Assembly: GCA_963662715.1 (NCBI GenBank) | Contig: OY759724.1 | Span: forward strand, 268,670 to 332,669 | Direction of reading: 5' to 3' | Length of the DNA stretch: 64,000 bases | Source: Candidatus Omnitrophota bacterium | Lineage (GTDB): Bacteria > Omnitrophota > Gorgyraeia > Zapsychrales > JANLHA01 | Part shown: positions 1 to 64,000 of the stretch, in pieces | How the letters are laid out: each line of letters opens with the position of its first letter | Numbering within the stretch: position 1 is the first letter of the stretch | Translations under genes and position numbers: made by a program | Notes under the pieces: model-generated | Databases searched by the model: none | What the model was told of the DNA's origin: nothing | The model's input: only the letters and a program-made list of their open reading frames with translations

Positions 1-2
1 CT

Positions 3-203
3 CTCTGGCAGACCGAGACGGATATCGCCCTCCCCGAAGGGGAAGAAAGCGTTTGGGTGGCTTTTTGGCTGGATAATGGTGAAAATGACTTTGGCAAAAT
101 TGATAATATCATTGTCACCGCCACAGTGGTTCCGGAGCCTGTCAGTTCAATATTATTTGTGATCGGCAGCACCGCCTTTGCTGTAAGACGGCGTTTTCTG
201 TAA
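3..203 (+). CDS. PEP-CTERM domain protein, C-terminal fragment (5' end outside window)
   Basis: Frame 3 translates to ...DNIIVTATVVPEPVSSILFVIGSTAFAVRRRFL*: a VPEP motif, a hydrophobic TM stretch, then an Arg-rich tail, which is the canonical PEP-CTERM exosortase sorting signal; stop TAA at 201-203. Confidence 0.6.
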   Translation, partial: LWQTETDIALPEGEESVWVAFWLDNGENDFGKIDNIIVTATVVPEPVSSILFVIGSTAFAVRRRFL

Positions 204-559
204 TGTCCCGCCCCCTCTTACGGCGCACCGGGTCGACTCTCAAAACAACGGACTAGAATCTGCCGGGATTCCTTTTCCCGGCAATAACCGATCCTGAATT
301 TTAAAGATCCCCTACAAAAGTGTCACTCATGCGTATTGTTCAGGCCCAAAAATAAGGGTGCCAGATATAAACATATCTGGCACCCTGACCGGCCTGCTGC
401 AAGGCTGCTGCTAGCACCCGCAGCCACAGCCGCAACCGGAGCAGACCGGACATCCGCAGGCAGCCGCATAAGCCGCGGCTGACCCTATAGCCAATACACA
501 ACCCATAAGGAATGTAACTATAATCGTTTTCATAAGGAACCTCCTGAATTATATGAAAT

Positions 560-590
560 GATAAAAATTGTTTACCCCTGAAAAGGGGTA
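560..590 (-). terminator. Putative rho-independent terminator for the 591..971 gene
   Basis: Hairpin acccctgaaaaggggt (574-589). On the minus strand it is followed by a T-rich run (aaacaatttttatc), immediately 3' of the minus-strand ORF ending at 591. Confidence 0.35.
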
Positions 591-971
591 TTAACATCGA
601 TAAACACAATTCAGGATATAAATGGGAGGATCACTGCTGAGGGGACTTTTTTGAGCATAGCCAATGATGGATACAAAGTCACCGTGATTTGCGGCAGATG
701 GATACGGAAGGCCTTCCCCAAAAGCCATAAAACTTTCCGGACGGACATCAGACGGCAATACGGCTAAAGCTTTGAGATGGGACTGACAAGTGCATTCGTG
801 ACCGGCATCCGGCACCTTCGGCCCTGCTGAATCCGGACAGCAGTGGCGATAGGGCTTTTCTGTACCCGGATTGGCGTACACGTCCCGAATACAGCAGCAG
901 GCCGTCCCGGATATCATGATAACGGCAGAGAGCAATACAATACCGTATCTATGAAGGGCTTTCCGTGTCAT
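591..971 (-). CDS. Small secreted cysteine-rich hypothetical protein
   Basis: 126-aa ORF with an N-terminal signal-peptide-like hydrophobic segment (IVLLSAVIMISGTA) and 9 Cys; followed by a terminator-like hairpin. No recognisable family. Confidence 0.4.
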   Translation of the reverse strand: MTRKALHRYGIVLLSAVIMISGTACCCIRDVYANPGTEKPYRHCCPDSAGPKVPDAGHECTCQSHLKALAVLPSDVRPESFMAFGEGLPYPSAANHGDFVSIIGYAQKSPLSSDPPIYILNCVYRC

Positions 972-1091
972 ATGGATAGTATATCATTAAACCGACAACT
1001 TTTGAACATTTTGATGTGACAGGGATTCTGGGGCGGGACAAAAGGCCTTATACAACAGTTTGATTTCACGAATAAAAGCTTATAATCTCAA

Positions 1092-1790
1092 TCAGTCCCA
1101 ATCCATAGCCGCATTTGAGTGATCCTTGCCGGCATCTATTTCGGCAGTTGTTTCAGATTCTACAGGCACGGCATAGTATCCGGCTTCGTTTTTTTCTGTT
1201 TCCCACCATCCCAGAATTTCCTGCACACGTTCTTCCTGACTTGCTTCTTTAAACAGCGCGTTCCTGCCGAAGACATTCGGGGGATAACCATTCCTGCTTC
1301 CCCCCAAACCAACAGGATAAGGTCTTGCACGATACGCTTCTATCATGAGAATAGCTTCTTTGCCCACAGTAGATTTATGAGGGAAAGACGCTACGCCCGA
1401 CTCAATGGCCGCGGCAGGCTGATTAGATTCCACATATTTAATTAATCCCGCCATGTCCTTCTTGCCGATCCACCCCTCATATATTTCTGACTTTAAAGAA
1501 CGGTTGGGTTTAGTGAGGTGCTGCACTATCACATTTTGTTTGGTGGCAAGAAAACGCAGTAATTTTAAAGGTTCAGGATGACTATCTTCTGTAAACCAGA
1601 TATAGTTAACCGTGACAGGAGCACCTTTCATTTGTTCATTAACTGTTTTGGCAATCATTTCTTCATATTCTGTATCTGAGAGAGGTTCCAGGTAAGGGAA
1701 GTCGGAAGATGTGACTTTTGAGCGGGTGGCGGCTACTATTATGAATACAGCCCAAGAAATACAAGCCAACAATATAAGTTTCTTGCTCAT
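1092..1790 (-). CDS. Hypothetical exported/membrane-anchored protein
   Basis: The ORF track gives 1092..1931, but the likely start is the internal Met at 1790 (MSKKLILLACISWAVFIIVAATRS, a signal/anchor sequence), where a minus-strand ATG was verified. No recognisable catalytic motif. Confidence 0.5.
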   Translation of the reverse strand: MSKKLILLACISWAVFIIVAATRSKVTSSDFPYLEPLSDTEYEEMIAKTVNEQMKGAPVTVNYIWFTEDSHPEPLKLLRFLATKQNVIVQHLTKPNRSLKSEIYEGWIGKKDMAGLIKYVESNQPAAAIESGVASFPHKSTVGKEAILMIEAYRARPYPVGLGGSRNGYPPNVFGRNALFKEASQEERVQEILGWWETEKNEAGYYAVPVESETTAEIDAGKDHSNAAMDWD

Positions 1791-1951
1791 ATTAATAATA
1801 CTATACCATATCTCTGGTAATTTTTTAAAGATTGATAAAAAACAGCGAGCCTGCATCAAGGAGATAGCGATGCAGGGAAAGTATTTATTTGCGGTTATTT
1901 TTGAATTAAATGGGCACCTTGTGGGGACCAAGAACCCCTATTTTAAAACAA

Positions 1952-2299
1952 CTACACCAAGGCAGCGAATAACCTTACCATATCTAATAAAAAGAAAAAA
2001 ACTAGGCCTATCCAAGCAAGACACATAAGCGGTCCTTTGGGAATAATGTAGGCTAATTTATTGTCAGAGGCACTCAATTTTGGATGAGCCAGTTCCACTT
2101 TCTTAAAAATCAAGACGCCTAATGAATCTAGTATCATCGCGGCTGATATCCCCGCAAGGGGCATGATTAAAACGCTCTTCCTAGTTAAATAGAATATAAA
2201 AACGCAAACGAAAAGGACTACTAAATAAAAACGTATTTTTAGCCTACTTAATTCCAAATCTTTTGTTGTCGCATCCCTTGCCCACCACTGAATTGGCAT
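1952..2299 (-). CDS. Small integral membrane protein (hypothetical)
   Basis: 115 aa with 3 predicted hydrophobic helices; no family recognised. Confidence 0.35.
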   Translation of the reverse strand: MPIQWWARDATTKDLELSRLKIRFYLVVLFVCVFIFYLTRKSVLIMPLAGISAAMILDSLGVLIFKKVELAHPKLSASDNKLAYIIPKGPLMCLAWIGLVFFFLLDMVRLFAALV

Positions 2300-2348
2300 G
2301 ATCCCATCCTAGGATTAAATGTTGTTTTTCTTCCGATCTTATTTATAC

Positions 2349-2529
2349 TGACCCCAGTTAACAAATTTGACTAAATGGTGTAGAATTGAGTTCCAAGGAA
2401 AGGAGCCCAATTCTGATGAAAAAACGCCAATGGACCAGCCAGCAAAAGACCCAAATCGTGCTTGAAGGCCTTAGTGGGAAAATCGACTTCTTGGGGACTG
2501 GCACTTTCATTTTAAAGACTTCCGCTTAA
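2349..2529 (+). mobile_element. Remnant of a second IS3-family element (left end plus first 37 codons of orfA)
   Basis: ATG at 2416 encodes MKKRQWTSQQKTQIVLEGLSGK..., which parallels the intact IS orfA product at 6031 (TPDEKIRIVLEGLRGD). Preceded by TGACCCCAG... (IS3-type TG start). The ORF stops after 37 aa at 2529 and the rest of the element is absent. Confidence 0.5.
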
Positions 2530-2535
2530 ACAATG

Positions 2536-3770
2536 CTATTCTTCCATTTCATCAACAAAGACTGTTTGATCGCCAATTGTTGCACGTAATCTTCTATTTT
2601 GCACAGGGATATCTATATATTCCGCCAGCCGGCTACCTTTTTCTGCCATATTTAAACATAAGCGCAAATATGCCTTTGAAGTGATATGGAACCCATCAAA
2701 GGTTTCATAATCGGTAGCTCCCAACTCGGCTAAATCAGAAAAGTCGTAAAACTCAAAGCCATAAGATTTAAAGAGAGGCTGTAGGGATAGGGATAACTTC
2801 CACATATACCCATATTTCTCACCGTAAGACTGTAATTTCTCATAAACAACATGCGCGAAAGGCGGCGCAAGAAAGCAATGACGTGAATATTGCGGGCCCG
2901 GCACTCGATTAGAAAGCCCTCGACTTCTCTAAGTGCAGAGACAGAAACATCATCCCCATATTCAAAACGGTTATCCCCCGAGGCTATTCTTCCCATCTCG
3001 TGTTTGAATTCTGTATGAGTCTCTGAAGTCACCTTATAATCACTGCCCACATCTGCATAACAATAACTCCCATCGTTCCTATAACCCCGATGACTTATCA
3101 GTGCGCTGAGCCCAACCGCATTTCGTCTTTTTTCTTCAGACAGCAGGTCATGCAGAGAAAATTTTTTCTTAAAGAAATCATCATAAATCTCACGCCATTT
3201 GGTTAACAAAACAAACAAACCAAACGGCTCGTTATGAATTCTGTTATTGCTTTGGGTCAACTCTTTTTTATTACCCGCCCAGTTGTCATTAAAAACCCAG
3301 TGATCAAGCCCAAGCAGTAGGACATCCGGCTCACTCCCCCGGGGAATTTTCCTCAAAACAAATTTTAGATCTTCGATTCTTTCAATAGTTTGACTAGCGT
3401 TGTAAAAATCCTGCCTTTGCTTAAAAAAGTTTGCCCTCATTTGATTTGTCCTTGAACTCCCCAAAGAAAGAATCCTTGGCTTTCTTAATTTCAAAGACAA
3501 CAATTTGTAATACTGATCGACTCCTGTATAGGCTCTTCCGAAGAAAACATCCTGCGGACTTTCGCTTTGGCGGTGAATGACCGTCTTCAACGAAGTAATT
3601 TCTCCAGATTGAACTAGCACAAACAACGGGAACAATAATACTAAAGAGAAAGCAAGCATAAAAGGGACAAAACAGATAAGCTTGCGTCGTATTATTTTGG
3701 CAGACTTAAGGGAAAAAAGATCGTGATCAAAATTGAAAATAGATAAATTCATTTCCACCGTAATTCCCAA
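2536..3770 (-). pseudogene. MBOAT partner protein (AlgJ/AlgX/DltD-like, DHHW-type), apparently frameshifted
   Basis: Two overlapping ORFs (2730..3770 and 2536..2904) in different frames together read as one protein: N-terminal TM anchor, a DHW motif (LLLGLDHWVFNDNW), and the C-terminal part (DGFHITSKAY...) continues in the second frame. Lies directly downstream of the MBOAT gene. Either a frameshift or a sequencing error near 2880-2905. Confidence 0.5.
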
Positions 3771-5157
3771 ATATAATAATAAGGACTAAAAAAGCATTAT
3801 AAAGCAAAGCTTTGGCAAAAGGATTCATTCTACGCACTACCATTAAATCATCATGCCAGTACTGAAAGAACTGCACGCAAACCAGCGGTAAGGAGTACAG
3901 GGCGATGGTCAACAATGTATCTTTCAATCCATACCCAGACACGACACGAAAATCAGTTATTAAGGCTGTGACTTGAATCCTAAGGTGCGACAAAGATTCT
4001 GAACGAAAAATCAGCCATCCAAAGCATACAAAATGAAAAAAACACAGCATGCGGATACCGGACCACATGCGGCGAAAAATAACGTTTTTAAATTCAGGAA
4101 TAAGGGATATAAACGGCAGCAAAATGCGATGAATCGCTAATAACGCCCCATGGTAAAAACCCCAGAGGACAAAAGTCCACGCGGCACCATGCCACAAGCC
4201 GCCCAAAATCATCGTGATAAACAGATTTCTTAAGGTAACAAGCCGTCCTTTTTTGCTACCGCCAAAGCTAATGTATACGTAATCCCGCAGCCAAGTCGAT
4301 AAACTAATATGCCATCGCCTCCAGAATTCCTGCGGATTTCTAGCGCAATAAGGCAAGTTAAAATTAACCATAAGATCGATCCCCATGCATTTCGCTAGGC
4401 CTCGAGCTATGCTTGAGTATCCGGCAAAATCTCCGAATATTTGCACAGCAAAAGCGTACATGCCGAGCAATAAAAACACCCCGTTGCATTCACCTTTATT
4501 AGAAAAAATGTCATTGGCTATACGCGCGACATTATCGGCAACAAAAACCTTAAGAACATACCCCCATAAAATAAGATAAGCGCCTTCCGACATTTTCTCC
4601 AAAGTTATTCGGCGGGGTTCTGTAATTTGCGGCAGAAGGCTTTTCGCCCTCTCTATGGGACCAGCAACAAGCTGAGGGAAGAAAGCCACGAAAAGAGCGA
4701 AATCAAAAAAATTCTTTGTGGACCGCAATTTATAGCGATAAATATCAAAAGTATAACTCATTGTCTGAAACGTATAAAAAGATATACCAACCGGCAAGAT
4801 AACATGAATTAAGTTCAGGTGGACGGGGACCCCCCAAAAAGCCAGTAGTTGCTGGAGATTAGCAGCAAAAAAATTAAAATATTTAAAAAACCCGAGAATT
4901 GACAAATTCGTGATTATACTGAGAGATAAAAACAATTTTCGTTTTGAGGGATCTTCTGTTTCGTTTATCTTGATGCCGCAGAAGAAATCGATGACAGTAG
5001 AAAGCCAAATGAGCGACAAAAACCGCCAATCCCAGGCCCCATAAAAAAAATAGCTTGCGACAAGAAGCAGCCTGTTCTGCCACCGATGTTCGAGGACAAG
5101 GTATAAAGCATAAACACCCAGGAAAAAAACGACAAATTCTAGCGAATTGAAAAGCAT
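3727..5157 (-). CDS. MBOAT family membrane-bound O-acyltransferase (AlgI/DltB-like)
   Basis: 476 aa, multi-TM, with the conserved MBOAT signatures WRRWHISLSTWLRDYVY and GGLWHGAAWTF including the invariant His. Confidence 0.85.
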   Translation of the reverse strand: MLFNSLEFVVFFLGVYALYLVLEHRWQNRLLLVASYFFYGAWDWRFLSLIWLSTVIDFFCGIKINETEDPSKRKLFLSLSIITNLSILGFFKYFNFFAANLQQLLAFWGVPVHLNLIHVILPVGISFYTFQTMSYTFDIYRYKLRSTKNFFDFALFVAFFPQLVAGPIERAKSLLPQITEPRRITLEKMSEGAYLILWGYVLKVFVADNVARIANDIFSNKGECNGVFLLLGMYAFAVQIFGDFAGYSSIARGLAKCMGIDLMVNFNLPYCARNPQEFWRRWHISLSTWLRDYVYISFGGSKKGRLVTLRNLFITMILGGLWHGAAWTFVLWGFYHGALLAIHRILLPFISLIPEFKNVIFRRMWSGIRMLCFFHFVCFGWLIFRSESLSHLRIQVTALITDFRVVSGYGLKDTLLTIALYSLPLVCVQFFQYWHDDLMVVRRMNPFAKALLYNAFLVLIIIFGNYGGNEFIYFQF

Positions 5158-5525
5158 ATAGAAATTAAGTAGCGCGCATATGTGTGAAATATCTTATAAA
5201 TTTATCTTGGAAATACATGATTAGACTGCAAGGTTGAAAAAATATTATATCTGATTAATTAAAAAGTTGTCAATGGCGATTACTTAGATTATTATGTCTT
5301 TCCAAAATATATTAACAGCTTGGGTAAATTTTAGTATGATTAAAAAAGTGGCCAATGGGGACTCTTTGGGCACCACAAAAAAACGACACATCATTTCCCG
5401 GCACAACAAAAACTTTAGGAAAAGGACTTCCCGATAAAACTAAAGCATGACTTGTCGAAGTGACACCGAGAAGTACGCTCGAACAACCTATCTTCAAATA
5501 TGCTATTTCTTTTCATGATCGGCAT

Positions 5526-5885
5526 TTACTGATCTTTCATTCCAGCCTTCTCACTATCCTGAAATTCACCTGCTTTCCATAAACCGACTTGCTCAACAAT
5601 ATTCCCTTCTTCATCTTGAAAAATTTTTCTCCCTTGACCATCAAACTTGTTGTTTTTAAATTCTCCTTTATAAAAAGAACCATTGGCATAAATCATCTTC
5701 CCCTTTCCATCGCATTGACCATTTTTAAATTCGCCTTCATAACGGGAGCCGTCTGCATAGGTAAACACGCCCTTTGACATAAGTCCTATTTTGAATTCTC
5801 CCTCATAACGGGAGCCATTCACCAACACAGCAACACCATTCCCGTCAGGCAAATTATTCTTAAAATCACCTTCATAAATATTCCC
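5526..5885 (-). pseudogene. MORN-repeat protein, 5'-truncated
   Basis: Repeated YEGEFKNG / YKGEFKNNKFDGQG MORN units. The in-frame reading continues upstream of the ORF-track start (GNIYEGDFKNNLPDG) until an in-frame TGA at 5886-5888, with no start codon or RBS. The truncation point lies 40 bp from the IS3 left end. Confidence 0.5.
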
Positions 5886-6030
5886 TCATTTCGTTTGAAG
5901 ACATACAGTGTTTCCAGTCAGCAAAATTGAGACAAATGAGCGGATAAAAATAAGAGAGAAATTTTAGGGTTGAGAAGCCCTGATTTCGGCTCCATAATGA
6001 GGCTTTAGGCCTCAGGAAAGGAGCAAAAGA

Positions 6031-6363
6031 ATGAGCAAGCCAAAAGATGTTGTGAAAGAAATCCGCAGGGCAACCCGCCGAAAATTTACCCCAGACGAAA
6101 AGATCCGCATTGTGCTGGAAGGTCTTCGGGGAGATATCCCGATATCTGAAATCTGCCGAAAAGAAGGCATCGCCGCATCCGTTTATTATAAATGGTCAAA
6201 AGAATTTCTTGAGACGGGCAAGAATGGTCTAACCCGTTCAACAATGAGGGAGGCCACTAGCGATGAGGTGAAAGCGCTAAAGAACGAGAATGCCGATTTG
6301 AAGCGGGTGGTGGCGGATTTGACGCTGGATTTGGTGAAATATAAAAAAAGTCTTGGCATGTAG
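6031..6363 (+). CDS. IS3-family transposase OrfA (HTH)
   Basis: 110 aa, HTH region RIVLEGLRGDIPISEICRKEGIAASVYYKWSKEF; ends just after the A AAA AAG slippery heptamer. Confidence 0.85.
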   Translation: MSKPKDVVKEIRRATRRKFTPDEKIRIVLEGLRGDIPISEICRKEGIAASVYYKWSKEFLETGKNGLTRSTMREATSDEVKALKNENADLKRVVADLTLDLVKYKKSLGM

Positions 6364-7372
6364 ACGGCGGTACGGTCGCATGAAGGGACGAGATAAACTA
6401 GAAATCATTCGGGTGGTGGAATCCTCTGGTTTAAGCGCAACGAAAACACTAGAAAAGATCAATATTCCACGTGGTACATACTATCGATGGAAAAAGAGGC
6501 TCAAAGAACACGGTTATCGAGGGCTTCAAGACATGAGGCCCCATCATCGCAGGATGTGGAATCAACTCACACCGGATGAAGAAAATACGATCATGGAAGT
6601 TGCGTTATTGAACCCGGAATGGTCAAGCAGACAGGTCAGCTTATATATATCTGATCGTTGTGGCTTCAGTATTTCAGAGTCAACGGTCTATCGGCGGATG
6701 AAAGCCCACGGATTGATCAAGGAACCAGACATCAGGAGATTCCCTGCGGGGAAAGAATATAAGATCAAGACGATCCGGATAAATCAACAGTGGCAAACCG
6801 ATGCGACTTATTTGAAAGTTGACCGATGGGGTTGGTTTTATCTGATTAGCGTGCTGGATGATTATTCCCGGAAGATATTGGCTTGGCAGTTGAAGAAATC
6901 GATGCGGGCAGAAGACTTCAGTGATGTCGTAGAGTTGGCCTGTGAATTTTCCGGTATCACCAAAGACGATAAAGAATCTGTCCGGTTGGTGAGCGATAAT
7001 GGTTCAGCGCTTATTTCAAAAGACTTCGGAGATTATCTCGAAGCCAAAGGGTTGGGCCATATCCTGGCCTCGCCGTACCATCCGCGAACGAATGGCAAGA
7101 TCGAGCGGTTTCATCGAAGCGCCAAGGAGACGATTCTTCTGCATGTCTGGGATAGCCCTGAACGGCTTGAGGATGAAATCGCGCGATTTATTCACTGGTA
7201 CAACTCACGGCGTTATCATGAAGGGATTGGTAATGTGACACCGGACGATGTTTATTATGGACGGCGTGATCAGATACAAAGACGAAGGCAAAATTTGAAG
7301 CAAAAGACTATTCTTGCCAGAAGGAAATATAACGGTAAAATAATGAATATTGGAGCTGAAATCGTCTCTTAA
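6353..7372 (+). CDS. IS3-family transposase OrfB (DDE integrase core; made as OrfAB fusion by -1 frameshift)
   Basis: 339 aa with rve-type DDE region (WQTDATYLKV...LVSDNGSALISKDF...HPRTNGKIERFHRS); the -1 frame overlaps the orfA end. Confidence 0.85.
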   Translation: MACRRRYGRMKGRDKLEIIRVVESSGLSATKTLEKINIPRGTYYRWKKRLKEHGYRGLQDMRPHHRRMWNQLTPDEENTIMEVALLNPEWSSRQVSLYISDRCGFSISESTVYRRMKAHGLIKEPDIRRFPAGKEYKIKTIRINQQWQTDATYLKVDRWGWFYLISVLDDYSRKILAWQLKKSMRAEDFSDVVELACEFSGITKDDKESVRLVSDNGSALISKDFGDYLEAKGLGHILASPYHPRTNGKIERFHRSAKETILLHVWDSPERLEDEIARFIHWYNSRRYHEGIGNVTPDDVYYGRRDQIQRRRQNLKQKTILARRKYNGKIMNIGAEIVS

Positions 7373-7392
7373 ATTAAATTGCAATTTGTCTC

Positions 7393-7558
7393 GTGACACA
7401 ACGCAACGGTCTTTTTCCGTAACCTGTTGATTCTCTTTGACTTGCCATGAAATAGGTGCTCCTTTATACAAACTTTTAAATGGTTGATACAGCTCGAAAT
7501 CTGTAAGCTTTACATCTTCAACTTTGATATATCGTACCATCATATCATATTCGTTCAT
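7393..7558 (-). pseudogene. 5' fragment of an unknown gene interrupted by the IS3 right end
   Basis: ORF 7205..7558 reads as plausible protein (MNEYDMMVRYIKVEDVKLTDFELYQPF...) only for its first ~55 codons (down to the IS boundary at 7392); the remainder is antisense IS sequence. Confidence 0.3.
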
Positions 7559-7675
7559 CTCGGCAGATGAACGAATATGATAAAATTGTCTACAACTGAA
7601 TAAGATGCAATATGTTATATTAATTTTACTGAGTCGTCAAGGTTGGCTCTTAATGTAGGTGAGCATATTAATTTA

Positions 7676-9352
7676 TTAAACGTGTTCGTTACTTAAAAGC
7701 GAATAAATTTTATTTTTGATATCCGGGATTAAAGCTGGCTGAACGCTAAAATTTCTGATCCCAATATTTAACAGCTCCTCAGTAAAATTCTGATTTCCGG
7801 CTAGTTCACCGCAAATACAGCACTCTTTACCACAATCCTTTGCTTTTTGAATGGCCGTTTTCAAAGCAGGCAGAATTAATTGATTTCCGGCTTCATAATA
7901 ATCTGAAACATCAAGTTTTTCTCTTCCAGCGGCCATCACATATTGGACCAAATCATTGGTTCCAAAACTTATAAAGTCACATTGTTCAAGAAGTTCATCA
8001 ATGCACATAAGGGACGCGGGTGTCTCAATCATTGCACCCAAAGGGACATCTGCATTAAAGGGAATACCGTCTTCCGCAAGCCTTTGCTTCTCTTGCGCAA
8101 GATACTGTCTGACCGCCTTCACGTCCTTAGGCAGCGAAACCATTGGAATGACTATATGAACATTAAATTTTTTGCGTAACCTTAAAAAAACACGAAGCTG
8201 CAACTCCAATAAACGAGGATATTTTAGCAGAAAGCGAATGCCATTTAATCCCAGGGCAGGGTCTTTCAAATCAATAAAGTTTAAAAAAGGCAAAGATTTG
8301 TCTCCTCCAATATCAAGCAGACGTAAATAAATATTTTGTTCTGATAAACAATTTAAGGTTTTTGTTAATTTCCGAAAAAGCTCATCTTCCGTTGGAAGAT
8401 TATTTTTCCCCATATAAAAAGGCTCCGTCCGATAAAGTCCAATGCCGTCGGCTTTAAAACTTTTAGCCAACTGAAATTCACTATATGATGATACATTAGC
8501 GTACACTCGAACAGGCTGGCCGTTCTTCTCAAGTGAAACTCCTTGTATTTCTTGAATTATTATTTTTTTTGATTTTAACCGCTCCTGGATCAAACGGGGA
8601 TAGGATTTAAGTTCTTCCTGTGTTGGATTAATTATTATCTCTCCATTATCGCCATCAACGGCAACTTTATGATCCGAAAGAAAAGCACCGTTCGTAATAT
8701 TTATTTTTGCTACAAAAGGTATATCTAACGCCCGGGCAAGTATTGCGGCATGAGAATTTTGCGTCCCCTCAATCGTCACAATAGCTTTAGCATTTTTTAT
8801 ATTCAGCAACGCCGTATCCGAAGGAAGCAGTCTTTGTGCAAAAATAACGGCATCTTTAGGAAGGGTTGTTAAGTCATTCTTATTAACACCCAAAAGAACC
8901 TTGAGCAGGCGTTTACCGACATCGACAATATCATTCGCCCGATCTTGGAAAACATTGTTTTTAGCGCCGCGTAATTTCTGCTCATGCCGCTGAAAAACAT
9001 TTTGAACAACTTGCTCCACATTTAACAGCTTGTTTTTTATCTCATCTTCAATCTCTCTAATAAGACTAATATCCCTCAACATCATTTGATGGGCACCAAA
9101 TATCTCAGCATGTTTTGCATCAATATTCGAGGTTACTTGAGATTTTAAACTAGCAAGATCATGATGCGCCTTGTCTATGGCGCTTTTTAACCTATGGACT
9201 TCACCCTCAACTTGATTTTCATTAATATTCATAAATTCAAATTCCCGAGTCAAAATATCCTGGTAATAAAAAATATGTCCAATTGCAAAGCCCGTAACGA
9301 TAGTCTCTCCGTTAAAAACAATTCGATCTGAAAAATTTTCGGTCATAATCAC
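7676..9352 (-). CDS. ptsI: Phosphoenolpyruvate-protein phosphotransferase (PTS Enzyme I)
   Basis: 558 aa; phosphohistidine region GTQNSHAAILARALDIPFV and the PEP-utilising C-terminal TIM-barrel motifs (GIGLYRTE, LLDIGGDK, FISFGTNDLVQY). Confidence 0.9.
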   Translation of the reverse strand: MIMTENFSDRIVFNGETIVTGFAIGHIFYYQDILTREFEFMNINENQVEGEVHRLKSAIDKAHHDLASLKSQVTSNIDAKHAEIFGAHQMMLRDISLIREIEDEIKNKLLNVEQVVQNVFQRHEQKLRGAKNNVFQDRANDIVDVGKRLLKVLLGVNKNDLTTLPKDAVIFAQRLLPSDTALLNIKNAKAIVTIEGTQNSHAAILARALDIPFVAKINITNGAFLSDHKVAVDGDNGEIIINPTQEELKSYPRLIQERLKSKKIIIQEIQGVSLEKNGQPVRVYANVSSYSEFQLAKSFKADGIGLYRTEPFYMGKNNLPTEDELFRKLTKTLNCLSEQNIYLRLLDIGGDKSLPFLNFIDLKDPALGLNGIRFLLKYPRLLELQLRVFLRLRKKFNVHIVIPMVSLPKDVKAVRQYLAQEKQRLAEDGIPFNADVPLGAMIETPASLMCIDELLEQCDFISFGTNDLVQYVMAAGREKLDVSDYYEAGNQLILPALKTAIQKAKDCGKECCICGELAGNQNFTEELLNIGIRNFSVQPALIPDIKNKIYSLLSNEHV

Positions 9353-9369
9353 CGCTCATCTTTTTAATA

Positions 9370-9846
9370 TTAAATAGTTTTTTTTGAACACTCGTTCAAT
9401 CGCTTCTCGAGTTCCGCAACCTTTTTACGAAGATTGTCGATCATATTCTGGTCAGTAACATCTTTAAAAGTAATGATGATTAACTTCGTTCGGTTGGCTT
9501 CCATAACAAACCGGCAGGCATTAAGTAACATTGCCCTCTTCCCGATACCAGGAAAATCATGTTCGACTTCAAAGTTATCAAAACTCTTATTTTTAGGAAG
9601 AATGTCTTCCAGTAAATGCCTAAGTTTTGGAATGTCCCACTGACCATCGCCCAATTCATAAATAAACTCTTCTTCGGTCTCTTCAGGAACTACGCCAAAA
9701 GTCTGATAGAAAGCGCGATTGGCTAAGGCCACCTTTAAATCTCCATACAAAATGATTAAGGGATTATGCACGGTATTAATAATACGGTCTGTGTATCCAA
9801 ATGCATCTGCGGTTGCCAACTCATTCATTTTTTCTTTGTAGCTCAT
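9370..9846 (-). CDS. PAS-domain protein
   Basis: 158 aa; PAS-like core (NPLIILYGDLKVALANRAFYQTFG ... GKRAMLLNACRF); 17 nt upstream of ptsI on the same strand. Confidence 0.5.
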   Translation of the reverse strand: MSYKEKMNELATADAFGYTDRIINTVHNPLIILYGDLKVALANRAFYQTFGVVPEETEEEFIYELGDGQWDIPKLRHLLEDILPKNKSFDNFEVEHDFPGIGKRAMLLNACRFVMEANRTKLIIITFKDVTDQNMIDNLRKKVAELEKRLNECSKKTI

Positions 9847-10272
9847 GTTTTATCTCCATTCATTAAAGTAATAATTTTAGACTTACTTGAAACGAGCTAA
9901 TGCCATATTTGCCTGAGCATCAAAAATTTTTTGCGCAGGAACTACCGCAGCTACGATGTTTTCTATCTGTTCTTTTTGAGTACGTTGCTTCCTGACTTTC
10001 TGGATAAGCTGCTATGACATCCCTAATATAAATTGAAAGCCTCTTTTAAGTTATTATTCGAATAATGCTATTTATATGCCACCGCATAGGCTTGAGCAGA
10101 TTTGGGAAATTTTTTGATTTTGGTTTTCATAATTTTTCCTCTATTTCCCCTTTTTGGATCTAACCCTATCAGAATTCGATTATACTTCATTAAAATTCTT
10201 ATAATACGGCTTCTCAGTACAATTTTTCTCCTGAGAAACGTATAGTTGCTATTTGAAACTTGGCATCGACAT

Positions 10273-12234
10273 TTATATTTTCAACAATTTATTCTTCTCC
10301 GCATATCGCAAGACGGTCCAGACATAAGCGGAGTGACTCCACGTGAGAGGCGAAACACAAAGAGGTGAACCAGTTGTCGGGTGAACCTGCTCGGCAAGCA
10401 CCCCGGACGGAAGCGCATTTTTTCTGCACCATTCAAAATAAGGAAGAGTTGCTTGAAGCTGTTCTTGGCTTTCGGCCTGATCGATAAAATATTCTGCTAA
10501 CCAGAGCGTGGAAATAAACCACGGATTTCCGGGAATATCTTTTGGACAATCAGCTGTGCGCTGATACACATCCCCTTGGTATCTGGCACATCCTTCAACA
10601 GGTGTTTTGAGCCATAACTGATCCCGCACAGAATTAACGGTCTCAATCATTCGCGAATCTTTGGGATTCAAAACTCCAAGAGTTGCCAAGCTTAACAAAC
10701 TGATATCAATTACTTCATCAAGCTCATAACCCCCTTCTACCCTTGAAGCGGAACGGGCATATCTTTTTAAGCTATCATGATAAAGATGTTCCTTAATCCC
10801 CCCCACGATTTCATCAGCCACAGCATCATACTTTTCAGCCAGGGAAGCGTCTTGAAAAAGTTTTGCAAAATTAGCCGCGGCTCTTAAGCCCGCAATCACT
10901 GAGGCCGCCGTATATGCGTGCAGGGCATAACGTTCTTCCCAAAGATCATAAGATGGTAACGGCAATAGCGTCTGAGGATCCCGGTAACTGACGAGAAAAT
11001 CGGCTGCCTTTAGAATAAGGTCATTGTAAAGAGGTCTAACATATTCTATATCTTTTAAACTCTCATAGTGAATCCAAAGAGCCCATAAAGTTAAAGCCGT
11101 TGAGTCTTCCTGTATCGGGAGAACCTCTTTGCCGTCAATTAACCAAGAATGCCAATTACTAGCAAGAGATCCATCTGGATTGTAATGCTGAAATAAATAA
11201 CCTTCGTCCGTTAAAACACGGGCGCAGAAATCAAAATATTTCATACACGCATGCGTATAACCGGCCTTTGCCAAAGCAGCAGCGACAAAAGCTCCGTCTC
11301 GGCCCCACATATATGAATAAGTATCTTTCCCAAAACGAATAATATCAGAATCATTGGCGGCAATAATAGCTCCGTGATTATCAATTTGGGTTCTTAAGAT
11401 CAACAGACTTCGGTCAAAAATGTCGGTTACAGATTTGGGCAAGCATTGGAGGTCTAACGAATCTTTGCCTACCCATGTCTTCCAGTATTGCAACGATCGT
11501 TTGAGGAGATCTTCAGGTGTTTTCTCATGAACTTCCAAATTAAGCTTGGCGACTTCCGGATAAGTCATCCCCGCTGCTATCCAATAATAGGTCGTTGTTG
11601 TCCCTTTCGCAGGCAAATCCAGCCACATGCCGATGGTAGAATGCGGCGATCCCCACGCACAGGCCTCTCCACTAAGTTCTCCGTTTTCTGTTTCTTTTAC
11701 TGTTTCCAAATCTCCCGTCACCTCTCTTCTTCCACATGCAAAATGCTGAACTCCCCACTTGTCATGAGCCCAGCAACTAATCAAAAAATACCGATGAATT
11801 TTGTAATGGATTATCGAACAGCTTCGAGGATCAAAATAAGCAGTACCTCCAATATCATTTCCATAAAGATTGAATTCATGACTGAAGAAAATACGAACTT
11901 CTCGGGCTTTATCTTTTAGATTATTTACTTCGATTTTTTTGATGTAGATGTTTAAATCCAAATCGATCACATCCGAACATCGGATTTCTAACTCCAAGGT
12001 TTCATTCTTTAAAAAAACATCCGTCACAAGACTTTTATCTTGATATCTTAAATCCTTTTTCCACTCGCGCTCTATCCTTGAATATTGACCATCCACCCAT
12101 ATGCCAAAGATAAAAGGTTGTCCACTTGAATGATTTTCCTGTCCGATAAAAGGATAATAAATATCACGAATTTGATAATTCGAATCAAAGTTCAGAAGAA
12201 AAGATCCATTACTTACAGGGATGTCTTTTGGCAT
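10273..12234 (-). CDS. Glycoside hydrolase family 15 protein (glucoamylase/trehalase-like)
   Basis: 653 aa; (alpha/alpha)6-barrel GH15 signatures (LWEERYALHAYTAASVIAGL, WHSWLIDGKE) plus an N-terminal beta-sandwich domain. Confidence 0.75.
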   Translation of the reverse strand: MPKDIPVSNGSFLLNFDSNYQIRDIYYPFIGQENHSSGQPFIFGIWVDGQYSRIEREWKKDLRYQDKSLVTDVFLKNETLELEIRCSDVIDLDLNIYIKKIEVNNLKDKAREVRIFFSHEFNLYGNDIGGTAYFDPRSCSIIHYKIHRYFLISCWAHDKWGVQHFACGRREVTGDLETVKETENGELSGEACAWGSPHSTIGMWLDLPAKGTTTTYYWIAAGMTYPEVAKLNLEVHEKTPEDLLKRSLQYWKTWVGKDSLDLQCLPKSVTDIFDRSLLILRTQIDNHGAIIAANDSDIIRFGKDTYSYMWGRDGAFVAAALAKAGYTHACMKYFDFCARVLTDEGYLFQHYNPDGSLASNWHSWLIDGKEVLPIQEDSTALTLWALWIHYESLKDIEYVRPLYNDLILKAADFLVSYRDPQTLLPLPSYDLWEERYALHAYTAASVIAGLRAAANFAKLFQDASLAEKYDAVADEIVGGIKEHLYHDSLKRYARSASRVEGGYELDEVIDISLLSLATLGVLNPKDSRMIETVNSVRDQLWLKTPVEGCARYQGDVYQRTADCPKDIPGNPWFISTLWLAEYFIDQAESQEQLQATLPYFEWCRKNALPSGVLAEQVHPTTGSPLCVSPLTWSHSAYVWTVLRYAEKNKLLKI

Positions 12235-13409
12235 AATGTCCTTTCGTCTATAATCTGTTGATACAACTCTGCATATTTTCCGGCCATACTAGCGATTGAA
12301 AAATTATCTTTAATGTGACGACGACAGTCACTGGGACTTATTTTGGAAATTATTTTAAACGCTTCAAGCATATCCTGCATTGAATCCAAGACGAAACCTG
12401 TTTTTCCATGAATAACAATTTCCGGTACTGAGCCTTTATTAAACGCCAATACCGGCGTCCCGCATGCCATAGATTCAATTAAGACAAGTCCAAAAGGTTC
12501 ACCCCACTGAACAGGAAAAAGTGTTGCTTGGGCGTGACTGTACCATAGTTTCTTTTGTTCACTATCAATTTCTCCGATATAAATAATTTGTTCTCCTGAA
12601 TTGAGAATAGGTCTCATAACTTTCTTATAATAATCGTTACCAACAAAAGGTCTGTTAGCGTCAGTCACAAAATCAATTGATTTTTCTAATTTCCTAAAAA
12701 ATACCCGGTCTTTTGTTTTATTCTGGACATTTCCGGCAAGAATAAGCTGGGAATCTGTTTTCTTTGCAATCTCTATGGCTTTATCTTGCCCTTTATCTTG
12801 AGTGATTCTTCCAATCGAAAACAGATAGTCCTGTTTGCCAGCATTGCTTTTGAACGGATAATCTTCGACATCAATGCCATGATGAATAACCTTTTGCCCA
12901 TTGACTAAGCCCCGGTGTTGCTTTCTTTGATATTTGCTAATCGGGACAAAATATGCACTAGAAAAAGAATTGAGCGATTCATTCCAACGCTTAAACGACC
13001 CTTTTTCTTCTGCCGGGACATGGAGGGTCATAACAATCGGCAAAGGACTTTTAAAAACACCTTCAAAAATATATTCTGCCATACACGCATCGTGCATATG
13101 GATGATATCAATATCACCTTCTTTTGCTCTTTGAAGCGACGTAGCAAGATGTTCTCGCATTTGTCCCTGCTGTTTACGAGTGTTTTTGCTACAATATTCG
13201 CTGAAGCCATTCTCAATGGTTGTAAAATGTTCCCCAATAACTGACGAATCACCAGAACAGGCAACAATCGAACGGTGACCCAGTTTATGTAACCCTTTGT
13301 CAATGTTATAAATAACCGTCTCAATTGGCCCATAACCCAAATCCTGTCTAATTGGCCTGTTTAACGTTGCGATATGGAGTACTGTTATCTTTTTTGTAGT
13401 TTTTATCAT
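12213..13409 (-). CDS. GT4-family glycosyltransferase
   Basis: 398 aa; C-terminal GT-B nucleotide-sugar motif EPFGLVLIESMACGTPVLAFNKGSVPEIV. Confidence 0.8.
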   Translation of the reverse strand: MIKTTKKITVLHIATLNRPIRQDLGYGPIETVIYNIDKGLHKLGHRSIVACSGDSSVIGEHFTTIENGFSEYCSKNTRKQQGQMREHLATSLQRAKEGDIDIIHMHDACMAEYIFEGVFKSPLPIVMTLHVPAEEKGSFKRWNESLNSFSSAYFVPISKYQRKQHRGLVNGQKVIHHGIDVEDYPFKSNAGKQDYLFSIGRITQDKGQDKAIEIAKKTDSQLILAGNVQNKTKDRVFFRKLEKSIDFVTDANRPFVGNDYYKKVMRPILNSGEQIIYIGEIDSEQKKLWYSHAQATLFPVQWGEPFGLVLIESMACGTPVLAFNKGSVPEIVIHGKTGFVLDSMQDMLEAFKIISKISPSDCRRHIKDNFSIASMAGKYAELYQQIIDERTLCQKTSL

Positions 13410-14631
13410 TTGATATTTTTTTCTTATTTGCGTTAATAAGTTTTATTTTTCTAAATTCTTGTTTAGTTTTTCTGTGAGAGGCATTATCATTATTTTTAAC
13501 AAATTCAGAACTAGAAAAGTTTGGATGTTTGGAGCGGGGCAATGTCATTTTTATTAATTTCTCGATTTTGTTAATATCGTGGCTTTGTGCCGGTGTCGCT
13601 AAAGTTGCGGAATGTCCTTCTTTTCCGGCCCGTCCGGTTCGTCCTATCCGGTGCACGTAATTCTCCACATCATCAGATAAGTCATAGTTAACTACTAATT
13701 CTATCATCTTAACATCAATGCCTCTGGCGGCAATGTCCGTGGCCACTAAGACACGGTATCGGCCACGCTTAAACCCTTCAATAGCCTGGTTTCTTTGTCC
13801 CATAGAGCGGTTAGAATGGATTTCCGTCGACTTAATCCCAAACGCCCGGATATTACGGGCCACGCGGGAAGTTTTATGTTTTGTTCGTGTAAAAACCAAC
13901 ACCGGCCCGCGGTATTGATCCAATAGCATCTTTAAGACATTATTTTTCAAAGATTCCTTCACAATAAACAGCTCTTGCGAAATATCTTTAACAGTCGTTC
14001 CTGACGGGGCAATTTCAACAGTGATCGGTAACAGCATATGCTTCGTTGCTAACTTCAAAATATCCGGCGGCATCGTTGCCGAAAAAAGTAAAGTTTGTTT
14101 TTTATTGGTAACACACCGTAAAATACTTTCGACCTGCGGCGCGAACCCCATATCGAACATCCGGTCAGCTTCATCCAGCACAACGACATGTACTTTTCCC
14201 AGATCTATCGTCGCCCTATAAATATGATCGTTCAGTCTCCCGGGAGTAGCAATAATAACATCGGGATTTCTTTTAAGGCTCGATATTTGTCCAGGCATTT
14301 TAACTCCGCCGATTAATACAACACTTCGCATCGTGAATGACTTTAAGAATGGACTCAAAGCTTCTTCAATTTGCAAAGCTAATTCTCGCGTAGGAACAAG
14401 AATTAAAGCCTGCCCGCCTTCAGATGCCAAACGCTGAATAACCGGAATACCAAACGCCATGGTTTTGCCTGTACCTGTTTGAGCGACACCTATGATATCT
14501 TTCCCCTCCAAAGCGACAGGAATGGCTTTATGTTGTATGGGCGTCGGGGCGATAAATTTTAACTTATTTAATACTTTTAGCATTTCGGGCGCGATGCCTA
14601 AATGATAAAATGTTACATTTGATTGACTCAC
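13348..14631 (-). CDS. DEAD-box ATP-dependent RNA helicase
   Basis: Motifs AQTGTGKT, PTRELA, DEAD (VLDEADRMFDMGF), SAT, HRIGRTGRAG; basic Lys-rich C-terminal tail. Confidence 0.9.
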   Translation of the reverse strand: MSQSNVTFYHLGIAPEMLKVLNKLKFIAPTPIQHKAIPVALEGKDIIGVAQTGTGKTMAFGIPVIQRLASEGGQALILVPTRELALQIEEALSPFLKSFTMRSVVLIGGVKMPGQISSLKRNPDVIIATPGRLNDHIYRATIDLGKVHVVVLDEADRMFDMGFAPQVESILRCVTNKKQTLLFSATMPPDILKLATKHMLLPITVEIAPSGTTVKDISQELFIVKESLKNNVLKMLLDQYRGPVLVFTRTKHKTSRVARNIRAFGIKSTEIHSNRSMGQRNQAIEGFKRGRYRVLVATDIAARGIDVKMIELVVNYDLSDDVENYVHRIGRTGRAGKEGHSATLATPAQSHDINKIEKLIKMTLPRSKHPNFSSSEFVKNNDNASHRKTKQEFRKIKLINANKKKISNDKNYKKDNSTPYRNVKQAN

Positions 14632-14677
14632 AATTCCTCCAAAACGTTTTGTTTATTTTAATATCTTTCCATTGTAT

Positions 14678-14830
14678 AATTTATTTCAAAGTTTCTCCCC
14701 GATGGACATTACAATATTCTTCAGAATTATAAATACTCAACCGCTGTTTACATCCTAACTTTTTACATACTCGTCCACTCTTAAATATTTTAATCTTGCC
14801 AGTTTTCTTTGTTTTTCGAGGATGCTTCAT
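14678..14830 (-). CDS. Small basic zinc-ribbon protein (50 aa), not in ORF track
   Basis: Hand-translated: MKHPRKTKKTGKIKIFKSGRVCKKLGCKQRLSIYNSEEYCNVHRGETLK*, with Cys/His arrangement C-x4-C...C-x2-H. The ATG at 14830 lies 2 nt after the infA stop, suggesting translational coupling. It occupies the position of rpmJ (L36) downstream of infA, but its metal-ligand spacing differs from L36. Confidence 0.35.
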
Positions 14831-14832
14831 AT

Positions 14833-15057
14833 TTAGTTTTTGTGCCTAAATGTTATTCTGCCTTTGCTTAAGTCATACGGTGAAAGACCTAGCGTTACCC
14901 GGTCTCCGGGGATAATCTTAATAAAAAACTTCCTCATCTTTCCAGCCGGATAAGCAGTAACCATGTGCCCGTTTTCTAATTCGACCAAAAACTTCGCGTT
15001 AGACAACGCTTTCGTGACGATTCCTTCAACTTCGATAGCATCTTCTTTAGTCATCAT
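14833..15057 (-). CDS. infA: Translation initiation factor IF-1
   Basis: 74 aa, near-identical architecture to E. coli IF-1 ([47 protein letters not shown]). Confidence 0.9.
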
Positions 15058-15074
15058 GAAATCCTGTTATGTTC

Positions 15075-15383
15075 TTAATACCTTCTTTCCCCTCTAAAAT
15101 TATTGTTCCGAGGATTTCCTCTTCTCCCTCCATGCGAACTTCTATTCATCTGAGGCCGGGCTTCATTAATTGTAATTCTGCGGCCCTTAATTTCCGTGAT
15201 GCCCTGCATCGCGGCTTGCGCTTCTGTTCTATTTGGCATTTCTACAAAACCAAAGCCTTTAGAATCCCCTGTAAATTTATCTCTGATGATCTTAACAGAT
15301 TCAACGTGCCCGAAGCCTCCAAACACTTCCTGCAAATCATCTCCCGTAACATCATATGAAAAATTACCGATATAAATGTTCAT
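15075..15383 (-). CDS. RRM-type RNA-binding protein
   Basis: 102 aa; RNP-2 (NIYIGNFSY) and RNP-1 (KGFGFVEM) motifs, Gly/Arg-rich tail. Confidence 0.85.
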   Translation of the reverse strand: MNIYIGNFSYDVTGDDLQEVFGGFGHVESVKIIRDKFTGDSKGFGFVEMPNRTEAQAAMQGITEIKGRRITINEARPQMNRSSHGGRRGNPRNNNFRGERRY

Positions 15384-15746
15384 TTCTAAAACTCTCTTTT
15401 TTTCTAATTTTATTTTTTTTTGTCTTTTTTGGCCTGCTTCTGTTTATTGCTTTTCGTCTTATCCTTCTTTCCCTTATCTCCCATGAGTATTCTCCTTTAT
15501 GTCGCAGTTATGATTATTATAATTAGCACCGTCTAATATTAATCGCATCCGCATTAGATCCACCGCCTATTCTTTCAAACCAAACCTGATCTCCGGTTTT
15601 TAGACTGCTCCTGTCTCTTCCCACAATATTTTGCTGTTATTAAAACTGATGATCCAACCCTGCATGTCTGCAATAGTCCCGCCATTGTTATGGCCGGTTA
15701 TGCTTCTTACTTTCCCCTTTTCTATTTATCACTCTCCTTTAAAATA

Positions 15747-16019
15747 TTAGTCATAAGAACAATACAAACTGTTCAGATCATATTCTATCTCTTCAATATC
15801 ATTTTGATGATCTTTTTTTATATATGGACGAATGTGAAATGCAAGGCGTCCTTTATAAGACGACTGTATTTCAAATTCAACTTCCTGCCCTTCCATTAAT
15901 TCAGCGAAAGGTATTTCCCATAAACAGTCCTTATGAAAATGAAGTTCTTCTCCAATGTCTGCATTTATCTTTCCATATTCTTTATCGTGAAATAATTTCG
16001 AGATGGTCCCCACCTGCAT
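15747..16019 (-). CDS. Cold-shock domain (CSD) protein
   Basis: 90 aa; N-terminal GTISKLFHDKEYGKI ... ELHFHKDCL and EGQEVEFEIQSSYKGRLA resemble the CspA fold (GTVKWFN..KGFGFI ... DVFVHFSAI ... EGQKVSFEI). Confidence 0.55.
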   Translation of the reverse strand: MQVGTISKLFHDKEYGKINADIGEELHFHKDCLWEIPFAELMEGQEVEFEIQSSYKGRLAFHIRPYIKKDHQNDIEEIEYDLNSLYCSYD

Positions 16020-16046
16020 AATATGCCTTTCTATATTAAGCCTTCC

Positions 16047-16235
16047 TTATATTGATTGCGATATGGATGTTTTTAATATTATCGACTTCAAAAAAAAACT
16101 GAATCCCCTTGAACTAGACCGATCCCTTTCTATAATACTCGCAGCATAAAATCTGACATCTACATCTGATGCGCGACTTATTGTTCCCAGGCCACAACTT
16201 TTATCATACGATTTGATAATGCCCTTCTCCATCAA
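16047..16235 (-). CDS. Second CSD-like ORF, possibly degenerate
   Basis: N-terminal 38 aa fit the CSD pattern (KGIIKSYDKSCGLGTISRASDVDVRFYAASII), but the C-terminal part diverges to low-complexity sequence across an A9 homopolymer (16086-16094). Confidence 0.35.
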   Translation of the reverse strand: MMEKGIIKSYDKSCGLGTISRASDVDVRFYAASIIERDRSSSRGFSFFLKSIILKTSISQSI

Positions 16236-16652
16236 TAGACCCCCTGAAGCGATTATCCATATATGATTCTTTTAAAAAAAATCCAAAACAAACTTAGCTT
16301 TAATCCATTAATCGTAAAGTTAATAAAATAATAACCTAAAGCCGACCGTTATTTTATCAACCTATCCTATCAATGATGAACTTTCACAAGCTAGAAACCG
16401 ACATTACAAAACCCCTTCTCTCCAGCTTGGTTTTTGTCCTCATCTCCAAGATAACACGATCCGGCATGACATAATGAGCTTCTTTAAAATTTTTAAAAAA
16501 TAAATAGATGAGAATTATGGCAGACTGCCAATAGGAATGTATGGTGAGGCCTGTCTTTGGTGGGATATCTATTCAAATTTTATGTTATAAGTATAACATT
16601 ATATAGAAGCAATAACTATGATTATTTTTGGATGGCGAGTTATCTTGAGCGC

Positions 16653-18227
16653 TCAATTGGATTCCTTTAAATGCTTTTTAGCTTCCTTGAGTTTATCTAT
16701 AAATGGGCCCTTTTTAAATTCTGAAAACCACCCCTTTACAACAAACCATCCCGCGAAACGAACAAGGGTATTTCTCCAGGGACGATACCACTTTTTCCAC
16801 CCCAAGCGAATATTATACAAAAAGAAAATGAGGGTGGGGAAAAAAAATATATTCAAGCCTATTACAAACACATATTTGAACTGATAGAATTTGCCCATAA
16901 TCTTCTTTACGGAGTAAAGCATTTCTTCAGCGGTCATAGGCGCATCTGGTTCAAATACAGGAAAATTGCCATCATAATATTCCCAGCCCACATCTTGTTT
17001 CGGGTAAATTCTATTTTGTTTTTTTAAGCGATTCCGCAATTCTGTTCCTGGTAAAGGAACCGGCAATAAGACTTGCAGTGTGTCAATTTTTGCTTGTCGG
17101 ATAAACCTTCTAAAATGCTTTATTCTTTCTTGAGCTGTCATATGAAAACTTATATTTTCCTTCATCGGATAACCAAAAATAAACATGCCATGGACCAAAA
17201 AACCGGACTTATGAAAGAGCCTCGTTAAGTCGACCATGCCTTGAGGCTTTATATGTTTATTCATGGCGTTCAATTCTTCTTCTATGGGCGATTCGTAACC
17301 GATAGCCACCATGTTTATCCCCGCTTTTCGCATCGCCGTTAGTAATTCTGTATCTTTAGCTTTATCCAATCGAATCTGAGCCGAAAAATCCAACCTTTTA
17401 CCAATGCTTTTTTGATAGTGTTCAAGCATTTGGCAAAATCGTATTGTCTCATTGCGCTGCTGTCCGAACAGATCGTCGACGATAAAAAAATGTCTGGCAT
17501 CTTTGGTTTCCAAGAGAAAACTAATCTGCTGAAGAAGCCTCTCCGGTGTCGCAAACCGGGGCTTACCTTTAACGGTGCAAAACTCGCAATTCATGCCACA
17601 CCCCCGTATTCTTTCCACGGGGTAAACCTTGATTTTTGCATACCGCACGAGAGAAAAATCCGGCAGAGGCAGTTTTTCAAAATCGGTCAGCAAAATTCTT
17701 TTTTCAGTGATAACGACTTTTTCTTTGCTTTTGTATGCTATTCCTTTTATTTTAGGTAAATCTGTTTTAGTTTCCAACGCATGGATAAGCTCTTTTATAG
17801 TCTCTTCCCCTTCACCGATAACCACATAATCAATATGCGAATTCAACGCTTCTTCAATATTTTCATCAACAAAGTGTTGCCCGCCTGCGATAGTAATAAT
17901 CCCCTTGTTTTTATAAAAACGGGCAATATTATACAGTCGTGGTATTGTGCTGGTTAATCCGCCATACAATCCAACAACATCCGCTGGTCTCAGTTGTTGC
18001 AACAATTCATGGTCAGCCCCTATTGGGGGACTTTTGGGGCCATATCGACGAAGATTATTTTCATCAATAACCTCAACATCCCATCTTTCCATTTTATTAA
18101 CAACACTGGCAATAGACACAGGTCCTAACGCAGTCGTTTTATTAGCAATATTTGAATAAATATTAAACGTCGGAAAAGCCGGAATGACGATTCTGAATCT
18201 GTGTCTTTTCTTTGATTTATTTAACAT
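16653..18227 (-). CDS. B12-binding domain radical SAM protein
   Basis: 524 aa; N-terminal cobalamin-binding-like domain, CxxxCxxC cluster motif (CGMNCEFC), and an unusual C-terminal hydrophobic extension. Confidence 0.85.
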   Translation of the reverse strand: MLNKSKKRHRFRIVIPAFPTFNIYSNIANKTTALGPVSIASVVNKMERWDVEVIDENNLRRYGPKSPPIGADHELLQQLRPADVVGLYGGLTSTIPRLYNIARFYKNKGIITIAGGQHFVDENIEEALNSHIDYVVIGEGEETIKELIHALETKTDLPKIKGIAYKSKEKVVITEKRILLTDFEKLPLPDFSLVRYAKIKVYPVERIRGCGMNCEFCTVKGKPRFATPERLLQQISFLLETKDARHFFIVDDLFGQQRNETIRFCQMLEHYQKSIGKRLDFSAQIRLDKAKDTELLTAMRKAGINMVAIGYESPIEEELNAMNKHIKPQGMVDLTRLFHKSGFLVHGMFIFGYPMKENISFHMTAQERIKHFRRFIRQAKIDTLQVLLPVPLPGTELRNRLKKQNRIYPKQDVGWEYYDGNFPVFEPDAPMTAEEMLYSVKKIMGKFYQFKYVFVIGLNIFFFPTLIFFLYNIRLGWKKWYRPWRNTLVRFAGWFVVKGWFSEFKKGPFIDKLKEAKKHLKESN

Positions 18228-18476
18228 TATTAGGATTTAATTTTTGTAAATATCAGCTTTTCTTATATCAATTTTGGGCAGCTAGGACTTTTGTGAATTG
18301 GGTGGATTAAAAAAACTCTAGACCCAATTCTAAAAAAAATTTGTATAACCAAATTAATTTCAACTATTTATAGCATTTATCAGCCTCAGCAGTATTTCAC
18401 CGTAGTGATACGTACGGTCAGCCCACAAATTTTTAGATAAATTTTTTTCATAAGTATTGAGGTTAATCTATATATT

Positions 18477-19047
18477 TTAAAAATCTATCATAAATGTCTT
18501 TCTCATCAAATAATGAGGGATCCTTGATGGCTCCCCCGGCCGCCGGCGTAATGATCCCGTATCCACATGGATACCAATTGCCAAAGCCGTAGCCACATCA
18601 GGCGTGGGAACAATACCGTTCTCCTGTAAATACAAGGCAATAATCGTCGAGGAAGCACCGTATTCACTTCGGATATCAAGAAAGTCAACATCGTCCGGCT
18701 TGACTCCCAGGTGATGGTCGATGACGCCTATGACCGTTCCCCGTTCGCTAGCAACATTGTCATTACCCTTGCAGCCGTCAACAATGATCACTTGATCTTC
18801 TTCCTTAATATCGGCACCTTCCACGTTTCGCATGACAATACCCAGGATCTTTAACCATACGTTCAATGGGATTGGTCTGCAACTCTCCTTCATATAGGAT
18901 CGATGCCTCGATCCCGTTCTTTTTTAAAAAATACTGCAACCCGAACGCCGAAGCTACAGCATCAGGATCCGGAAAATCATGAGTCTGTATTAAAACAGCC
19001 TTGTCTTTGTTTAAAACGTGAAGTAATCTTTGTGATTTTGTATTCAT
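18477..19047 (-). pseudogene. DHH-family phosphoesterase (NrnA-like), frameshifted and C-terminally truncated
   Basis: ORF 18805..19047 carries the NrnA-like N-terminus (VLIQTHDFPDPDAVASAFGLQYFLKKNGIE). Overlapping ORF 18477..18893 in another frame carries the DHH motif (VIGVIDHHLG). No DHHA1 domain follows. Confidence 0.55.
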
Positions 19048-19084
19048 AAGAACTTACCGGTATTCTTTCTATCCTTTTATCTTC

Positions 19085-19399
19085 TTATTTCCCCTGATTA
19101 ATCACCGTATTAGTCGCCTGTTTCAGCGTTTCTTCATCTGCCAGATAATATGATTTTAACGGTTTTAATGTTTCATCCAGTTCATAAACCAGGGGGATAC
19201 CTGTAGGTATATTTAAATTGACAATATCTTTATCGGAAATATTATCTAAATATTTAACCAACGCTCTTAAACTATTTCCGTGTGCAGAGATGATTATTCG
19301 TTTGCTTTCACGTAAATAAGGTTCGATATCGCTATGCCAATAAGGCAAAAATCTGTTTACCGTATCTTTTAGGCTTTCACAGTGTTTCCTAAATATCAA
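19085..19399 (-). pseudogene. gpmA: 2,3-bisphosphoglycerate-dependent phosphoglycerate mutase, 3' fragment only
   Basis: 104 aa matching the C-terminal third of GpmA ([49 protein letters not shown]...NQGK). An in-frame stop lies immediately upstream and the apparent start is a non-ATG codon. The N-terminal catalytic-His half is absent. Confidence 0.7.
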
Positions 19400-19511
19400 T
19401 CATTTTTCTTACATGCCCATATCTAGCCTTAGCTATTTTTTCCATAGTCATCCTGCGTATCTTCTCCATACGGTCATCCAAACACTTTAAGATATACTTT
19501 TTTACTCATAG

Positions 19512-20297
19512 TTATATAAAAATGTCTTGATTCAAAGTACCGTACTTTGAGAAACAAACACGTAACGTCAGAAAAATGGTGAGAAAAACACTTGTAATAG
19601 TACTAACCACAATTCCTATCATAATCATAATTTGATATTTAATAGCCACTTCAGGGCTCGTTCCTCCTAATATAACACCTGTCATCATTCCTGGTAGGGC
19701 TACTATCCCCATAGTTGCCATTGATGCAAGCGTTGGTTTAAGAGCAAGTTGAACACTTTCTCTCAAATAGGGTAAAATAGCTTCGTTGAAAGTTGCACCG
19801 AGAGATAATGTGTATAGAAACCTTTTTGTGTCTTTTTTGATATTTTTATAAAAAGCGGAAATGCCGATAATATTGCCTCTTAAAGAATTACCCAGAAGCA
19901 TTCCCCCGAGAACGATCAAATATCTGGCGTCAAAAATATAATCAAGTCGTATGACAAATATGTTGATATAAAAAATAACCGCAAATGTTGCTATAGCGAA
20001 TGATATAAAAACCGGCACAAGGATTTTACCCGGCTTCATCGAAGATCCGCGAATAGCCGAAAAAACCGCTACTAAAATCATCACAATAAGCCATGATAGG
20101 TTAATATAAGCTTTATTCCATAAAAACAGATATTTCAAAAACACACCGATAAGAACAAGCTGAACGGTCATCCTGCCGGCGGAAGTCAAAAGCGGTTTAA
20201 TAAGGTCGAGGCCGTAAAGACGGCTTAAAATAACCGGGACAGCCAACAATAAGAATGCTAATAACAGCGAATATACAGAAATATCTATTGTTTCCAC
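19512..20297 (-). CDS. ABC transporter permease, FetB/YbbM-like
   Basis: 261 aa, about 7 TM; overlaps the upstream ATPase gene by 13 nt (operon). Confidence 0.65.
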   Translation of the reverse strand: METIDISVYSLLLAFLLLAVPVILSRLYGLDLIKPLLTSAGRMTVQLVLIGVFLKYLFLWNKAYINLSWLIVMILVAVFSAIRGSSMKPGKILVPVFISFAIATFAVIFYINIFVIRLDYIFDARYLIVLGGMLLGNSLRGNIIGISAFYKNIKKDTKRFLYTLSLGATFNEAILPYLRESVQLALKPTLASMATMGIVALPGMMTGVILGGTSPEVAIKYQIMIMIGIVVSTITSVFLTIFLTLRVCFSKYGTLNQDIFI

Positions 20298-20923
20298 GTT
20301 TTTTTCTCCAGATCGAAAACTTTCACATTAGGATTATCCAGCCATACAGCGTCATGTGAGATGCTGACAACCGTCCAATCCTTTCGTTCTATAAAAAAAT
20401 CAGCGGTCTTTTTCTTGAGATTCTTATCCAAAGCTGATGTCACCTCATCCAAAAGAAAAACATTCCGTTCTAATAAAACAGAAACTATTATGGCTACCCT
20501 CTGCCTCTCCCCGCCTGAGAGGTCGGAAATATCTTTAGCAAGCAGATCACGGCTTAGTTCAAAGAAATCCATTAATTCGCCTATTCTTTCCTCACTGAAA
20601 TTCAGAACATGATTCGATTTTATCCCGGCAACAAAAGAAAACCAATCCGAGACTTTATAATCGCCTAAGCTGACATCTTGATCAACAAACGCTACTTTTT
20701 CCCTTACGTGCCAGATTGTGTGTTCATCAACAAGCGCCTCATCAAAAAGCACTTTCCCGCTTTGAGGCTCCACGAAACCAAGTACAAGACCAAAAAGCGA
20801 GGATTTGCCAAGGCCGGATCTACCTAAAAGGACAACCTTCTCACCTTTAGCGATCTCACAAGAGAAATCGTTGAAAATCACCTTGCCGTCAAAATCTAAC
20901 TTTATTTTTTCATACCTAATCAT
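20285..20923 (-). CDS. ABC transporter ATP-binding protein, FetA/YbbL-like
   Basis: 212 aa; Walker A GRSGLGKSS, signature LSGGERQRVAI, Walker B FLLDEVTSALD. Confidence 0.75.
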   Translation of the reverse strand: MIRYEKIKLDFDGKVIFNDFSCEIAKGEKVVLLGRSGLGKSSLFGLVLGFVEPQSGKVLFDEALVDEHTIWHVREKVAFVDQDVSLGDYKVSDWFSFVAGIKSNHVLNFSEERIGELMDFFELSRDLLAKDISDLSGGERQRVAIIVSVLLERNVFLLDEVTSALDKNLKKKTADFFIERKDWTVVSISHDAVWLDNPNVKVFDLEKKTWKQ

Positions 20924-21100
20924 ATTGCTTTTCTACTCCACCAACGTCGCGGCGAGCGACATTTCTATCAAGGTATTCCTAAATATCCTCAATATTTTAT
21001 ATATCTATATCTATTAGCAATTTTCATCATAGTCATCCTATAAGCTAGCCATCGGCCAGCCGTAGGTTTTCAGAAATATTTTCTTGTATTTTTATTCATA

Positions 21101-23368
21101 TCAATTAGTTGTGTTGAATATCGCTTCCAAATATTTCCCAGTATAACTCTTCTTGCATTTAATCAAATCCTCGGGAGTTCCTTCAAATAATATTTTTCCT
21201 CCTTTAGAACCACCTTCAGGACCTAAATCTATAACCCAATCCGCATGTTTGATAACATCTAAGTTATGCTCTATAACAATTACTGTATTATCATTATCAA
21301 CTAGGTTTTTTATTATTTTCATTAATTTATTTATATCTGCCATGTGAAGCCCTGTTGTTGGCTCGTCCATGACATAAATATTTCCTTTTTTGTGTAATTC
21401 GGATGCTAATTTTACCCTTTGGCATTCTCCTCCTGATAGCGTGCTCAATGGCTGCCCTAGCTCTAAATATTCAAGGCCTACGTCACATAAAATCTGCAGC
21501 TTTCTCTTAACTTGAAAATTATCAAAAAAATCTTTTACTTCTCTTATTGTCATGTTCAGGACTTCAAAAATATTTTTATCCTTATATTTTAATTCCAAGA
21601 CTTCGTCGGTATATCTTTTTCCGTTGCATTCGTCGCAGGTAATCTTTACTTCGTCCATAAAGCTCATTTCAAAGCTGAGTGTTCCTAACCCTTTGCATTT
21701 TGGGCAAGCTCCTTTAGAATTAAAGCTGAATAATGATGGCATCTCATTGTTTGCTTTAGCAAATTCCTGCCTTATCAGATCAAATACACCTATGTAAGTT
21801 GCAGGATTTGAACGAGAAGATTTTCCAACAGGCGATTGATCGATTATTATTGTTTCTCTGTTTTCTCTCAAGAACACATCATTAATCAGGCTGCTTTTCC
21901 CTGATCCTGCAACTCCTGTGATACAAGTCATCACTTTTCTTGGAATCTTTGTTGACACATTTTTCAGATTGTGCAGCGTCGCATCCTTGATCCCTATATA
22001 ATCGTTCCATTTTTTTCTGTTGTTATCCGCCCTTTCTTTTTTATTCAGATATTCTGCTGTCAGTCCTTTTGATCTCTTCAACCCCTCAAATGTTCCTGAA
22101 TAAATTATTTCTCCACCCAAACTTCCTGCTTTTGGGCCGATATCAATAATATGTTCCGCACATCTAATCAGAGCAAGGTCATGCTCCACGACAAAAACGC
22201 TGTTTCCTTTATCTTTCAATTTTACAAGCATCTCAATTAGTTTGTTGACGTCTCTTGGGTGAAGCCCGATTGATGGCTCATCCATTATGTACATCATATC
22301 AACAAGGTCGCAGTCAAGCTGTCTTGCCATTTTTACTCTCTGGCTCTCGCCCCCAGAAAGAGTTGCAACAGAACGGTTCAAAGAAAGATAACCAACGCCA
22401 ATCTCGATAAGATGAGAGAGTATCTGCCGCATCTTTTGAACCATCGGCCTCGCAATATCCCCCTCAATGCTTCCAATAAAATTGTAAAGTTCGCTAAATT
22501 CCATGTCTATCAATTCAGGAATTGTCTTCCCATTAAGCTTCACGCTTCTTGCTTTCTCGTTAATTCGTGAACCTCCACAGGAATCACAATCAGAATACAC
22601 AAAATATTTTTGGTAAGCATCTTTCCTGTCTTTGGATAATTCATCTTTTGCCTTATTTACATATATCCTTTCAAGCTTCCTTACGATGCCTTCATAGTTT
22701 TTAGTATAAGTTCCTGCCCCATGCTTTTTTTCTATAGGGATTGATTTTGCATAAAGAAAATCATTAAGTTCCTTTTCGGAGAAATCTTTAATCTTTTTAT
22801 CAACATCGAATAGATTGATTGCAACCATCTCTCTCCAATTCCAGCCACCAACCTTGTGGTCGGGATGGTTTATTGCTCCTTCTCGTATGGATTTTTCTTT
22901 ATCTAATATCATATCAACATCTACTTTTATTCTCTTCCCAAGACCTTTGCAATCAGGACACATCCCAGAAGGATGGTTAAATCCAAAAACAAAAGAAGGC
23001 CCGATAAACTTATCTCCACATCTTGAGAATAATAATCTCAAATAGGTATAAAGTTCTGTTGCTGTTCCAATCGTGCTCCGCAAGGTTATTCCCATCCTTT
23101 TTTGGTCAATCACTATCGCTGTTGAAATATTTTTGATCTCGTCAACAGGAGGTTTTGAAAGCTTTGGCATCCGTGACCTGGCAAAAGAAGAGAATGTTTC
23201 GATAAGTTGCCTTTGAGATTCTGTATATACAGTATCAAAAACAAGGGATGATTTTCCAGAGCCAGATACACCAGTAAAGGCAACAATCTTATTCTTAGGA
23301 ATCTCTAAAGAAACCCCTTTAAGATTATGCGTTCTAGCATTTCTAATAATAACTTTGTCGTGATTCAT
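21101..23368 (-). CDS. UvrA-like ABC ATPase (excinuclease subunit A paralog, short form)
   Basis: 755 aa; UvrA N-terminus (ARTHNLKGVSLEIPKNKIVAFTGVSGSGKSSLVFDTVY), two ABC modules, two Zn-finger CxxC pairs (CPDCKGLG, CPKCKGLG). Shorter than canonical UvrA (about 940 aa). Confidence 0.8.
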   Translation of the reverse strand: MNHDKVIIRNARTHNLKGVSLEIPKNKIVAFTGVSGSGKSSLVFDTVYTESQRQLIETFSSFARSRMPKLSKPPVDEIKNISTAIVIDQKRMGITLRSTIGTATELYTYLRLLFSRCGDKFIGPSFVFGFNHPSGMCPDCKGLGKRIKVDVDMILDKEKSIREGAINHPDHKVGGWNWREMVAINLFDVDKKIKDFSEKELNDFLYAKSIPIEKKHGAGTYTKNYEGIVRKLERIYVNKAKDELSKDRKDAYQKYFVYSDCDSCGGSRINEKARSVKLNGKTIPELIDMEFSELYNFIGSIEGDIARPMVQKMRQILSHLIEIGVGYLSLNRSVATLSGGESQRVKMARQLDCDLVDMMYIMDEPSIGLHPRDVNKLIEMLVKLKDKGNSVFVVEHDLALIRCAEHIIDIGPKAGSLGGEIIYSGTFEGLKRSKGLTAEYLNKKERADNNRKKWNDYIGIKDATLHNLKNVSTKIPRKVMTCITGVAGSGKSSLINDVFLRENRETIIIDQSPVGKSSRSNPATYIGVFDLIRQEFAKANNEMPSLFSFNSKGACPKCKGLGTLSFEMSFMDEVKITCDECNGKRYTDEVLELKYKDKNIFEVLNMTIREVKDFFDNFQVKRKLQILCDVGLEYLELGQPLSTLSGGECQRVKLASELHKKGNIYVMDEPTTGLHMADINKLMKIIKNLVDNDNTVIVIEHNLDVIKHADWVIDLGPEGGSKGGKILFEGTPEDLIKCKKSYTGKYLEAIFNTTN

Positions 23369-24091
23369 TTTCTTCCGCTTGTTGCTATTTAATTAGTTTT
23401 AATAATTTTACGATTCTTTTCTCCTTAATCTCCTTCAAAGCCTTGATTTCTATTGGTAAGCCATGATCAAATATTTCTTGAAGCTCTTTGTAAAACATAT
23501 TGAAAAATATCTCAAGATAGAAAAGAAGGACATATATTTATTCTTAAAAAAAATTGATGGCCTCTGAATCCCATAAGAGGGAAAATCAGGTATTAATATA
23601 AAAATCACCACTAACAGCAGGTTCGTCAACATATATTGTAGGTGAAAATTTTTCTTTTCTTATCTTTACACAGTCACCACGGAGAGTTTTTTAATAGCGC
23701 TTCTAAATTGGTATAAAACACATCTATCTAAACGGCCTTCTTTTTATGAGCATTGTTGAACAGGTGATCTCTTCTTCAAGATTATGATACTCTTCTTTCT
23801 GTTTTCGTATATACCCCTCAAACAGCTCTTTTTTATGTGGATACTTCAACATTAATTCGTGACACCTTCTCTGTATGTCTTGATACTATTTTTCATATTC
23901 ATTTTTATCACTTATTTCATCACTGAGATATTCCTTGATAATTTCCATATCAGCCGTTTTTATTTGGTTTGTCAGTTCCTTCTTTGTTCTAATTATCGCA
24001 TGGGTAGAATCGTTACTTTCTTTCATATACCCATCATCGAGTATGATGATACCATTGTCGCATAATAGCGGTTGTATGTCTTCAAACGAAA

Positions 24092-24379
24092 TGAGACAAA
24101 TTGCAATTTAATTTAAGAGACGATTTCAGCTCCAATATTCATTATTTTACCGTTATATTTCCTTCTGGCAAGAATAGTCTTTTGCTTCAAATCTTGCCTT
24201 CGTCTTTGTATCTGATCACGCCGTCCATAATAAACATCGTCCGGTGTCACATTACCAATCCCTTCATGATAACGCCGTGAGTTGTACCAGTGAATAAATC
24301 GCGCGATTTCATCCTCAAGCCGTTCAGGGCTATCCCAGACATGCAGAAGAATCGTCTCCTTGGCGCTTCGATGAAACCG
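24092..24379 (-). mobile_element. Truncated copy of the IS3-family element (3' end of orfB plus right IR)
   Basis: Encodes 89 aa that match the orfB C-terminus at 7106-7372 except for a single substitution (N->D). The terminal TGAGACAAAT is at 24092-24101. Homology to the IS stops near 24380. Confidence 0.8.
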
Positions 24380-24857
24380 CATACTTCCGAGCGATATACT
24401 TGATTTTCTTCCATCTTCTCAGAGCATAAGGCTGAACATCACATTGAGGGCCGAAATAATTCTTGCACTCTTGAAGAACCATATCACAGAGGTCTGCTTG
24501 GATACCTCGAATGAAGGAATGGATGTGAACACCCCTCCTTGACGTATTCCGCTCGCAAATCACAAGGCAATGGATATATCGCTCATAAAACTTCTTGTAA
24601 TCACGGTTGAGGTACTTGAAGAAATGCTTGTACGCATCCTTAGCCTCGGTCTTACCCGTCGCCCTCGGGAAAGTCATCGTTGCGTACAAATCGAAAGGCC
24701 CCAGTTGCTTAATCAGCTTGCCGAATCCCCGTATTCGGTCGTATCTGCTTGTCGTTTCCAACGCTTGCAGTTTTAACAGCTCTAACATATAAAATCCCCT
24801 CAAGGGTGATGATTCATCACGCCTAAATGACTGCATCCAATGTATGTATGTCACCAT
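24380..24857 (-). pseudogene. HUH-superfamily rolling-circle Rep-like protein, 3'-truncated by the IS fragment
   Basis: ORF 24330..24857: motif I-like LYATMTFP, HUH motif GVHIHSFIRG, and a Y-x-x-x-K-Y tyrosine motif (KYIARKY) just before the reading frame runs into IS sequence. Confidence 0.45.
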
Positions 24858-25067
24858 ACATAACGAAGCCTCCTGCGGGAAGAAGCCGCACAGGAGGCTA
24901 AAATCACCACACTTTCACCACGTCAAAAGGCCAAAATCGACCTTTGATGAGGTGAAGATGTCTTGCAATAACTGGATTTAACTTGTAATAATTGTTTCGT
25001 TCTCTCGTCGAGAACTTGTGGATTTGGTGGGAAAGTGTTGGGGCATCACAGGATGCCCCAGAAGATA

Positions 25068-25094
25068 TGGTGGAGGTGCGGGGAATCGAACCCC
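25068..25094 (-). repeat. tRNA 3'-end fragment (T-arm plus acceptor 3' strand plus CCA): att-site remnant, copy A
   Basis: Minus strand reads GGGGTTCGATTCCCCGCACCTCCACCA (T-loop TTCGATT, 3' acceptor, discriminator, CCA). No complementary 5' acceptor strand or anticodon arm follows, so it is a fragment, not a gene. Confidence 0.55.
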
Positions 25095-25196
25095 TATCAA
25101 TTATAAAGGGCTAAAACAAATGGTTTTCGGAAAATTTTTCAAAAAACCACCACATAAAAACCACATGAAATTTTTGAGTGAAAAATTTGACAAAAA

Positions 25197-25219
25197 ATGG
25201 TGGAGGTGCCGGGAATCTC
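25197..25219 (-). repeat. Second, shorter tRNA 3'-end fragment (copy B) in direct orientation
   Basis: Minus strand reads GATTCCCGGCACCTCCACCA (1 mismatch to copy A), 129 bp from copy A. Each copy is followed on its right by the motif CCACATAAAAACCACAT (25150-25168 and 25281-25297). Confidence 0.5.
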
Positions 25220-25295
25220 CATCAAGATGTAAATAATCCTTAAAAAGAAAGTATGTTACAGACATTTTCATCAATTCCCCCACATAAAAACCACA

Positions 25296-26438
25296 TTAAA
25301 TATTCTTGGCTATTCGATAAACCAATGCAAAATCATTTTGTGAAATTTTCTCATTACGCGCCACAAGTGTCCTTACAGCAGTAGCTCCTATTGTCGCAAT
25401 GGCCAATATAAGCCCCCCCACTGTAAATAGCTGTTGTTGCTCTTGTACGACACCTCGTAAGAATGTCGTAATTCCTGCCCAAGCCATTCTGTCACTAAAC
25501 AAATTTTCAAGGAATCTATCAGTATCTCTCCTATCAAGCATTAAAACATCCCCTATTTCATGTTCTACGTTTTGACGAATGAATTTCTCTACATAGACTG
25601 GGAGATTTTCAAGATTGTCTGGAATAGTTAACTCCTGAGCAAGTTGATGACATTTTAAACGGAATCGTTGAATTTCTGGTCCATGTTCATTTAACAGCTC
25701 TATGATGAAATCTATTTTTTCTTTATCAAGCGGATCAAGCCGTGGAGAAAGAATTTGACGAAATAATTCCCATTCTACAATATCTATATCTATATTTTGC
25801 CCAGTTTGGATGGGTTGCATATGAATCGACATTTTTGAAAATAACGTTATAAGATTTTGGTTTGTAAGCAGAATCCTCGCGTTTGCTTTTATAAAATCTT
25901 TAAAAACAAAAAGACGCAAAAAATATGACTTCACAAGCAACTTTTCAACTACCTTTTGATGGACTATCTCATCATAATAGCGATATACTTTTTCCCAATC
26001 TTCATCATACTCATAATATTTTTCGAACAATAAATGCCTCATAAATTCACCGTAAGCATTATACTGATTACAAGACAGTTTTAATTCATCAAAATTAATC
26101 CCCAACATTTCATAAAAACTAGACATTTCATCAATTGCTCTAGAACTAGCCGAATATTTCAACATGCACACAAGAATCTTTTTTAAAGGTTTAAATAAAT
26201 CAACTGTAGTGTTCGATAAATGTTTCATCTGAATCCAGCTATAAAATTGTTTCTCGAATGTATTCCTCCAACTTGGATTACGTAATTCAACAAGCCTCGG
26301 GAAAGGAGAATAATCTAAGGGATATATCACAGGTGTTTGAGTTAAAATGATCGGCCCGTCAAAATACAAAAATGTTGCGCCACTAATCTGCGAGGCATCT
26401 GTGATAGGATCTGGCCATATAAAGGTTGGTGCACTCAT
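25296..26438 (-). CDS. Hypothetical protein with C-terminal TM anchor
   Basis: 380 aa, no recognised domain; C-terminal hydrophobic helix (LFTVGGLILAIATIGATAV). Last gene of the minus-strand array downstream of the integrase. Confidence 0.45.
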   Translation of the reverse strand: MSAPTFIWPDPITDASQISGATFLYFDGPIILTQTPVIYPLDYSPFPRLVELRNPSWRNTFEKQFYSWIQMKHLSNTTVDLFKPLKKILVCMLKYSASSRAIDEMSSFYEMLGINFDELKLSCNQYNAYGEFMRHLLFEKYYEYDEDWEKVYRYYDEIVHQKVVEKLLVKSYFLRLFVFKDFIKANARILLTNQNLITLFSKMSIHMQPIQTGQNIDIDIVEWELFRQILSPRLDPLDKEKIDFIIELLNEHGPEIQRFRLKCHQLAQELTIPDNLENLPVYVEKFIRQNVEHEIGDVLMLDRRDTDRFLENLFSDRMAWAGITTFLRGVVQEQQQLFTVGGLILAIATIGATAVRTLVARNEKISQNDFALVYRIAKNI

Positions 26439-26470
26439 GCAATCTTCCTAATATTTTCTAAAAATAACTT

Positions 26471-27571
26471 TTATACTGAGCTCATTTTTAAAACTTTTGT
26501 TCTTCCCTCTTCCGTCGAGTGAGAATAATATTTAATCAGCACATTAATATCCGTATGGCCGGTAATGGCCATGACATCCCGAATGGGCATATTTTTTAAC
26601 CCGGCCTCCGTGATCAATGAATGGCGAAAATCGTGAGGGGTTACTCTTTTCTTAATTGTTCGTTGGCTGACACTTGCTAGATATTCGCGAAAATGATTAC
26701 TTGATATTTTATTACCTAATGAATTCGGAAACAACCAAATATATCCTTTTTGTCTGAAACTAAATTGTTTAATGACACTAGCCAAATCGTCGTCAATCGT
26801 TTCCAGGACAAACTCCTTTTTGTTTTTTCTGACTTCTGGATCAAGCCGAATTAGAACTGGATTCAGACCACGAAATTTAACATTTTCTTTCTTAACCGAT
26901 AATACCTCCTCGATACGCCAACCAAGCCGAATCAACATATACGTGACACCATAGTATTCAAGACGATGCTGCTTTATAGCTGCAAGGAGCTTTTGCTTGT
27001 CAGTCTTTGTTAACTCCTTGTACTTTTTTTGCATTTGAAAGGGCTTCTTAAACTCAGATAAATATTCACTCACTTCTTTTTTACAATACCCTAAACGCAC
27101 AAGGCGACTAAAAACTCCTTTAAGAGTCCCCAATTCAGAACGCCACCCCTTCTTTCGTCCCTGGTCATTCACCACAAAATTCTTATATTCATTAAAGACA
27201 TCTGTAGTAATCACATTCACATTCTGAATTTCGGGATACTTATCAGGAAGAAACACGAAGAAGAAAGTATTGTAGGTATTTAATGCCCGGCTAATTGTTT
27301 TCTTTCGAAGATTATCCCCTTTTAAATCCCTGATAAATTGTTCCTTTAAAGCATCGAAAGCGATATTTCTCTTTCCTGCTCGTATCTCATCCTTCGAAAT
27401 AACTGTTTGCTGAATCAGCCGTGATTTTTCCTGGTAAGCTTCGTACATTGAAGCTGCTTTAATACGTTTGAAAATTCGCGGGCCTTTGTTGGGAAGCTGA
27501 AAGTTAATTTCAAAGACTCCGTCCTTAATCTTTCTGACACCCAGAAACTTTTTAGACGATTTGTATCTCAA
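26471..27571 (-). CDS. int: Tyrosine-type site-specific integrase
   Basis: 366 aa; catalytic R...HxxR...Y tetrad region (HDFRHSLITEAGL ... ITGHTDINVLIKYYSH). Confidence 0.9.
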   Translation of the reverse strand: MRYKSSKKFLGVRKIKDGVFEINFQLPNKGPRIFKRIKAASMYEAYQEKSRLIQQTVISKDEIRAGKRNIAFDALKEQFIRDLKGDNLRKKTISRALNTYNTFFFVFLPDKYPEIQNVNVITTDVFNEYKNFVVNDQGRKKGWRSELGTLKGVFSRLVRLGYCKKEVSEYLSEFKKPFQMQKKYKELTKTDKQKLLAAIKQHRLEYYGVTYMLIRLGWRIEEVLSVKKENVKFRGLNPVLIRLDPEVRKNKKEFVLETIDDDLASVIKQFSFRQKGYIWLFPNSLGNKISSNHFREYLASVSQRTIKKRVTPHDFRHSLITEAGLKNMPIRDVMAITGHTDINVLIKYYSHSTEEGRTKVLKMSSV

Positions 27572-27792
27572 TTAACACTCCCCCCTTATTATCCGACAAA
27601 GGCAGGCTGTGCTTAAGCTTGAAAAAATACCCTGTAACTGGCTTTTGAAATTTGAAAGATAAGGAAAGGAGAATTGACTACGGGAAAGAATATTTCGAAA
27701 ACAATCAGCGTGGAATCCAGAAAATATATATCTCATCATAAAGAAATGGGTATTCATGATGAGATATATTATAAACGTTATCCGTTTATAAT

Positions 27793-27999
27793 TCAAGCAT
27801 TTTTCTTGCCGGGCTTTGGCCCTGGCTTTCGCTCCTTTGCTAAAAACCGTTTCAACGAATTTTCGTCGATAAGCCAAACTGTCGTATTCCGGGTTGTCTT
27901 CGCTTGACGGCCTTTGATTGTCCCCTTGCCTAAAAGCAAACGAAGATACCCGGTGGAAAGGCTGTACTTCTGGGAAGCCTCCCAGGTTGTCATAATCAT
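27793..27999 (-). CDS. Small HTH DNA-binding protein (phage/ICE regulator-like)
   Basis: 68 aa; HTH-like core (SQKYSLSTGYLRLLLGKG) and a basic tail. Preferred over the overlapping 147-aa ORF 27572..28015, which has no protein-like features. Confidence 0.45.
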   Translation of the reverse strand: MIMTTWEASQKYSLSTGYLRLLLGKGTIKGRQAKTTRNTTVWLIDENSLKRFLAKERKPGPKPGKKNA

Positions 28000-28066
28000 G
28001 AAGGTATTCTATCATTTTTTCTCTTACATTTCTTCGATTTTAAACAAAATACCCAAATACAAGTAC

Positions 28067-28249
28067 CTACTCAACACTCCCCTCTTTAAACCAATTCCAG
28101 AATTCCGATGAAATAGCGAAGATTCTTTTTCCCCTTCTGTAAAGAGGACATTTAGACCGTTTTTGCCAGCGTCTGCTTTGTATAGTATTAGGCGTTACAT
28201 GCAAAATCTTGGCAAGCTCCTCTACCGTTAGCGTTTCTTTAACTTTCAT
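28067..28249 (-). CDS. xis: Excisionase/AlpA-like HTH protein
   Basis: 60 aa: LTVEELAKILHVTPNTIQSRRWQ is the typical MerR-like excisionase HTH; located between the relaxosome genes and the integrase. Confidence 0.65.
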   Translation of the reverse strand: MKVKETLTVEELAKILHVTPNTIQSRRWQKRSKCPLYRRGKRIFAISSEFWNWFKEGSVE

Positions 28250-28284
28250 TTATCTCCTCCGTTTCTCACAACAAAGATATCAAT

Positions 28285-28746
28285 TCAACTACTATCCTTC
28301 TCCATTAAGGCAAGCACTCGTTTCTTGCGGATGACCGCTGACTGCTTTGCATTATTTTTGTTTTCGTCATTAACCTCCGGCGTATGGAACAAATAGGCAT
28401 ATAAAAACGCATCAATTAGTTTTTCGATCCTGTCCACCTTCCCGGACAACCTGTCATTCAAGGTTGTAATGCTGGTGCAGATGATTTCACGGGTTTCTTC
28501 TATCGTCGAATGAAAAGTAGCACCGGATTTATTTACGTCTACCAATCCCAACTCATTTAATAATTCCTTATGTTCAAGCGTCATTTGGGCATAGTTGATG
28601 ATGGCATTGCGCATAAATTCTGAAATTGAAACACCCTGTTCCTGCGCCAGCATGACGAACAGTTTATTCTCATCGGCAGTGACTCTAACGCCTATGGTTT
28701 TTGTTTTATGGGCCGTAGATTTATTAGTCATAATCTTCTCTCGCAA
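28285..28746 (-). CDS. Ribbon-helix-helix relaxosome accessory protein (MobC-like)
   Basis: 153 aa; the N-terminal RHH-like segment (TIGVRVTADENKLFVMLAQEQGVSISEFMRNAIINY) resembles MobC/TraJ-type accessory proteins. Confidence 0.45.
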   Translation of the reverse strand: MREKIMTNKSTAHKTKTIGVRVTADENKLFVMLAQEQGVSISEFMRNAIINYAQMTLEHKELLNELGLVDVNKSGATFHSTIEETREIICTSITTLNDRLSGKVDRIEKLIDAFLYAYLFHTPEVNDENKNNAKQSAVIRKKRVLALMEKDSS

Positions 28747-29270
28747 TCTGTTTGCTTAAACAAAAAAACAGGCTGCAAAACATACTTAACTTGCACCGGC
28801 CCCCAATAACGGGAGTCCCAGCTATTTGGTTTATAATCCGACATCAACCAGTACTGTTTTTCTTTCAATCTAATCGGAACATCATAATCTCGAAGGACAC
28901 GCCTTCCATGCGAATCTGTATCGAGCAGAGGATACCCGTTATAAACCTTACTGTTAATACGTATACTATCCTGTGAAACGTCAACCATATCACCCGGCAC
29001 AGCTACGATCTTTTTAAAAACCGGATTGATTCCGGTTGAACACCATCCCGTCTGAAGATATCCTCGCTCAAGTCCAAGCTCGGCCAATTCCGGCGTCAGA
29101 CAAGTGGCTGCCAGCATACCCCTTTCGGCATCAGCTGAAACCTTTCGATATATTCCCAAAGGCATACTCTCCGACAAATTTACACGAAATCCATAAACAC
29201 CAAGAACAAGACAAACTCCGAGAATCGTTATCAAAAAGACCGTAATAAATCGTAAAATTCTCTTCATCAT
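28728..29270 (-). CDS. traF: Conjugative signal peptidase TraF (S26 family)
   Basis: 180 aa; N-terminal TM, S26 catalytic Ser box (SESMPLGIY) and the conserved SWDSRYWG box. Confidence 0.8.
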   Translation of the reverse strand: MMKRILRFITVFLITILGVCLVLGVYGFRVNLSESMPLGIYRKVSADAERGMLAATCLTPELAELGLERGYLQTGWCSTGINPVFKKIVAVPGDMVDVSQDSIRINSKVYNGYPLLDTDSHGRRVLRDYDVPIRLKEKQYWLMSDYKPNSWDSRYWGPVQVKYVLQPVFLFKQTDCERRL

Positions 29271-31207
29271 AAAAGCATCCTGTCGTCTTGCTCTTTTGGT
29301 TCTTCCTGTACCCCATACAATGCCTCAACCGGATTTTCTTCCGCTGTCTGTTCCGTCTTCTTTTCACGATACTCAGGAAATGCAATTTGTTTCATGTCTA
29401 TGCTAAGACGATCTGAATGTTCCGGAGCCGGAATCCTCGCACGGGAATTCAACTCATGATCTTGGTAGTATTTCATTTTCTTCCCATGGATCGGCGGCAT
29501 GTTCGACACAAAAATCAGTGTGTCTTCAGGCGGCAATCGCATGGTTTCATCGACCGTAACTAACGGCCTTTGGGCTTCTTGTGTCCCCTGTGAAATACCG
29601 GCATTCACTAATTGTGTACGTTTTCTCGTCAGATTCTTCGAATGTTTAATCACCGTAGACGCTCCGGCCATATGGGACAGGTTTTGAGCGGTTTCCAGTT
29701 TATTCGGCGCAAAGGCAATTCTAACCCGACAATTTCCTGTGATCGACTCGTCCCGCCCATACGTCGAAAACAATTGGCTTAAATCCTGCAAGACAATAAA
29801 CCCTTTAAGTCCATACCCAGCCATGTAGGCAAACGCATCCTGAATAAATTCCATACGGCCCAAAGCAGCAAACTCATCGAGCATCAATAAAAGTCTGTTT
29901 TTGTGTTTCCTGTTAATGCGCCCGTCTTTGAGGATCATTTTGTCTTCGACCAACCGTCTTACAATCTGATTCAAAATCAGGCGCACCACCGGCTTCACCC
30001 TCGACATATCTGAAGGTGGAATCACCATATAGAGGCTTACCGGTTTTTCATAGTCCATCAAATCTATTATTCGGAAATCCGATACAGAAGTGTTAGCCGC
30101 AATGATCGGGTCACGATACATCGCTAAAAAACTCAAAGCCGTTGAAACTATTCCCGAGCGTTCTTCTGTAGATTTGTTTAGAAGTTCCCGTGCGACACTA
30201 CTGATAACCGGATGTGTTTTCGTAGCATTGCCGCTTACCGGATTTATCCACCCTCTCTCTTGCTCAGGATCATGGATTGTTTGCAACATAGATTCAAAGG
30301 TGTCTTCAACTGTAGACTCAGGATTAGATAAAAAATTGGTAACACCTGCCAAGGTCTTATCTTTCTCAGCATAAATCACGTGAAGAATCACCCCGGTCAA
30401 CAGGTTATAGGCAGATAACCGCCAATGATCATGCTTTCCTTTACCGTCAGGATCGACAATCATATCCGCGATATTTTGGACATCCCTGACCTCATTCTCT
30501 CCGAGGCGCACCTCATACAAAGGATTCACCCGTACACTTGAACCATCGTTACTGGTAGGATCAAATTTCATAACAAAACTTTTCAATTTTTCTTTCCTCC
30601 ATCTAGCTGTCAACAGCCAATTTTCAGACCGGATATCAAGAACGATAACGCTTTCACACCACGATAATAAATTCGGAACAACCAGCCCAACACCTTTACC
30701 GGAACGTGTCGGAGCAAAACAAACGACATTCCCCTCATCGTCAAATTTCAAATATTCGGTTCTTCGGTCATGTTCAATGGCCCCTATATATAGACCTTGT
30801 TTATTCCCAACAAGCCCGGCTTGACGAATCTCTTTATAATCAGCCCAGTGTGCGCTCCCGTGTACATCCGTCTGAGTATCGAGCGTCCGTAAATAATTCA
30901 TAAATATCGCTAAAGCCATGGATACCCCAACTGTAGCAATAAAAATCTGCATTCCTTGTCCTAGTGTTTTATGGTCAACAGGATAATCCCTGCGCATCAG
31001 CTGCCACTTGAAAATATCAATCGGATTATAAAATCTTCCAATCAACGGTTTTCCTAATTCAGGCCGGTAATTTAGCTTCTTAGCAGTAAATTGGGTTGCT
31101 GTACAAAGGCCAAAGACAATACCCAAAAATATCACTACAAGACAGGCCAAGCTCAAAAAACCTGTATGTCGTTTCGGAAGTTTATATAACGGCATATTGT
31201 CTAACAC
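29267..31207 (-). CDS. traG: Type IV coupling protein (VirD4/TraG family)
   Basis: 646 aa; N-terminal TM segments, Walker A (APTRSGKGVG), TraG/TrwB-type all-alpha and NBD regions. Confidence 0.9.
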   Translation of the reverse strand: MLDNMPLYKLPKRHTGFLSLACLVVIFLGIVFGLCTATQFTAKKLNYRPELGKPLIGRFYNPIDIFKWQLMRRDYPVDHKTLGQGMQIFIATVGVSMALAIFMNYLRTLDTQTDVHGSAHWADYKEIRQAGLVGNKQGLYIGAIEHDRRTEYLKFDDEGNVVCFAPTRSGKGVGLVVPNLLSWCESVIVLDIRSENWLLTARWRKEKLKSFVMKFDPTSNDGSSVRVNPLYEVRLGENEVRDVQNIADMIVDPDGKGKHDHWRLSAYNLLTGVILHVIYAEKDKTLAGVTNFLSNPESTVEDTFESMLQTIHDPEQERGWINPVSGNATKTHPVISSVARELLNKSTEERSGIVSTALSFLAMYRDPIIAANTSVSDFRIIDLMDYEKPVSLYMVIPPSDMSRVKPVVRLILNQIVRRLVEDKMILKDGRINRKHKNRLLLMLDEFAALGRMEFIQDAFAYMAGYGLKGFIVLQDLSQLFSTYGRDESITGNCRVRIAFAPNKLETAQNLSHMAGASTVIKHSKNLTRKRTQLVNAGISQGTQEAQRPLVTVDETMRLPPEDTLIFVSNMPPIHGKKMKYYQDHELNSRARIPAPEHSDRLSIDMKQIAFPEYREKKTEQTAEENPVEALYGVQEEPKEQDDRMLL

Positions 31208-31244
31208 CTTCTTTCAAGAAATCTAGAACCCCAAAAATAAAACA

Positions 31245-31290
31245 GGCCCACCCCGAAAAAAGCCCGGCGCCGGGAATAGGCCTGCTTTAA
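31245..31290 (-). terminator. Putative intrinsic terminator between relaxase and coupling-protein genes
   Basis: Perfect 12-bp GC palindrome CCCGGCGCCGGG (31263-31274), followed on the minus strand by CTTTTTTCGG. Confidence 0.4.
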
Positions 31291-31340
31291 CAACATATGG
31301 GCGAACATCGACGCTGTCACCCTACCCGCGTGATCTGCTC

Positions 31341-32792
31341 CTACCTGATTTTTTTATTGATAGACATATTTGGGGAAAGAATCCCAATTTTCTGAAAATT
31401 GTCCAAGCGGTCTTTCATTGTCTTAATAAACTTCCCCCGGAATGTCGAAGTGTTCAAATTCACAAGATCCTCGCGATTCCGTTTTAAATAATCAATCGCA
31501 TACTGGTCAGCCTTTGTGAAGGACTTTGTCCTCTCAATAGTACTTAGCGGCCCCCAATTGGTGAACGACAAATAAGTTTTCTTGACGCCATTCTTTTTAT
31601 AAGACTTGACTTGCAGATGCACGGTATCTCCGTTTTTAATCTTTTGCCTATCCCTCTGTCTGATCATCTCATTCTTAGGATGGGTATAATGAATTTTTCC
31701 ATCCAAACCTTCAATCAACATGTAGCGTTTGTCGTTTTGTTCATTGTGCAAGCCAAAGCCTACCACACGTCCGACAACATGCTGGCCTTCTTTAAGCTGG
31801 GTATAAACCAACGGTAACGAAGGATCAGAAATATGTTTGAGATGCATGGTCTTTCGTTTGATAATATCCTGTGTCATCTGATAGGTCTTAAGACCGTCTT
31901 CCAAGTCTTCGGATACATTCCAGGTCAGGACACCGGTTTTACTGACAAATCCCATTGCCTCCAAGTATTGAAGACGTCCTAAAATCTGCAATCTCTTCTC
32001 TGTTTCAAAAAAACTTTCAGGAAGCTTTCCCTTAAACGTTAATCTACCGGCATCATCTTTCATACGCAGAATATCCCTATCAAGTTCTGTCAACCTGTTT
32101 TGAGAAATCGTCTTTTCCCGGCGTCTTAAAATATCACTGTTTAATCGGACACCTATTTGCCGAGTAGCCTCTTCCCTTGAGCGGAAACGTATTCCTTTCT
32201 TAATATAATTTTTGTTCATAATAAGTTCATTTCCCATCTCATCCTTTCCCCTTAAAACAATATGCACATGCGGGTCATCGGTGTTGTAATGATCAATCGC
32301 CATCCATTCCAATCGCGTCCCCAAATCCGATTCCATTCTCTGCATAAGATGACGGACATGCACCTTTAAATCCATACGCTCTGCCTGTTCGGGAGAAACA
32401 ATAATCTTAAACACATGCCCGTCACCTTCCTTTTGCCAGGCATCAAGTTTTTGTGATAAATCAACCTCTTCTTCCTCTGCTGAAAATCCCTTGCCACGCC
32501 TGCCCTCTATCTGCGCACCCTCACGTTCCAAATACCGACCATGCGCTTTCCACTGTCCGGAATGATGATTCACCGCGTAAGAAACCTTCACCACACTATT
32601 TTGAAAATTCCTCCCAGGATAAAAAAACCGTCCGCTCCCCTTAATTTCACTAGTACCTTCCCGTGTTTTATTAACAGCAGCTTTAATTAACCAAAGCTGT
32701 CCAAAAGATGTTGACTTCTCAAACCTTCGCCTTGAAGAACGGACGCGCAACAGCAACTCATTTATGTCATCTTTATTTTTGTGCAGAACCAT
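31341..32792 (-). CDS. Conjugative relaxase (VirD2/TraI-like HUH nickase)
   Basis: 483 aa; 3-His metal-binding motif HYNTDDPHVHIVLRG and N-terminal Tyr-containing region; sits between the VirB11 and VirD4 genes. Confidence 0.8.
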   Translation of the reverse strand: MVLHKNKDDINELLLRVRSSRRRFEKSTSFGQLWLIKAAVNKTREGTSEIKGSGRFFYPGRNFQNSVVKVSYAVNHHSGQWKAHGRYLEREGAQIEGRRGKGFSAEEEEVDLSQKLDAWQKEGDGHVFKIIVSPEQAERMDLKVHVRHLMQRMESDLGTRLEWMAIDHYNTDDPHVHIVLRGKDEMGNELIMNKNYIKKGIRFRSREEATRQIGVRLNSDILRRREKTISQNRLTELDRDILRMKDDAGRLTFKGKLPESFFETEKRLQILGRLQYLEAMGFVSKTGVLTWNVSEDLEDGLKTYQMTQDIIKRKTMHLKHISDPSLPLVYTQLKEGQHVVGRVVGFGLHNEQNDKRYMLIEGLDGKIHYTHPKNEMIRQRDRQKIKNGDTVHLQVKSYKKNGVKKTYLSFTNWGPLSTIERTKSFTKADQYAIDYLKRNREDLVNLNTSTFRGKFIKTMKDRLDNFQKIGILSPNMSINKKIR

Positions 32793-32796
32793 ATAT

Positions 32797-33072
32797 TCAC
32801 CTCATCATTTTGTTAATAGAAATCTTTTTACTTCGGGTAAAATCAACCTTCAATCCTTGTTGAGTTTGGCGGACGGCAATCACGTTCCCTACCTTGAATT
32901 TCTTTACATAATCGCCTTTGACCCTCAATATCCATTTCTTCTCACGATCCTCAAGAACAATATCGGATATCTTTTGTATTTTTTGATCAGGAGATTGCCG
33001 AATACTCTTGATTGTTCCCCTAACCTGCCTCCCAGGATGAAGCTCAATTTTTTTCATTTTTTCTTCTGCCAC
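32797..33072 (-). CDS. Hypothetical small basic protein in the transfer operon
   Basis: 91 aa, Lys/Arg-rich; starts 16 nt after the VirB11 stop, and its own stop overlaps the relaxase start. Confidence 0.4.
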   Translation of the reverse strand: MAEEKMKKIELHPGRQVRGTIKSIRQSPDQKIQKISDIVLEDREKKWILRVKGDYVKKFKVGNVIAVRQTQQGLKVDFTRSKKISINKMMR

Positions 33073-33088
33073 GACTTTATTCCTATGC

Positions 33089-34108
33089 TTAATTCGTCAA
33101 CTCAAACAAGCTCACGATACGATTAAACGACATGTCCTGTCTCATTTTTATATTTTGTACGATATATCTTTCTCTCCTTCGATCATATCCTTGTACTTTG
33201 AGAATTTCTTTAATCGTCCTTCCTGCTAAAGTCCCCGGTGCCCTTGCGATAAAGATAATTACATTGATCGTATCAGCAATAACCTCCGGTAAAGGTATGA
33301 CATTACCTTCACGGATCAACTGCTCAATTCGGCGAAGCCCGCCTATAGCATGACTGGCATGTACCGTACATGCCCCAGGATGCCCCGTATTCCAAGCCTT
33401 AATCATGGTGTTAGCCTCTTTACCTCTGACCTCACCGACTACGATACGGTCAGGATTGTTTCTTAAACAATTACGAAGAAGATCATCCATATTCCGATGA
33501 CGGCAACTACGGAACGCCAGCCTTTTTTCTATACGACACTGCAACTCAAAAGTGTCCTCAATAGTAATAATCCGCTCCTCAGGAAATTGTCGTCCCATAT
33601 CATCAAGGATAGCGTTAAGTAATGTTGTTTTTCCTGACCCGGTACTCCCGGCTACAAGAATCGTCTGCCTGTTTCCAATCACTTCCTGAATAAAGTCCTT
33701 CTCATCAGCAGAGATAATTCCTTGCCCCACATATTCCTGCAAAGTTACAACTCTTGAAGCCGGAATCCTGATGGTAAAACACGGGTGTGTCACAATGGGT
33801 GGAATCTGACCTTGGAACCTTAACAACCGCCATTCATTATCAATACAAAACGGAATCTCTCCGCTTATATCCGGATTGTCCCGGTCAACAATCGCATCGG
33901 TTATCCCGGCCACCGTACAGATAATGTTATAGGCCCGTGATGCATCAAGAGTCCCGCATTTTCTGACTCCTTCAAACGTATCTGCCCACACAATCCCATC
34001 CGGATTAAGCATCACGTCCGTTACTCTATGATCAGAAATCACAGACAATAAATCTTCACCAAGGACAGATACAAATTTCTCGTTATTAAAATGACCATTC
34101 AAAATCAA
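33089..34108 (-). CDS. virB11: T4SS ATPase VirB11/TrbB
   Basis: 339 aa; Walker A VAGSTGSGKTTLLNA and the Asp/His boxes of the VirB11/GspE-like family. Confidence 0.9.
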   Translation of the reverse strand: MILNGHFNNEKFVSVLGEDLLSVISDHRVTDVMLNPDGIVWADTFEGVRKCGTLDASRAYNIICTVAGITDAIVDRDNPDISGEIPFCIDNEWRLLRFQGQIPPIVTHPCFTIRIPASRVVTLQEYVGQGIISADEKDFIQEVIGNRQTILVAGSTGSGKTTLLNAILDDMGRQFPEERIITIEDTFELQCRIEKRLAFRSCRHRNMDDLLRNCLRNNPDRIVVGEVRGKEANTMIKAWNTGHPGACTVHASHAIGGLRRIEQLIREGNVIPLPEVIADTINVIIFIARAPGTLAGRTIKEILKVQGYDRRRERYIVQNIKMRQDMSFNRIVSLFELTN

Positions 34109-34112
34109 TCCC

Positions 34113-35375
34113 TCACGGTGTTAAAATGATGTCTTTTAAAACCAAGACGTTAAATTTATAACCAGGCCGTATTTCAATGGTCGGTTGAATATTGATATTT
34201 TTTCTCATCATCTCGGTCGTGACCTGAGTCAATTGCTGACCTATACCGGAAGCGACCTTATCTCTTGCTTCGTCACTATCTGAATCATCATTCAACAATT
34301 CATACCCGGCCCCAACCAGACTCAGTAAAAACGCATTACCGTAAATCCGCCAATAATGATGATTGACTTTATCTTCAAACCCAGCGTATCCGGCAGAATC
34401 AACTCCCTGCATCTTATCCAGGTTTAAACTCGACCCATCAGGAAATATAAGTCTCGTCCAAATCACAAGGGCACGATTTTGTCCCAGGCTTACCTGACTG
34501 TTATACTGGCCGATTAACCTTGCTCCCTGCGGAATAAGCACATGCTCCCCAGTCACAGTATCGTAAATGTTTTCCCGAACCTGTGCGATAATGTTTCCCG
34601 GAAGATCAGAATTAATTCCTGTCATAAGGGCCGCTGGAATAACCGTACCAGCCTTTATTTCAAATTCTGAAATAGGTTTCTTCTTGGTGTGCATTAAATA
34701 CTCCCCGGCATACCCGGCGGATTGGATGAAATCTTTTTTACTGCCCTGCATATTCTGATCCTGATAACCAGCCAAGCCTTCGGGATATCGTGACGGCGAT
34801 GATTCTTTTAATTGTGAAACCTTGTTATCAGAAGACATCGCCGTTGTATTATTCTCAAATTCATTCTCCCCGTTCCTGCCGACTAAGACCTCAGCCGGAG
34901 ATTTTACCGCCCTTAAATAGAACTTGCGTTCCTCAATCTGCATCTGTTGCTCCAGCCGCAATAATTCCAATTGTGTTTTCCGTTCCTCTTCTTCATAATC
35001 CTGCTCAAACGAATTCTTTGGTTGCAAAACAACCGGATTATCTTCAAAAGACACATTGTCAGATTTATCCTCATTTGTATTTTCTGTCTCTTTCGTGCTA
35101 TCATCCGGCACATGCGTTTGGCGGATATCATCATACTTTTTATCCAAAAACCATTCATCGTCCGAAACCTTTGAAATACTGCCTAACTGCGCCTGGTCAA
35201 GCCGGCTTTCCTTTTTCTGGCGTCTTTGTTCCTGTTTCCCGGCGACGTTAAAAATTAGATAAACAACTACACATATCAAACATGCTAAGGCCATGATAAG
35301 AGGGGTCTTTCTGATTTTGACAATACCGCTCGGAACAGGTTTAAGAATATTGGGGCCGTCTAATCGGTCACTCAT
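34113..35375 (-). CDS. virB10: T4SS protein VirB10/TrbI
   Basis: 420 aa; N-terminal TM, acidic/Pro-containing linker, C-terminal TrbI beta-barrel region. Confidence 0.75.
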   Translation of the reverse strand: MSDRLDGPNILKPVPSGIVKIRKTPLIMALACLICVVVYLIFNVAGKQEQRRQKKESRLDQAQLGSISKVSDDEWFLDKKYDDIRQTHVPDDSTKETENTNEDKSDNVSFEDNPVVLQPKNSFEQDYEEEERKTQLELLRLEQQMQIEERKFYLRAVKSPAEVLVGRNGENEFENNTTAMSSDNKVSQLKESSPSRYPEGLAGYQDQNMQGSKKDFIQSAGYAGEYLMHTKKKPISEFEIKAGTVIPAALMTGINSDLPGNIIAQVRENIYDTVTGEHVLIPQGARLIGQYNSQVSLGQNRALVIWTRLIFPDGSSLNLDKMQGVDSAGYAGFEDKVNHHYWRIYGNAFLLSLVGAGYELLNDDSDSDEARDKVASGIGQQLTQVTTEMMRKNINIQPTIEIRPGYKFNVLVLKDIILTP

Positions 35376-36439
35376 CGTTTACCCCCCTTTACAACAGAAA
35401 TAATTTCCTTACTCTTTTTTGTTCTTAATACCAGCACTCCCTTATCAAACAACCGGTCTATCTCAAACACTAGATTTCCGTTCTCTGCTCGCTTGGTTCG
35501 GTAGTTGACAATTTCATACTCGTTATCATTCCCCACTACGAAAAATACCGGAAGCTCATAGGAATCAACTATCTTGGGGAACTGAATAAAAACTTTTTTC
35601 CCATCGTCGTATATCCTGTCCGGCCACCAGGGCTGTCTCTTTTTTCCTTTAACCTCGTAGTAAAAATTATAGTCATCAAACATATAAATCCTCGAATAAT
35701 GATCTTTATCTGGCCGGTTAGATTGTGTTTCTGTGGACAATTCGGGTAAATCAACTTTTATGGAATGTTCCTGCGGATAAAAAAATCCGATGTATGGGGT
35801 ATACTCCCCTTCCGGTACGGATTTTAAAACAATGTAATAAAACCTCCTGTTTGTAGAAATAGCAATCGTTGTTTCCATTTTTTCGGTCACAAGCGGCTTG
35901 ACGATCACATGCTGTTTGAACGTCTCCCCATCACCGATATGCGAAACACCGATCCACCACCGCTGCGTATCTCCGGGATTAAGGTCCATCACCCGTTCTC
36001 CTGCTTCCAGTTCAATATGACATGTTCGCAATGGAACACACACCAGTTCAGGCTGTGATAAGCTGTATGGAAAAAGAATTTTATTTCCTACAATAATAGG
36101 CTCTACTTTCCCATTCTTTTGATAGTTCAAGATAGAAGCCTTAACAGCATTGTATTCACCGACAGGCCTTGCCTTGATCCCCAAAGCTTTCACGTCCACC
36201 GGATCATTTTTAAGAAACTCCTGCACCATCGAATTATTCAATGCTTCCTGATTTTTTTCTTGTTGTTTTTTCTCCGCCAACTCTTCCTTTCTTTTTTCCC
36301 TCATAGACCGGGTCAAGGACTCAACGGCAACGTCTGTTTTCTCTGTCCATAAAAGCGATCTCTCGCATGTTGCACACCCGCTAAATCCAAATATCAGCGC
36401 AATAAATATACTCACTCTTTTCATTCTCATCATCCTCAC
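35372..36439 (-). CDS. virB9: T4SS protein VirB9/TrbG (lipoprotein)
   Basis: 355 aa; signal peptide with lipobox (FGFSGC); position and size appropriate for VirB9. Confidence 0.7.
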   Translation of the reverse strand: MRMMRMKRVSIFIALIFGFSGCATCERSLLWTEKTDVAVESLTRSMREKRKEELAEKKQQEKNQEALNNSMVQEFLKNDPVDVKALGIKARPVGEYNAVKASILNYQKNGKVEPIIVGNKILFPYSLSQPELVCVPLRTCHIELEAGERVMDLNPGDTQRWWIGVSHIGDGETFKQHVIVKPLVTEKMETTIAISTNRRFYYIVLKSVPEGEYTPYIGFFYPQEHSIKVDLPELSTETQSNRPDKDHYSRIYMFDDYNFYYEVKGKKRQPWWPDRIYDDGKKVFIQFPKIVDSYELPVFFVVGNDNEYEIVNYRTKRAENGNLVFEIDRLFDKGVLVLRTKKSKEIISVVKGGKR

Positions 36440-36446
36440 CCCCGCA

Positions 36447-37124
36447 TTAAAGTGTTTTTGACCAAGAAATGCTTTTAATAAATATCCCGAAAGGATTAGC
36501 CGGATTATCCCTTAATGTCTTTGGTGAATCAGGCGGGATTTGCGTAACAATAAATAATCCCTTCCAGCGGCAACGCTCAATTTCCGTGTTATTCATATCA
36601 CGCTCAGTTTCCTCCCATTCAACAATATAGGTATTCTCGGTTTGCTTTAGAAAGGTTAAAGGCTTAACCTGGACAGACTTTTTCCTTGCCATATCAAAAG
36701 GATTATTCTCCTGGTAATATTCATTCAGGAAATTCCTGACAGGCGGGGCAGCCAAACGGTAAACATCATCAAAATTTTTACGCATCGCTTCCGGGTCTGA
36801 AATTATTGACCGGGCCATTTCGATAAAATCATATAAGTAGGCACGAATAATTTTGTCATCTGCCATTTCTGTTTTTTGTGCAGGACCAGAAGCCACAGCC
36901 CGTCCTGTTTGGTCAACTTCGACAATCCAGGGAACTATTTCTCTTCTTAACCCTGTGGCAATCAGTCCTATCGCCAAGACAAAAATTATCAGCAATTCAA
37001 AGCAAGCGGCAATTTGCCAATTGTGCTTCTCCTGAATCGGCTGATTAAATAAGGCATTCCATTCCTTTCGAATATTGTGATAAGGATTCTTTTGATCCTT
37101 AGATTGTTTATTTGGTGTTTCCAT
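36447..37124 (-). CDS. virB8: T4SS protein VirB8/TrbF
   Basis: 225 aa; single N-terminal TM and NTF2-like C-terminal domain; located between the VirB6 and VirB9 genes. Confidence 0.7.
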   Translation of the reverse strand: METPNKQSKDQKNPYHNIRKEWNALFNQPIQEKHNWQIAACFELLIIFVLAIGLIATGLRREIVPWIVEVDQTGRAVASGPAQKTEMADDKIIRAYLYDFIEMARSIISDPEAMRKNFDDVYRLAAPPVRNFLNEYYQENNPFDMARKKSVQVKPLTFLKQTENTYIVEWEETERDMNNTEIERCRWKGLFIVTQIPPDSPKTLRDNPANPFGIFIKSISWSKTL

Positions 37125-38283
37125 GATTGTCTCCTGTATTTAAACCTCGTCTGGTCCCTCTACCTAAACCAGCTCCTGCTGATAATGTCTTAATATAATT
37201 CGCAACCTTCCCGCCGCCGGTTCTTGAAATAGATGCCTGCATCCTCTCTTTAAATTGACTGCCGGCTGCTGAAGCCAGCGTCTTAATCGTTGTGCCCGTA
37301 GCTATACCTATTTTGCCTATAGGTGTTGCTCCCGGAGTCATCTGGGCCTTTGCAACTCCGACCTTTGTGGCTTCATAAACAGCCGCACCTGCACCGACCG
37401 TTTCCCGTGCTGCCCCTGTCGTGCTGTGGATTAAAGTTCGTGCTCCGTATAGACCGCCTAAAGCAGTACCGGCAGCTATCGTTCCAATACCGTGTCCAAA
37501 ATTCATATTAATTGATCCGGTTAATAATGATGCGCCCATATCCGGCACCTTCAACGCCATAAAAAGATAAGTCAAACTTGCCGCCAGAATAGAAAAGTAA
37601 GACTCAAAAAGATTGCCCTGTGCATTTTTAACAACATTGATCCAATTGGTCGTCAATGTCTCGCCTAACCCCACAATCAAGGTTAGGAATAAAAGTTTTA
37701 ATCCAATGTGAACAGCAGTCACAAAATACCGTTCTGCAAACTGTCTCGTCCATTGGCTCCCTGCAAAGCCTAAAACAACTATCCCTCCGGCTAAAATTAT
37801 TTTCCCTCCGATTAAGGTTAGGGCCATTTCAATAGAAATAAGTAAAAACGAAAGGAATACAAGAAGAGCAACAATCACATTAAAGATCGCAGCCCCGACC
37901 TTTTCCAGTAATCCGCCCGCAAAGGATGTCGTGAGCATAGTGCTCGCCAAATCGACTCCCCGTCTTGCCACATCGCCGGGATACAATTGACTTACGCCCA
38001 CCATCTGCTCCCCTGCCTCGCGCAAGCTGTTATAGATAGCTGGTATCCATGTGTCGGCATGATCAATCACCATGAGAAAGAATGACAGCACCAAAATCTT
38101 TTTGGCAAACTCAACCATAAGATTCGTCGGGTCGTCTCTGTTGAGCATCCACACGATTCCGGCCCAAATGATTTGAATGACAGCCAGCAACATAAAAAGG
38201 TCATGCGCAATATTAATTGCGATCACTTCCCAATTAAAAATATCATTGTTGTACTGGGCTAATAAATTATCGAAAATCTGCAT
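37108..38283 (-). CDS. virB6: T4SS protein VirB6/TrbL
   Basis: 391 aa polytopic membrane protein with a Gly/Thr-rich C-terminal tail typical of TrbL/VirB6. Confidence 0.75.
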   Translation of the reverse strand: MQIFDNLLAQYNNDIFNWEVIAINIAHDLFMLLAVIQIIWAGIVWMLNRDDPTNLMVEFAKKILVLSFFLMVIDHADTWIPAIYNSLREAGEQMVGVSQLYPGDVARRGVDLASTMLTTSFAGGLLEKVGAAIFNVIVALLVFLSFLLISIEMALTLIGGKIILAGGIVVLGFAGSQWTRQFAERYFVTAVHIGLKLLFLTLIVGLGETLTTNWINVVKNAQGNLFESYFSILAASLTYLFMALKVPDMGASLLTGSINMNFGHGIGTIAAGTALGGLYGARTLIHSTTGAARETVGAGAAVYEATKVGVAKAQMTPGATPIGKIGIATGTTIKTLASAAGSQFKERMQASISRTGGGKVANYIKTLSAGAGLGRGTRRGLNTGDNHGNTK

Positions 38284-38366
38284 CGGATAACCTTTTCCTT
38301 CTTAGACACTTCTTCCTTTTCTTAACAAATCCAGAATATTTATTAATAAAGGGGAGTTTATAAGAA

Positions 38367-39089
38367 TCAATACCCAGGGGTATTTCCCGCCGTAAACGGT
38401 ATTTCATGAAAAAACTCTTCAGCAGCGGCATTGTCCGCGGCTTCCTTATTAACCTGATGCGCCATATAGGCATTTTGGGCCTGTATCTGTGACATATTAA
38501 GCTGACGAAGTTTTTGTAGCTGTCCTACCATTTCATTAGCGATCATATTCGCTGCCTGTAAAGCCTGGGTCTGGCCTTCCGCACTATCTGAAAGATTTCG
38601 TATTGTTTTCATAGTGGCATCTTCTGTCTGAAACTGATTGCTTTGTAATCCCGCTGCCGCAAAAGATCCGGCAATCGAATCCAGTGTTGTCTGCGACCAG
38701 TCCTGATAAGATTGAATATAATCTACAGGCGGGTCATACCCAGGATACTTTGCTTTAAACACCTGTTCGATATTCTGCAAGGTATAAGACATGGCCTGCC
38801 CTTGCTTGACAATCTGCTGAAGTTGCTGCAAAGCCTGGATTGTTTTTCCCCACTCGCTTTGAGGAAACGTGGCAATACTTTTAAACATCTCGATTTGATT
38901 CTGGATCATCTGAATTTGATTAACTACCATCTGTGCCTGTTTGGCTACTGAAGCAATCAACTCAGCATGATTCAATAACTGTGTCATTTCCGTCGCATAG
39001 ATAGCATAGGAATTTTTAATAGGAACAATGCTAAAAATAAATATAAAAATCATATGTGTTATACGTTGATGTAATAGTTGTGTCTTCAT
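38367..39089 (-). CDS. T4SS protein TrbJ/VirB5-like
   Basis: 240 aa; signal peptide, Gln-rich coiled-coil (QQLQQIVKQGQ...), located between the VirB4 and VirB6 genes. Confidence 0.6.
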   Translation of the reverse strand: MKTQLLHQRITHMIFIFIFSIVPIKNSYAIYATEMTQLLNHAELIASVAKQAQMVVNQIQMIQNQIEMFKSIATFPQSEWGKTIQALQQLQQIVKQGQAMSYTLQNIEQVFKAKYPGYDPPVDYIQSYQDWSQTTLDSIAGSFAAAGLQSNQFQTEDATMKTIRNLSDSAEGQTQALQAANMIANEMVGQLQKLRQLNMSQIQAQNAYMAHQVNKEAADNAAAEEFFHEIPFTAGNTPGY

Positions 39090-39093
39090 CGTC

Positions 39094-41562
39094 TTACCCC
39101 CTCCTGTTTGTTAAACTTTCATAAACCTCATCCCATAAACCAGCCTCTTCATTCAAGCCATACTCACTCAACCAATATTTCACCCACGCCTCACCATGTT
39201 TTTGCTCCAAAGATTTAATTCGTTTGATATCTTCTAAAGAAGTCTTTCCCATAAAACTTAAAAATGCTTTCTCCAACTCCAAATCTATTAAGCGCATCCC
39301 TAAAGGAGAAGTGTAATAATAATGTTTCTTCGCAATCGCATTGGCAATGATCCCAATTTGCGTTTCATTTAGCCCTAAAGTTTTATACGCTTCTTCTCCT
39401 GTGGGGGATGCGGCTTGAGGATTGGGTAAATAGACTTTGACCGGACAAGATTCAAGGATCACATCTTTGATCGAAGAATGAATAATGTCTGTGACATGCT
39501 GAGTACAAAAAACCACACATGCATTAGCCTTGCGCAGTTCACGAAGCCAGATTTTGAGTTTTTCTCTAAACATTTGATCATCAAAGACCGTCCATGCTTC
39601 ATCAACCGCGATAAGTGTCGGGGCGCCGCTTAATCGCCGTTCAATCTGGTGAAACAGATAAGATAAGACCGGAATCGAAAACCGTTTTTCCTCTTCCATG
39701 AGCTTTGAGATTTCAAATACCTGGAAATGTCCATCCTGTAAGCTGTCATGTGATGCATCCAGCAAGTGCGCCATAACTCCCTTTTGGGTTGAGACGAACG
39801 GGTCAAGTGCTTTGCGTATTTCAGTGTTTTGAATGTTTAAACAAAAGTTCGAAAGTGTTTTCTCTTTATCTGACCGCAAGGCATTTATGGCATTACTGAT
39901 CGCAATACGCTTCTCCGGGTTCATTTCAACCCCGGCTAATACGATCAACTCTTCCATCCATTCGCAGGCCCATCGTTTTTCGCTCTCAACAGCAATGTCT
40001 TTTAACGGAGAAAAGGTCAGGTGACTGTCATCATCCAGGATGGGATAATGACGCGCACTACACGCCTTGACTAAAGCAAACATACTATTTCGTTTATCAA
40101 AACAAAATACCTGTGCTCCAGGGTAACGCAAGAATTGAACGCACATAAGGGAAAGTAATGTTGATTTACCTGATCCGGTCGGCCCGCAAATCATAGTATG
40201 CCCCACGTCATCCACATAATTGTTAAACCGGAAAGGCGCAGCTCCTTGCGTCGAAGCATAGAATAAGGAAGGGCTGTTTTTCTCAAGTCGAGGATTAGGA
40301 TTGTACTCCTGTCCTGTCCATGTTCCGGCGAGCGGCATCAAATGAGTCATATTCAATGTATGTATGAGCGGCTTTCTGACATTACGAGCACTATCACCCG
40401 GCAAACTTCCAAGATACGCTTCAATAGCATTAATTGTTTCCACACGGGCCGGAAACCGTTTATCCGTTAGTAAATCACGGACAATTTTAACGCGCCGTTG
40501 ACATTCACTCTCATCCTCGCAAATGATAACAATGACCGATGAAAAATAACCGTAACGAACACCCCCTGCCTGAGCGATAGTCATAGCCTGATGAGCGTCC
40601 GCAGCCTTTTCGGCAGCTTCAATATTGCCATACTGACTCTCAGAGCCAGGCGAGATAATTTGCAGGATGATATTCTTTAAATTAAATTGTTTATTGTGCC
40701 ATTTGAGCAATACCTTTTTGATTTCTTGCTCCGCATCAACCGGATCAAGGACAATAAAACGGATGGAGAACCGGTATTCAAAAGGCAAAGACATCAAGGC
40801 ATTGCCAAGCATCTCGCTATGACTTTCCGAAGGGAACCCAACCACAGCAACCACACCGATATATTTCCCATCAATTTGCGGATGTATCCCACCGGTGAAG
40901 TCATACCCGCCCAGCAGATAATTAAGAAAACCACCCTGCACATCGGCAAAATCAATGTATCGTGCAGTAATACAATAGTGAAGAAATCCCTGCATTTGTG
41001 TAGATGACATCTGTTCAACGTTTAACCGTGCACCGCTAAGTCCGGATTCCACCTCAAGAATGACCTGCTTAAATTCTCGGCACAAAGATTCCATGTCTCT
41101 TTGCTTAACAGCATCGATTTTGTTTTTCTTCTCAGAAGTGACAAATAGCTTTTGAAACTTCCTGTCCTGTAAAGCCGAAGGTTTGTAGGTCAACGTTAAA
41201 ACGTAGACCGTTTCAAAATGCCTCTGTGCCGACTCAAAATTACTTTTTCGCTCACAATCAATAAGCCAGGATGTAGCATCAGGGAAAGAATTGTCATGAG
41301 GATATTCTGTAACAGGAATACGAATGGCATTAACATTGATAACCCAGCCTGTGCGCAGACTGCCCAGGACTGCGTTAACCTGAGAACATAGCGCATCTTT
41401 ATCCTGAGCAGAGGACGAATCCAGATCAGGGCCGTGATAGTAAAATCCGGCCATTAAACTTCCGTCTTTATTGAGCAGAATACCCTCGTCTACAAAACCG
41501 AAGTAATTGATAAGATCAGGGAATCCTTTAAAATTATTTTGTGCTTCACTGTTTTTCTGCAT
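39094..41562 (-). CDS. virB4: T4SS ATPase VirB4/TrbE
   Basis: 822 aa; Walker A GPTGSGKS, Walker B region; canonical size. Confidence 0.9.
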   Translation of the reverse strand: MQKNSEAQNNFKGFPDLINYFGFVDEGILLNKDGSLMAGFYYHGPDLDSSSAQDKDALCSQVNAVLGSLRTGWVINVNAIRIPVTEYPHDNSFPDATSWLIDCERKSNFESAQRHFETVYVLTLTYKPSALQDRKFQKLFVTSEKKNKIDAVKQRDMESLCREFKQVILEVESGLSGARLNVEQMSSTQMQGFLHYCITARYIDFADVQGGFLNYLLGGYDFTGGIHPQIDGKYIGVVAVVGFPSESHSEMLGNALMSLPFEYRFSIRFIVLDPVDAEQEIKKVLLKWHNKQFNLKNIILQIISPGSESQYGNIEAAEKAADAHQAMTIAQAGGVRYGYFSSVIVIICEDESECQRRVKIVRDLLTDKRFPARVETINAIEAYLGSLPGDSARNVRKPLIHTLNMTHLMPLAGTWTGQEYNPNPRLEKNSPSLFYASTQGAAPFRFNNYVDDVGHTMICGPTGSGKSTLLSLMCVQFLRYPGAQVFCFDKRNSMFALVKACSARHYPILDDDSHLTFSPLKDIAVESEKRWACEWMEELIVLAGVEMNPEKRIAISNAINALRSDKEKTLSNFCLNIQNTEIRKALDPFVSTQKGVMAHLLDASHDSLQDGHFQVFEISKLMEEEKRFSIPVLSYLFHQIERRLSGAPTLIAVDEAWTVFDDQMFREKLKIWLRELRKANACVVFCTQHVTDIIHSSIKDVILESCPVKVYLPNPQAASPTGEEAYKTLGLNETQIGIIANAIAKKHYYYTSPLGMRLIDLELEKAFLSFMGKTSLEDIKRIKSLEQKHGEAWVKYWLSEYGLNEEAGLWDEVYESLTNRRG

Positions 41563-41571
41563 GGCAACCTC

Positions 41572-41859
41572 TTAAATTCTTACACTCGTTTCACCGGCAG
41601 GGTAATAATCCCGATATTTGATGTGTCGAAAAAATATCTTGGTAAGCTGAGGATCGATCTTGGCTGCTTCACGGGCAAGAATGCTGCCGATCAGCCAGAT
41701 AATCCCCGAGAGGATTAACGAGTTGATATCCTTTCCGGCTACCCAAACAATAGCTGACGTAAAACCGATCAATATAATTAATTCCCTTTCTGCCCCAGCA
41801 ACTAACACAGGTTGTACAAGCGATTGATGAATAGTTATTATTTTTATTTCCTCTGACAT
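41572..41859 (-). CDS. virB3: T4SS protein VirB3/TrbD
   Basis: 95 aa, two TM helices, immediately upstream of virB4. Confidence 0.75.
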   Translation of the reverse strand: MSEEIKIITIHQSLVQPVLVAGAERELIILIGFTSAIVWVAGKDINSLILSGIIWLIGSILAREAAKIDPQLTKIFFRHIKYRDYYPAGETSVRI

Positions 41860-41883
41860 CCGATCTCTCCCGGATAAAGGTGT

Positions 41884-42195
41884 TTAAAGCAACGATGCAT
41901 TAAGACCAAATAATCCCATCAATCCCCAGGCGGAAGACACAATGCTAAAACCCAAGACTGTAGTAATGAATGCTCGAATTCCCCTGTTGACCTCCGAGAA
42001 CATCAACGCCACAGCCGCAGCCACAAGAGCAATGATTGAAATGCTGGTTGCTACCGGGCCCTGTAACGATTCTGCGATTTGAGTCAAAGGCCCTTCCCAA
42101 GGTAAGCTGCTCCCCACAATCCCGGCAAAAGCATTGTTTGCAAACCAAGCCATAAACCAGGGAGTTAAAATACATAACCGGATTATTGTTTTCAT
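41884..42195 (-). CDS. virB2: T4SS pilin VirB2/TrbC
   Basis: 103 aa; long signal peptide then two hydrophobic helices (TSISIIALVAAAVALMF; AFITTVLGFSIVSSAWGLMGLFG). Confidence 0.8.
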   Translation of the reverse strand: MKTIIRLCILTPWFMAWFANNAFAGIVGSSLPWEGPLTQIAESLQGPVATSISIIALVAAAVALMFSEVNRGIRAFITTVLGFSIVSSAWGLMGLFGLNASLL

Positions 42196-42211
42196 ACGAA
42201 ACCCCTTTCGT

Positions 42212-42493
42212 TTAAACTTTTATTTTTTCCTTTTCATAAGCTGCCAATACCCGCTTTTTGATTTCTTGACGAATGCTTGCTGTTGTGCAATAAACCGTGT
42301 CATACCAGCGGCCATTTTTATTGAGATGCTGCGGCATCGACACAAATAATCCAGTTTTACCATTAATAACCCGAAGATTTTTAACGACAATTTCATTGTT
42401 CAAGCAAATGTCAGCAAAGGCCTTAAGATAACGTGCGTCCTTAATCCTTCTTATCCTACCGACAACATTAATTTTGATTTTATTTTTATCCAT
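42212..42493 (-). CDS. spoVG: SpoVG-family protein
   Basis: 93 aa; LKAFADICLNNEIVVKNLRVINGKTGLFVSMP aligns with the SpoVG core ([32 protein letters not shown]). Sits 17 nt upstream of the pilin gene on the same strand. Confidence 0.8.
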   Translation of the reverse strand: MDKNKIKINVVGRIRRIKDARYLKAFADICLNNEIVVKNLRVINGKTGLFVSMPQHLNKNGRWYDTVYCTTASIRQEIKKRVLAAYEKEKIKV

Positions 42494-42571
42494 CCCATAT
42501 CCCCCTACACTTATATATAGCGGTTCATTTACAGTTTTTTACCTATCGGCAGAAAAAATATTTAAAAAAAT

Positions 42572-42736
42572 TTAATCGGCTCTCCTTAAGGGATACCGTT
42601 TATCAATGTCAATATAACTGATCGGCGGGTGTTCCCCCTGACTTAATTTGGCCTCCACAATGGCAAAGGCCTCATTTAAACTCCCGGCAGGAATTTTCCA
42701 TGCCTCAAACTCAACGTAATACATCTCTTGCTCCAT
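42572..42736 (-). CDS. Small ORF (54 aa) with strong RBS, not in ORF track
   Basis: Hand-translated MEQEMYYVEFEAWKIPAGSLNEAFAIVEAKLSQGEHPPISYIDIDKRYPLRRAD*, preceded by GGAGGGGAGAA-ATG. No family recognised. Confidence 0.3.
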   Translation of the reverse strand: MEQEMYYVEFEAWKIPAGSLNEAFAIVEAKLSQGEHPPISYIDIDKRYPLRRAD

Positions 42737-43196
42737 TTCTCCCCTCCTGTGTTTATGTTGTTTTTATACTTTCAATTTCTGCTGATATCGCCTTACGGCC
42801 CTTCGATATATAAAAACGCCTTTGTTTGACAAATGACATATTCTTATCGAATGAACAAAGAGCCTCCTCAATTCTTTTTTACCTGTTATACAATGTCTGG
42901 AATAAGAAGTAGATGAGAAAGACGTTACTGCAGAATGATCTCGCCGAATTATTGTATTTTTGCAATAAAAAAAGGTAGTGCCTGCTTTATGTTCCATGAA
43001 CATAATTTCTGCAAGCACTACCTATTAATAAAAACCGCAGCCTGGGCAAACCCAGAGCCTATATAAAATTTCTTATTGCTTCATTGAGAACACCCTATTT
43101 TTATCGTCAAGGGCGTCTCATACATTTTCTAAGATTTTTTTGCAATCCTTGTTAATTTTTTCGAGAATATAATTTACTTTAAATATTATATATACC

Positions 43197-43234
43197 AAAA
43201 GGGGAGCAGGTGCTCAAAATGCTCCCCCTTTTTC
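43197..43234. terminator. Bidirectional rho-independent terminator
   Basis: AAAAGGGGAGC-aggtgctcaaaat-GCTCCCCCTTTTTC: 7-bp GC stem flanked by an A-run and a T-run. Confidence 0.5.
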
Positions 43235-43498
43235 ATTCAGTCCCACGATGAATTTGTCACGCTTAAAACAACATCGCTACAATGTTATTCAAATATACAG
43301 CAAATTATCTTTCAAAGAATAGGCCAACTTCGTTTTAAGATGACTTCTTTCTACCAATAAGCTGCTTCATCTTTGCCTTTTTCTTTTTTTTACTATTCTT
43401 GGCATGAATCTTTTTTAACTGATCTTTATCAATTTCCAATAACTCAAAAACCGCCTTTACCCTCTTGTCCGTGGCCTTTTTCGTTATTTTTTTTATCA

Positions 43499-44416
43499 TC
43501 ACACAACCTTCTTGATCCTTTTTTCTTTACGGATGATCTGCCCAACATCTTCTATAATACAAGCCATATCGTCCTCACTCAAGAGATTATTTGCCTGCAT
43601 GAATTGATCCCAGTAGCCAAAAAACCGATAGAAAAGCCTCCTTAATTGCCGAAGAACTTTTCTGACCTGGATTATTTCTAAATCCAGCAATATGGCGATG
43701 CCTTCCAAGCTTAAATGATCCATTTGCCGAATTGCCCTGTGAACTTTGCGTTTTATCTCATAGGATTTATTGATCGGGAGTTTACACGGACGGCTTAATC
43801 GATTGAATTTCCAGGTCGGTTCCAATCTTTCATCAAGAATTCCTTTTTCCTTGAGTTCTAGCAGTATGACCTCGCTATCCTTAACATTTAACTTATCAAA
43901 ATATTCTCGAAGATCAAGATCATGATAAAACATAAGTTCAATGATTTGATAGTGAATGCCGTTTTTGTCAAACGAGTCAACAAAATCACTGACGAGCTTC
44001 TGGACAACCTCATCTTTTTCCTGCTCTGTTAAATTCTTAACATGGTTATTTTTCCCTGGGAAACCCTCAATGAAATTAACCCATTCTTTAAAAAAGGATG
44101 ACTCTCTGACTAACATGCGATATTCCGGGAGCTTGACACTATCAGATATAATTTTTCTTTTACGGTTGTGCAGCCATTTAAGAAAAGATTCTCCTATTCC
44201 CGTATCCCAATTCCCGGTCACTGCATGCATAGCTAACAAAACATCGTGAGCACAATCTTCACCATCCAAATCCGGCCTAATGCTGCAATAGGGTTTCATC
44301 CTCATTTTTCTAGCTGCCGAACAAGCAAGTCTACAACGAACTTCCTTTATAGTCATTGTCTTTTTTTTGACATATTCTTCCTTTTTCTCGGATTTCTCCT
44401 CCTCTTTTTTACCCAT
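43499..44416 (-). CDS. Sigma-70 family RNA polymerase sigma factor-like protein
   Basis: 305 aa; region-2-like segment (DCAHDVLLAMHAVTGNWDTGIGESFLKWLH) and C-terminal region-4-like HTH (HLSLEGIAILLDLEIIQVRKVLRQLRR). Assignment by pattern only. Confidence 0.5.
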   Translation of the reverse strand: MGKKEEEKSEKKEEYVKKKTMTIKEVRCRLACSAARKMRMKPYCSIRPDLDGEDCAHDVLLAMHAVTGNWDTGIGESFLKWLHNRKRKIISDSVKLPEYRMLVRESSFFKEWVNFIEGFPGKNNHVKNLTEQEKDEVVQKLVSDFVDSFDKNGIHYQIIELMFYHDLDLREYFDKLNVKDSEVILLELKEKGILDERLEPTWKFNRLSRPCKLPINKSYEIKRKVHRAIRQMDHLSLEGIAILLDLEIIQVRKVLRQLRRLFYRFFGYWDQFMQANNLLSEDDMACIIEDVGQIIRKEKRIKKVV

Positions 44417-44443
44417 CGCCCTTTCCTCCTACAGTTTCAAATC

Positions 44444-44520
44444 GACGTTAATTAAATAAATCTTCACGAAACGCCCCTTTAAATGGACGTTAAATAAATA
44501 ATTCTTCACGAAACACCCCC
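44444..44520 (-). promoter_or_regulatory. Two ~34-bp imperfect direct repeats in the promoter region of the sigma-factor gene
   Basis: GACGTTAATTAAATAAATCTTCACGAAACGCCCC (44444-44477) and GACGTTAAATAAATAATTCTTCACGAAACACCCCC (44486-44520), with 42-bp periodicity, 28-104 bp upstream of the start codon at 44416. Confidence 0.5.
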
Positions 44521-45026
44521 TCTCGATAAAAATGCTCTCTTAATTATTTTAATACATCATTTCACTGCTGTCTCGCTTAAAAATTGCACCTGATGTAATT
44601 TATTACAACAAAGGGATTAACAAGAAAAAAAATATTTAGACCTGGCCAATAAGGTTTACGCATTGGACGCACCAACAACCGGCCAATGCCCCTCCGTATT
44701 CCCGTAGGCCAAATTTCGCAAAACCAAAGCAGGCATCAAACTTCACAAATAAAAGCCAGGGGGAGCGTAAAACTGGCCGCCGACAGCGTTAACGCGGACA
44801 TTAACATTTGTTAGATAAAATACCAATTTGTTAAACAAAACACCCCTCTTCCCCGCATAAAATACCCCTGTGTTAAACGTCCTTTATCTTGCTGTACGGC
44901 TGACAGATAGGGGTTTTTTGTTAACATTTTGGGATTTTGGGTTTATAGGATTATTTTTGGGAAGGAGAAACCGGCAGGCCTTGTCCGGGCCTTTTAATAG
45001 CGAGAGGCCCGACTCGCGGGAAAAGA

Positions 45027-45545
45027 TCAGATGTTTAAAAAGACATAAACAGTATATTGACTACTTTGGACACTGTAATAATCACACATGAAAAGGTCAC
45101 GGGCAAATTTTTCGTAATCAAAATAGAAAGCTAACCGTTCCGGGATGTCCATTGTTTCATCAGCCAAATTTTCCGCAAAGGCCTCTTCTGAGTCCCATTC
45201 CCCTTGATAGGATTCTTCAAACCCTTCTTCTGTGGCATAATCAACGCCCACGTTATTGGCATAAGCCGCGTAGGCTTCCCCATGCTCTTCAATGAGCCGG
45301 GCGTATCGGACCACATCTTTGATGCTTTCATATTCCGATAGATGAAGTCCTTCAAAGCCCTCGTAATCATGAATCGCGTACTCCTCTGCGAAGGGTTCCG
45401 GGCTGTTTTTTAGCATATCCTGAATTTCTTCATGGATAGCATCCGCATCCTGATTCGCGTCAATCCATCTTCCATGCAGTTTGCCGTTGTTGTACGCCGC
45501 CAAACAGGCAACGTAAATCCGGGGTGTAATCGTTTGAGTAGCCAT
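45027..45545 (-). CDS. ardA: Antirestriction protein ArdA
   Basis: Signature TPRIYVACLAAYNNGKLHGRWIDA and acidic C-terminal DNA-mimic region. Start reassigned to the internal Met at 45545 (MATQTI...), which is preceded by AAGGAG; the ORF track start at 45611 lacks an RBS. Confidence 0.85.
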   Translation of the reverse strand: MATQTITPRIYVACLAAYNNGKLHGRWIDANQDADAIHEEIQDMLKNSPEPFAEEYAIHDYEGFEGLHLSEYESIKDVVRYARLIEEHGEAYAAYANNVGVDYATEEGFEESYQGEWDSEEAFAENLADETMDIPERLAFYFDYEKFARDLFMCDYYSVQSSQYTVYVFLNI

Positions 45546-45846
45546 GAGCGCATCTCCTTTTTTGAGGATTAATCCGTTGGAGATCGAACCCTCGATCTCT
45601 GTTTGACTCACTCATGGACATATGCCATGCAAGGATGCGCAGGCTTTCCTTAAATGATCAAAATAACCATTTGGGAGAAAGCCAAGCACTCGCAAGTCCT
45701 GATGGTCTTTTATCAGGACGCCGTCCTTGTGGCATATGTAAAAATGGGCAAACAGAGATTGATGGGGTTGCCCTCGACTCGAAGGGCTGGATGGAAATGG
45801 TGGTTTACAAATTATTTAAAAAACTGAAGCAGGAGATTTTGACGCA

Positions 45847-46743
45847 TTACATTATTGAGGCAGTTGCCGTGGACTTGCTATCTTCGATTTTACCCAAGTC
45901 CGCAGTAAAATAATAGCGCGAGGTGAGGATAGCATAAAGCCGCTTTGCCAGGCATTCAGCTTCTTGATCAGTTCCTTCTACCGAAACAACTGCCTCGTCG
46001 CCTTCCTGTAAACCCAAACATAAAAGAGCCATGATAGATTTGGCATTGGGTTTATTATCATCCGAAGAGTTTTTTTCGCTGATAAAGACAGCATGTGGAT
46101 ATTTTCTGCATTCTTTTACTATTCGGGTGCCAGCGAAGAACCCAAGTCCGCCATTAAGATGAATCTGTACTTTAACAATGGTCTGATTATTTTCTTTTGA
46201 TAGCTTGAATGGTTCAATGACATAGGGATTTGCCTGATATTTCTTGAGAAGATAGTCCAGGGATTGCTCAAGTTGTTTGCAGTCCTCCTTGTAATCATGA
46301 GTCCTCAGCACAGTGCAATCAGCGGCTTCCAAAAACCAAGCATCGATAAAAGACTGAATTTCTTCTTCAATATAGAGGATAACCGGGATATCATTTGTCT
46401 TCTTAATGGCCTTAATGAGCTTCCACCCTCGCCCATACGCTCGCTCATATTGAACCCGTCGGTCGAAGCATACAACTTCTTCTTCAGGAAGCGGAAATTT
46501 GCAGGCAAAGGCATAAGGCACATGCGTGATAACAGCGTCAAAGGCTTCTTCTGTCCCGGCTTTTGCGCGAATGATTTCGATAGTATTATCATCCAATCCA
46601 AAGCAGGTCTCGAGATGATAGTGGCGGGATAATGAATTGCAGATATATCGAAAGGCCGTGGATGTATCCTGCTCTTCCGTCTTTGACCTTTCGACGAAAA
46701 GGATTCGTTTTTGAGCTTGGGTTGTTGGATTGTCGGGGTTCAA
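45847..46743 (-). CDS. Fusion protein with C-terminal HPr-like domain lacking the phospho-His
   Basis: The C-terminal ~85 aa align with HPr (KSIMALLCLGLQEGDEAVVSVEGTDQEAECLAKRL vs HPr [30 protein letters not shown]), but the His15 site is GLGFFAGT (no His); a Ser equivalent to Ser46 is present. N-terminal ~200 aa of unknown fold. Confidence 0.55.
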   Translation of the reverse strand: MNPDNPTTQAQKRILFVERSKTEEQDTSTAFRYICNSLSRHYHLETCFGLDDNTIEIIRAKAGTEEAFDAVITHVPYAFACKFPLPEEEVVCFDRRVQYERAYGRGWKLIKAIKKTNDIPVILYIEEEIQSFIDAWFLEAADCTVLRTHDYKEDCKQLEQSLDYLLKKYQANPYVIEPFKLSKENNQTIVKVQIHLNGGLGFFAGTRIVKECRKYPHAVFISEKNSSDDNKPNAKSIMALLCLGLQEGDEAVVSVEGTDQEAECLAKRLYAILTSRYYFTADLGKIEDSKSTATASIM

Positions 46744-46802
46744 CTCCTTTTACCTGTCCCCTTATCGGTGCACTGGCACCTTTTTTGGAGAATCCCAAGG
46801 TG

Positions 46803-47075
46803 TCACGGTTTATTAATATTTGAAAATGTCGATAGTAACAACAAAATAAATGCTATAAGACCTAAGTAAAACGGGAACCGCACTAAATTCACTCTCTTAC
46901 TATCAAAATATATTTCTGGTTTCTTCAAAAACCACAGATTACCAAAATTCATAGGAAATTTAATAAACGCATCGCTGTATGACAAATCTTTTCGTTTAAA
47001 AATAAACAAAAAAAATATATGGGTCATAAAAGAAAAAACTAATAAACTGAAAAGAATTAGGGTTGTATTTTTCAT
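46803..47075 (-). CDS. Putative RHS-toxin immunity protein (small membrane protein)
   Basis: 90 aa, two TM helices, extremely AT-rich; its start is 18 bp downstream of the RHS toxin stop, on the same strand. Confidence 0.45.
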   Translation of the reverse strand: MKNTTLILFSLLVFSFMTHIFFLFIFKRKDLSYSDAFIKFPMNFGNLWFLKKPEIYFDSKRVNLVRFPFYLGLIAFILLLLSTFSNINKP

Positions 47076-47092
47076 AATATAAAAACCAATTG

Positions 47093-57797: not shown

Positions 57798-60418
57798 ATC
57801 TGATAAATCTCCTTTCGTCGATTAAAAGCCTCTTTACCACCTTCCATAATATCGACTATTTTCTTCTGTGTGTATGGGCAGTCAATATTCCCTTTATCGA
57901 CATCAATTTTATCATCCGTATAATGACACGCAAAAATACACTCAGAATCGCCAAGTACTGGTATATTCGCATTGTGTGTGGCAAATATAAATTGAGTTCC
58001 TTCCTTTAGTTCCTTTATGAGCTTTATAACATCTTCATAGATTGTCTGATTATCCAAATCATCCTCTGGTTGATCAATCAATATTAAATCGTTGTCTCGT
58101 TGACTTAAAACAAAAAGAATTAATGCCGATGCCCTTTGTCCGAGAGAATGATGTTTTAATTCCTTCCCCCGATAATTAATCGTAAAACGATTAGGTACTT
58201 GCCAAGTAAGCAATTCAATCAAATTATCATTAAAATAACTCTCGAAAATATTTGAGGCTGCCCCTAACATGTCCTTTACTTTTTCGAATTCCTTAAACAT
58301 TGCTCCAAAATCTGCGAACGACTCTGACAAACTTTTAAAGGTGGTTTCTCTAATTTTGCTACCACGAAAGATGTTTTTCATATAATCGACGCATGCGTTC
58401 TTATCTTCTTTAAATTCAACGATAATTTGTAGAGCAGAATGATTTTTATTAACCTTTTCAAGTTCTGCTTGGACTGCGATATATTCTTCATGCCATAAAT
58501 TGTTTAAAGCAGTCAACTCCGTGATTAATTCTGTCTTTAATTTTGCTTGTTGAGTTTGTTGTTTCTCAAGAGCTGTTAACATTTGAGTTGCCTGATCAAC
58601 AATTTTCTTTAATTTTAGGAATTCGTCAGGACGTATTGCTTGTGCACCTTTCTCTTTTAACTCCTCCGAAAGTTTTCTCTCTATCTCAGCAAATTCTTCT
58701 TTAAGACCATTTTTCAGTTTGTCAAATTCTTGCGCACGACTAGTCAAATCATTTATGCCGGAAGTCGCGATTTCAAAAGCCTTTTTAATCTGCTCAAATG
58801 ATTGAATAATTTTTGTATATGATTCAAAATATCTTAAAAAGAAATCTTTGTTGCGCTTTGACTCATAACGGTTTTGACTAACAATTTCATCCTCATAGCG
58901 AGCGATAAAATTTGTCAATGATCCCAAGTAATCCTTTGTTATTTTTAATACCTGTTGTGTTTTTCTACTATCTGCTTCGAAATCAATTTGTTTTTGAAGT
59001 TTATCTTCAACAGAATGTTTCTTGTAAAAATCCAGTTTAAAAACGGCGTCTTTTTTCTTTGCATCATATTCTTTCTTTTTTTCTTCAACATTTTCCAATT
59101 TTTTTAATTGGGCTATAACATCTGCGACTTTTTGTTTCTGTGCTTCAATACGGTTTCTAACACCCGCTAAATGATCTCCAACTAATTTCTCAACAAGGTC
59201 TTTTTCAAATCCTTCGCCTGAACTTGATAAATCCTTTTGTCCAAAATATATAGGCCGAGAAATAATTGTTTCTCGAATAGACACTCCTACCTGAAGAGTG
59301 TCATTAACATATACGTCGGGTTGTTCATTTAAAATGCGACGTATTTCATACTCCTGTCCCCTCCGGTCTACGGCTTTCAATACAACCTTCCCACCACTTC
59401 CCAAAACATGTTGAACTAATTTATTTTTATATACATCATCTACAACTTTGTCACCAAAAGGTATATCTAATGCATATCTTACCGCTTCCAATATTGATGA
59501 CTTCCCACTCCCACGGATACCTATCAAAGAGTTTAATTCGGGAGAGAAATCAATTTCCTTTCCCGCAAGCACACCCCCCTCAAAAGATATACTTTTAACA
59601 AAAGAATGCTTATGTTCAACGGGTTTAGAAGCAACTCTGTTAGCAAAGTCAACTAAGGCATACTTAACAGCGCCAAAATTAAAATCACCAATTTTTATAT
59701 AGCATTTTTCGCCAGATCCTATTGTATCAATAGATTTACAATCTGATCCTTCAACCTCAGCGGGGTACCAATCTCCAAGCCAATTCTGAACCTTGACTCT
59801 ACATACTCTATCTTTTTCAGCCTCGTGTGTACGCACTTTTTGAAAAGCCAGTGTTTTTTCTTTAAATTGTTCATTTCTCCCCAGCTCTTGAATGCGTCCT
59901 CCCGAAAGACTTCCCCATAAACCATTGTCTGCCTCGACATGAGCAAAAATGAGAAAGTAATCCCTTTCAAATTTATCTAATTCACGAATCGTCTCTAATA
60001 AATCATGATTTGATCTAGCATTTTCGTTATCATAATTAGGTTGTCCAGAAAAAGTAACATTTAAGAAGTCATTAATATAGTTTTTATTCTCAGTGTTGCA
60101 TATCCAATCATCATTAAAGACAACAAGAGCATGAACACCTGCCTTGCCATCTTTTACTGAAAGCTCTATTCCAGGCAATAAAAATATTTCTTCTTTCAAA
60201 GCGCTTTTTCTTAAGGCTTTAAACTCATCTAGATCAAATTTATTATGATTCGTAATTATTCCCAAACGAATGCCATTATTTTTTAATGCAACAACATATT
60301 CATTTATGAAATTATTTTTATCTCCCTCGCAGGTGAATTCTTTATCTTTAATCGTGTGCAAGTGAAAGTCAGCACGAATCCAAGTAGAACCATATTTTAA
60401 CAAATTAATATCACTCAT
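57776..60418 (-). CDS. PHP-domain phosphoesterase fused to SMC/Rad50-like ABC ATPase (defense-like)
   Basis: 880 aa. N-terminal PHP motifs (WIRADFHLHT, ITNHNKF, FAHVEADNG); Walker A IGIRGSGKSSILEAV; ~400 aa coiled-coil-rich insertion; C-terminal signature-like LGQRASALILFVLSQ, Walker B LILIDQPEDDLD, H-loop FIFATHNANI. Confidence 0.7.
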   Translation of the reverse strand: MSDINLLKYGSTWIRADFHLHTIKDKEFTCEGDKNNFINEYVVALKNNGIRLGIITNHNKFDLDEFKALRKSALKEEIFLLPGIELSVKDGKAGVHALVVFNDDWICNTENKNYINDFLNVTFSGQPNYDNENARSNHDLLETIRELDKFERDYFLIFAHVEADNGLWGSLSGGRIQELGRNEQFKEKTLAFQKVRTHEAEKDRVCRVKVQNWLGDWYPAEVEGSDCKSIDTIGSGEKCYIKIGDFNFGAVKYALVDFANRVASKPVEHKHSFVKSISFEGGVLAGKEIDFSPELNSLIGIRGSGKSSILEAVRYALDIPFGDKVVDDVYKNKLVQHVLGSGGKVVLKAVDRRGQEYEIRRILNEQPDVYVNDTLQVGVSIRETIISRPIYFGQKDLSSSGEGFEKDLVEKLVGDHLAGVRNRIEAQKQKVADVIAQLKKLENVEEKKKEYDAKKKDAVFKLDFYKKHSVEDKLQKQIDFEADSRKTQQVLKITKDYLGSLTNFIARYEDEIVSQNRYESKRNKDFFLRYFESYTKIIQSFEQIKKAFEIATSGINDLTSRAQEFDKLKNGLKEEFAEIERKLSEELKEKGAQAIRPDEFLKLKKIVDQATQMLTALEKQQTQQAKLKTELITELTALNNLWHEEYIAVQAELEKVNKNHSALQIIVEFKEDKNACVDYMKNIFRGSKIRETTFKSLSESFADFGAMFKEFEKVKDMLGAASNIFESYFNDNLIELLTWQVPNRFTINYRGKELKHHSLGQRASALILFVLSQRDNDLILIDQPEDDLDNQTIYEDVIKLIKELKEGTQFIFATHNANIPVLGDSECIFACHYTDDKIDVDKGNIDCPYTQKKIVDIMEGGKEAFNRRKEIYQIWKLQNS

Positions 60419-60449
60419 ATATTCCTCCTCGATAATAGAAAATTTTCAT

Positions 60450-61055
60450 TCAAAGTATTGCATCAAGCCATGTTTGGATTAACGGTTTGATACGACAAAT
60501 TTGCGCATATTTTAACAGCTTTTCTATATTGCGGTTTTTCTGTTTTAAATATTCAGACAAACCTTCTTTTGCGATGTCCACTCCTAATTTATTTCTATAT
60601 CTAAAACAGTCGCAAATGGTTTTTTCCATACAATATATACGTACAGGATTATCTTTTATTTTTATCTCAACGATTCCAGACTGAAACTGTTTCTGAGAAA
60701 AATAATAAAATTCTACAGGGGGATATGCTAATTTAGGGCGCCATGATTTTCGATAGATGGCAACAGAAATCATAGACGGATTAAAAGTAGTCAACTCATA
60801 ATATGAAAGTGCTGATAACAAACACACTACACTTTCAGGAACGGCTTTTGAAACATCAATAAAACTTTGATTTGAAGTAGATGGTATCTGCGCCAGTTTA
60901 TAAAGTCCATTCTTTACTTTTACGATATTTCCACCTTCAACCATCTCTTTTATTTTACGGGAATGAAATCCGTTAGCCAAAATATCTTTCGACCTTGCAT
61001 ATCCATTATGGCTTTTAAAGATATCTATAATATTATTTTGTTTTTTATTATTCAT
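60450..61055 (-). CDS. AbiEi-like (type IV TA antitoxin-type) transcriptional regulator
   Basis: 201 aa; N-terminal wHTH-like segment typical of the AbiEi_4 domain (IIDIFKSHNGYARSKDILANGFHSRKIKEMVEGGNIVKVKNGLYKL). Lies 32 bp upstream of the PHP-ATPase gene on the same strand. Confidence 0.5.
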   Translation of the reverse strand: MNNKKQNNIIDIFKSHNGYARSKDILANGFHSRKIKEMVEGGNIVKVKNGLYKLAQIPSTSNQSFIDVSKAVPESVVCLLSALSYYELTTFNPSMISVAIYRKSWRPKLAYPPVEFYYFSQKQFQSGIVEIKIKDNPVRIYCMEKTICDCFRYRNKLGVDIAKEGLSEYLKQKNRNIEKLLKYAQICRIKPLIQTWLDAIL

Positions 61056-61476
61056 AAAATTTATATTTCCCTTATGGATAATTTCATCGGCACATTATAA
61101 CAAGTGCCTATGATGATGTCCAGACATTTATTTCCAAAAAATTAAGAGCATTAAAATAAGAATTTTTCTTAAATCCTCTATATATTTATTTTAAGTCTAA
61201 TTATACCAATATGTTATCTGTTCTTATCATAATTGTTCTGCTCTGTAACCATCTGCCAGCCGAAAATTTTGAGGAAAACGTTCTTCATAATGAAAAAATA
61301 ATACGTTAATCGGTGGGATAAAGCAAGGCGGGTTACTTGGAATCAAGACAGGGCAGCTGCCCCCTATTATTTACCCCAATTATTTTTGCAAGTGGCACAG
61401 TTTTTTGGGGGGGCTCCGGAAGTCAATGTGTCTCGGGTTATTCATAACTTAGCGTCCAATTCCTCAATAGTCAGCA

Positions 61477-62436
61477 TTAGCCATAAACATGATTTGATAT
61501 ATCTTCTTCCTTCTTCTGAATGGCGGCAATGGTGTGTTTCGCCTCAAACGCCTCTTTTGACGCGGGGCCAGCTAAGATTTCAATAGCGCAGGCAATATCA
61601 TATTGCTCCTTAAGCTTTTCATGTGCCCAAAAAGTGCTCTTAAAATATAGATCATACTTGCAAAGTGTATCCGCCAAGGGTCGAATCCCCCGTACATCTC
61701 CTATGGACGCCAATGCTCGCGCTGTAATTCCGCACAGGTCTGATGCTTCAGTGGGAACAATCCGGCTCGTAGAACCATCAGCTTGAGGGAATTCCTGCCG
61801 TGGATAAATGAATGATGTGAAGTGCTCGATAAGAACGATAAGGATATCCTCCGCTTGCGGGCTAGCCATCTCTCCAAGGGCGATGACAGCTTCTTTAACC
61901 CCTGTCTCAATATTCGATAAACGACAATGTCCTCTGTATCCATACACCATTTCGTGGACACCGAAAGCTTTTTCTTCGAGAAAGCGTATTATCGTTGGAA
62001 TACAGCGGAGATCGCGAATATGGCCAAATGCTTTAAATATGCAAGATTGGGCAAGCGCGCTGCACTGTGTCACCTGGGCCATCATACACTCCACATCATG
62101 CGGCGAGCCCTTCCCTGAAAGTGATTTTTGTATTGATGCAACAAGTGAATCATAGACTTCATATGACATTTTACCTCTTTTGGAATCAAAACGATCTAGT
62201 GTCCTAATCAATGCCAGGACAATCCGCGGGTCATCCATAGCAGCTAAAGCTGTCGCTGCGTCACAAATAACCTGCCAATTAGGACAAGACAAAGCTCTTA
62301 ACAAACAGCCCGTTCGTTTTTTTAAAGCCCACATATGGACGTCGGCACAGTCCGTTGTGGACAATTGCACCCTCCGAATTGTTTTTATGCAAAACCAGAC
62401 AAAAAACGCACAAATTAAAATTTCGAAAATGATCAT
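61477..62436 (-). CDS. HEAT/PBS-lyase-type repeat protein with N-terminal TM anchor
   Basis: 319 aa; repeated DPR..A...L..IGD..AI..L helical hairpins (DPRIVLALIRTL; VKEAVIALGEMAS; ARALASIGDVRGIRPLADTL). Confidence 0.55.
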   Translation of the reverse strand: MIIFEILICAFFVWFCIKTIRRVQLSTTDCADVHMWALKKRTGCLLRALSCPNWQVICDAATALAAMDDPRIVLALIRTLDRFDSKRGKMSYEVYDSLVASIQKSLSGKGSPHDVECMMAQVTQCSALAQSCIFKAFGHIRDLRCIPTIIRFLEEKAFGVHEMVYGYRGHCRLSNIETGVKEAVIALGEMASPQAEDILIVLIEHFTSFIYPRQEFPQADGSTSRIVPTEASDLCGITARALASIGDVRGIRPLADTLCKYDLYFKSTFWAHEKLKEQYDIACAIEILAGPASKEAFEAKHTIAAIQKKEEDISNHVYG

Positions 62437-62676
62437 AAGAGAATCCCGGTTGTTATAGGGGTTAGCGTGAGCCGCCCTTTATTATTATCTCCTGATTTCC
62501 CAAGGCCTTAGCAATATTTTCCATTACCGTCCTTTTTCGGTACCATCGGTCAGCTGCCGTGGGTGCGGATAAGAACTGCTTTTTATATTGTTTATTTTCA
62601 GCAATTTATAAAAATGTCCTTTTGGTGTTCATCTGCCAGATAGATGAACGCTTATGACTTCGATTCTTATTTTGGC

Positions 62677-63264
62677 CTAAAAAGTGGTCCAGTTTTCTCC
62701 GAGCATTACAGAAATAATGACACCGGGCAAACCATCATCAATCTCTGGATTGACTGGAGTTTCACTCTTTCCTAACTTTACAATCTTTCCATCTGGATAA
62801 ACAACTTTCCCTTTACCTCTCAGATAGACATAGCCTACGCCCTCTAAAAGAACAAAGGTCAGCCTATCTCCCTTTCCTCCTTCACCAATGACAGTAGGCA
62901 GGCCTTCTCCACCCAATCCTCCACCCAATCGAACTTCACCCGCAAAGCGATGAATACTTTTATTTCCCAATAATAATGGCTTCGCGTCCAAAGACTCGAA
63001 ACCATCCCTTGGCATTTCTAAACTGAAGATTAAAGCCTTCCCTCCCAACTTAGATGATATTGTCCCCGCACACGGAGGCCCCTCTTGGGCGTATATCCCT
63101 TTAATCACCAGCCGGTCTCCCGCTCCCTGTTCCAGAATAGAAGATGCAACATAATTTTCTTCCGCTACAATTTGTTCATTGGAAAGGGTTTGTTCTGCGA
63201 TTGCAAATGGATGCAATGAGACAACTGCAATAAAAACAGCCAGTATAAAAAAAGTTTTTTTCAT
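62677..63264 (-). CDS. Secreted hypothetical protein
   Basis: 195 aa; cleavable signal peptide (FFILAVFIAVVSLHPFAIA), Gly-rich beta-like repeats; no family recognised. Confidence 0.45.
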   Translation of the reverse strand: MKKTFFILAVFIAVVSLHPFAIAEQTLSNEQIVAEENYVASSILEQGAGDRLVIKGIYAQEGPPCAGTISSKLGGKALIFSLEMPRDGFESLDAKPLLLGNKSIHRFAGEVRLGGGLGGEGLPTVIGEGGKGDRLTFVLLEGVGYVYLRGKGKVVYPDGKIVKLGKSETPVNPEIDDGLPGVIISVMLGENWTTF

Positions 63265-63471
63265 TGTGCCTTCTTTTTCTTTTTAATTCGGGTTACGGTA
63301 TGTGTCTAGGAATTCGTGCAATTACCTTATCAGGAATGGTCTCTTCAAAGGAGTAAGACATTGGCTCCCGCACATCCCCTCTTGAGAAACGTCCTGTTTG
63401 GTTAAGAAAACATAAATAATCTATGAGTGCAAAAATCATTAATATAATAATTCTTAGATATTAAAAAATCG

Positions 63472-64000
63472 TTATACCCGATCATGGCTTAAAGAATCAT
63501 GAAAGTCCCGCAGAGTTTTAAATTTTTTGCATATATTAGAATTGAATAATTTTTCATGATGAGCAACAAAGTCCTTATTGGAAATGTTGGGGTCAATGAT
63601 GTTTATGATTTTTTTCTTATTTGAAGAACTTTGCCTAATCAAATTATTTAGCTCATTGTCAGAATTCATGAAGCTTTTCCCTACCAAAAACACTTCCTCC
63701 GCTTCTTCAAGTAAAGAATATAATTTTTTTAAGTGTTTGCGGAAGATGTCATATTTTCGATAAGTATATTTTTTTAAGTAATACGGCAAAATTAATGGAA
63801 AAGGTGTTTGTGCCTTTTTATCATTGAGTTTTTTCTGAAACATTTCAGAAGAAACGCCCGGAGACAGCAAATAAACGATTTTTTGGCCATAGCATGTGGG
63901 GTCTGTGAACCAGTTAAATGACCCGTGAATTTTTAGGAGTGTTATGCCATTCTTAGTCCCGACATCATCCGGGAGTACAATATCTGTATAGCCCAAACCA
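63472..64000 (-). CDS. SIR2-like (DHS-like NAD-binding) domain protein, C-terminal part (gene continues beyond window end)
   Basis: The ORF is open to the window edge. The motif LLKIHGSFNW resembles the conserved xLHGS segment of SIR2-family domains found in defense proteins. The N-terminus and catalytic region are not visible. Confidence 0.35.
   Translation of the reverse strand, partial: GLGYTDIVLPDDVGTKNGITLLKIHGSFNWFTDPTCYGQKIVYLLSPGVSSEMFQKKLNDKKAQTPFPLILPYYLKKYTYRKYDIFRKHLKKLYSLLEEAEEVFLVGKSFMNSDNELNNLIRQSSSNKKKIINIIDPNISNKDFVAHHEKLFNSNICKKFKTLRDFHDSLSHDRV

What the first reader, a model, noticed from the sequence alone, without database searches (positions are those of the whole stretch)
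5886..7400. IS3-family element with imperfect IRs, no target-site duplication, and a 22-bp flank shared with a second truncated copy 17 kb away
Copy 1 (5928-7392) is complete, but the 3 bp outside its ends differ (aat|...|gtg), so no TSD is evident. The 22-mer TCATTTCGTTTGAAGACATACA lies 20 bp outside its left IR (5886-5907) and recurs reverse-complemented directly abutting the IR of the truncated copy 2 (24073-24094). There it is in-frame coding sequence (..LISFEDIQPLLCDNGIIILDDGYMKE..) of a disrupted methyltransferase-like gene reading away from the IS. This pattern implies IS-mediated recombination or deletion between copies (or an unusual IS terminus). Either way the region has been rearranged, consistent with the MORN pseudogene whose truncation coincides with the 22-mer.
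Basis: seen in the sequence. Interest (0 to 1): 0.55.

Follow-up and report, generated by a model that had tools for sequence, protein, structure and literature searches.

The report
Rearranged insertion sequence with misplaced end
The shared 22-base "flank" is really the last 22 bases of the insertion sequence itself, and the large copy is an ordinary IS3-type element preserved in rotated order, with its right tip sitting one base in front of its left tip like an opened-up transposition circle.

Summary
The 22-mer is real: 5886-5907 (+) and 24073-24094 (-), 0.01 matches expected by chance. It is not host DNA. In more than ten related elements from other genomes the same sequence, CTCATTT(C/G)GTTTGAAGAC..ACA, is the right terminus, and flanks diverge immediately after ACA. 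The left terminus is TGT at 5909, not 5928.

The canonical element is therefore 1,504 bp (TGT...ACA) with 29-bp imperfect inverted repeats.

- Copy 2 (24073-24380) is a normal 308-bp right-end remnant. It abuts the 3' part of a genuine SAM-methyltransferase pseudogene, and the 22-mer is not part of that gene.
- Copy 1 is circularly permuted. It reads IS 1485-1504 (5888-5907), a one-base spacer G (5908), then IS 1-1484 (5909-7392). That is exactly one unit plus one base, bracketed by CTC on both sides and flanked by two unrelated truncated genes.

My best reading is that a transposition minicircle, or one unit of a head-to-tail dimer, opened at position 1484/1485 and was joined to the chromosome by illegitimate recombination. 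The origin step is inferred, not shown.

Abutted ends with 1-bp and 3-bp spacers also occur in two related metagenome contigs. This is a known kind of element with an unusual, probably immobile, rearranged copy. Interest is moderate to low.

The parts
5526..5885 (-). MORN-repeat gene, 5'-truncated at the junction (left flank of the permuted element)
   Evidence: Pfam MORN E=4.3e-27 with 4 repeats. The frame is open up to 5885 and then meets TGA inside the IS tip.
5885..5887 (+). CTC. This is either IS positions 1482-1484 or 3 bp of microhomology belonging to the flank. The same CTC ends the element at 7390-7392.
   Evidence: The 23-nt identity with copy 2 includes these bases (I2).
5888..5907 (+). 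Last 20 bp of the IS right end (IS 1485-1504, ...GAAGACATACA), displaced to the left of the element
   Evidence: Identical to the terminus of copy 2. The same terminus is conserved in relatives, with flanks diverging right after ACA.
5908..5908 (+). One-base spacer (G) between the abutted right and left tips
   Evidence: Read directly from the sequence. The same ACA-G-TGT arrangement occurs in L036, and ACA-GGG-TGT in L035.
5909..5937 (+). Left inverted repeat, 29 bp (TGTTTCCAGTCAGCAAAAT + TGAGACAAAT)
   Evidence: 19/29 match to the right end, with the inner 10 bp perfect. The TGTnnnnnGTCAGC tip is conserved and flanks diverge just before TGT in L002, L037, L003, L004, L014, L019, L040 and L044.
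5909..7392 (+). IS positions 1-1484: the body of copy 1, lacking its own last 20 bp
   Evidence: BLAST of the reconstructed 1,504-bp element against the window. Alignment A1 shows copy 1 diverging after GTCTC where all others continue.
6031..6363 (+). orfA (110 aa, HTH_Tnp_1)
   Evidence: Pfam PF01527 E=3.7e-14.
6343..6349 (+). A7 run at the orfA/orfB overlap. orfB lies in the +1 frame relative to orfA.
   Evidence: Frames computed. The same frame offset follows from the called gene coordinates in L001, L002, L037 and L040.
6380..7372 (+). orfB (330 aa; HTH_23/HTH_32 + rve DDE transposase)
   Evidence: Pfam rve E=6.3e-22. NCBIfam IS3 177.6 bits (cut-off 160); IS481 189 bits (cut-off 224). 100% identical to P0001.
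7384..7392 (+). Inner part of the right inverted repeat (ATTTGTCTC). The element breaks off here.
7394..7532 (-). 139-bp relic of an unrelated gene of unknown function (right flank), truncated at the junction
   Evidence: 92% identical to L034 689-827. Homologues P0172 and P0256 both continue past ...VV(S/T) with L(L/K)(P/R)T(A/V)(G/D)RW, which is missing here.
24073..24380 (-). Copy 2: right-end remnant, IS positions 1197-1504, with an intact canonical terminus
   Evidence: 99.7% over 308 nt. The terminus is identical to relatives.
23736..24072 (-). 3' part of a class I SAM-dependent methyltransferase pseudogene, abutting the right tip of copy 2
   Evidence: A 77%-identical tblastn match to P0244 spans window 24089-23736 (P0244 aa 138-255); its first six residues lie inside the IS tip, so the gene fragment itself starts at 24072. 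P0244 carries Methyltransf_31/25/11.
24381..24857 (-). Rep-like gene whose 3' end is cut off by the internal breakpoint of copy 2 (IS position 1197)
   Evidence: ORF 24330-24857 runs into the IS fragment. The match to PF23343 is weak (E=1.8e-4, below cut-off).

Best explanation
The element is an IS3-type insertion sequence of 1,504 bp with termini TGT...ACA and 29-bp imperfect inverted repeats. Each repeat has a perfect inner 10 bp (TGAGACAAAT) and a 19-bp outer tip that differs between left and right. The 22-mer is simply the last 22 bp of the right end.

Copy 2 is a right-end remnant of a copy that once interrupted a methyltransferase gene.

Copy 1 is one full unit in rotated order. It runs: right tip (20 bp), G, left tip, body, up to 20 bp before the right tip. 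It therefore contains an intact abutted-ends junction (right end, 1 bp, left end). This is the hallmark of the circular intermediate, or of a head-to-tail dimer, in copy-out/paste-in transposition.

The most economical origin is as follows. A 1,505-bp circle (IS plus one spacer base), or one unit of a dimer, was opened between positions 1484 and 1485. That point is the boundary between the inner repeat and the tip. The opened unit was then joined to chromosomal DNA by illegitimate, microhomology-type recombination (CTC on both sides), not by the transposase. The same event probably deleted host DNA, since both flanks are truncated genes.

Shown: the termini, the permutation, the unit length, the truncated flanks. 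Inferred: the circle or dimer origin, the joining mechanism, and that the copy is now immobile because its right end is split.
For: - Right terminus. In L001, L002, L037, L005, L003, L008, L014, L019 and L040-L044, alignments to the reconstructed element run to its last base. Sequences diverge immediately after ...GAAGAC..ACA.
- Left terminus. TGTnnnnnGTCAGC is conserved, and flanks differ upstream of TGT. Two contigs (L041, L042) start exactly at TGT.
- Window anatomy. IS 1-1484 lies at 5909-7392, IS 1482-1504 at 5885-5907, and IS 1197-1504 at 24380-24073. Both outer boundaries of copy 1 therefore fall at one IS coordinate, and 5888-7392 is exactly 1,505 bp.
- Abutted ends recur in relatives. 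L036 has ACA-G-TGT and L035 has ACA-GGG-TGT, against my rough estimate of about 0.2 chance matches for the pattern.
- Precedent. A one-base spacer is the functional form of the IS2 minicircle junction (PMC3299598). Chromosomal IR-IR junctions between an intact and a truncated copy are documented for IS30 (PMC9333248).
- Both flanks are truncated at the junction.
- orfA and orfB are intact, and copies 1 and 2 differ at 1 of 308 positions, so the event is recent.
Against: - No free circle, canonical copy or empty site from the source genome could be examined. The 3.36-Mb source contig was not retrievable.
- The two flanks are not natively contiguous. A simple single crossover into an intact site is therefore excluded, and a deletion or an older scar must be added to the account.
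- The two metagenome junctions are between two different elements. They demonstrate insertion next to a resident right end rather than a circle.
- An independent truncated copy in a distant relative (L022) ends at the homologous coordinate. This hints at a fragile site and weakens the 'same coordinate means single event' argument.
- The base at 7393 (G) matches neither the IS (A) nor the homologue of the flank (A).
- No sigma-70-like junction promoter is formed.
Confidence: 0.55

Rival explanations
1. Head-to-tail dimer followed by two separate truncations. A second copy inserted 1 bp from the right tip of a resident copy (IR-targeted insertion). Later one deletion removed positions 1-1484 of the upstream copy. 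Another deletion removed the last 20 bp of the downstream copy. Both ended at a breakage-prone boundary between the inner repeat and the tip.
For: - Head-to-tail arrangements of two different related elements exist (L035 with a 3-bp spacer, L036 with a 1-bp spacer).
- IR-targeting is known for IS30 and IS911.
- L022 is truncated at the homologous coordinate.
- Copy 2 shows that deletions ending inside this IS do occur here.
- The reconstructed junction can fold into a 10-bp stem whose 5' edge is the breakpoint, but the fold is weak (z = -1.74).
Against: - It needs two independent deletions ending at the same base of a 1,504-bp element.
- The fragile-site idea rests on one extra case. In L022 the break is next to another IS, so it may be an insertion rather than a break.
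Confidence: 0.27
2. The 22-mer is host (methyltransferase) DNA next to the IS, and its second occurrence near copy 1 results from recombination or deletion between the two copies.
For: The 22-mer is in frame with the downstream methyltransferase fragment. A tblastn alignment to P0244 extends six weakly similar residues into it.
Against: - The same sequence terminates related elements in unrelated genomic contexts and phyla.
- The methyltransferase homologue has TMESLK where the window reads SFEDIQ.
Confidence: 0.02
3. Assembly artefact. A tandem or multi-copy IS was mis-joined by the assembler.
For: IS copies commonly break or confuse assemblies. Several related contigs end exactly at IS tips (L001, L041, L042).
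Against: - Collapse of a tandem repeat yields canonical or dimeric copies with flanks at the tips. It does not yield unique flanks joined at one internal coordinate.
- The source is a single 3.36-Mb contig.
Confidence: 0.04

Closest known systems
IS3 family, especially IS2 and IS911 (copy-out/paste-in through a figure-of-eight and a minicircle)
   Same: - orfA (HTH_Tnp_1) followed by orfB (rve DDE).
- TG...CA-type tips.
- Bipartite inverted repeats with an outer cleavage part and an inner binding part.
- Abutted right and left ends separated by one base, as in the functional IS2 minicircle junction.
- NCBIfam IS3 model above its cut-off.
   Different: - orfB is in the +1 frame, not the -1 frame, and has its own N-terminal HTH domains and ATG.
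- No target duplication of 2 bp or more at 12 complete relatives.
- No recognisable junction promoter.
- The junction here is fixed in the chromosome inside a rotated copy.
IS30 IR-IR junctions and (IS30)2 dimers
   Same: Right-end/left-end junctions with a few bases of spacer occur in chromosomes, including junctions between an intact and a truncated copy. Insertion next to the element's own inverted repeats is a known target preference.
   Different: It is a different transposase family. IS30 junctions are described as highly reactive and short-lived. Here only 20-23 bp of the right end remain at the junction, so it is probably inert.
IS481 family
   Same: The transposase has N-terminal HTH_32 plus rve. 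The best raw NCBIfam score is to the IS481 model (189 bits). Tips are TGT...ACA-like.
   Different: The score is below the family cut-off of 224. A separate orfA is present. No 4-15-bp target duplication is seen.

Membership tests
IS3 family | DDE (rve) transposase recognised by the curated family model | tested here: met
   NCBIfam NF033516 at 177.6 bits against a cut-off of 160. Pfam rve E=6.3e-22.
IS3 family | Two consecutive ORFs, orfA (HTH) and orfB, with orfB in the -1 frame and fused by programmed -1 frameshifting | tested here: not met
   orfA and orfB are present, but orfB is in the +1 frame (start coordinates 6031 mod 3 = 1, 6380 mod 3 = 2). A conserved A7 run sits at the overlap. 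The same offset follows from the called gene coordinates in L001, L002, L037 and L040. Whether a fusion protein is made was not testable.
IS3 family | Terminal inverted repeats ending 5'-TG...CA-3' | tested here: met
   TGT...ACA, 29-bp inverted repeats matching at 19/29. Conserved in relatives.
IS3 family | 3-5-bp target-site duplication | tested here: not met
   No duplication of 2 bp or more at L002, L037, L003, L014, L019, L015, L021, L017, L038, L039, L040/L043 or L044. No empty sites were available, and some flanks are not contiguous, so later scrambling is not excluded.
IS3 family | Transposition through a circle with abutted ends | tested here: inconclusive
   Abutted ends are present in the window (1-bp spacer) and in L036 and L035. 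Free circles cannot be detected from sequence alone.
IS481 family | Single-ORF transposase matching the curated family model | tested here: not met
   NF033577 at 189 bits, below the cut-off of 224. A separate orfA is present.
IS481 family | 4-15-bp target duplication | tested here: not met
   Same flank comparison as for the IS3 family.

The most novel reading that the evidence does not exclude
This IS3/IS481-like clade, found in Omnitrophota, Planctomycetes and Proteobacteria metagenome bins and in Rhodobacterales plasmids, may integrate without a staggered target cut, leaving no duplication. It may also have a specific breakage or cleavage site at the boundary between the inner repeat and the 19-20-bp tip. 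Copy 1 would then be a captured, linearised minicircle produced at that site. That would be a natural record of a side reaction of copy-out/paste-in transposition that has not been described.
Probability: 0.12. Interest if true: 0.6.

Novelty: new member of a known kind. Interest (0 to 1): 0.33.

Why it matters
For annotation, the finding corrects the element's limits. The IS is 1,504 bp, not about 1,465 bp. The '22-bp shared flank' and the apparent missing duplication are artefacts of mis-set ends.

For biology, the value is modest. A transposition-type right-end/left-end junction preserved inside a rotated, probably immobilised copy is a rare natural snapshot of the circular or dimeric intermediate of copy-out/paste-in elements.

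The related copies also raise two testable side questions for this clade: no target duplications, and a recurrent breakpoint 19-20 bp from the right tip. Neither changes what is known about how such elements work unless the side observations hold up.

Tried and rejected
- Exact look-ups of orfA and of the 100%-identical OrfB (P0001) for the source genome gave nothing on record.
- Exact-match scans for the inner left end found nothing in genome and metagenome collections. Relatives were reached through protein searches instead.
- Restored-gene test. Removing 5888-7392 gives an in-frame 175-aa ORF. I first took this as an interrupted MORN gene. I rejected that because the N-terminal 55 aa belong to another gene, whose homologues continue differently.
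- Determining the target-duplication length by restoring ORFs across eight relatives was uninformative. The long spanning frames join different genes.
- A search for the missing pieces inside the window found none. This covered the continuation of the relic gene and the methyltransferase 5' part.
- Junction promoter: no sigma-70-type match spans 5888-5937.
- Hairpin at the reconstructed junction: a 10-bp stem is predicted, but the energy is not unusual (z = -1.74).
- The flank of L022 was examined to decide between a break and an insertion of another IS. The ends of that other IS could not be defined.
- The junction pattern has no match in viral contigs.
- Pfam on the 61-aa flank of copy 2 gave nothing. 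The methyltransferase identity came only from the exhaustive HMMER search.
- Literature searches for a described circularly permuted IS copy found none. The library is limited.

Full report
**Observation**

The 22-mer TCATTTCGTTTGAAGACATACA occurs at 5886-5907 (+) and 24073-24094 (-) and nowhere else in the window, even with three mismatches allowed. Shuffles give 0.01 expected matches. The repeat finder shows the identity is 23 nt (5885-5907 against 24073-24095) because it includes CTC. It also shows a separate 288-nt inverted repeat joining 7105-7392 and 24093-24380.

The ORFs inside 5928-7392 are those of a transposable element. orfA (6031-6363) has HTH_Tnp_1. orfB (6380-7372) has HTH_23/HTH_32 plus rve. 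orfB scores above the NCBIfam cut-off for IS3 (177.6 against 160). Its raw score for IS481 is slightly higher but below that model's cut-off (189 against 224).

**What the 22-mer is**

Exact DNA and exact protein look-ups for the source genome failed. A protein search with OrfB returned 2,713 relatives. One of them is a 100%-identical protein on a 3,360,633-bp contig, which could not be fetched. Contigs carrying close relatives could be fetched.

In L002 and L037 (two loci of one long-read metagenome, element about 80% identical in DNA) the sequence after ...TGTCTC is ATTTCGTTTGAAGACATACA. The two loci diverge from each other immediately after ACA. L001, an IS-only contig, ends at ...GTCTCATTCAGTCTGAAGACATACA.

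I rebuilt a 1,504-bp element from 5909-7392 plus 5888-5907 and compared it with all loci. Alignments run to its very last base in L001, L002, L005, L003 and L008. The same terminus, with the flank changing right after ACA, is present in:
- L040-L044;
- a gammaproteobacterial bin with about ten copies whose transposase is only about 44% identical (ATCTGTCCCATTTGTTTGAAGACGGACA).

A more diverged form of the right tip (..CTGACGACG.ACA) ends the relatives on two Rhodobacterales plasmids from cultured isolates.

On the other side, all lineages share a left tip TGTnnnnnGTCAGC followed by the inner repeat. Flanks differ upstream of TGT, and two contigs begin exactly at TGT.

The element therefore runs TGT...ACA with 29-bp inverted repeats. 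These match at 19/29, with the inner TGAGACAAAT perfect and the outer 19 bp differing between left and right. The 22-mer is the right tip.

**Copy 2**

24073-24380 is IS 1197-1504 with one mismatch, and it has a canonical right tip. Beyond the tip lies the 3' part of a class I SAM-dependent methyltransferase. An exhaustive HMMER search with the 61-aa flank found P0244 (E=2.9e-21), which carries Methyltransf_31/25/11. A 77%-identical tblastn match spans window 24089-23736, and its first six residues lie inside the IS tip.

But the homologue reads TMESLK where the window reads SFEDIQ. The 22-mer is not part of that gene. The 5' part of the gene is not in the window. The other boundary of copy 2, at IS position 1197, cuts into a Rep-like ORF of an integrase-bearing island. 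Copy 2 is therefore what a deletion left of an ordinary insertion.

**Copy 1**

Against the rebuilt element, the window has IS 1-1484 at 5909-7392 and IS 1482-1504 at 5885-5907. Read from left to right, copy 1 is:
1. CTC;
2. the last 20 bp of the right end;
3. one base, G;
4. the left end and the body, up to ...ATTTGTCTC;
5. unrelated DNA.

Both outer boundaries fall at the same IS coordinate (1484/1485). The segment 5888-7392 is exactly 1,505 bp, which is one unit plus the spacer. Copy 1 is a circular permutation of the element. It contains an intact right-end/1-bp/left-end junction.

Such abutted ends are the signature of the minicircle or of head-to-tail dimers in copy-out/paste-in transposition. 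For IS2 the functional minicircle junction has a single-base spacer (PMC3299598). For IS30, chromosomal IR-IR junctions arise by insertion next to the element's own ends, including junctions between an intact and a truncated copy (PMC9333248).

I scanned the metagenome collection with a family-wide junction pattern, for which I estimate about 0.2 chance hits. It returned two contigs:
- L036: ...TTGAAGACTGACA-G-TGTATCCAGTCAGC...
- L035: ...TTTGAAGACGGACA-GGG-TGTTCCCCGTCAGC...

In both, the right tip at the junction differs from the downstream element's own sequence: in L035 the two elements are visibly diverged, and in L036 the 13-bp upstream tip differs from that element's own right tip. Abutted ends are thus a recurrent natural state in this clade.

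**Flanks**

Removing 5888-7392 creates an in-frame 175-aa ORF. I first read this as a restored MORN gene. It is not.

Window 7394-7532 is 92% identical to part of L034. The two available homologues of that gene, P0172 and P0256, both continue after ...VV(S/T) with L(L/K)(P/R)T(A/V)(G/D)RW.... This continuation is absent from the window.

The MORN gene on the other side lacks its 5' part. Its frame stays open up to 5885, through the first MORN repeat and upstream of the TTG where the 108-aa ORF begins. So the rotated unit sits between two unrelated truncated genes.

It follows that the unit was not simply crossed into an intact site. Either host DNA was lost in the same event, or the unit landed on an older scar.

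**Mechanism**

A single opening of a 1,505-bp circle, or excision of one unit from a dimer, at 1484/1485 explains the unit length and the shared boundary coordinate in one step. The opened unit would then be joined to two chromosomal ends with 0-3 bp of microhomology (CTC).

The transposase cannot have made these joints, because neither tip is joined to host DNA.

The main rival is a head-to-tail dimer that later lost 1-1484 of one copy and 1485-1504 of the other. This needs two deletions ending at the same base. That coincidence is less damning than it looks. One independent truncated copy in the gammaproteobacterial bin (L022) ends at the homologous position (...TGTCCC|). There it lies next to an IS4-like element whose ends I could not define. 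The boundary between the inner repeat and the tip may therefore be breakage-prone or a preferred target.

The reconstructed junction can form a 10-bp stem whose 5' edge is the breakpoint, but the fold is not exceptional (z = -1.74). No sigma-70-like junction promoter is formed.

I put the circle or unit-capture reading at about 0.55, the dimer with two truncations at about 0.27, and an artefact at about 0.04. The host-flank reading is essentially excluded.

Because the right end is split, with the tip at 5888-5907 and the inner repeat at 7384-7392, the copy is probably immobile although both ORFs are intact. This last point is an inference.

**Comparison with known families**

The element works like an IS3-family member and passes the curated IS3 protein model. 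Two textbook features were tested and not met:
- orfB is in the +1 frame, not the -1 frame, relative to orfA. An A7 run sits at the overlap, and orfB has its own ATG and HTH domains. The gene coordinates in four relatives give the same offset.
- None of twelve complete relatives shows a target duplication of 2 bp or more.

The second point comes with a caveat. No empty sites were available, and several flanks are clearly not contiguous. IS481 membership fails the model cut-off.

I therefore file it as a new member of the IS3 kind, with those two departures recorded, and not as a new kind of element.

**Verdict**

The finding is largely explained. The IS ends were mis-set, and the 'shared flank' is the IS terminus. 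What remains of interest is the rotated copy with a preserved abutted-ends junction, and the side observations on this clade. Interest is moderate to low.

Noticed in passing
L002, L037, L003, L014, L015, L017, L019, L021, L038, L039, L040/L043, L044 (both ends of each element): None of twelve complete related elements shows a direct target duplication of 2 bp or more. These include copies on long-read contigs and on plasmids of cultured Rhodobacterales. The base just outside each tip matches in only about half the copies I compared by eye.
   Followed up: partly
window 6338-6400; L001, L002, L037, L040 (orfA/orfB overlap): orfB lies in the +1 frame relative to orfA, with an A7 run at the overlap (seen in the window, L001 and L002). 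It also has its own ATG 17 nt after the orfA stop. A fusion would need a +1 shift or loss of one A during transcription, not the usual -1 frameshift.
   Followed up: partly
L022 3470-3600: A copy of the distantly related gammaproteobacterial element is truncated at ...ATCTGTCCC|. This is the position homologous to the breakpoint in window copy 1. It is followed by DNA that I judged by eye to encode an IS4-like transposase.
   Followed up: partly
L035 1454-1566; L036 1-66: Two metagenome contigs carry a right tip abutting the left tip of a related element, with spacers of 3 bp and 1 bp. In each, the junction right tip differs from the downstream element's own sequence.
   Followed up: yes
L038 700-770 (Sulfitobacter mediterraneus plasmid NZ_CP081110.1): The 29-bp left inverted repeat of the related element is present twice in direct tandem: TGTCTGACGTCAGCGCTTATGGGTCCAAC x2.
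   Followed up: no
L044 176-1601: A close relative of the element is interrupted near its position 79 by a Mutator-type (Transposase_mut) insertion sequence.
   Followed up: no
window 24381-28000, with repeats at 25062-25087 and 25192-25217: An island carries a tyrosine integrase (26471-27571), a Rep-like ORF and small HTH-like ORFs. It also has two direct repeats that look like the complement of a tRNA 3' end (TGGTGGAGGTGCGGGGAATCGAACCCC). ARAGORN finds no intact tRNA anywhere in the window.
   Followed up: partly
window 23736-23888: The methyltransferase fragment has an in-frame stop after ...NEYEK, while similarity to the homologue P0244 continues for about 50 more codons. It is a pseudogene on this count too.
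   Followed up: partly
window 7536-7589: A 25-nt inverted repeat (88% complementary, 4-nt loop) sits at the other edge of the 139-bp gene relic, where similarity to L034 also stops (7532/7533).
   Followed up: no
window 44436-44519: Two tandem copies of a 42-nt unit, 88% identical.
   Followed up: no

Follow-up and report, generated by a model that had tools for sequence, protein, structure and literature searches.

Probable remnants of stacked integrative elements beside ssrA in an Omnitrophota bacterium

The window analysed here, a stretch of 64,000 nucleotides (64 kb) from a Candidatus Omnitrophota bacterium, carries on its minus strand two short tandem copies of the 3' end of a tRNA-like gene, each accompanied by the same 17-mer. 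We consider it a good probability that integrative elements have stacked in tandem at the 3' end of the tmRNA gene (ssrA) and that this region is the distal end of the resulting array, now decayed. The array is called decayed because it departs from a strict Islander tandem array: the integrase gene is single, one member (ghost B) measures about 100 bp, and the oldest (element C) retains neither an integrase nor a distal fragment. The elements of the putative junctions are the following:

25068-25094, minus strand: core 1, a 27-nt copy of the probable ssrA 3' end (TGGTGGAGGTGCGGGGAATCGAACCCC on the plus strand, GGGGTTCGATTCCCCGCACCTCCACCA on the minus strand)
25198-25217, minus strand: core 2, a 20-nt copy of the same end (TGGTGGAGGTGCCGGGAATC on the plus strand, GATTCCCGGCACCTCCACCA on the minus strand)
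25150-25166, minus strand: candidate arm-type site pair 1, with the same sequence as pair 2, at 62 nt from core 1
25280-25296, minus strand: candidate arm-type site pair 2, ATGTGGtttttATGTGG, abutting the stop codon of a 380-aa ORF and 62 nt from core 2
24905-24923, minus strand: third candidate arm-type motif, acGTGGTgaaagTGTGGTg, with a period of 11 bp, lying 146 nt beyond core 1 on the side of its CCA end (3')

Read on the minus strand, core 1 comprises the T-stem, T-loop, acceptor 3' strand, discriminator A and CCA. Core 2 differs from it at a single position, 25210, where it has the T-stem type of L127, a related locus whose ssrA and ssrA fragment read CCCGGCACCTCCACCA. Both fragments carry CCA plus T, and their starts are 130 nt apart. 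With up to three mismatches allowed, the 20-mer matched two sites in the 64 kb, which are the two cores, and the shuffled sequences gave an expectation of 0.00. The 5' half of a tRNA or tmRNA gene is absent from both, as in junctions of the Islander type, where tDNA 3'-end fragments stand without the 5' part of the gene. ARAGORN predicted no tRNA or tmRNA gene across the window, and Rfam at gathering thresholds returned nothing; an E-value search of the region with Rfam gave weak partial tmRNA matches (E = 0.0027 and 4.5), unusable by themselves. The sequence-only reading had described two minus-strand 3'-end fragments of 27 and 20 nt with one mismatch, which direct reading confirmed, and had taken them for att remnants for want of a 5' half; this interpretation is supported, and the complete tRNA gene that it had named as a refutation was not predicted by ARAGORN anywhere in the window. 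A T-arm-like 13-mer at 46735-46747 was considered as a further tRNA trace and rejected, having no tRNA-like context around it.

The 17-mer, CCACATAAAAACCACAT, is composed of two direct ATGTGG repeats with a period of 11 bp. It occurs exactly at the two sites listed and nowhere else in the window, and even with up to three mismatches only 0.24 matches were expected from shuffles. Precisely 62 nt separate it from the 20-mer in both units, in agreement with the earlier claim that a 17-mer accompanies each fragment. The pattern GTGG-N7-GTGG is found three times in the 64 kb (0.79 expected), always on the minus strand and within 390 bp (24907-25294). The check that had been proposed for the 17-mer elsewhere gave no further exact copy. 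In viral contigs the 17-mer alone had eight matches, six of them from one unrelated phage locus; none had an ssrA core nearby and they were dismissed as chance or irrelevant. A metagenome scan for the core-plus-17-mer pattern yielded no match.

Upstream of the junctions on the minus strand lie the integrase gene and its neighbours:

25296-26438, minus strand: 380-aa ORF separating the att arm from the integrase gene, a singleton cluster
26471-27571, minus strand: tyrosine integrase (PF00589 at 1.6e-18), with a SAM-like core-binding region and an N-terminal domain of about 70 aa
28067-28249, minus strand: candidate excisionase, a 60-aa HTH_17-like (Xis-like) protein
28285-45611, minus strand: conjugation module, with genes for a NikA-like RHH protein, a TraF-type S26 peptidase, a VirD4/TraG coupling protein, a MobA/VirD2-type relaxase (DUF3363), VirB11, VirB10/TrbI, VirB9, VirB8, VirB6/TrbL, VirB4 and ArdA

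The repeats had been placed next to the integrase; they are near it but not directly adjacent, as the 380-aa ORF, which matched neither Pfam nor PHROG, intervenes. The integrase has profile matches to solved integrases and Xer recombinases. Its N-terminal domain had no match to a Pfam arm-binding domain; in an AF2 model (pLDDT 79) it is predicted to form strands 12-16, 19-25 and 32-38 plus a helix, the topology expected of an arm-binding domain, and a Foldseek search with this model gave nothing significant (AP2 domain, E = 0.8; Tn916 Int N-domain, E = 2.3). No close relative was found in an integrase scan of GTDB genomes, the best integrase in the collections being 55% identical, and megablast of 24300-26500 against phage and plasmid collections returned no match. 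The integrase belongs to a clade without a characterised member.

The relatives in this family share a common layout: the integrase stop codon, an RGTGG pair, a spacer of fixed length and then a tRNA or tmRNA 3' fragment. A direct RGTGG-N5-9-RGTGG pair lies within 100 nt after the integrase stop in 29 of 41 family loci, over a background of 0.0027 per 100 nt, and in most of the loci fetched an Xis-like homologue is encoded directly upstream of the integrase gene. The motif-to-core spacing falls into two classes, of about 32 and about 63 nt, and both units of the window belong to the 63-nt class, as do L147, L148 and L175. In L127, whose integrase is 48% identical, smpB and an intact ssrA are followed by a 10-kb island, the integrase gene, an ORF and then a pair of GGTGG repeats, a spacer, an ssrA fragment of 17 nt and a terminator. 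Fragments of ssrA type also end L129, L174 and L175, whereas tRNA-type fragments end other members. Because this layout is shared with the integrase relatives, the 17-mer is best read as a pair of arm-type sites and the two units as junctions of attR type. The earlier choice between tandem insertion and repeated arm sites therefore appears to be answered by both. As judged from position and repetition, the putative arm-type sites show what a heterobivalent integrase would call for, being repeated, distinct from the core and placed at conserved att-arm positions. Pair 2 would then be the P-arm binding sites of the integrase and core 2 the putative attR core of the conjugative element, here element A, whereas pair 1 would be the P arm of an earlier element that has been deleted almost entirely, ghost B.

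To the left of core 2 the sequence is a patchwork of remnants:

25167-25197, minus strand: 31-nt remnant of ghost B, filling the gap from the CCA end of core 2 to arm pair 1
25040-25059, minus strand: G+C-rich hairpin, GGGGCATC-ACAG-GATGCCCC, 8 nt after the CCA end of core 1
25023-25043, plus strand: TTGGTGGGAAAGTGTTGGGG, resembling the P-arm motif of L127, GGTGGTGGAAATGGTGTTGG, in the opposite orientation
24381-24857, minus strand: truncated Rep-like gene of rolling-circle type (N-terminal 159 codons, HIH motif), cut by an IS fragment
24093-24380, minus strand: IS fragment, the terminal 288 bp of an IS, matching 7105-7392 at 99.65% identity

Ghost B, bounded by core 2 and core 1, spans 25095-25197, and its 31-nt remnant shows no likeness to other loci or to the sequence that follows core 1. 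A functional attL within it is unlikely, and no integrase-catalysed reaction accounts for its shrinkage to about 100 bp. We rejected the idea that ghost B and remnant C were two copies of one element type, since what follows core 2 is unrelated to what follows core 1. The hairpin (z = -3.3 for 24990-25100) has no U tract and was not called in the terminator scan; it is possibly an ssrA terminator or processing signal, from either an element or the host. The L127-like motif overlaps this hairpin.

The third arm-type motif lies at the P'-arm offset of L127 and L128 (about 143-146 nt), such that it may represent the P'-arm site of an older element on the left. Because two relatives have a motif at this position, the Rep and IS material is probably what is left of this element C, a possibility that had been raised from the sequence and that the motif, 146 nt 3' of core 1, now strengthens. 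The Rep-like gene has weak matches to PF23343 (1.8e-4) and to the replication initiation family phrog_3584 (0.003). The IS fragment is inverted relative to a full copy at about 5.9-7.39 kb and marks a deletion of the remainder of Rep and probably of the distal part of element C. A decayed core to the left of 25060, by which element C would be closed, was sought at relaxed stringency and not found.

We propose that the array, read in the direction of ssrA (right to left), would consist of element A, its attR, ghost B, the P' arm of C and the Rep of C. Element A would comprise the VirB/Trb secretion genes, the relaxase, the coupling protein, the Xis-like gene, the tyrosine integrase and the 380-aa ORF; its attR would be formed by arm pair 2, the 62-nt spacer and core 2. 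Ghost B would be reduced to the 31 nt and an attR-type module of its own (arm pair 1, a 62-nt spacer and core 1). The P' arm of the oldest element, C, may correspond to the hairpin and then the third motif at +146, and the deletion from the Rep of C into an IS copy probably took its integrase and distal core. Heterobivalent tyrosine integrases of the lambda and Tn916 type bind both core and arm-type sites. By this model, the catalytic and core-binding domains would act at the ssrA-derived core and the N-terminal domain would bind the ATGTGG direct repeats in the arms; the combined contacts would assemble an intasome that recombines attP with ssrA in integration and, together with the small HTH protein, attL with attR in excision. 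With every insertion, ssrA would be restored with the 3' end borne by the element and the previous end pushed downstream, so that a single fragment would mark each event. From the C/G mismatch in core 2, the strand exchange of element A would fall 3' of 25210, within GCACCTCCACCA. The order and orientation of the array follow from the general rule for tDNA islands, and the intact ssrA would accordingly be expected on the minus strand, past the right-hand limit of the window.

An alternative that seems rather improbable is that both arm-plus-core units belong to the conjugative element, the ghost unit having been captured by accretion, so that the element would have a dual attR and a double core in its circle. 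Excision at core 1 or at core 2 would then give alternative products, or mobilise the remnant in cis. The identical 17-mers and the family-typical 63-nt geometry suggest that the same integrase should recognise both units, and accretion of att-bounded neighbours without an integrase is known in other systems (PMC3146451). Yet a second arm-plus-core module was present in none of the 15 family loci analysed for the core, and a double core within attP would invite self-deletion. This alternative overlaps the decayed-array model and does not contradict its account of how the units arose. Also rather improbable is the joint proposal of a working double attR, with two excision products from either core and accretion in progress, carried by a VirB-type element in Omnitrophota whose integrase clade uses two intasome geometries. 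If true, the arm-to-core classes of about 32 and 63 nt, which differ by three helical turns, would imply those two geometries.

As for the target, the fragments are most probably, judging by matches in other genomes, the 3' end of ssrA and not of an ordinary tRNA gene. The exact 24-mer of the core had 118 matches in GTDB: 85 in tmRNA genes, nine in tRNA-Ala genes and 24 without a called gene. Of the annotated matches, 85 of 94 are thus tmRNA genes, including one in an Omnitrophota relative, so that the earlier identification of a tRNA 3' end holds for a tRNA-like end but most probably not for a tRNA gene. In the Omnitrophota locus L079, the ssrA 3' end has the same 28 nt as core 1, CCA and T included. 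This locus and the window have in common an IS and another gene (78-84% nucleotide identity); a supposed synteny of the MBOAT gene of the window with a 477-aa ORF downstream of the L079 ssrA was discarded, as the two are not homologous. Among island targets the tmRNA gene shows the strongest enrichment, and arrays in tandem have been catalogued (PMC4383910). A tRNA-Ala target has little likelihood in our estimation. The nine tRNA-Ala(CGC) matches speak for it, together with the G3:U70 alanine acceptor stem common to tRNA-Ala and tmRNA, but all nine genes belong to high-G+C MAGs of Actinomycetota type and encode no CCA, whereas the window fragments have CCA plus T; the tmRNA matches include Omnitrophota loci, and the family members L127, L129, L174 and L175 use ssrA.

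Alignment of the two units, another check that had been suggested, showed that the 17-mer (100% identical) and the core (95%) are kept, whereas identity between the two 62-nt spacers is about 40%, close to that of random A+T-rich sequence. The units are therefore neither the product of recent duplication nor a stutter of the assembly. If a single att arm of 130 bp had been duplicated locally in tandem and the copies had then diverged, the exact 130-bp period and the equal core-to-motif spacing would be explained; however, saturating the spacers while sparing 37 nt would demand extreme selection, and independent family members keep this geometry with spacers of unrelated sequence, which makes this explanation very unlikely. 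Chance similarity or an assembly artefact, a general possibility with nothing particular in its favour, is hardly credible given the shuffle expectations for core and 17-mer, the spacers that differ between units (hence no collapsed or stuttered repeat) and a source contig of 3.36 Mb.

Element A, of which one end lies within the window, is a putative integrative conjugative element. It has the genes of an MPF-T element: a PF03432/DUF3363 relaxase, a PF02534 coupling protein, a VirB4-type ATPase, VirB6, VirB8, VirB9, VirB10 and VirB11, and an integrase. Among the ten top-ranked results of a literature search, no paper tied Omnitrophota to conjugative elements. Stacked att scars are a known phenomenon; what is new here is a member from an uncharacterised integrase family in Omnitrophota, and current understanding is not overturned by it. 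The decayed-array reading would set one boundary for a conjugative element of roughly 20-40+ kb, with ssrA as its probable target, and about 1.7 kb on the other side of the junction would be dead mobile DNA and not host sequence. It also suggests an att architecture for the clade, in which an Xis-like gene and the integrase gene are followed by an RGTGG pair, a spacer of 32 or 63 nt and a core starting from the T-loop, information of the kind needed for the reuse of tRNA- and tmRNA-targeting integrases as site-specific tools. Finally, it provides evidence for VirB-type conjugative elements in Omnitrophota, where ssrA may be a busy integration hotspot.

The arrangement resembles the tDNA islands of the Islander catalogue, in which a tyrosine integrase enters the 3' part of ssrA, the gene is restored, a displaced 3' fragment marks the distal end and tandem arrays occur; an Islander tandem member needs its own integrase, whereas the second and third members here are remnants without one. 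In Dehalococcoides, tandem ssrA islands are flanked by ssrA repeats of 20 bp and accretion of neighbours without an integrase is described; some islands without integration modules are proposed to have been accreted or fixed (PMC3146451). Those islands are non-conjugative and use a large serine recombinase, DsiB, encoded beside attL (PMC3146451), in contrast to the tyrosine integrase at the distal end, the putative arm-type sites and the full T4SS of the window. With lambda Int and Tn916 Int, the integrase appears to share direct-repeat motifs apart from the core, in both att arms and at fixed distances, a predicted N-terminal domain of three strands plus a helix before the core-binding and catalytic domains, and a small HTH excisionase-like partner gene, although the RGTGG/ATGTGG arm motif is unrelated in sequence to the lambda or Tn916 sites and the N-terminal domain model had no significant structural match. 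In the ICESt1/ICESt3-CIME system of Streptococcus thermophilus, related elements stack at one att site, the target being the 3' end of fda. Internal att sites and integrase-less remnants, perhaps co-mobilised, are the likeness, whereas target, phylum and conjugation type differ; with its ~100 bp, a proximal side of 31 nt and no P' arm motif there, ghost B is unlikely to be a functional cis-mobilisable element as a CIME is. The Tn4371 family consists of VirB/Trb-type (MPF-T) integrative conjugative elements of Proteobacteria. Although element A differs in its Omnitrophota host, its ssrA target and an integrase without close homology, it is similar to that family in its TraF S26 peptidase, TraG/VirD4, MobA/VirD2-type relaxase, TrbB/VirB11, TrbE/VirB4, TrbL, TrbF/VirB8, TrbG/VirB9 and TrbI/VirB10, and in having a tyrosine integrase at one end.

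Two short direct repeats with the make-up of a tRNA 3' end lie in the window at a period of 130 nt, as returned by a repeat finder, and each is accompanied by the same 17-mer, CCACATAAAAACCACAT.

Repeated fragments (sequences as read directly, in plus-strand letters) and 17-mers
25068-25094, minus strand: fragment 1, 27 nt, TGGTGGAGGTGCGGGGAATCGAACCCC
25150-25166: 17-mer, first exact copy
25198-25217, minus strand: fragment 2, 20 nt with one mismatch at 25210, TGGTGGAGGTGCCGGGAATC
25280-25296: 17-mer, second exact copy

Read on the minus strand, fragment 1 is GGGGTTCGATTCCCCGCACCTCCACCA and consists of T-stem, T-loop (TTCGATT), T-stem, the 7-nt acceptor 3' strand, the discriminator A and CCA. 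When up to three mismatches were allowed, the 20-mer matched two sites only in the 64 kb, namely both fragments, against 0.00 expected from shuffles. The gap between 17-mer and 20-mer is exactly 62 nt in both units and the two 62-nt spacers are only ~40% identical. Neither a tRNA nor a tmRNA gene was found by ARAGORN over the window, and Rfam gave no match at gathering thresholds. The paired fragments with their 17-mers are real and well above chance, as the sequence-only reading had described them, and its statement that no complete tRNA gene lies here was borne out.

Pairing of the acceptor strand CACCUCC with GGGGGUG involves a G3:U70 wobble, the alanine identity element common to tRNA-Ala and tmRNA. 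We searched GTDB genomes, one for each species, for the exact 24-mer GGGGTTCGATTCCCCGCACCTCCA and obtained 118 loci. ARAGORN, applied to each of them, called a tmRNA over the match in 85 loci, several of them in Omnitrophota MAGs, a tRNA-Ala(CGC) in 9 and no gene in 24 (locus ends cut, or displaced fragments). An origin from a tRNA-Ala gene would agree with the shared G3:U70 pair and with those nine genes containing the exact 24-mer; however, these carriers are all high-G+C Actinomycetota-type MAGs without encoded CCA, and with tmRNA genes at 85 of the 118 loci we regard this origin as very unlikely. In addition, the tmRNA gene (ssrA) of an Omnitrophota locus, L079, has a 3' end identical to fragment 1 over 28 nt, a stretch that takes in CCA and the T after it. 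This locus and the window have an IS and another gene in common (78-84% nucleotide identity), and the best named relatives of the PtsI of the window (~61% identical) are in Omnitrophica and Aureabacteria MAGs. From these matches we conclude that both fragments are probably ssrA 3' ends in an Omnitrophota-like host; the tRNA gene proposed earlier as the target is corrected to the tmRNA gene.

No close relative of the integrase encoded to the right of the fragments was present in GTDB species representatives, and a large protein collection contained the protein of the window itself and relatives that were at most 55% identical; a profile search of metagenome contigs gave 52 loci. A direct RGTGG repeat pair with an 11-13-nt period, on the same strand and within 100 nt past the integrase stop, occurs in 29 of the 41 loci that have at least 100 nt after that codon, over a background of 0.0027 per 100 nt in the same loci. 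Such a repeat pair is a hallmark of the family, and the 17-mer, ATGTGGtttttATGTGG on the minus strand, is the likely variant of the pair in the putative conjugative element right of fragment 2 (element A), at the family-typical distance from the core (the tDNA fragment). The core begins in the 3' part of the T-loop, and its start is either 30-33 nt (~32; seven loci: L129, L135, L140-L142, L163 and L165) or ~63 nt (L147, L148, L175 and both window units, with L127 close) away from the repeat pair. These classes differ by about three helical turns and the spacers are otherwise unrelated. Fragments of ssrA type also end L129, L174 and L175; in other members, the terminal 3' fragment comes from one of various tRNAs. 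The whole arrangement is intact in L127, whose integrase is 48% identical to that of the window; the order there is smpB, ssrA, a 10-kb island, the integrase gene, an ORF, GGTGGTGGAAATGGTGTTGGAATG, a spacer, the 17-nt fragment CCCCGGCACCTCCACCA and a terminator hairpin. In L141, L142 and L165, two tRNA 3'-fragment copies are found 140-190 nt apart downstream of the integrase, with no second arm motif between them; therefore, stacked remnants seem common for this family.

The earlier proposal was that material to the left of fragment 1 could be what is left of an older element (element C) at this same tRNA site.

Features of the left flank
25040-25059: G+C-rich hairpin, left of fragment 1
24381-24857: 5' part (159 codons) of a rolling-circle Rep-like gene, cut off by the IS fragment
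24093-24380, minus strand: 3'-terminal 288 bp of an IS, inverted relative to the full copy and with 99.65% identity to it
~5893-7392, plus strand: full IS, with orfA (6031-6363) and an rve transposase (6353-7372)

True arm sites had been expected to recur inside attP. Exact copies of the 17-mer are confined to the two units, and the minimal pattern GTGG-N7-GTGG has a third copy at 24905-24923, acGTGGTgaaagTGTGGTg, 146 nt past the CCA end of fragment 1. The window contains no further copy of this pattern; its three copies, against an expectation of 0.79, all lie on the minus strand between 24907 and 25294. A matching repeat pair lies 143-146 nt past the tDNA end in L127 and L128, the only two loci of the family to extend over the tDNA-proximal junction, which favors the older-element proposal. 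Judging from its arm motifs and this offset, fragment 1 is likely flanked by a P-type arm (integrase side) 5' and a P'-type arm (the other att arm) 3', the junction expected of two tandem-stacked elements. At 25023-25043 on the plus strand, TTGGTGGGAAAGTGTTGGGG resembles the P-arm motif of L127 in inverted orientation and overlaps the hairpin. The full IS and its inverted fragment flank a 16.7-kb block of chromosomal-looking genes, which to the left of the fragment include a UvrA-like ABC protein, an ABC transporter, a DEAD helicase and PtsI. The layout of the two IS copies points to a recent rearrangement or deletion, mediated by the IS, beside the att region. The distal core of element C was not found in the window, and the simplest account would be that its distal part was lost in the same deletion by which Rep became fused to the IS interior.

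In the direction of ssrA, the order would then be intact ssrA (placed right of the window), element A, arm pair 2, 62 nt, core 2, 31 nt, arm pair 1, 62 nt, core 1, hairpin, P' motif, truncated Rep and IS fragment. The two units would derive from two different elements with the same integrase specificity, because arm motifs and geometry are identical between units while the spacers are unrelated, because unrelated family members hold the geometry with unrelated spacers, and because a doubled arm-plus-core module was absent from the family loci analysed. The middle element would be reduced to a ghost of ~100 bp, which excision between both cores by the integrase would have removed cleanly. The earlier proposal of tandem or successive integrations is thereby supported. 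With C in place of G, core 2 has the T-stem type of L127, not that of L079 or the host. By the standard rule, the DNA 5' of the crossover at an attR comes from the element; the C-for-G difference would thus belong to the att copy of element A itself, which would place its exchange point 3' of position 25210, in GCACCTCCACCA.

A second, different arm-like motif, GGTGCCC-N4-RGTSCCC, occurs in the window at 5357-5374 and 1912-1929 (both minus strand; one copy is exact and the other has a mismatch, where 0.00 would be expected). In two Omnitrophota MAGs, L079 (6019-6036 and 7208-7225) and L067 (3490-3507 and 4448-4465), the pair flanks an islet of 1-1.4 kb that has no integrase and lies directly 3' of ssrA. 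In the window, the pair encloses 1930-5356, with an ORF of 346 aa and an MBOAT gene, and no ssrA core fragment lies beside its copies. At 3380-3420 of L067, the ssrA 3' end reads ...CACCTCCATTT instead of CCACCA and ARAGORN called no gene; the last bases of ssrA appear to be replaced by an islet. A 279-aa ORF of the window (1092-1931, minus strand, no Pfam match) is similar to genes ~5 kb 3' of ssrA in L079 and L114 (77-79% nucleotide and 63-68% protein identity), the surrounding genes not being conserved, and may be mobile or ssrA-linked.

All genes between 25296 and at least 45.6 kb are on the minus strand, and this region reads as a conjugative element.

Genes of element A and to its right
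25296-26438, minus strand: 380-aa ORF wedged between integrase gene and att arm; no Pfam or PHROG match, alone in its 90% cluster
Element A, minus strand: tyrosine integrase (PF00589)
Element A, minus strand: two small HTH proteins
Element A, minus strand: NikA-like RHH protein
Element A, minus strand: TraF-type S26 peptidase
Element A, minus strand: VirD4/TraG coupling protein
Element A, minus strand: MobA/VirD2-type relaxase
Element A, minus strand: VirB11, VirB10/TrbI, VirB9, VirB8, VirB6/TrbL and VirB4
Element A, minus strand: ArdA
47093-53560, minus strand: RHS/teneurin-type YD-shell protein, 2155 aa, with laminin-G domain
53622-55734: small ORFs after the RHS gene, including a PEP-CTERM protein
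56643-60418, minus strand: Schlafen/AlbA_2 and HATPase_c_4 protein adjoining an 880-aa AAA_21/AAA_23 ATPase, between the conjugation genes and the right end of the window

In L127, the place of the 380-aa ORF is taken by an unrelated ORF of 269 aa. The 60-aa HTH_17-like protein encoded at 28067-28249 is a likely candidate excisionase; in most family loci, the gene of a homologue directly precedes that of the integrase. The 75-residue N-terminal region of the integrase is conserved (GVR..G.YEINFR...KRIKA.S..EA) and models as three strands and a helix (pLDDT 79), the topology of known arm-binding domains; Foldseek found no significant match of this model to solved structures. Between genes of element A, at 44435-44519, a 43-bp unit is present in two tandem copies (88% identity). 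The RHS-type protein and the small ORFs may represent a toxin cargo, carried by the element or by another island, and the Schlafen/AlbA_2-ATPase couple looks like a defence-type gene pair.

That islands insert in the 3' part of ssrA, restore the gene and displace a 3' fragment is textbook knowledge on tyrosine integrases. Among island targets, enrichment is highest for the tmRNA gene, and tandem arrays have been catalogued (PMC4383910). In Dehalococcoides, tandem ssrA islands carry 20-bp ssrA repeats at their borders and integrase-less members were explained by accretion or decay; however, those islands use a serine recombinase (PMC3146451), whereas the window element has a tyrosine integrase. 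The strict definition of a tandem array needs an integrase in every member and the window array falls outside it; therefore, we name the arrangement a decayed array. Three features are of some wider interest: the att architecture shared across the family, with its two quantised spacings; the conserved module of Xis and integrase; and the evidence for ssrA as a busy hotspot in an Omnitrophota-like lineage. The phenomenon is known, and the window adds one more case of it, in which the integrase belongs to an uncharacterised clade, the conjugative element is of VirB/Trb type and the host is Omnitrophota-like.

Follow-up and report, generated by a model that had tools for sequence, protein, structure and literature searches.

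The window, i.e. the whole analysed stretch of 64,000 nucleotides, contains a set of conjugation genes that is intact and lies on the minus strand between 25.1 and 42.5 kb, as found by HMM searches. The transfer array starts with trbC, D, E, J, L, F, G, I and B, followed by a 91-aa ORF, an RlxS-like MOB_P relaxase, TraG/VirD4 and TraF, and it continues with a NikA-like protein, two small HTH ORFs, a tyrosine integrase, a 380-aa orphan and two att remnants. All core functions of an integrative and conjugative element (ICE) were recovered by HMM, and the protein lengths agree with those of homologues. The first-pass annotation had reported a tyrosine integrase plus a complete type IV secretion system (T4SS) on one strand; this gene array is real and was placed correctly according to Pfam and NCBIfam, and the VirB4, VirD4, relaxase and integrase families, for which an HMM check had been proposed, were all four detected with Pfam. 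The array is also co-directional as described, but this is not special to the ICE, since every gene between 7.6 and 64 kb is encoded on the minus strand.

The mating-pair-formation operon trbC-D-E-J-L-F-G-I-B extends over 33089..42195 (minus strand; Pfam and NCBIfam). Pfam assigned trbC (41884-42195; TrbC/VirB2), trbD (41572-41859; VirB3), trbE (39094-41562; VirB4/TrbE), trbL (37108-38283; TrbL/VirB6), trbF (36447-37124; VirB8), trbG (35372-36439; CagX/VirB9), trbI (34113-35375; TrbI/VirB10) and trbB (33089-34108; T2SSE/VirB11), all on the minus strand. The remaining component, trbJ (38367-39089, minus), is a 240-aa ORF without a Pfam match that was identified by TIGR02780 (158 bits versus a cut-off of 100). 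TrbG carries a lipobox (FSGC). The best HMM of each channel component is a Trb or P-type model, and several exceed the NCBIfam cut-offs, which contradicts the earlier description of the channel as VirB-like in the style of Ti/pKM101. Hence, the S26 pilin-processing peptidase TraF (28728..29270, minus; TIGR02771 TraF_Ti, 113.9 bits versus a cut-off of 100; PF10502) is present as annotated, but it is no oddity and poses no paradox, because TraF is expected beside a P-type Trb channel.

Within the operon only trbB is displaced, to the very end. The same order trbC-D-E-J-L-F-G-I-B was found in two environmental relatives, neither of them annotated or described, namely L105 (JGI 3300000571 contig; 40-60% identity) and L106 (Omnitrophica MAG GCA_015233115.1; 31-49% identity), which indicates that the terminal trbB is a lineage trait. 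The L105 operon continues into a relaxase and TraG as well, but three additional ORFs precede the relaxase, and no counterparts of the SpoVG, ArdA and HPr genes described below are present, whereas in L106 relaxase and coupling protein are absent nearby.

Downstream of trbB, the 91-aa ORF (32797..33072, minus) separates the operon from the relaxase gene and is 34% identical to the end of a 172-aa ORF that follows trbB in L105. The relaxase itself (31341..32792, minus) belongs to the MOB_P group of the RlxS/DUF3363 type (NF041267 RlxS E 4e-74, MobP3 E 3e-9, PF11843, PF03432) and contains the 3-His motif HYNTDDPHVH, with an RlxS model score of 250 bits that is far under the 850-bit cut-off. It is 56% identical to the L105 relaxase, and its best plasmid match is a DUF3363 protein of Cupriavidus (37% identity). 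The type IV coupling protein TraG/VirD4 (29267..31207, minus) is clearly recognized (PF02534, T4SS-DNA_transf, E 7e-100; IncP-type TraG 620 bits). The protein labelled earlier as MobC-like is instead a ribbon-helix-helix relaxosome accessory protein of the NikA type (28285..28746, minus; PF21983 E 1.4e-8; matches to MobA, MbpA and TraJ in NCBIfam). The nick motif YATCCTGY does not occur in the intergenic DNA of the element, its sole non-coding match being located in the hairpin outside attR.

The tyrosine integrase (366 aa; 26471..27571, minus; PF00589, Phage_integrase, E 1.6e-18) has the HxxR, GH and catalytic Tyr motifs, and its C-terminal motifs align to the Tn1549 Int (PDB 6en0). The 221-nt gap upstream of int harbours inverted repeats (27726..27792, without strand) consisting of 17-nt arms with 94% complementarity and a perfect 10-nt pair, a possible operator or oriT. 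Next to them lie a small HTH-like ORF of 68 aa (27793..27999, minus; weak HTH_59 and HTH_17 matches, E 0.01-0.07), for which no homologue was found in the related loci, and an HTH_17 protein of 60 aa (28067..28249, minus; PF12728 E 2e-5). The latter is likely the excisionase or directionality factor, given its counterparts upstream of related integrases (51-55% identical in L102 and L103/L104, 37% in L109). An Xis had previously been called on a 147-aa ORF, which we rejected; it looks non-coding, and the two small HTH ORFs occupy its position. On the other side of int, the 380-aa orphan with a C-terminal hydrophobic helix (25296..26438, minus) is the last gene before att; it matched no family in Pfam, NCBIfam or PADLOC, and its AF2 model is unusable (pLDDT 39). 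This ORF was absent from the earlier gene list.

The distal att remnant (25068..25094, minus) represents a perfect 27-nt tmRNA 3' end comprising T-arm, acceptor strand and ACCA, as defined by genome matches and Rfam. The 27-mer occurs in the window only at this position and was found in 0 of 100 shuffles. The first-pass annotation had regarded the remnants as tRNA 3' ends and had suggested searching for genes with this core. Such genes do exist in other genomes, but they are mainly tmRNA genes, which the 27-mer terminates in 83 of 97 genome loci versus tRNA-Ala in 2; among these matches, every Omnitrophota locus with a whole gene is a tmRNA. Furthermore, tmRNA is the best Rfam family for 25068-25151, although the match is weak (E 0.03), and at locus L101 the island bounded by the related integrase begins at a complete tmRNA. 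Because of these matches, the integration target is identified by comparison as the tmRNA gene (ssrA) and not a tRNA gene. An origin from tRNA-Ala would draw on the G3:U70 acceptor and the ...CTCCACCA end common to both RNAs, on the two of 97 matches at which ARAGORN called tRNA-Ala, and on the presence of the 20-mer in phage tRNA-Ala genes; set against the tmRNA evidence, we regard it as highly improbable.

We interpret the distal remnant as the 3' end that the chromosomal gene originally had and that the insertion displaced. This remnant is followed after 8 nt by a GC-rich hairpin read from the sequence (GGGGCATC-CTGT-GATGCCCC; 25040..25059, minus), which probably belongs to the chromosomal flank as the terminator region at the 3' end of the native tmRNA gene; a terminator hairpin likewise follows the remnant of L101. 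The proximal att core (GATTCCCGGCACCTCCACCA; 25198..25217, minus) is a degenerate second copy that matches the tmRNA end at 19 of 20 positions, with the identity beginning in the T-loop, and is the candidate attR of the present element; L109 has an identical 20-mer core after its related integrase. Approximately 62 nt before this core, two ATGTGG direct repeats with 11-nt spacing (25280..25296, minus) are candidate arm-type binding sites of the integrase, a role suggested by the equivalent (A)TGGTGG repeats in L101, L103 and L109. Between the two remnants lie 103 nt (25095..25197, minus) that form part of a diverged duplication with 130-nt spacing and include the arm motif ATGTGGTTTTTATGTGG at 25150-25166. 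This exact 17-mer occurs twice in the whole window and is confined to the junction. We infer that the 103-nt stretch is a relic of an earlier element with an integrase of the same family, reduced to its arms, which would mean that insertions at this site are tandem.

Integrases with 48-55% identity were found at four loci (L101, L103/L104 and L109), where each immediately precedes a 3' remnant of tmRNA in the same orientation. At L101, a 10-kb island is delimited by a full tmRNA (1476-1866) and a remnant (11980-11999), with int located at the distal end, which is the geometry we propose for the present ICE. L103 and L104 are one element in two different flanks, diverging exactly after CCACCA.

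Upstream of the trb operon, accessory genes follow on the minus strand. These encode a SpoVG homologue (42212..42493; PF04026 E 2e-21) only 16 nt upstream of trbC, a 305-aa all-helical protein (43499..44416), the anti-restriction protein ArdA (45027..45611; PF07275 E 2e-43) 2.8 kb upstream of trbC, and a 298-aa orphan (45847..46743) whose N-terminus is receiver-like and whose C-terminus contains an HPr domain (PF00381 E 6e-10); in a search of 5.8 billion proteins, this orphan found no relative but itself. The earlier assignments of SpoVG, ArdA and HPr are well founded, but the supposed sigma factor, the 305-aa protein, is only weakly sigma-70/ECF-like, with a sub-threshold match (TIGR02937 E 1e-4; 21.8 bits versus a cut-off of 42.9) and an AF2 model of pLDDT 44. 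Two 42-nt tandem repeats (44436-44519) lie just upstream of its gene.

The element very probably does not end at 46800. The stretch 46803..64000 (minus) is probably cargo of the ICE, with its membership unproven. It begins with a 90-aa membrane ORF and encodes an RHS/YD-shell toxin of 2155 aa (47093-53560), two lipoprotein-like ORFs and a PEP-CTERM protein, Schlafen/AlbA_2 (56643-57797), a Ppl-like ATPase (57776-60418), AbiEi (60450-61055), a HEAT protein and a SIR2-like ORF (63472-63996), all on the minus strand. The 64-kb window contains no tRNA or tmRNA gene, and between 25.3 and 64 kb neither a second integrase nor a further att copy was found, with up to 5 mismatches to the 20-mer allowed. 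Hence, the element probably measures at least 38.9 kb and runs beyond position 64000, in line with the initial view that its far boundary is outside the window. A composition check only partly bore out the visibly higher GC content noted before: the transfer module reaches 42.7% compared to 38.3% in the left chromosome, but the integrase end has 36.4%, and the compositional break at the element is modest.

The combination of tyrosine integrase, relaxase, coupling protein and complete MPF_T channel adjoining displaced RNA-gene 3' fragments supports the ICE reading. We consider it quite likely that an ICE is inserted at the ssrA 3' end, that the window covers its attR and no less than 38.9 kb of the element, and that the intact tmRNA gene (attL) is to be expected right of 64000 on the minus strand. 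Its location is chromosomal, because housekeeping genes occupy the DNA left of 25068 and identical proteins were found on a 3.36-Mb contig. A transfer cycle can be sketched from family knowledge. To form a circle, the integrase and the 60-aa HTH_17 protein would recombine the 3' end of the tmRNA with one of two copies of the core, either that at 25198-25217 or the older one at 25068-25094; the paired ATGTGG arm sites probably aid this step. The NikA-like protein and the RlxS-type MOB_P relaxase would then nick a putative oriT, and TraG/VirD4 would pass the relaxase-bound strand to the P-type Trb channel (TrbB, D, E, F, G, I, L) with its TrbC pilus, for which TraF would mature the pilin and TrbJ would be a minor component. 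The lipobox of TrbG probably stands in for the missing TrbH/VirB7. In the recipient, ArdA would shield the incoming DNA from restriction, and the integrase would re-insert the element into ssrA, restoring the 3' end of the gene.

Other readings of the locus differ in how far this cycle is intact and where the element stops. The most serious, though still unlikely, is a tandem array of the ICE, terminating close to 47 kb, and a separate ssrA island that comprises the RHS toxin and the defence genes at 47-64 kb, the internal att being eroded. The mixed composition of this stretch would fit (RHS gene 46% GC, tetranucleotide r 0.49-0.69, versus 37% GC at 53.5-64 kb), as would the tandem insertion documented by the 103-nt relic and the lack of a transfer function among the annotated 47-64 kb genes. 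However, the region from 25.3 kb onwards is devoid of integrases and att-like sequences (within 5/20 mismatches), and ICEs typically carry toxin and defence genes as cargo. It is rather improbable that the element is a fixed remnant that has lost excision, with the transfer genes and attR surviving after loss or rearrangement of the tmRNA-proximal attL. Decay at the locus is visible in the relic and in Rep and IS fragments at 24113-24857, an Omnitrophica MAG has an IS-truncated integrase of the same family, and neither attL nor a tmRNA nor a third att copy occurs in the 39 kb. Nevertheless, none of the approximately 20 backbone genes is disrupted or shortened in comparison with L105, the integrase keeps its catalytic motifs, and ICEs often measure 40-100 kb or more, so that a boundary beyond the window would not be surprising. 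Finally, a protein-secreting or other non-conjugative T4SS could lie in the island by chance, as L106 might suggest, where the same trb operon with TraF adjoins a T2SS/pilus cluster without relaxase or coupling protein nearby. Since relaxase, NikA-like protein and TraG/VirD4 are contiguous with trb here, ardA is close by, and the closer relative L105 also has relaxase and TraG, we give this explanation hardly any weight.

The design of an island at a tmRNA gene is ordinary and already well known, so that the present locus reports an otherwise familiar ICE design from a little-studied bacterial group and an uncultivated host, probably a member of the Omnitrophota. Homologues of TrbB, C, D, E, F, G, I, J and L, an IncP-type TraG and TraF are shared with IncP-1 (RP4), in which TraF matures the TrbC pilin by cyclisation. 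In contrast, RP4 is a plasmid that is not integrated, has TrbH, K, M and N and the TraI/TraJ/TraK relaxosome, and shows another gene order. Closer in lifestyle are the proteobacterial ICEs of the Tn4371 family and ICEMlSymR7A, which also combine a tyrosine integrase, an RlxS-type MOB_P relaxase, TraG and TraF with a trb operon without trbH or trbK. However, identities are only 28-40%, the host phylum differs, trbB is last here but first in Cupriavidus (trbB-C-D-E-J-L-F-G), and the present element has no parA or rep genes and targets ssrA, whereas ICEMlSymR7A targets tRNA-Phe and Tn4371 uses its own site. CP4-57 and VPI are examples of islands that target tmRNA genes. Legionella pneumophila Corby provides a precedent for a trb/tra system in a tmRNA gene, since its type IVA system Trb-2 is described as P-type trb/tra conjugation on a chromosomal island in the tmRNA gene (PMC9863629), although its host is a gammaproteobacterium. 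With the tmRNA-targeting islands of tyrosine integrases (Williams 2002, NAR 30:866, as cited in PMC7775301) the locus shares the integration into the 3' end of ssrA, the block of identity from T-loop to CCA, the displaced 3' fragment at the far end and tandem arrays. It differs from them in its full conjugation system as cargo and in its integrase, which adjoins the displaced fragment and not the intact gene, as in L101.

Our reading of the minus-strand genes is tentative, a possibility that falls a little short of probable. According to it, the window holds the first explicitly recognised canonical integrative and conjugative element (ICE) of the Omnitrophota, with a tyrosine integrase, a MOB_P relaxase, a type IV coupling protein (T4CP) and a complete Trb channel. 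The channel would belong to a distinct environmental Trb lineage in which trbB comes last and a lipoprotein TrbG stands in for TrbH, while the ssrA-specific integrase module would be one that is common to small non-conjugative islands. The element would measure at least 39 kb, with an RHS toxin and a cluster of defence genes as its cargo.

The ORF listing together with the HMM scans confirmed that the conjugation genes form an unbroken minus-strand series, as had been proposed in the first-pass annotation, and the recovery by HMM of a VirB4-family ATPase, a T4CP, a relaxase and an integrase sustains its view of the region as an ICE. In transcriptional order, the series comprises trbC/virB2 (41884-42195, HMM), trbD/virB3 (41572-41859, HMM; NCBIfam TrbD 63.6 bits, cut-off 60), trbE/virB4 (39094-41562; NF010447 TrbE 710 bits, with PF03135 and PF19044), trbJ (38367-39089; TrbJ_Ti 158 bits, cut-off 100), trbL/virB6 (37108-38283; TrbL_P 191 bits, cut-off 129), trbF/virB8 (36447-37124), trbG/virB9 (35372-36439) and trbI/virB10 (34113-35375), the last three identified by HMM, and finally trbB/virB11 (33089-34108; TrbB_P 325 bits, cut-off 305). 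Separated from trbB by a 91-aa ORF, also on the minus strand, follow the genes for the relaxase (31341-32792), the coupling protein TraG/VirD4 (29267-31207; PF02534 E 7e-100, IncP-type TraG 620 bits), the pilin peptidase TraF (28728-29270; TIGR02771 TraF_Ti 113.9 bits, cut-off 100) and a NikA-like RHH protein (28285-28746, HMM). The integrase end holds a 60-aa HTH_17 ORF (28067-28249; E 2e-5), a 68-aa ORF with a weak HTH match (27793-27999), the tyrosine integrase (26471-27571; PF00589 E 1.6e-18) and a 380-aa orphan (25296-26438), all on the minus strand. The HMM scans placed genes for SpoVG, ArdA and an HPr-domain protein upstream of the trb series. Since the gene lengths match those of the homologues in a syntenic metagenome contig (L105, JGI 3300000571), the genes of the element appear unbroken. 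Co-directionality was dropped as support for the element; apart from the orfA and orfB of an IS3-family insertion sequence, no gene on the plus strand of the window is convincing.

The relaxase is a MOB_P enzyme of the RlxS/DUF3363 kind (RlxS model E 4e-74, MobP3 E 3e-9, PF11843 above cut-off), in which the HxDxxxPHxH motif can be read, and its RlxS score of 250 bits lies below the curated equivalog cut-off of 850. It is at most 37% identical to its best plasmid-borne matches and has no sequence match in the PDB. The nick motif YATCCTGY of oriT is absent from the intergenic DNA of the element, and its sole non-coding match lies within a hairpin outside attR. The supposed sigma factor needs correction as well, because the 305-aa ORF is only weakly sigma-like; AF2 single-sequence models of this protein (pLDDT 44) and of the 380-aa orphan (pLDDT 39) were unusable. 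Directly upstream of the 305-aa ORF, two 42-nt tandem direct repeats (44436-44519, 88% identical) may act as an operator or promoter in the regulatory region of the ICE.

The gene order had been described as VirB-like, yet a VirB-type channel was rejected, since every component scored best with a Trb (P-type) model of NCBIfam and the trbB product reached only 144 bits as VirB11 (cut-off 250). TrbB, TrbL_P, TrbJ_Ti, TraF_Ti and TrbD exceeded their cut-offs; for TrbE, F, G, I and C the Trb model was the best one, yet scored under its cut-off. Hence, TraF is the expected partner of a P-type channel with an IncP-type TraG and no oddity. The canonical P-type operon reads trbB-C-D-E-J-(K)-L-F-G-(H)-I. 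The order trbBCDEJLFGI is seen in a Cupriavidus plasmid, and the element departs from it solely by the position of trbB after trbI. Neither trbH/virB7 nor trbK was found in the operon. TrbG carries a lipobox (FSGC, Cys22) and is N-terminally extended by about 100 aa; judged from the sequence, these features may supply the lipoprotein anchor without TrbH/VirB7.

The same trbB-last order occurs in L105 and in an Omnitrophica MAG (L106, GCA_015233115.1) and is thus regarded as a lineage trait. L105 is 40-60% identical to the element, and there the trb operon is likewise followed by the relaxase gene (56% identical) and then traG. TrbE is approximately 40% identical to alphaproteobacterial TrbE, and relatives of both the integrase and TrbE bear Omnitrophica names. 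In L106, the trbC to trbB operon and TraF (9039-19097) adjoin a secretin/T2SS-pilus cluster, with no relaxase or coupling protein genes nearby; this operon may represent a decayed or repurposed T4SS.

The insertion site had been taken for the 3' end of a tRNA gene. Neither ARAGORN nor Rfam detected a tRNA or tmRNA gene there or elsewhere in the window, and no Rfam family reached its gathering score anywhere in it; under permissive settings, the best match for 25068-25151 was tmRNA (E 0.03). The 27-nt core (25068-25094, minus strand), a match to which appeared in 0 of 100 shuffles, was used to scan one genome per species, and in 83 of the 97 loci found it forms the 3' end of a tmRNA gene. ARAGORN called tRNA-Ala in two of the 97, and most of the others were cut off by the stored sequence block. 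In Omnitrophota, the exact 27-mer is the terminus of many tmRNAs. These tmRNA ends together with the Rfam match identify ssrA as the target, so that the 27-mer was dismissed as a tRNA end and a hunt for a full tRNA carrying the core would have failed. Two of the loci (L066 and L080) lie on OZ251578.1, a complete actinobacterial chromosome (Candidatus Spongiisociaceae) with the 27-mer twice; another conjugative island at ssrA may be marked by a coding region similar to TraF (36% identity), situated roughly 4 kb from one of the copies.

A degenerate second copy of the core lies at 25198-25217, and both remnants, read 5' to 3', point away from the integrase. Of the two, the distal one consists of a perfect T-arm and acceptor end followed by a GC hairpin, and thus looks as would be expected for the original gene end displaced by the insertion. 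Just outside of it, at 24113-24857 on the minus strand, a rolling-circle-type Rep fragment (weak REP_ORF2-G2P match) and the tail of a transposase from the rve family are further mobile-DNA relics at this hotspot.

The protein search returned integrase relatives of 39-61% identity. In the window as well as in the loci L101, L103/L104 and L109, the integrase adjoins a displaced tmRNA 3' fragment on the same strand with the core ...CACCTCCACCA. L101 (integrase 48% identical) has an intact tmRNA (1476-1866) at the end away from the fragment and shows the order tmRNA, 10-kb island, integrase, one unknown ORF, remnant CCCCGGCACCTCCACCA (11983-11999) and terminator. In L103 and L104 (54% identical), TATTCCCGCCACCTCCACCA lies 80 nt past the integrase, and the island ends (11166-11185 and 2873-2892, respectively) are identical through CCACCA and unrelated beyond; since these two metagenome contigs part directly after CCACCA, the element occupies two contexts and its exact boundary is marked. 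L109 (55% identical) has the exact 20-mer GATTCCCCGCACCTCCACCA 127 nt past the integrase. This family geometry of tmRNA, island, integrase and displaced fragment predicts that the attL of the element lies right of 64000, in the form of a complete tmRNA gene on the minus strand with the end GATTCCC(C/G)GCACCTCCACCA. A metagenome scan with the integrase found only two short contigs, neither with an att, and scans of viral contigs found no related integrase.

All these integrase loci also share a direct-repeat pair, (A)TG(G/T)TGG, whose copies are spaced by 11-12 nt and precede the core by 60-85 nt. In the window, ATGTGGTTTTTATGTGG is found as an exact 17-mer just twice, once ahead of each remnant. 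We infer that the repeats are candidate arm-type integrase sites. The 103 nt between the two remnants contain another copy of the arm motif and begin with a T-rich sequence resembling the start of the L101 island. This stretch is probably the relic of an older member of the family, of which only the arms persist; if so, tandem insertion was followed by deletion. As excisionase, a 147-aa ORF was rejected for its implausible composition and lack of any family match. The earlier Xis assignment is better fitted by the 60-aa HTH_17 protein, to which small ORFs upstream of the integrases are 51-55% identical in L102 and L103/L104 and 37% in L109; this co-inheritance with related integrases makes it the likely directionality factor.

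Left of 25068, the Rep and IS fragments give way to ordinary chromosomal genes (a UvrA paralogue, an ABC transporter, radical SAM, DEAD-box helicase, glycosyl-transferase, hydrolase and PTS enzyme I), and this housekeeping flank, together with proteins identical to those of the window on a 3.36-Mb contig, indicates a chromosomal location. Right of 46.8 kb follow a 2155-aa RHS/YD-shell protein, a small membrane ORF, two lipoprotein-like ORFs and a PEP-CTERM protein, and further on Schlafen/AlbA_2, a Ppl-like ATPase, AbiEi, a HEAT protein and a SIR2-like ORF. Neither a second integrase nor an att-like sequence (up to 5 mismatches in 20) was found from 25.3 to 64 kb, and besides the two remnants on the attR side the window contains no third att copy. 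The right end in the first-pass annotation needs correction. Most simply, this is a single element of at least 38.9 kb; alternatively, the region may be a tandem array whose internal att has eroded. The elevated GC content noticed by eye corresponds to a real but modest compositional break: the transfer module has 42.7% GC compared to 38.3% in the left chromosome, whereas the integrase end has 36.4%. The RHS segment reaches 46% and 53.5-64 kb has 37%. Against the chromosomal block, the correlation of tetranucleotide usage, otherwise about 0.9, falls to 0.78-0.87 in the ICE and reaches 0.49 in the RHS segment.

In its general Trb-type design, the element agrees with the Tn4371 family and ICEMlSymR7A. 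It differs from them in its relaxase, whose 250 bits stay below the RlxS equivalog level of 850, and in its target site, the tmRNA 3' end; moreover, neither ParA nor Rep of their par/rep backbone was found among the ORFs scanned. As relaxase score, gene order, target site and backbone genes all speak against membership of these specific families, we file it as a general MPF_T/MOB_P ICE of an undescribed environmental lineage. A trb/tra system inserted at tmRNA has a precedent in Legionella Corby Trb-2 (PMC9863629). Our literature search found no paper joining Omnitrophota with an integrative and conjugative element, and by title and abstract none of those on Omnitrophica and conjugation is about such an element. 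Two 2026 preprints on Omnitrophota mobile elements describe, in the passages found, a conjugative plasmid common to several phyla and unusual integrative elements without classical ICE machinery; those passages contain no canonical ICE.

The element appears to be an intact conjugation vehicle of a group, probably the Omnitrophota, that is little known and for the most part uncultivated, and in which surveys of gene exchange have only begun. This host assignment is suggested by the tmRNA ends, the names of the integrase and TrbE relatives, the nearest named relative of PTS enzyme I and the DNA match to an Omnitrophota MAG. Furthermore, an integrase/Xis module specific for ssrA emerges, whose 20-nt core is clear and whose arm sites are candidates; it could help to bound islands in such genomes and might serve as a genetic tool. 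Because the mechanism stays within known ICE biology, the value lies in cataloguing and comparison rather than in new concepts.

Several genes deserve mention in their own right. In the segment 46803-53560 (minus strand), the RHS/YD-shell protein combines TTR, laminin-G and RHS repeats with a glycine-rich C-terminal tail past a DPxGL motif, and a 90-aa membrane ORF after it could be its immunity gene; no other part of the window deviates as strongly in composition. The defence-type cluster (56643-63996, minus strand) includes Schlafen/AlbA_2, the 880-aa Ppl-like ATPase (PADLOC, E 2e-33), AbiEi (E 2e-68) and the SIR2-like ORF at the window edge. The 298-aa HPr-fusion protein (45847-46743, minus strand), whose N-terminal half is receiver-like and whose C-terminus is an HPr domain (PTS phosphocarrier), matched none but itself among 5.8 billion proteins. 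The chromosomal gene for PTS enzyme I lies at 7676-9352, and the nearest organism-named relative of its product is from Omnitrophota (42% identity). Within 5526-7372, a MORN-repeat ORF with 66-69-nt periodic DNA repeats (5654-5816) adjoins the IS3-family element, the orfA (6031-6363) and orfB (6353-7372) of which lie on the plus strand; orfA is 82% identical to one in an Omnitrophota MAG (L026). A comparison with 12 Omnitrophota-type tmRNA neighbourhoods gave no useful synteny; this orfA and an unknown gene (1092-1931) match L026, which shares 77% DNA identity with the window over 1058-1826, and the unknown gene also has a match in L040.

Follow-up and report, generated by a model that had tools for sequence, protein, structure and literature searches.

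Elements whose relaxases belong to the RlxS/DUF3363 family (MOBP) include those of the Tn4371 family and the ICEMlSymR7A-type elements, in which the transfer origin (oriT) is proximal to rlxS. In the Tn4371-family element ICEKKS102Tn4677, oriT was mapped in 2024 by deletion analysis to 58 bp that include a 20-bp conserved sequence together with an inverted repeat; the inverted repeat has to be present, but its sequence is not essential (PMC11448139). The primers of that study give the oriT sequence ...GGCGGAAGGCAAGACAAAAGGACGCGGCACCGGGGCCGCGTC, from which the reference core used here was taken (PMC11448139). The oriT of this family was defined experimentally only then, and standard oriT finders miss it. 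In RP4, whose relaxase operon reads traJ-traI-traH-traG-traF, oriT lies directly upstream of traJ, with an inverted repeat that stops 8 nt short of the nick. The leading regions of the plasmids F and ColIb-P9 consist of oriT followed by ardA, psiB and ssb together with Frpo/ssi promoters; the transferred strand is the template strand of the anti-restriction gene, upstream of which lies an element structured in single-stranded DNA (PMC11541004).

Here we analysed a 64-kb window of DNA (64,000 nucleotides) from an Omnitrophota bacterium, whereas the hosts of the Tn4371 family are proteobacteria. The window carries an element that is integrated in the chromosome, unlike the plasmids F and ColIb-P9. 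The longest ORF-free gap in the window measures 610 nt (44417-45026), and no non-coding stretch of the element exceeds it, in agreement with the ~600-bp non-coding region described by a first-pass annotation made from the sequence alone; it contains no credible small ORFs. The genes flanking the gap are all on the minus strand, so that the gap lies downstream of the ardA stop codon (45027-45029) and upstream of a gene encoding a 305-aa protein, which heads a VirB-type secretion and relaxase gene cluster. Thus, ardA does adjoin the gap, as the annotation had it, but the gap follows ardA rather than leading into it. Searches with the gap DNA found no similarity in 160 ardA loci (80 from genomes and 80 from metagenomes), in a plasmid collection or in the closest related elements. 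We consider it rather probable that this gap holds the oriT of the integrated conjugative element and, with the same degree of confidence, that this putative oriT overlaps the region controlling the secretion gene cluster. The supporting evidence is computational throughout and hinges on a 12-nt match to the nick region of the relaxase's own family.

The relaxase expected to act at this site (31341-32792, minus strand) is an RlxS-like MOBP protein (NF041267 relax_RlxS, E = 4.4e-74; DUF3363, E = 3e-18) with weaker matches to the MobP3 and MobP1 models, and is 35-38% identical to the relaxases of proteobacterial elements. The gene order around it, namely small ORF, relaxase, coupling protein and TraF peptidase, mirrors traJ-traI-traG-traF of RP4/RK2. 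Another likeness to these plasmids is the ribbon-helix-helix protein of NikA/MobA/TraJ type identified by domain matches (28285-28746, minus strand), a candidate binder of the repeated sites described below. In contrast to RP4, the gene for this accessory protein is located behind traF, and the candidate site lies a long way upstream.

The candidate nick-region core is located at 44881-44892, where CCTTTATCTTGC on the plus strand corresponds to GCAAGATAAAGG on the minus, relaxase-sense strand. It is an exact 12-nt match to the RlxS-family variant found in loci L079, L164 and L174 and is close to the Tn4371 core GGCAAGACAAAAGG. The same core is located upstream of RlxS-type relaxases in diverse loci, the corresponding nick-region sequences being GCAAGATAAAGG in the window, GCAAGACAAAAGG in Tn4371 and GCAAGATTAAAGA in the alphaproteobacterial elements. 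Matches to the family pattern GGCAAGA[CT][AT]AAAG[GA] numbered two in the 64-kb window, against 0.13 expected by shuffling, and the sole non-coding one, which is also the one exact copy of the core in the window, lies inside the gap, on the relaxase-sense strand. Across 2.36 Mb of fetched loci, only ~4 core matches fell away from a plausible oriT, and by a rough estimate a family-core match would arise by chance on the relaxase strand of a 610-nt gap with a probability of ~0.001-0.01. Comparison with the nick regions of the relaxase's own family, the check that the first-pass annotation had recommended for its oriT proposal, produced a match in the gap and on the relaxase strand and thereby lends that proposal independent support.

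The proposal is strengthened by this single non-coding occurrence and tempered by the shortness of the match and by its unconserved flanks. Alignments of the core flanks with those of L174, L164 and L079 revealed similarity no better than chance, and the window has GCCGTACA where proteobacterial elements carry the G-rich GGCGGAGG ahead of the core. A profile search of the window with a 65-nt family oriT alignment was not significant (E = 2.2 for the window as a whole), and a match in coding DNA, within a glycosyltransferase gene (12777-12792), scored about as well, in fact slightly better. These observations favour an alternative, possible if somewhat doubtful, under which the gap would serve transcriptional control only (with the promoter, operators and 5' leader of the 305-aa gene and the secretion cluster, and the 3' end of the ardA mRNA), a repressor or an activator would bind the repeated sites, the core match would be coincidental and oriT would lie elsewhere, in or by coding sequence. 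Coincidence is disfavoured by the chance estimate given above and by the lack of any other non-coding family-core match in the element. Nor is there room for oriT directly upstream of the relaxase gene, where a 91-aa ORF (32797-33072) and virB11 leave no non-coding DNA; 11.6 kb separate the core from the start of the relaxase gene, and it is found where the secretion cluster begins, unlike in Tn4371, where it lies in the traF-traI gap.

Related elements bear on both readings. In the DNA recovered from the closest relatives (L165-L169 and L173; relaxases 48-56% identical), the core motif is absent. Relatives also have non-coding regions, of 370-520 nt, at the same cluster head, with a clear TTGATT-17-TATAAT promoter and no core, which favours the control reading. 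The closest relatives share, instead, another conserved hairpin element beside their NikA-like gene, which could point to an oriT away from the cluster head; however, this element has no counterpart in the window. The more distant VirB4 relatives L170-L172 are relaxase-less secretion loci and were set aside as uninformative. On the side of an oriT in the gap, the metagenome contig L174 (relaxase 46% identical) has the exact 12-nt core 3.3 kb away from its relaxase gene, within 699 nt of non-coding DNA, which shows that the core can be displaced from the relaxase. The L174 core is likewise faced by the 3' end of a small gene (DUF3768), upstream of which lies a structured region (z = -2.5), resembling the arrangement of ardA in the window. 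L174 differs from the window in that its core has the secretion genes on one side and the relaxase on the other, so that the secretion genes would lead, and in the sequence of its repeated sites (ACATCCCGTC).

As in the Tn4371 family, the core of the window is on the relaxase-sense strand, has an inverted repeat nearby and is surrounded by repeated elements. The imperfect inverted repeat of 14-20 nt comprises a left arm, TTGTTAAACAAAACACCCCT, at 44827-44847 and a right arm, AGGGGTTTTTTGTTAACA, at 44909-44926 (both plus strand; 14 nt paired, 93% complementary), identified by repeat search and forming a stem in single-stranded DNA folds. The region around it (44820-44933) is mildly significant in such folds (z = -1.8, -2.9). 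The arms lie on either side of the core, on the plus strand 34 nt ahead of it and 17 nt behind it, whereas in Tn4371, L133, L158 and L174 the inverted repeat abuts the core, in L174 following it directly. The complement of the window core, TATCTTG|C, is one base off the IncP-type nick of RP4/RK2, TATCCTG|C. By analogy with the RP4 nick, ATCCTG|C, the plus strand would be nicked between G44891 and C44892, within a sequence that includes CCTTTATCTTGCTG. A weak quasi-palindromic pairing of two GTTAAAC copies ends ~13 nt before the predicted nick. An exact RP4-type nick can be rejected because none of the 18 matches to the classic IncP consensus YATCCTGY in the window falls in the gap.

The remainder of the gap is rich in repeats. 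Two contiguous 42-nt tandem units (44436-44477 and 44478-44519, plus strand; 88% identical, TRF score 134), each containing GACGTTAA and ACGAAACRCCCC, were identified by TRF and repeat search, and exact copies of both sub-motifs occur only here in the window. The first-pass annotation had recognized this pair and its 42-bp phase, and took the units for 34-bp direct repeats rather than contiguous 42-nt ones. A second pair of direct repeats, of 22 nt and likewise 42 nt apart (44815-44836 and 44857-44878), is unique in the window (2 matches versus 0.02 expected). GTTAA/TTAAC occurs 10 times in the gap, compared with 1.5 copies expected from its frequency in the window and 2.7 from dinucleotide shuffles, only 1 of 1000 of which reached this number. 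Six of the copies fall within 44789-44927, whereas windows of the same size elsewhere contain 0.34 on average and 5 at most, which confirms the recurrence of TTGTTAA(C)/GTTAACA-type motifs reported for this segment. The cluster (44786-44926), delimited by enrichment count and by positions read from the sequence, includes the palindromes GCGTTAACGC (44786-44795) and TGTTAACA (44919-44926), and its GTTAA-containing sites at 44788, 44809, 44830 and 44872 are spaced by multiples of 21 nt. A 13-nt inverted match between 44482-44494 and 44873-44885 was set aside, several such pairs being expected by chance on a rough estimate.

All five copies of a 13-nt site, ACAAAACACCCCT, in the 64-kb window are inside the gap. 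Two are associated with the 42-nt repeats (ACGAAACGCCCCT at 44466-44478 and ACGAAACACCCCC at 44508-44520, plus strand), and three surround the core: ACAAAACACCCCT at 44835-44847 (plus strand), within the inverted repeat's left arm; ATAAAATACCCCT at 44857-44869 (plus strand), 12 nt before the core; and the inverted copy ACAAAAAACCCCT at 44909-44921 (minus strand), 17 nt after it. Direct repeats and repeated sites on one face of the DNA, 21 or 42 nt apart, together with the AT-rich stretch at 44520-44640, would also suit an iteron-like or centromere-like locus for replication or partition that maintains the excised element. This explanation is highly unlikely: the tandem units are only two, the sites are absent elsewhere in the window, and the annotated 24-47 kb contain no neighbouring gene for Rep, ParA or ParB. 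We found no IHF consensus in the gap.

The position of the repeats speaks for a role in gene control. The gap adjoins the 305-aa gene with which the cluster begins, and 19 nt separate the end of the 42-nt repeats from the ATG of this gene. A sigma-70-like match, GAGACA-17 nt-TAAAAT (44574-44546, minus strand), agrees with the consensus at 9 of 12 positions, although matches of this kind are no more numerous in the region than chance allows; it could drive the 305-aa gene, in which case the 42-nt repeats would be part of its 5' leader. Reading the repeats themselves as an ECF-type promoter (GAAAC-N15-CGT, plus strand) was rejected, as such a promoter would point in the wrong direction for the gene and its spacer is short. 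Simple operators, on the other hand, would hardly account for the three of the five 13-nt sites that surround the core, 290-500 nt from the gene start. Moreover, regulation and oriT commonly overlap, so that regulatory evidence does not exclude an oriT. The other half of the annotation's proposal, a regulatory region, is accordingly plausible and compatible with an oriT in the gap, which adjoins the first secretion gene and holds the five copies of a site unique to it in the window.

Folding of the gap offers little support for a structured element within it. The whole gap folds at chance level (z = +0.1 to +0.5 versus shuffles), as does every 150-nt window (no z below -1.4), so that the gap itself lacks the hairpin, stabler than chance, that characterizes single-strand promoters of the Frpo/ssi type. 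The short GC-rich hairpins past the ardA stop (44960-45026), which had been singled out at about 44965-45020, proved unexceptional: for 44960-45030, z is -0.3 to -0.4, and equally good folds arose in 60-73 of 200 shuffles. They do not resemble a canonical terminator, and no intrinsic terminator of ardA (GC stem-loop and T/U run) was found on the minus strand of the gap. The length of the gap, the mild hairpin at 44820-44933 and a weak promoter-like match on the plus strand (44900-44927) could be taken to indicate a structured non-coding RNA or a single-strand promoter. However, beyond noise the gap has no Rfam match even at E <= 10, its sequence is not conserved in any related locus, and the strongly structured element of this region is on the other side of ardA; we regard this explanation as very unlikely.

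That element is a long imperfect hairpin directly upstream of ardA and outside the gap (45589-45765, plus strand), with a single-stranded DNA fold of -56.9 kcal/mol compared with -35.5 +/- 3.5 for shuffles (z = -6.1, -5.4). Although it has the structure typical of Frpo/ssi elements, it contains no match to the -35/-10 boxes that such hairpins rebuild; it is a candidate single-strand promoter or priming signal. The ardA gene itself (45027-45545, minus strand; Pfam ArdA, E = 2e-43) encodes 172 aa from an ATG at 45545 preceded by an AAGGAG ribosome-binding site, and its product shares 75-81% identity with Omnitrophota homologues. The 3' end of the gene points toward the proposed nick, at a distance of 135 nt. 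This orientation toward the core, with the z = -6 hairpin upstream, fits known leading regions (PMC11541004), in which an anti-restriction gene likewise lies by oriT and has the transferred strand as its template, with the difference that in the window ardA would be the very first gene. The adjacency of ardA, which the first-pass annotation had invoked as a mark of oriT, is by itself weak evidence, since related elements have ardA 5-6 kb from oriT.

From the sequence features and the motif match, we infer the following course for protein binding, strand choice and nicking at an oriT in the gap. The RlxS-type relaxase (31341-32792) would assemble on the ~140-bp segment 44786-44926, probably assisted by the NikA/TraJ-like ribbon-helix-helix protein (28285-28746), and would nick the plus strand in TATCTTG|C (44891|44892), the complement of the family core GCAAGATA, between the inverted-repeat arms and amid the phased GTTAA and 13-nt ACAAAACACCCCT sites. 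The plus strand would exit 5' to 3' toward higher coordinates, so that this geometry would place ardA first among the genes entering the recipient, as template strand; the hairpin at 45589-45765 would come next and could permit transcription or priming of ardA from single-stranded DNA, and the secretion and relaxase genes would enter last. Because the 42-nt repeats by the start of the 305-aa gene carry two further 13-nt sites, the same protein may also control expression of the secretion cluster.

A more far-reaching reading, which we put forward as unlikely and speculative, holds that the nick site has left the relaxase gene for the start of the secretion cluster and that ardA, the hairpin and the sigma-like factor form one compact module. 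In such a module, ardA would be first in, the hairpin behind it would enable its expression from single-stranded DNA, and the highly divergent sigma-like factor encoded by the element would lie on the opposite side of the nick; a single binder of the 13-nt sites would assemble the relaxosome and also gate the sigma-like and secretion genes, which, if true, would couple nicking to synthesis of the machinery. As a whole, the locus looks like an ordinary kind of feature in a little-studied lineage and at an unusual position. A nick core in this uncultivated, barely studied lineage would extend the family well beyond proteobacteria and offers a short, directly testable sequence. If the proposed geometry is true, the locus would be a very clean case of a leading region, with an anti-restriction gene transferred first and a candidate signal for its expression from single-stranded DNA behind it. 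It would also imply that oriT need not adjoin the relaxase gene in compact integrated elements, with consequences for the annotation of leading regions and anti-defence genes in metagenomes.

The first gene beyond the gap (43499-44416, minus strand) encodes a 305-aa orphan protein that is only distantly sigma-70/ECF-like. The designation of this gene as a sigma factor goes further than the evidence, which amounts to sub-threshold similarity (TIGR02937, E = 1.2e-4 and 21.8 bits, with the cut-off at 42.9; Sigma70_r2, E = 0.049). Searches of very large protein collections found no homologues, and no contigs encoding the protein are on record; a profile of four syntenic proteins found no relatives in the PDB, and a single-sequence structure model was unusable (pLDDT 44). 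The 305-aa protein does have a colinear, syntenic match to protein p322 of L165 (E = 0.001), and both p322 and p306 of L166 likewise give sub-threshold sigma-70 matches, the E-values of syntenic relatives being 0.001-0.003.

The window contains an integrated conjugative element, and nearly all genes lie on the minus strand. In minus-strand reading order, a giant RHS-type protein (47093-53560) is followed by an HPr-domain protein (45847-46743), ArdA (45027-45545; Pfam E = 2e-43), a non-coding gap of 610 nt (44417-45026), a 305-aa protein (43499-44416), a few small ORFs, a SpoVG-like protein and the secretion cluster encoding VirB2, B3, B4, B6, B8, B9, B10 and B11 (33089-42195). A 91-aa ORF separates VirB11 from a DUF3363 relaxase (31341-32792), after which come a VirD4 coupling protein, a TraF-type S26 peptidase and a NikA-like ribbon-helix-helix protein, in that order, and finally an HTH_17 excisionase-like protein and a tyrosine integrase. 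Housekeeping functions are encoded below ~24 kb of the window, and the nearest homologues of ArdA (75-81% identity) come from Omnitrophota metagenome-assembled genomes. The direct repeats AAGATATGGTGGAGGTGCGGGGAATC (25062-25087) and AAAAAATGGTGGAGGTGCCGGGAATC (25192-25217) resemble a tRNA 3' end in reverse complement, yet ARAGORN detected no tRNA in the 64-kb window; they are probably attachment-site remnants marking the integrase-side end of the element. Since ardA and the 305-aa gene are both encoded on the minus strand, the gap follows the stop codon of the former and precedes the latter, whereas the first-pass annotation had placed ardA immediately downstream of the gap.

The gap is rich in repeats, as had been noticed initially. 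Two contiguous 42-nt units, 88% identical, occupy positions 44436-44519, and a second pair, 22 nt each, is likewise spaced by 42 nt. The recurring GTTAA/TTAAC motif is present in 10 copies, compared to 1.5 expected from its frequency in the window and 2.7 from dinucleotide shuffles, only 1 in 1000 of which reached this count; six copies fall inside 139 nt, and no other window of that size has as many. All five copies of the 13-nt site ACAAAACACCCCT found across the 64 kb (with up to 2 mismatches allowed) are inside the gap, two within the 42-nt repeats and three around position 44890, one of these inverted. The best reading of the phased GTTAA motifs and the 13-nt sites is that a relaxosome accessory or regulatory protein binds them, and the obvious candidate is the NikA/TraJ-like protein. 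Given that two of the 13-nt sites adjoin the 305-aa gene at its start, the secretion cluster may be under the control of this protein as well. The short GC hairpins proposed alongside the repeats did not hold up: the segment 44960-45030 folds no better than shuffled sequences, and neither does the gap as a whole or any 150-nt window within it, the sole mildly significant fold being an imperfect inverted repeat at ~44820-44933 (z = -1.8 and -2.9). As it shows neither excess structure nor conservation, the gap is unlikely to contain a structured RNA or a single-strand promoter; a replication or partition locus is also unlikely, since no matching genes adjoin. Searches of the gap for an Rfam family, a credible small ORF, a terminator and an IHF site found none.

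A match to NCBIfam NF041267 (E = 4e-74) identifies the relaxase as RlxS-like; MobP3 and MobP1 match it less strongly. Two elements of this family have a known oriT: in ICEMlSymR7A, it is located upstream of rlxS (PMC11963761), and in ICEKKS102Tn4677, deletion analysis narrowed it to 58 bp of the traF-traI gap, which contain a conserved stretch of 20 bp together with an inverted repeat; the primers used in that study provide the oriT sequence CGCCAGCGAGGGGCAAAGGCGGAAGGCAAGACAAAAGGACGCGGCACCGGGGCCGCGTC (PMC11448139). Among the loci fetched from databases, the same core is found upstream of RlxS-type relaxases of alpha-, beta- and gammaproteobacterial as well as metagenomic origin, in all cases on the relaxase-sense strand, in the form GGCGGAGG-GCAAGA[TC][TA]AAAG[GA]. 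Comparison with the nick regions of the relaxase family, as suggested by the first-pass annotation, revealed exactly one copy of the variant GCAAGATAAAGG in the window, within the gap, at 44881-44892 on the minus (relaxase) strand. The family regular expression matches the window twice (0.13 expected), the second time inside a glycosyltransferase gene, and of the matches in the fetched loci, 2.36 Mb in total, only ~4 are not at a plausible oriT, so that the chance of a match in this gap is ~0.001 to 0.01. The identical 12-mer is carried by fetched locus L174, the relaxase of which is 46% identical to that of the window; there it sits in 699 nt of non-coding DNA, at a distance of 3.3 kb from the relaxase gene, with an inverted repeat directly after it. 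Further RlxS-type cores followed by inverted repeats were observed in two fetched loci bearing ardA (L065:9765-9776 and L114:15140-15151). At 12777-12801, in the glycosyltransferase gene, the tandem TCAAGATAAAGG-GCAAGATAAAGC mimics the oriT core, showing that lysine-rich, purine-rich coding sequence yields chance matches to this motif.

The initial suggestion of an oriT thus gains specific but modest computational support: the core lies in the gap, but the match is short, reaching E = 2.2 when the whole window is searched with a family-oriT profile, and its flanks resemble those of no family member beyond chance. The inverted repeat of the gap flanks the core and does not abut it. In the DNA recovered from the closest relatives (relaxase 48-56% identical), the core motif is absent; the oriT of these elements is probably a conserved hairpin element, ACATGGACACACAGGG..CCCTGGAGATAGGCCCGTACGTCCTACAGCGTCCATG, beside the NikA-like gene (L168:14758-14889, L169:14762-14944 and L173:15268-15449; nhmmer E = 3e-8 for the most distant copy), which has no counterpart in the window. 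Relatives also carry long non-coding regions in the same place as the gap, with a clear promoter and without the core motif, which favours a serious, if less probable, alternative, namely that the gap is purely regulatory and the core match a coincidence. From sequence comparison, we consider it reasonably probable that the gap holds the oriT, which would be a transfer origin of the RlxS/Tn4371 type that overlaps a control region, of a known kind but in an unusual host and position.

The complement of the core, TATCTTG|C, is one base off the IncP-type nick sequence TATCCTG|C of RP4, R64 and T-DNA borders. By analogy, the plus strand would be nicked between G44891 and C44892 and transferred towards higher coordinates, with ardA, for which this strand is the template and the 3' end of which is 135 nt from the nick, as the first gene to enter the recipient. 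An imperfect hairpin of ~180 nt (45589-45765), between ardA and the HPr-domain gene, would enter right behind it, and the genes for secretion and for the relaxase would come last, as they do in F-type and IncP-type plasmids. Located directly upstream of ardA, the hairpin has a predicted single-stranded fold of -56.9 kcal/mol, whereas shuffles give -35.5 +/- 3.5 (z = -6.1 and -5.4), and several of the closest homologous loci have similar structures ahead of ardA (z = -3 to -6; -6.2, -4.7 and -4.8 in loci L001, L007 and L093, respectively). It is a candidate single-strand promoter or priming signal. This layout of ardA and a structured hairpin resembles plasmid leading regions, where anti-defence genes on the transferred strand are served by single-strand promoters (PMC11541004), although no match to -35/-10 boxes was found in the hairpin. 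The 298-aa protein encoded just upstream of ardA, within the element, has a C-terminal HPr (PTS phosphocarrier) domain and is odd cargo for a leading region. In L065, from Sphingorhabdus, core and ardA share a strand, the core being only ~225 nt upstream, and the strand logic used for the window would place ardA at the trailing end there, opposite to its position in the window.

The 305-aa protein, previously labelled a sigma factor, is recorded from one 3.36-Mb contig only, and two very large searches covering billions of proteins detected no homologue. It does show similarity to sigma-70/ECF factors, but below threshold (superfamily model, E = 1.2e-4; Sigma70_r2, E = 0.049). In the nearest related elements, this place in front of virB2 is likewise taken by a protein of ~310-320 aa. 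One such protein can be aligned colinearly to the 305-aa protein (E = 0.001), and sub-threshold sigma-70 matches recur in two of them. Together, the sub-threshold matches and the syntenic relatives make a very divergent, element-encoded sigma-like regulator plausible but not established. The divergent ~305-322-aa proteins heading the VirB cluster (43499-44416 in the window, L165:7522-8490, L166:5817-6737 and L167:2280-3239), with sub-threshold sigma-70/ECF matches only, may constitute an unrecognised clade of such regulators.

Finally, the window carries a perfect 288-nt inverted repeat, the copies of which (7105-7392 and 24093-24380) are 16.7 kb apart and accompanied by an additional perfect 23-nt pair (5885-5907 and 24073-24095). 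Of the two 288-nt copies, one coincides with the 3' end of an rve-type transposase gene (6353-7372) and the other lies just beyond the integrase end of the conjugative element; the repeat could represent a partial IS copy or an invertible segment.
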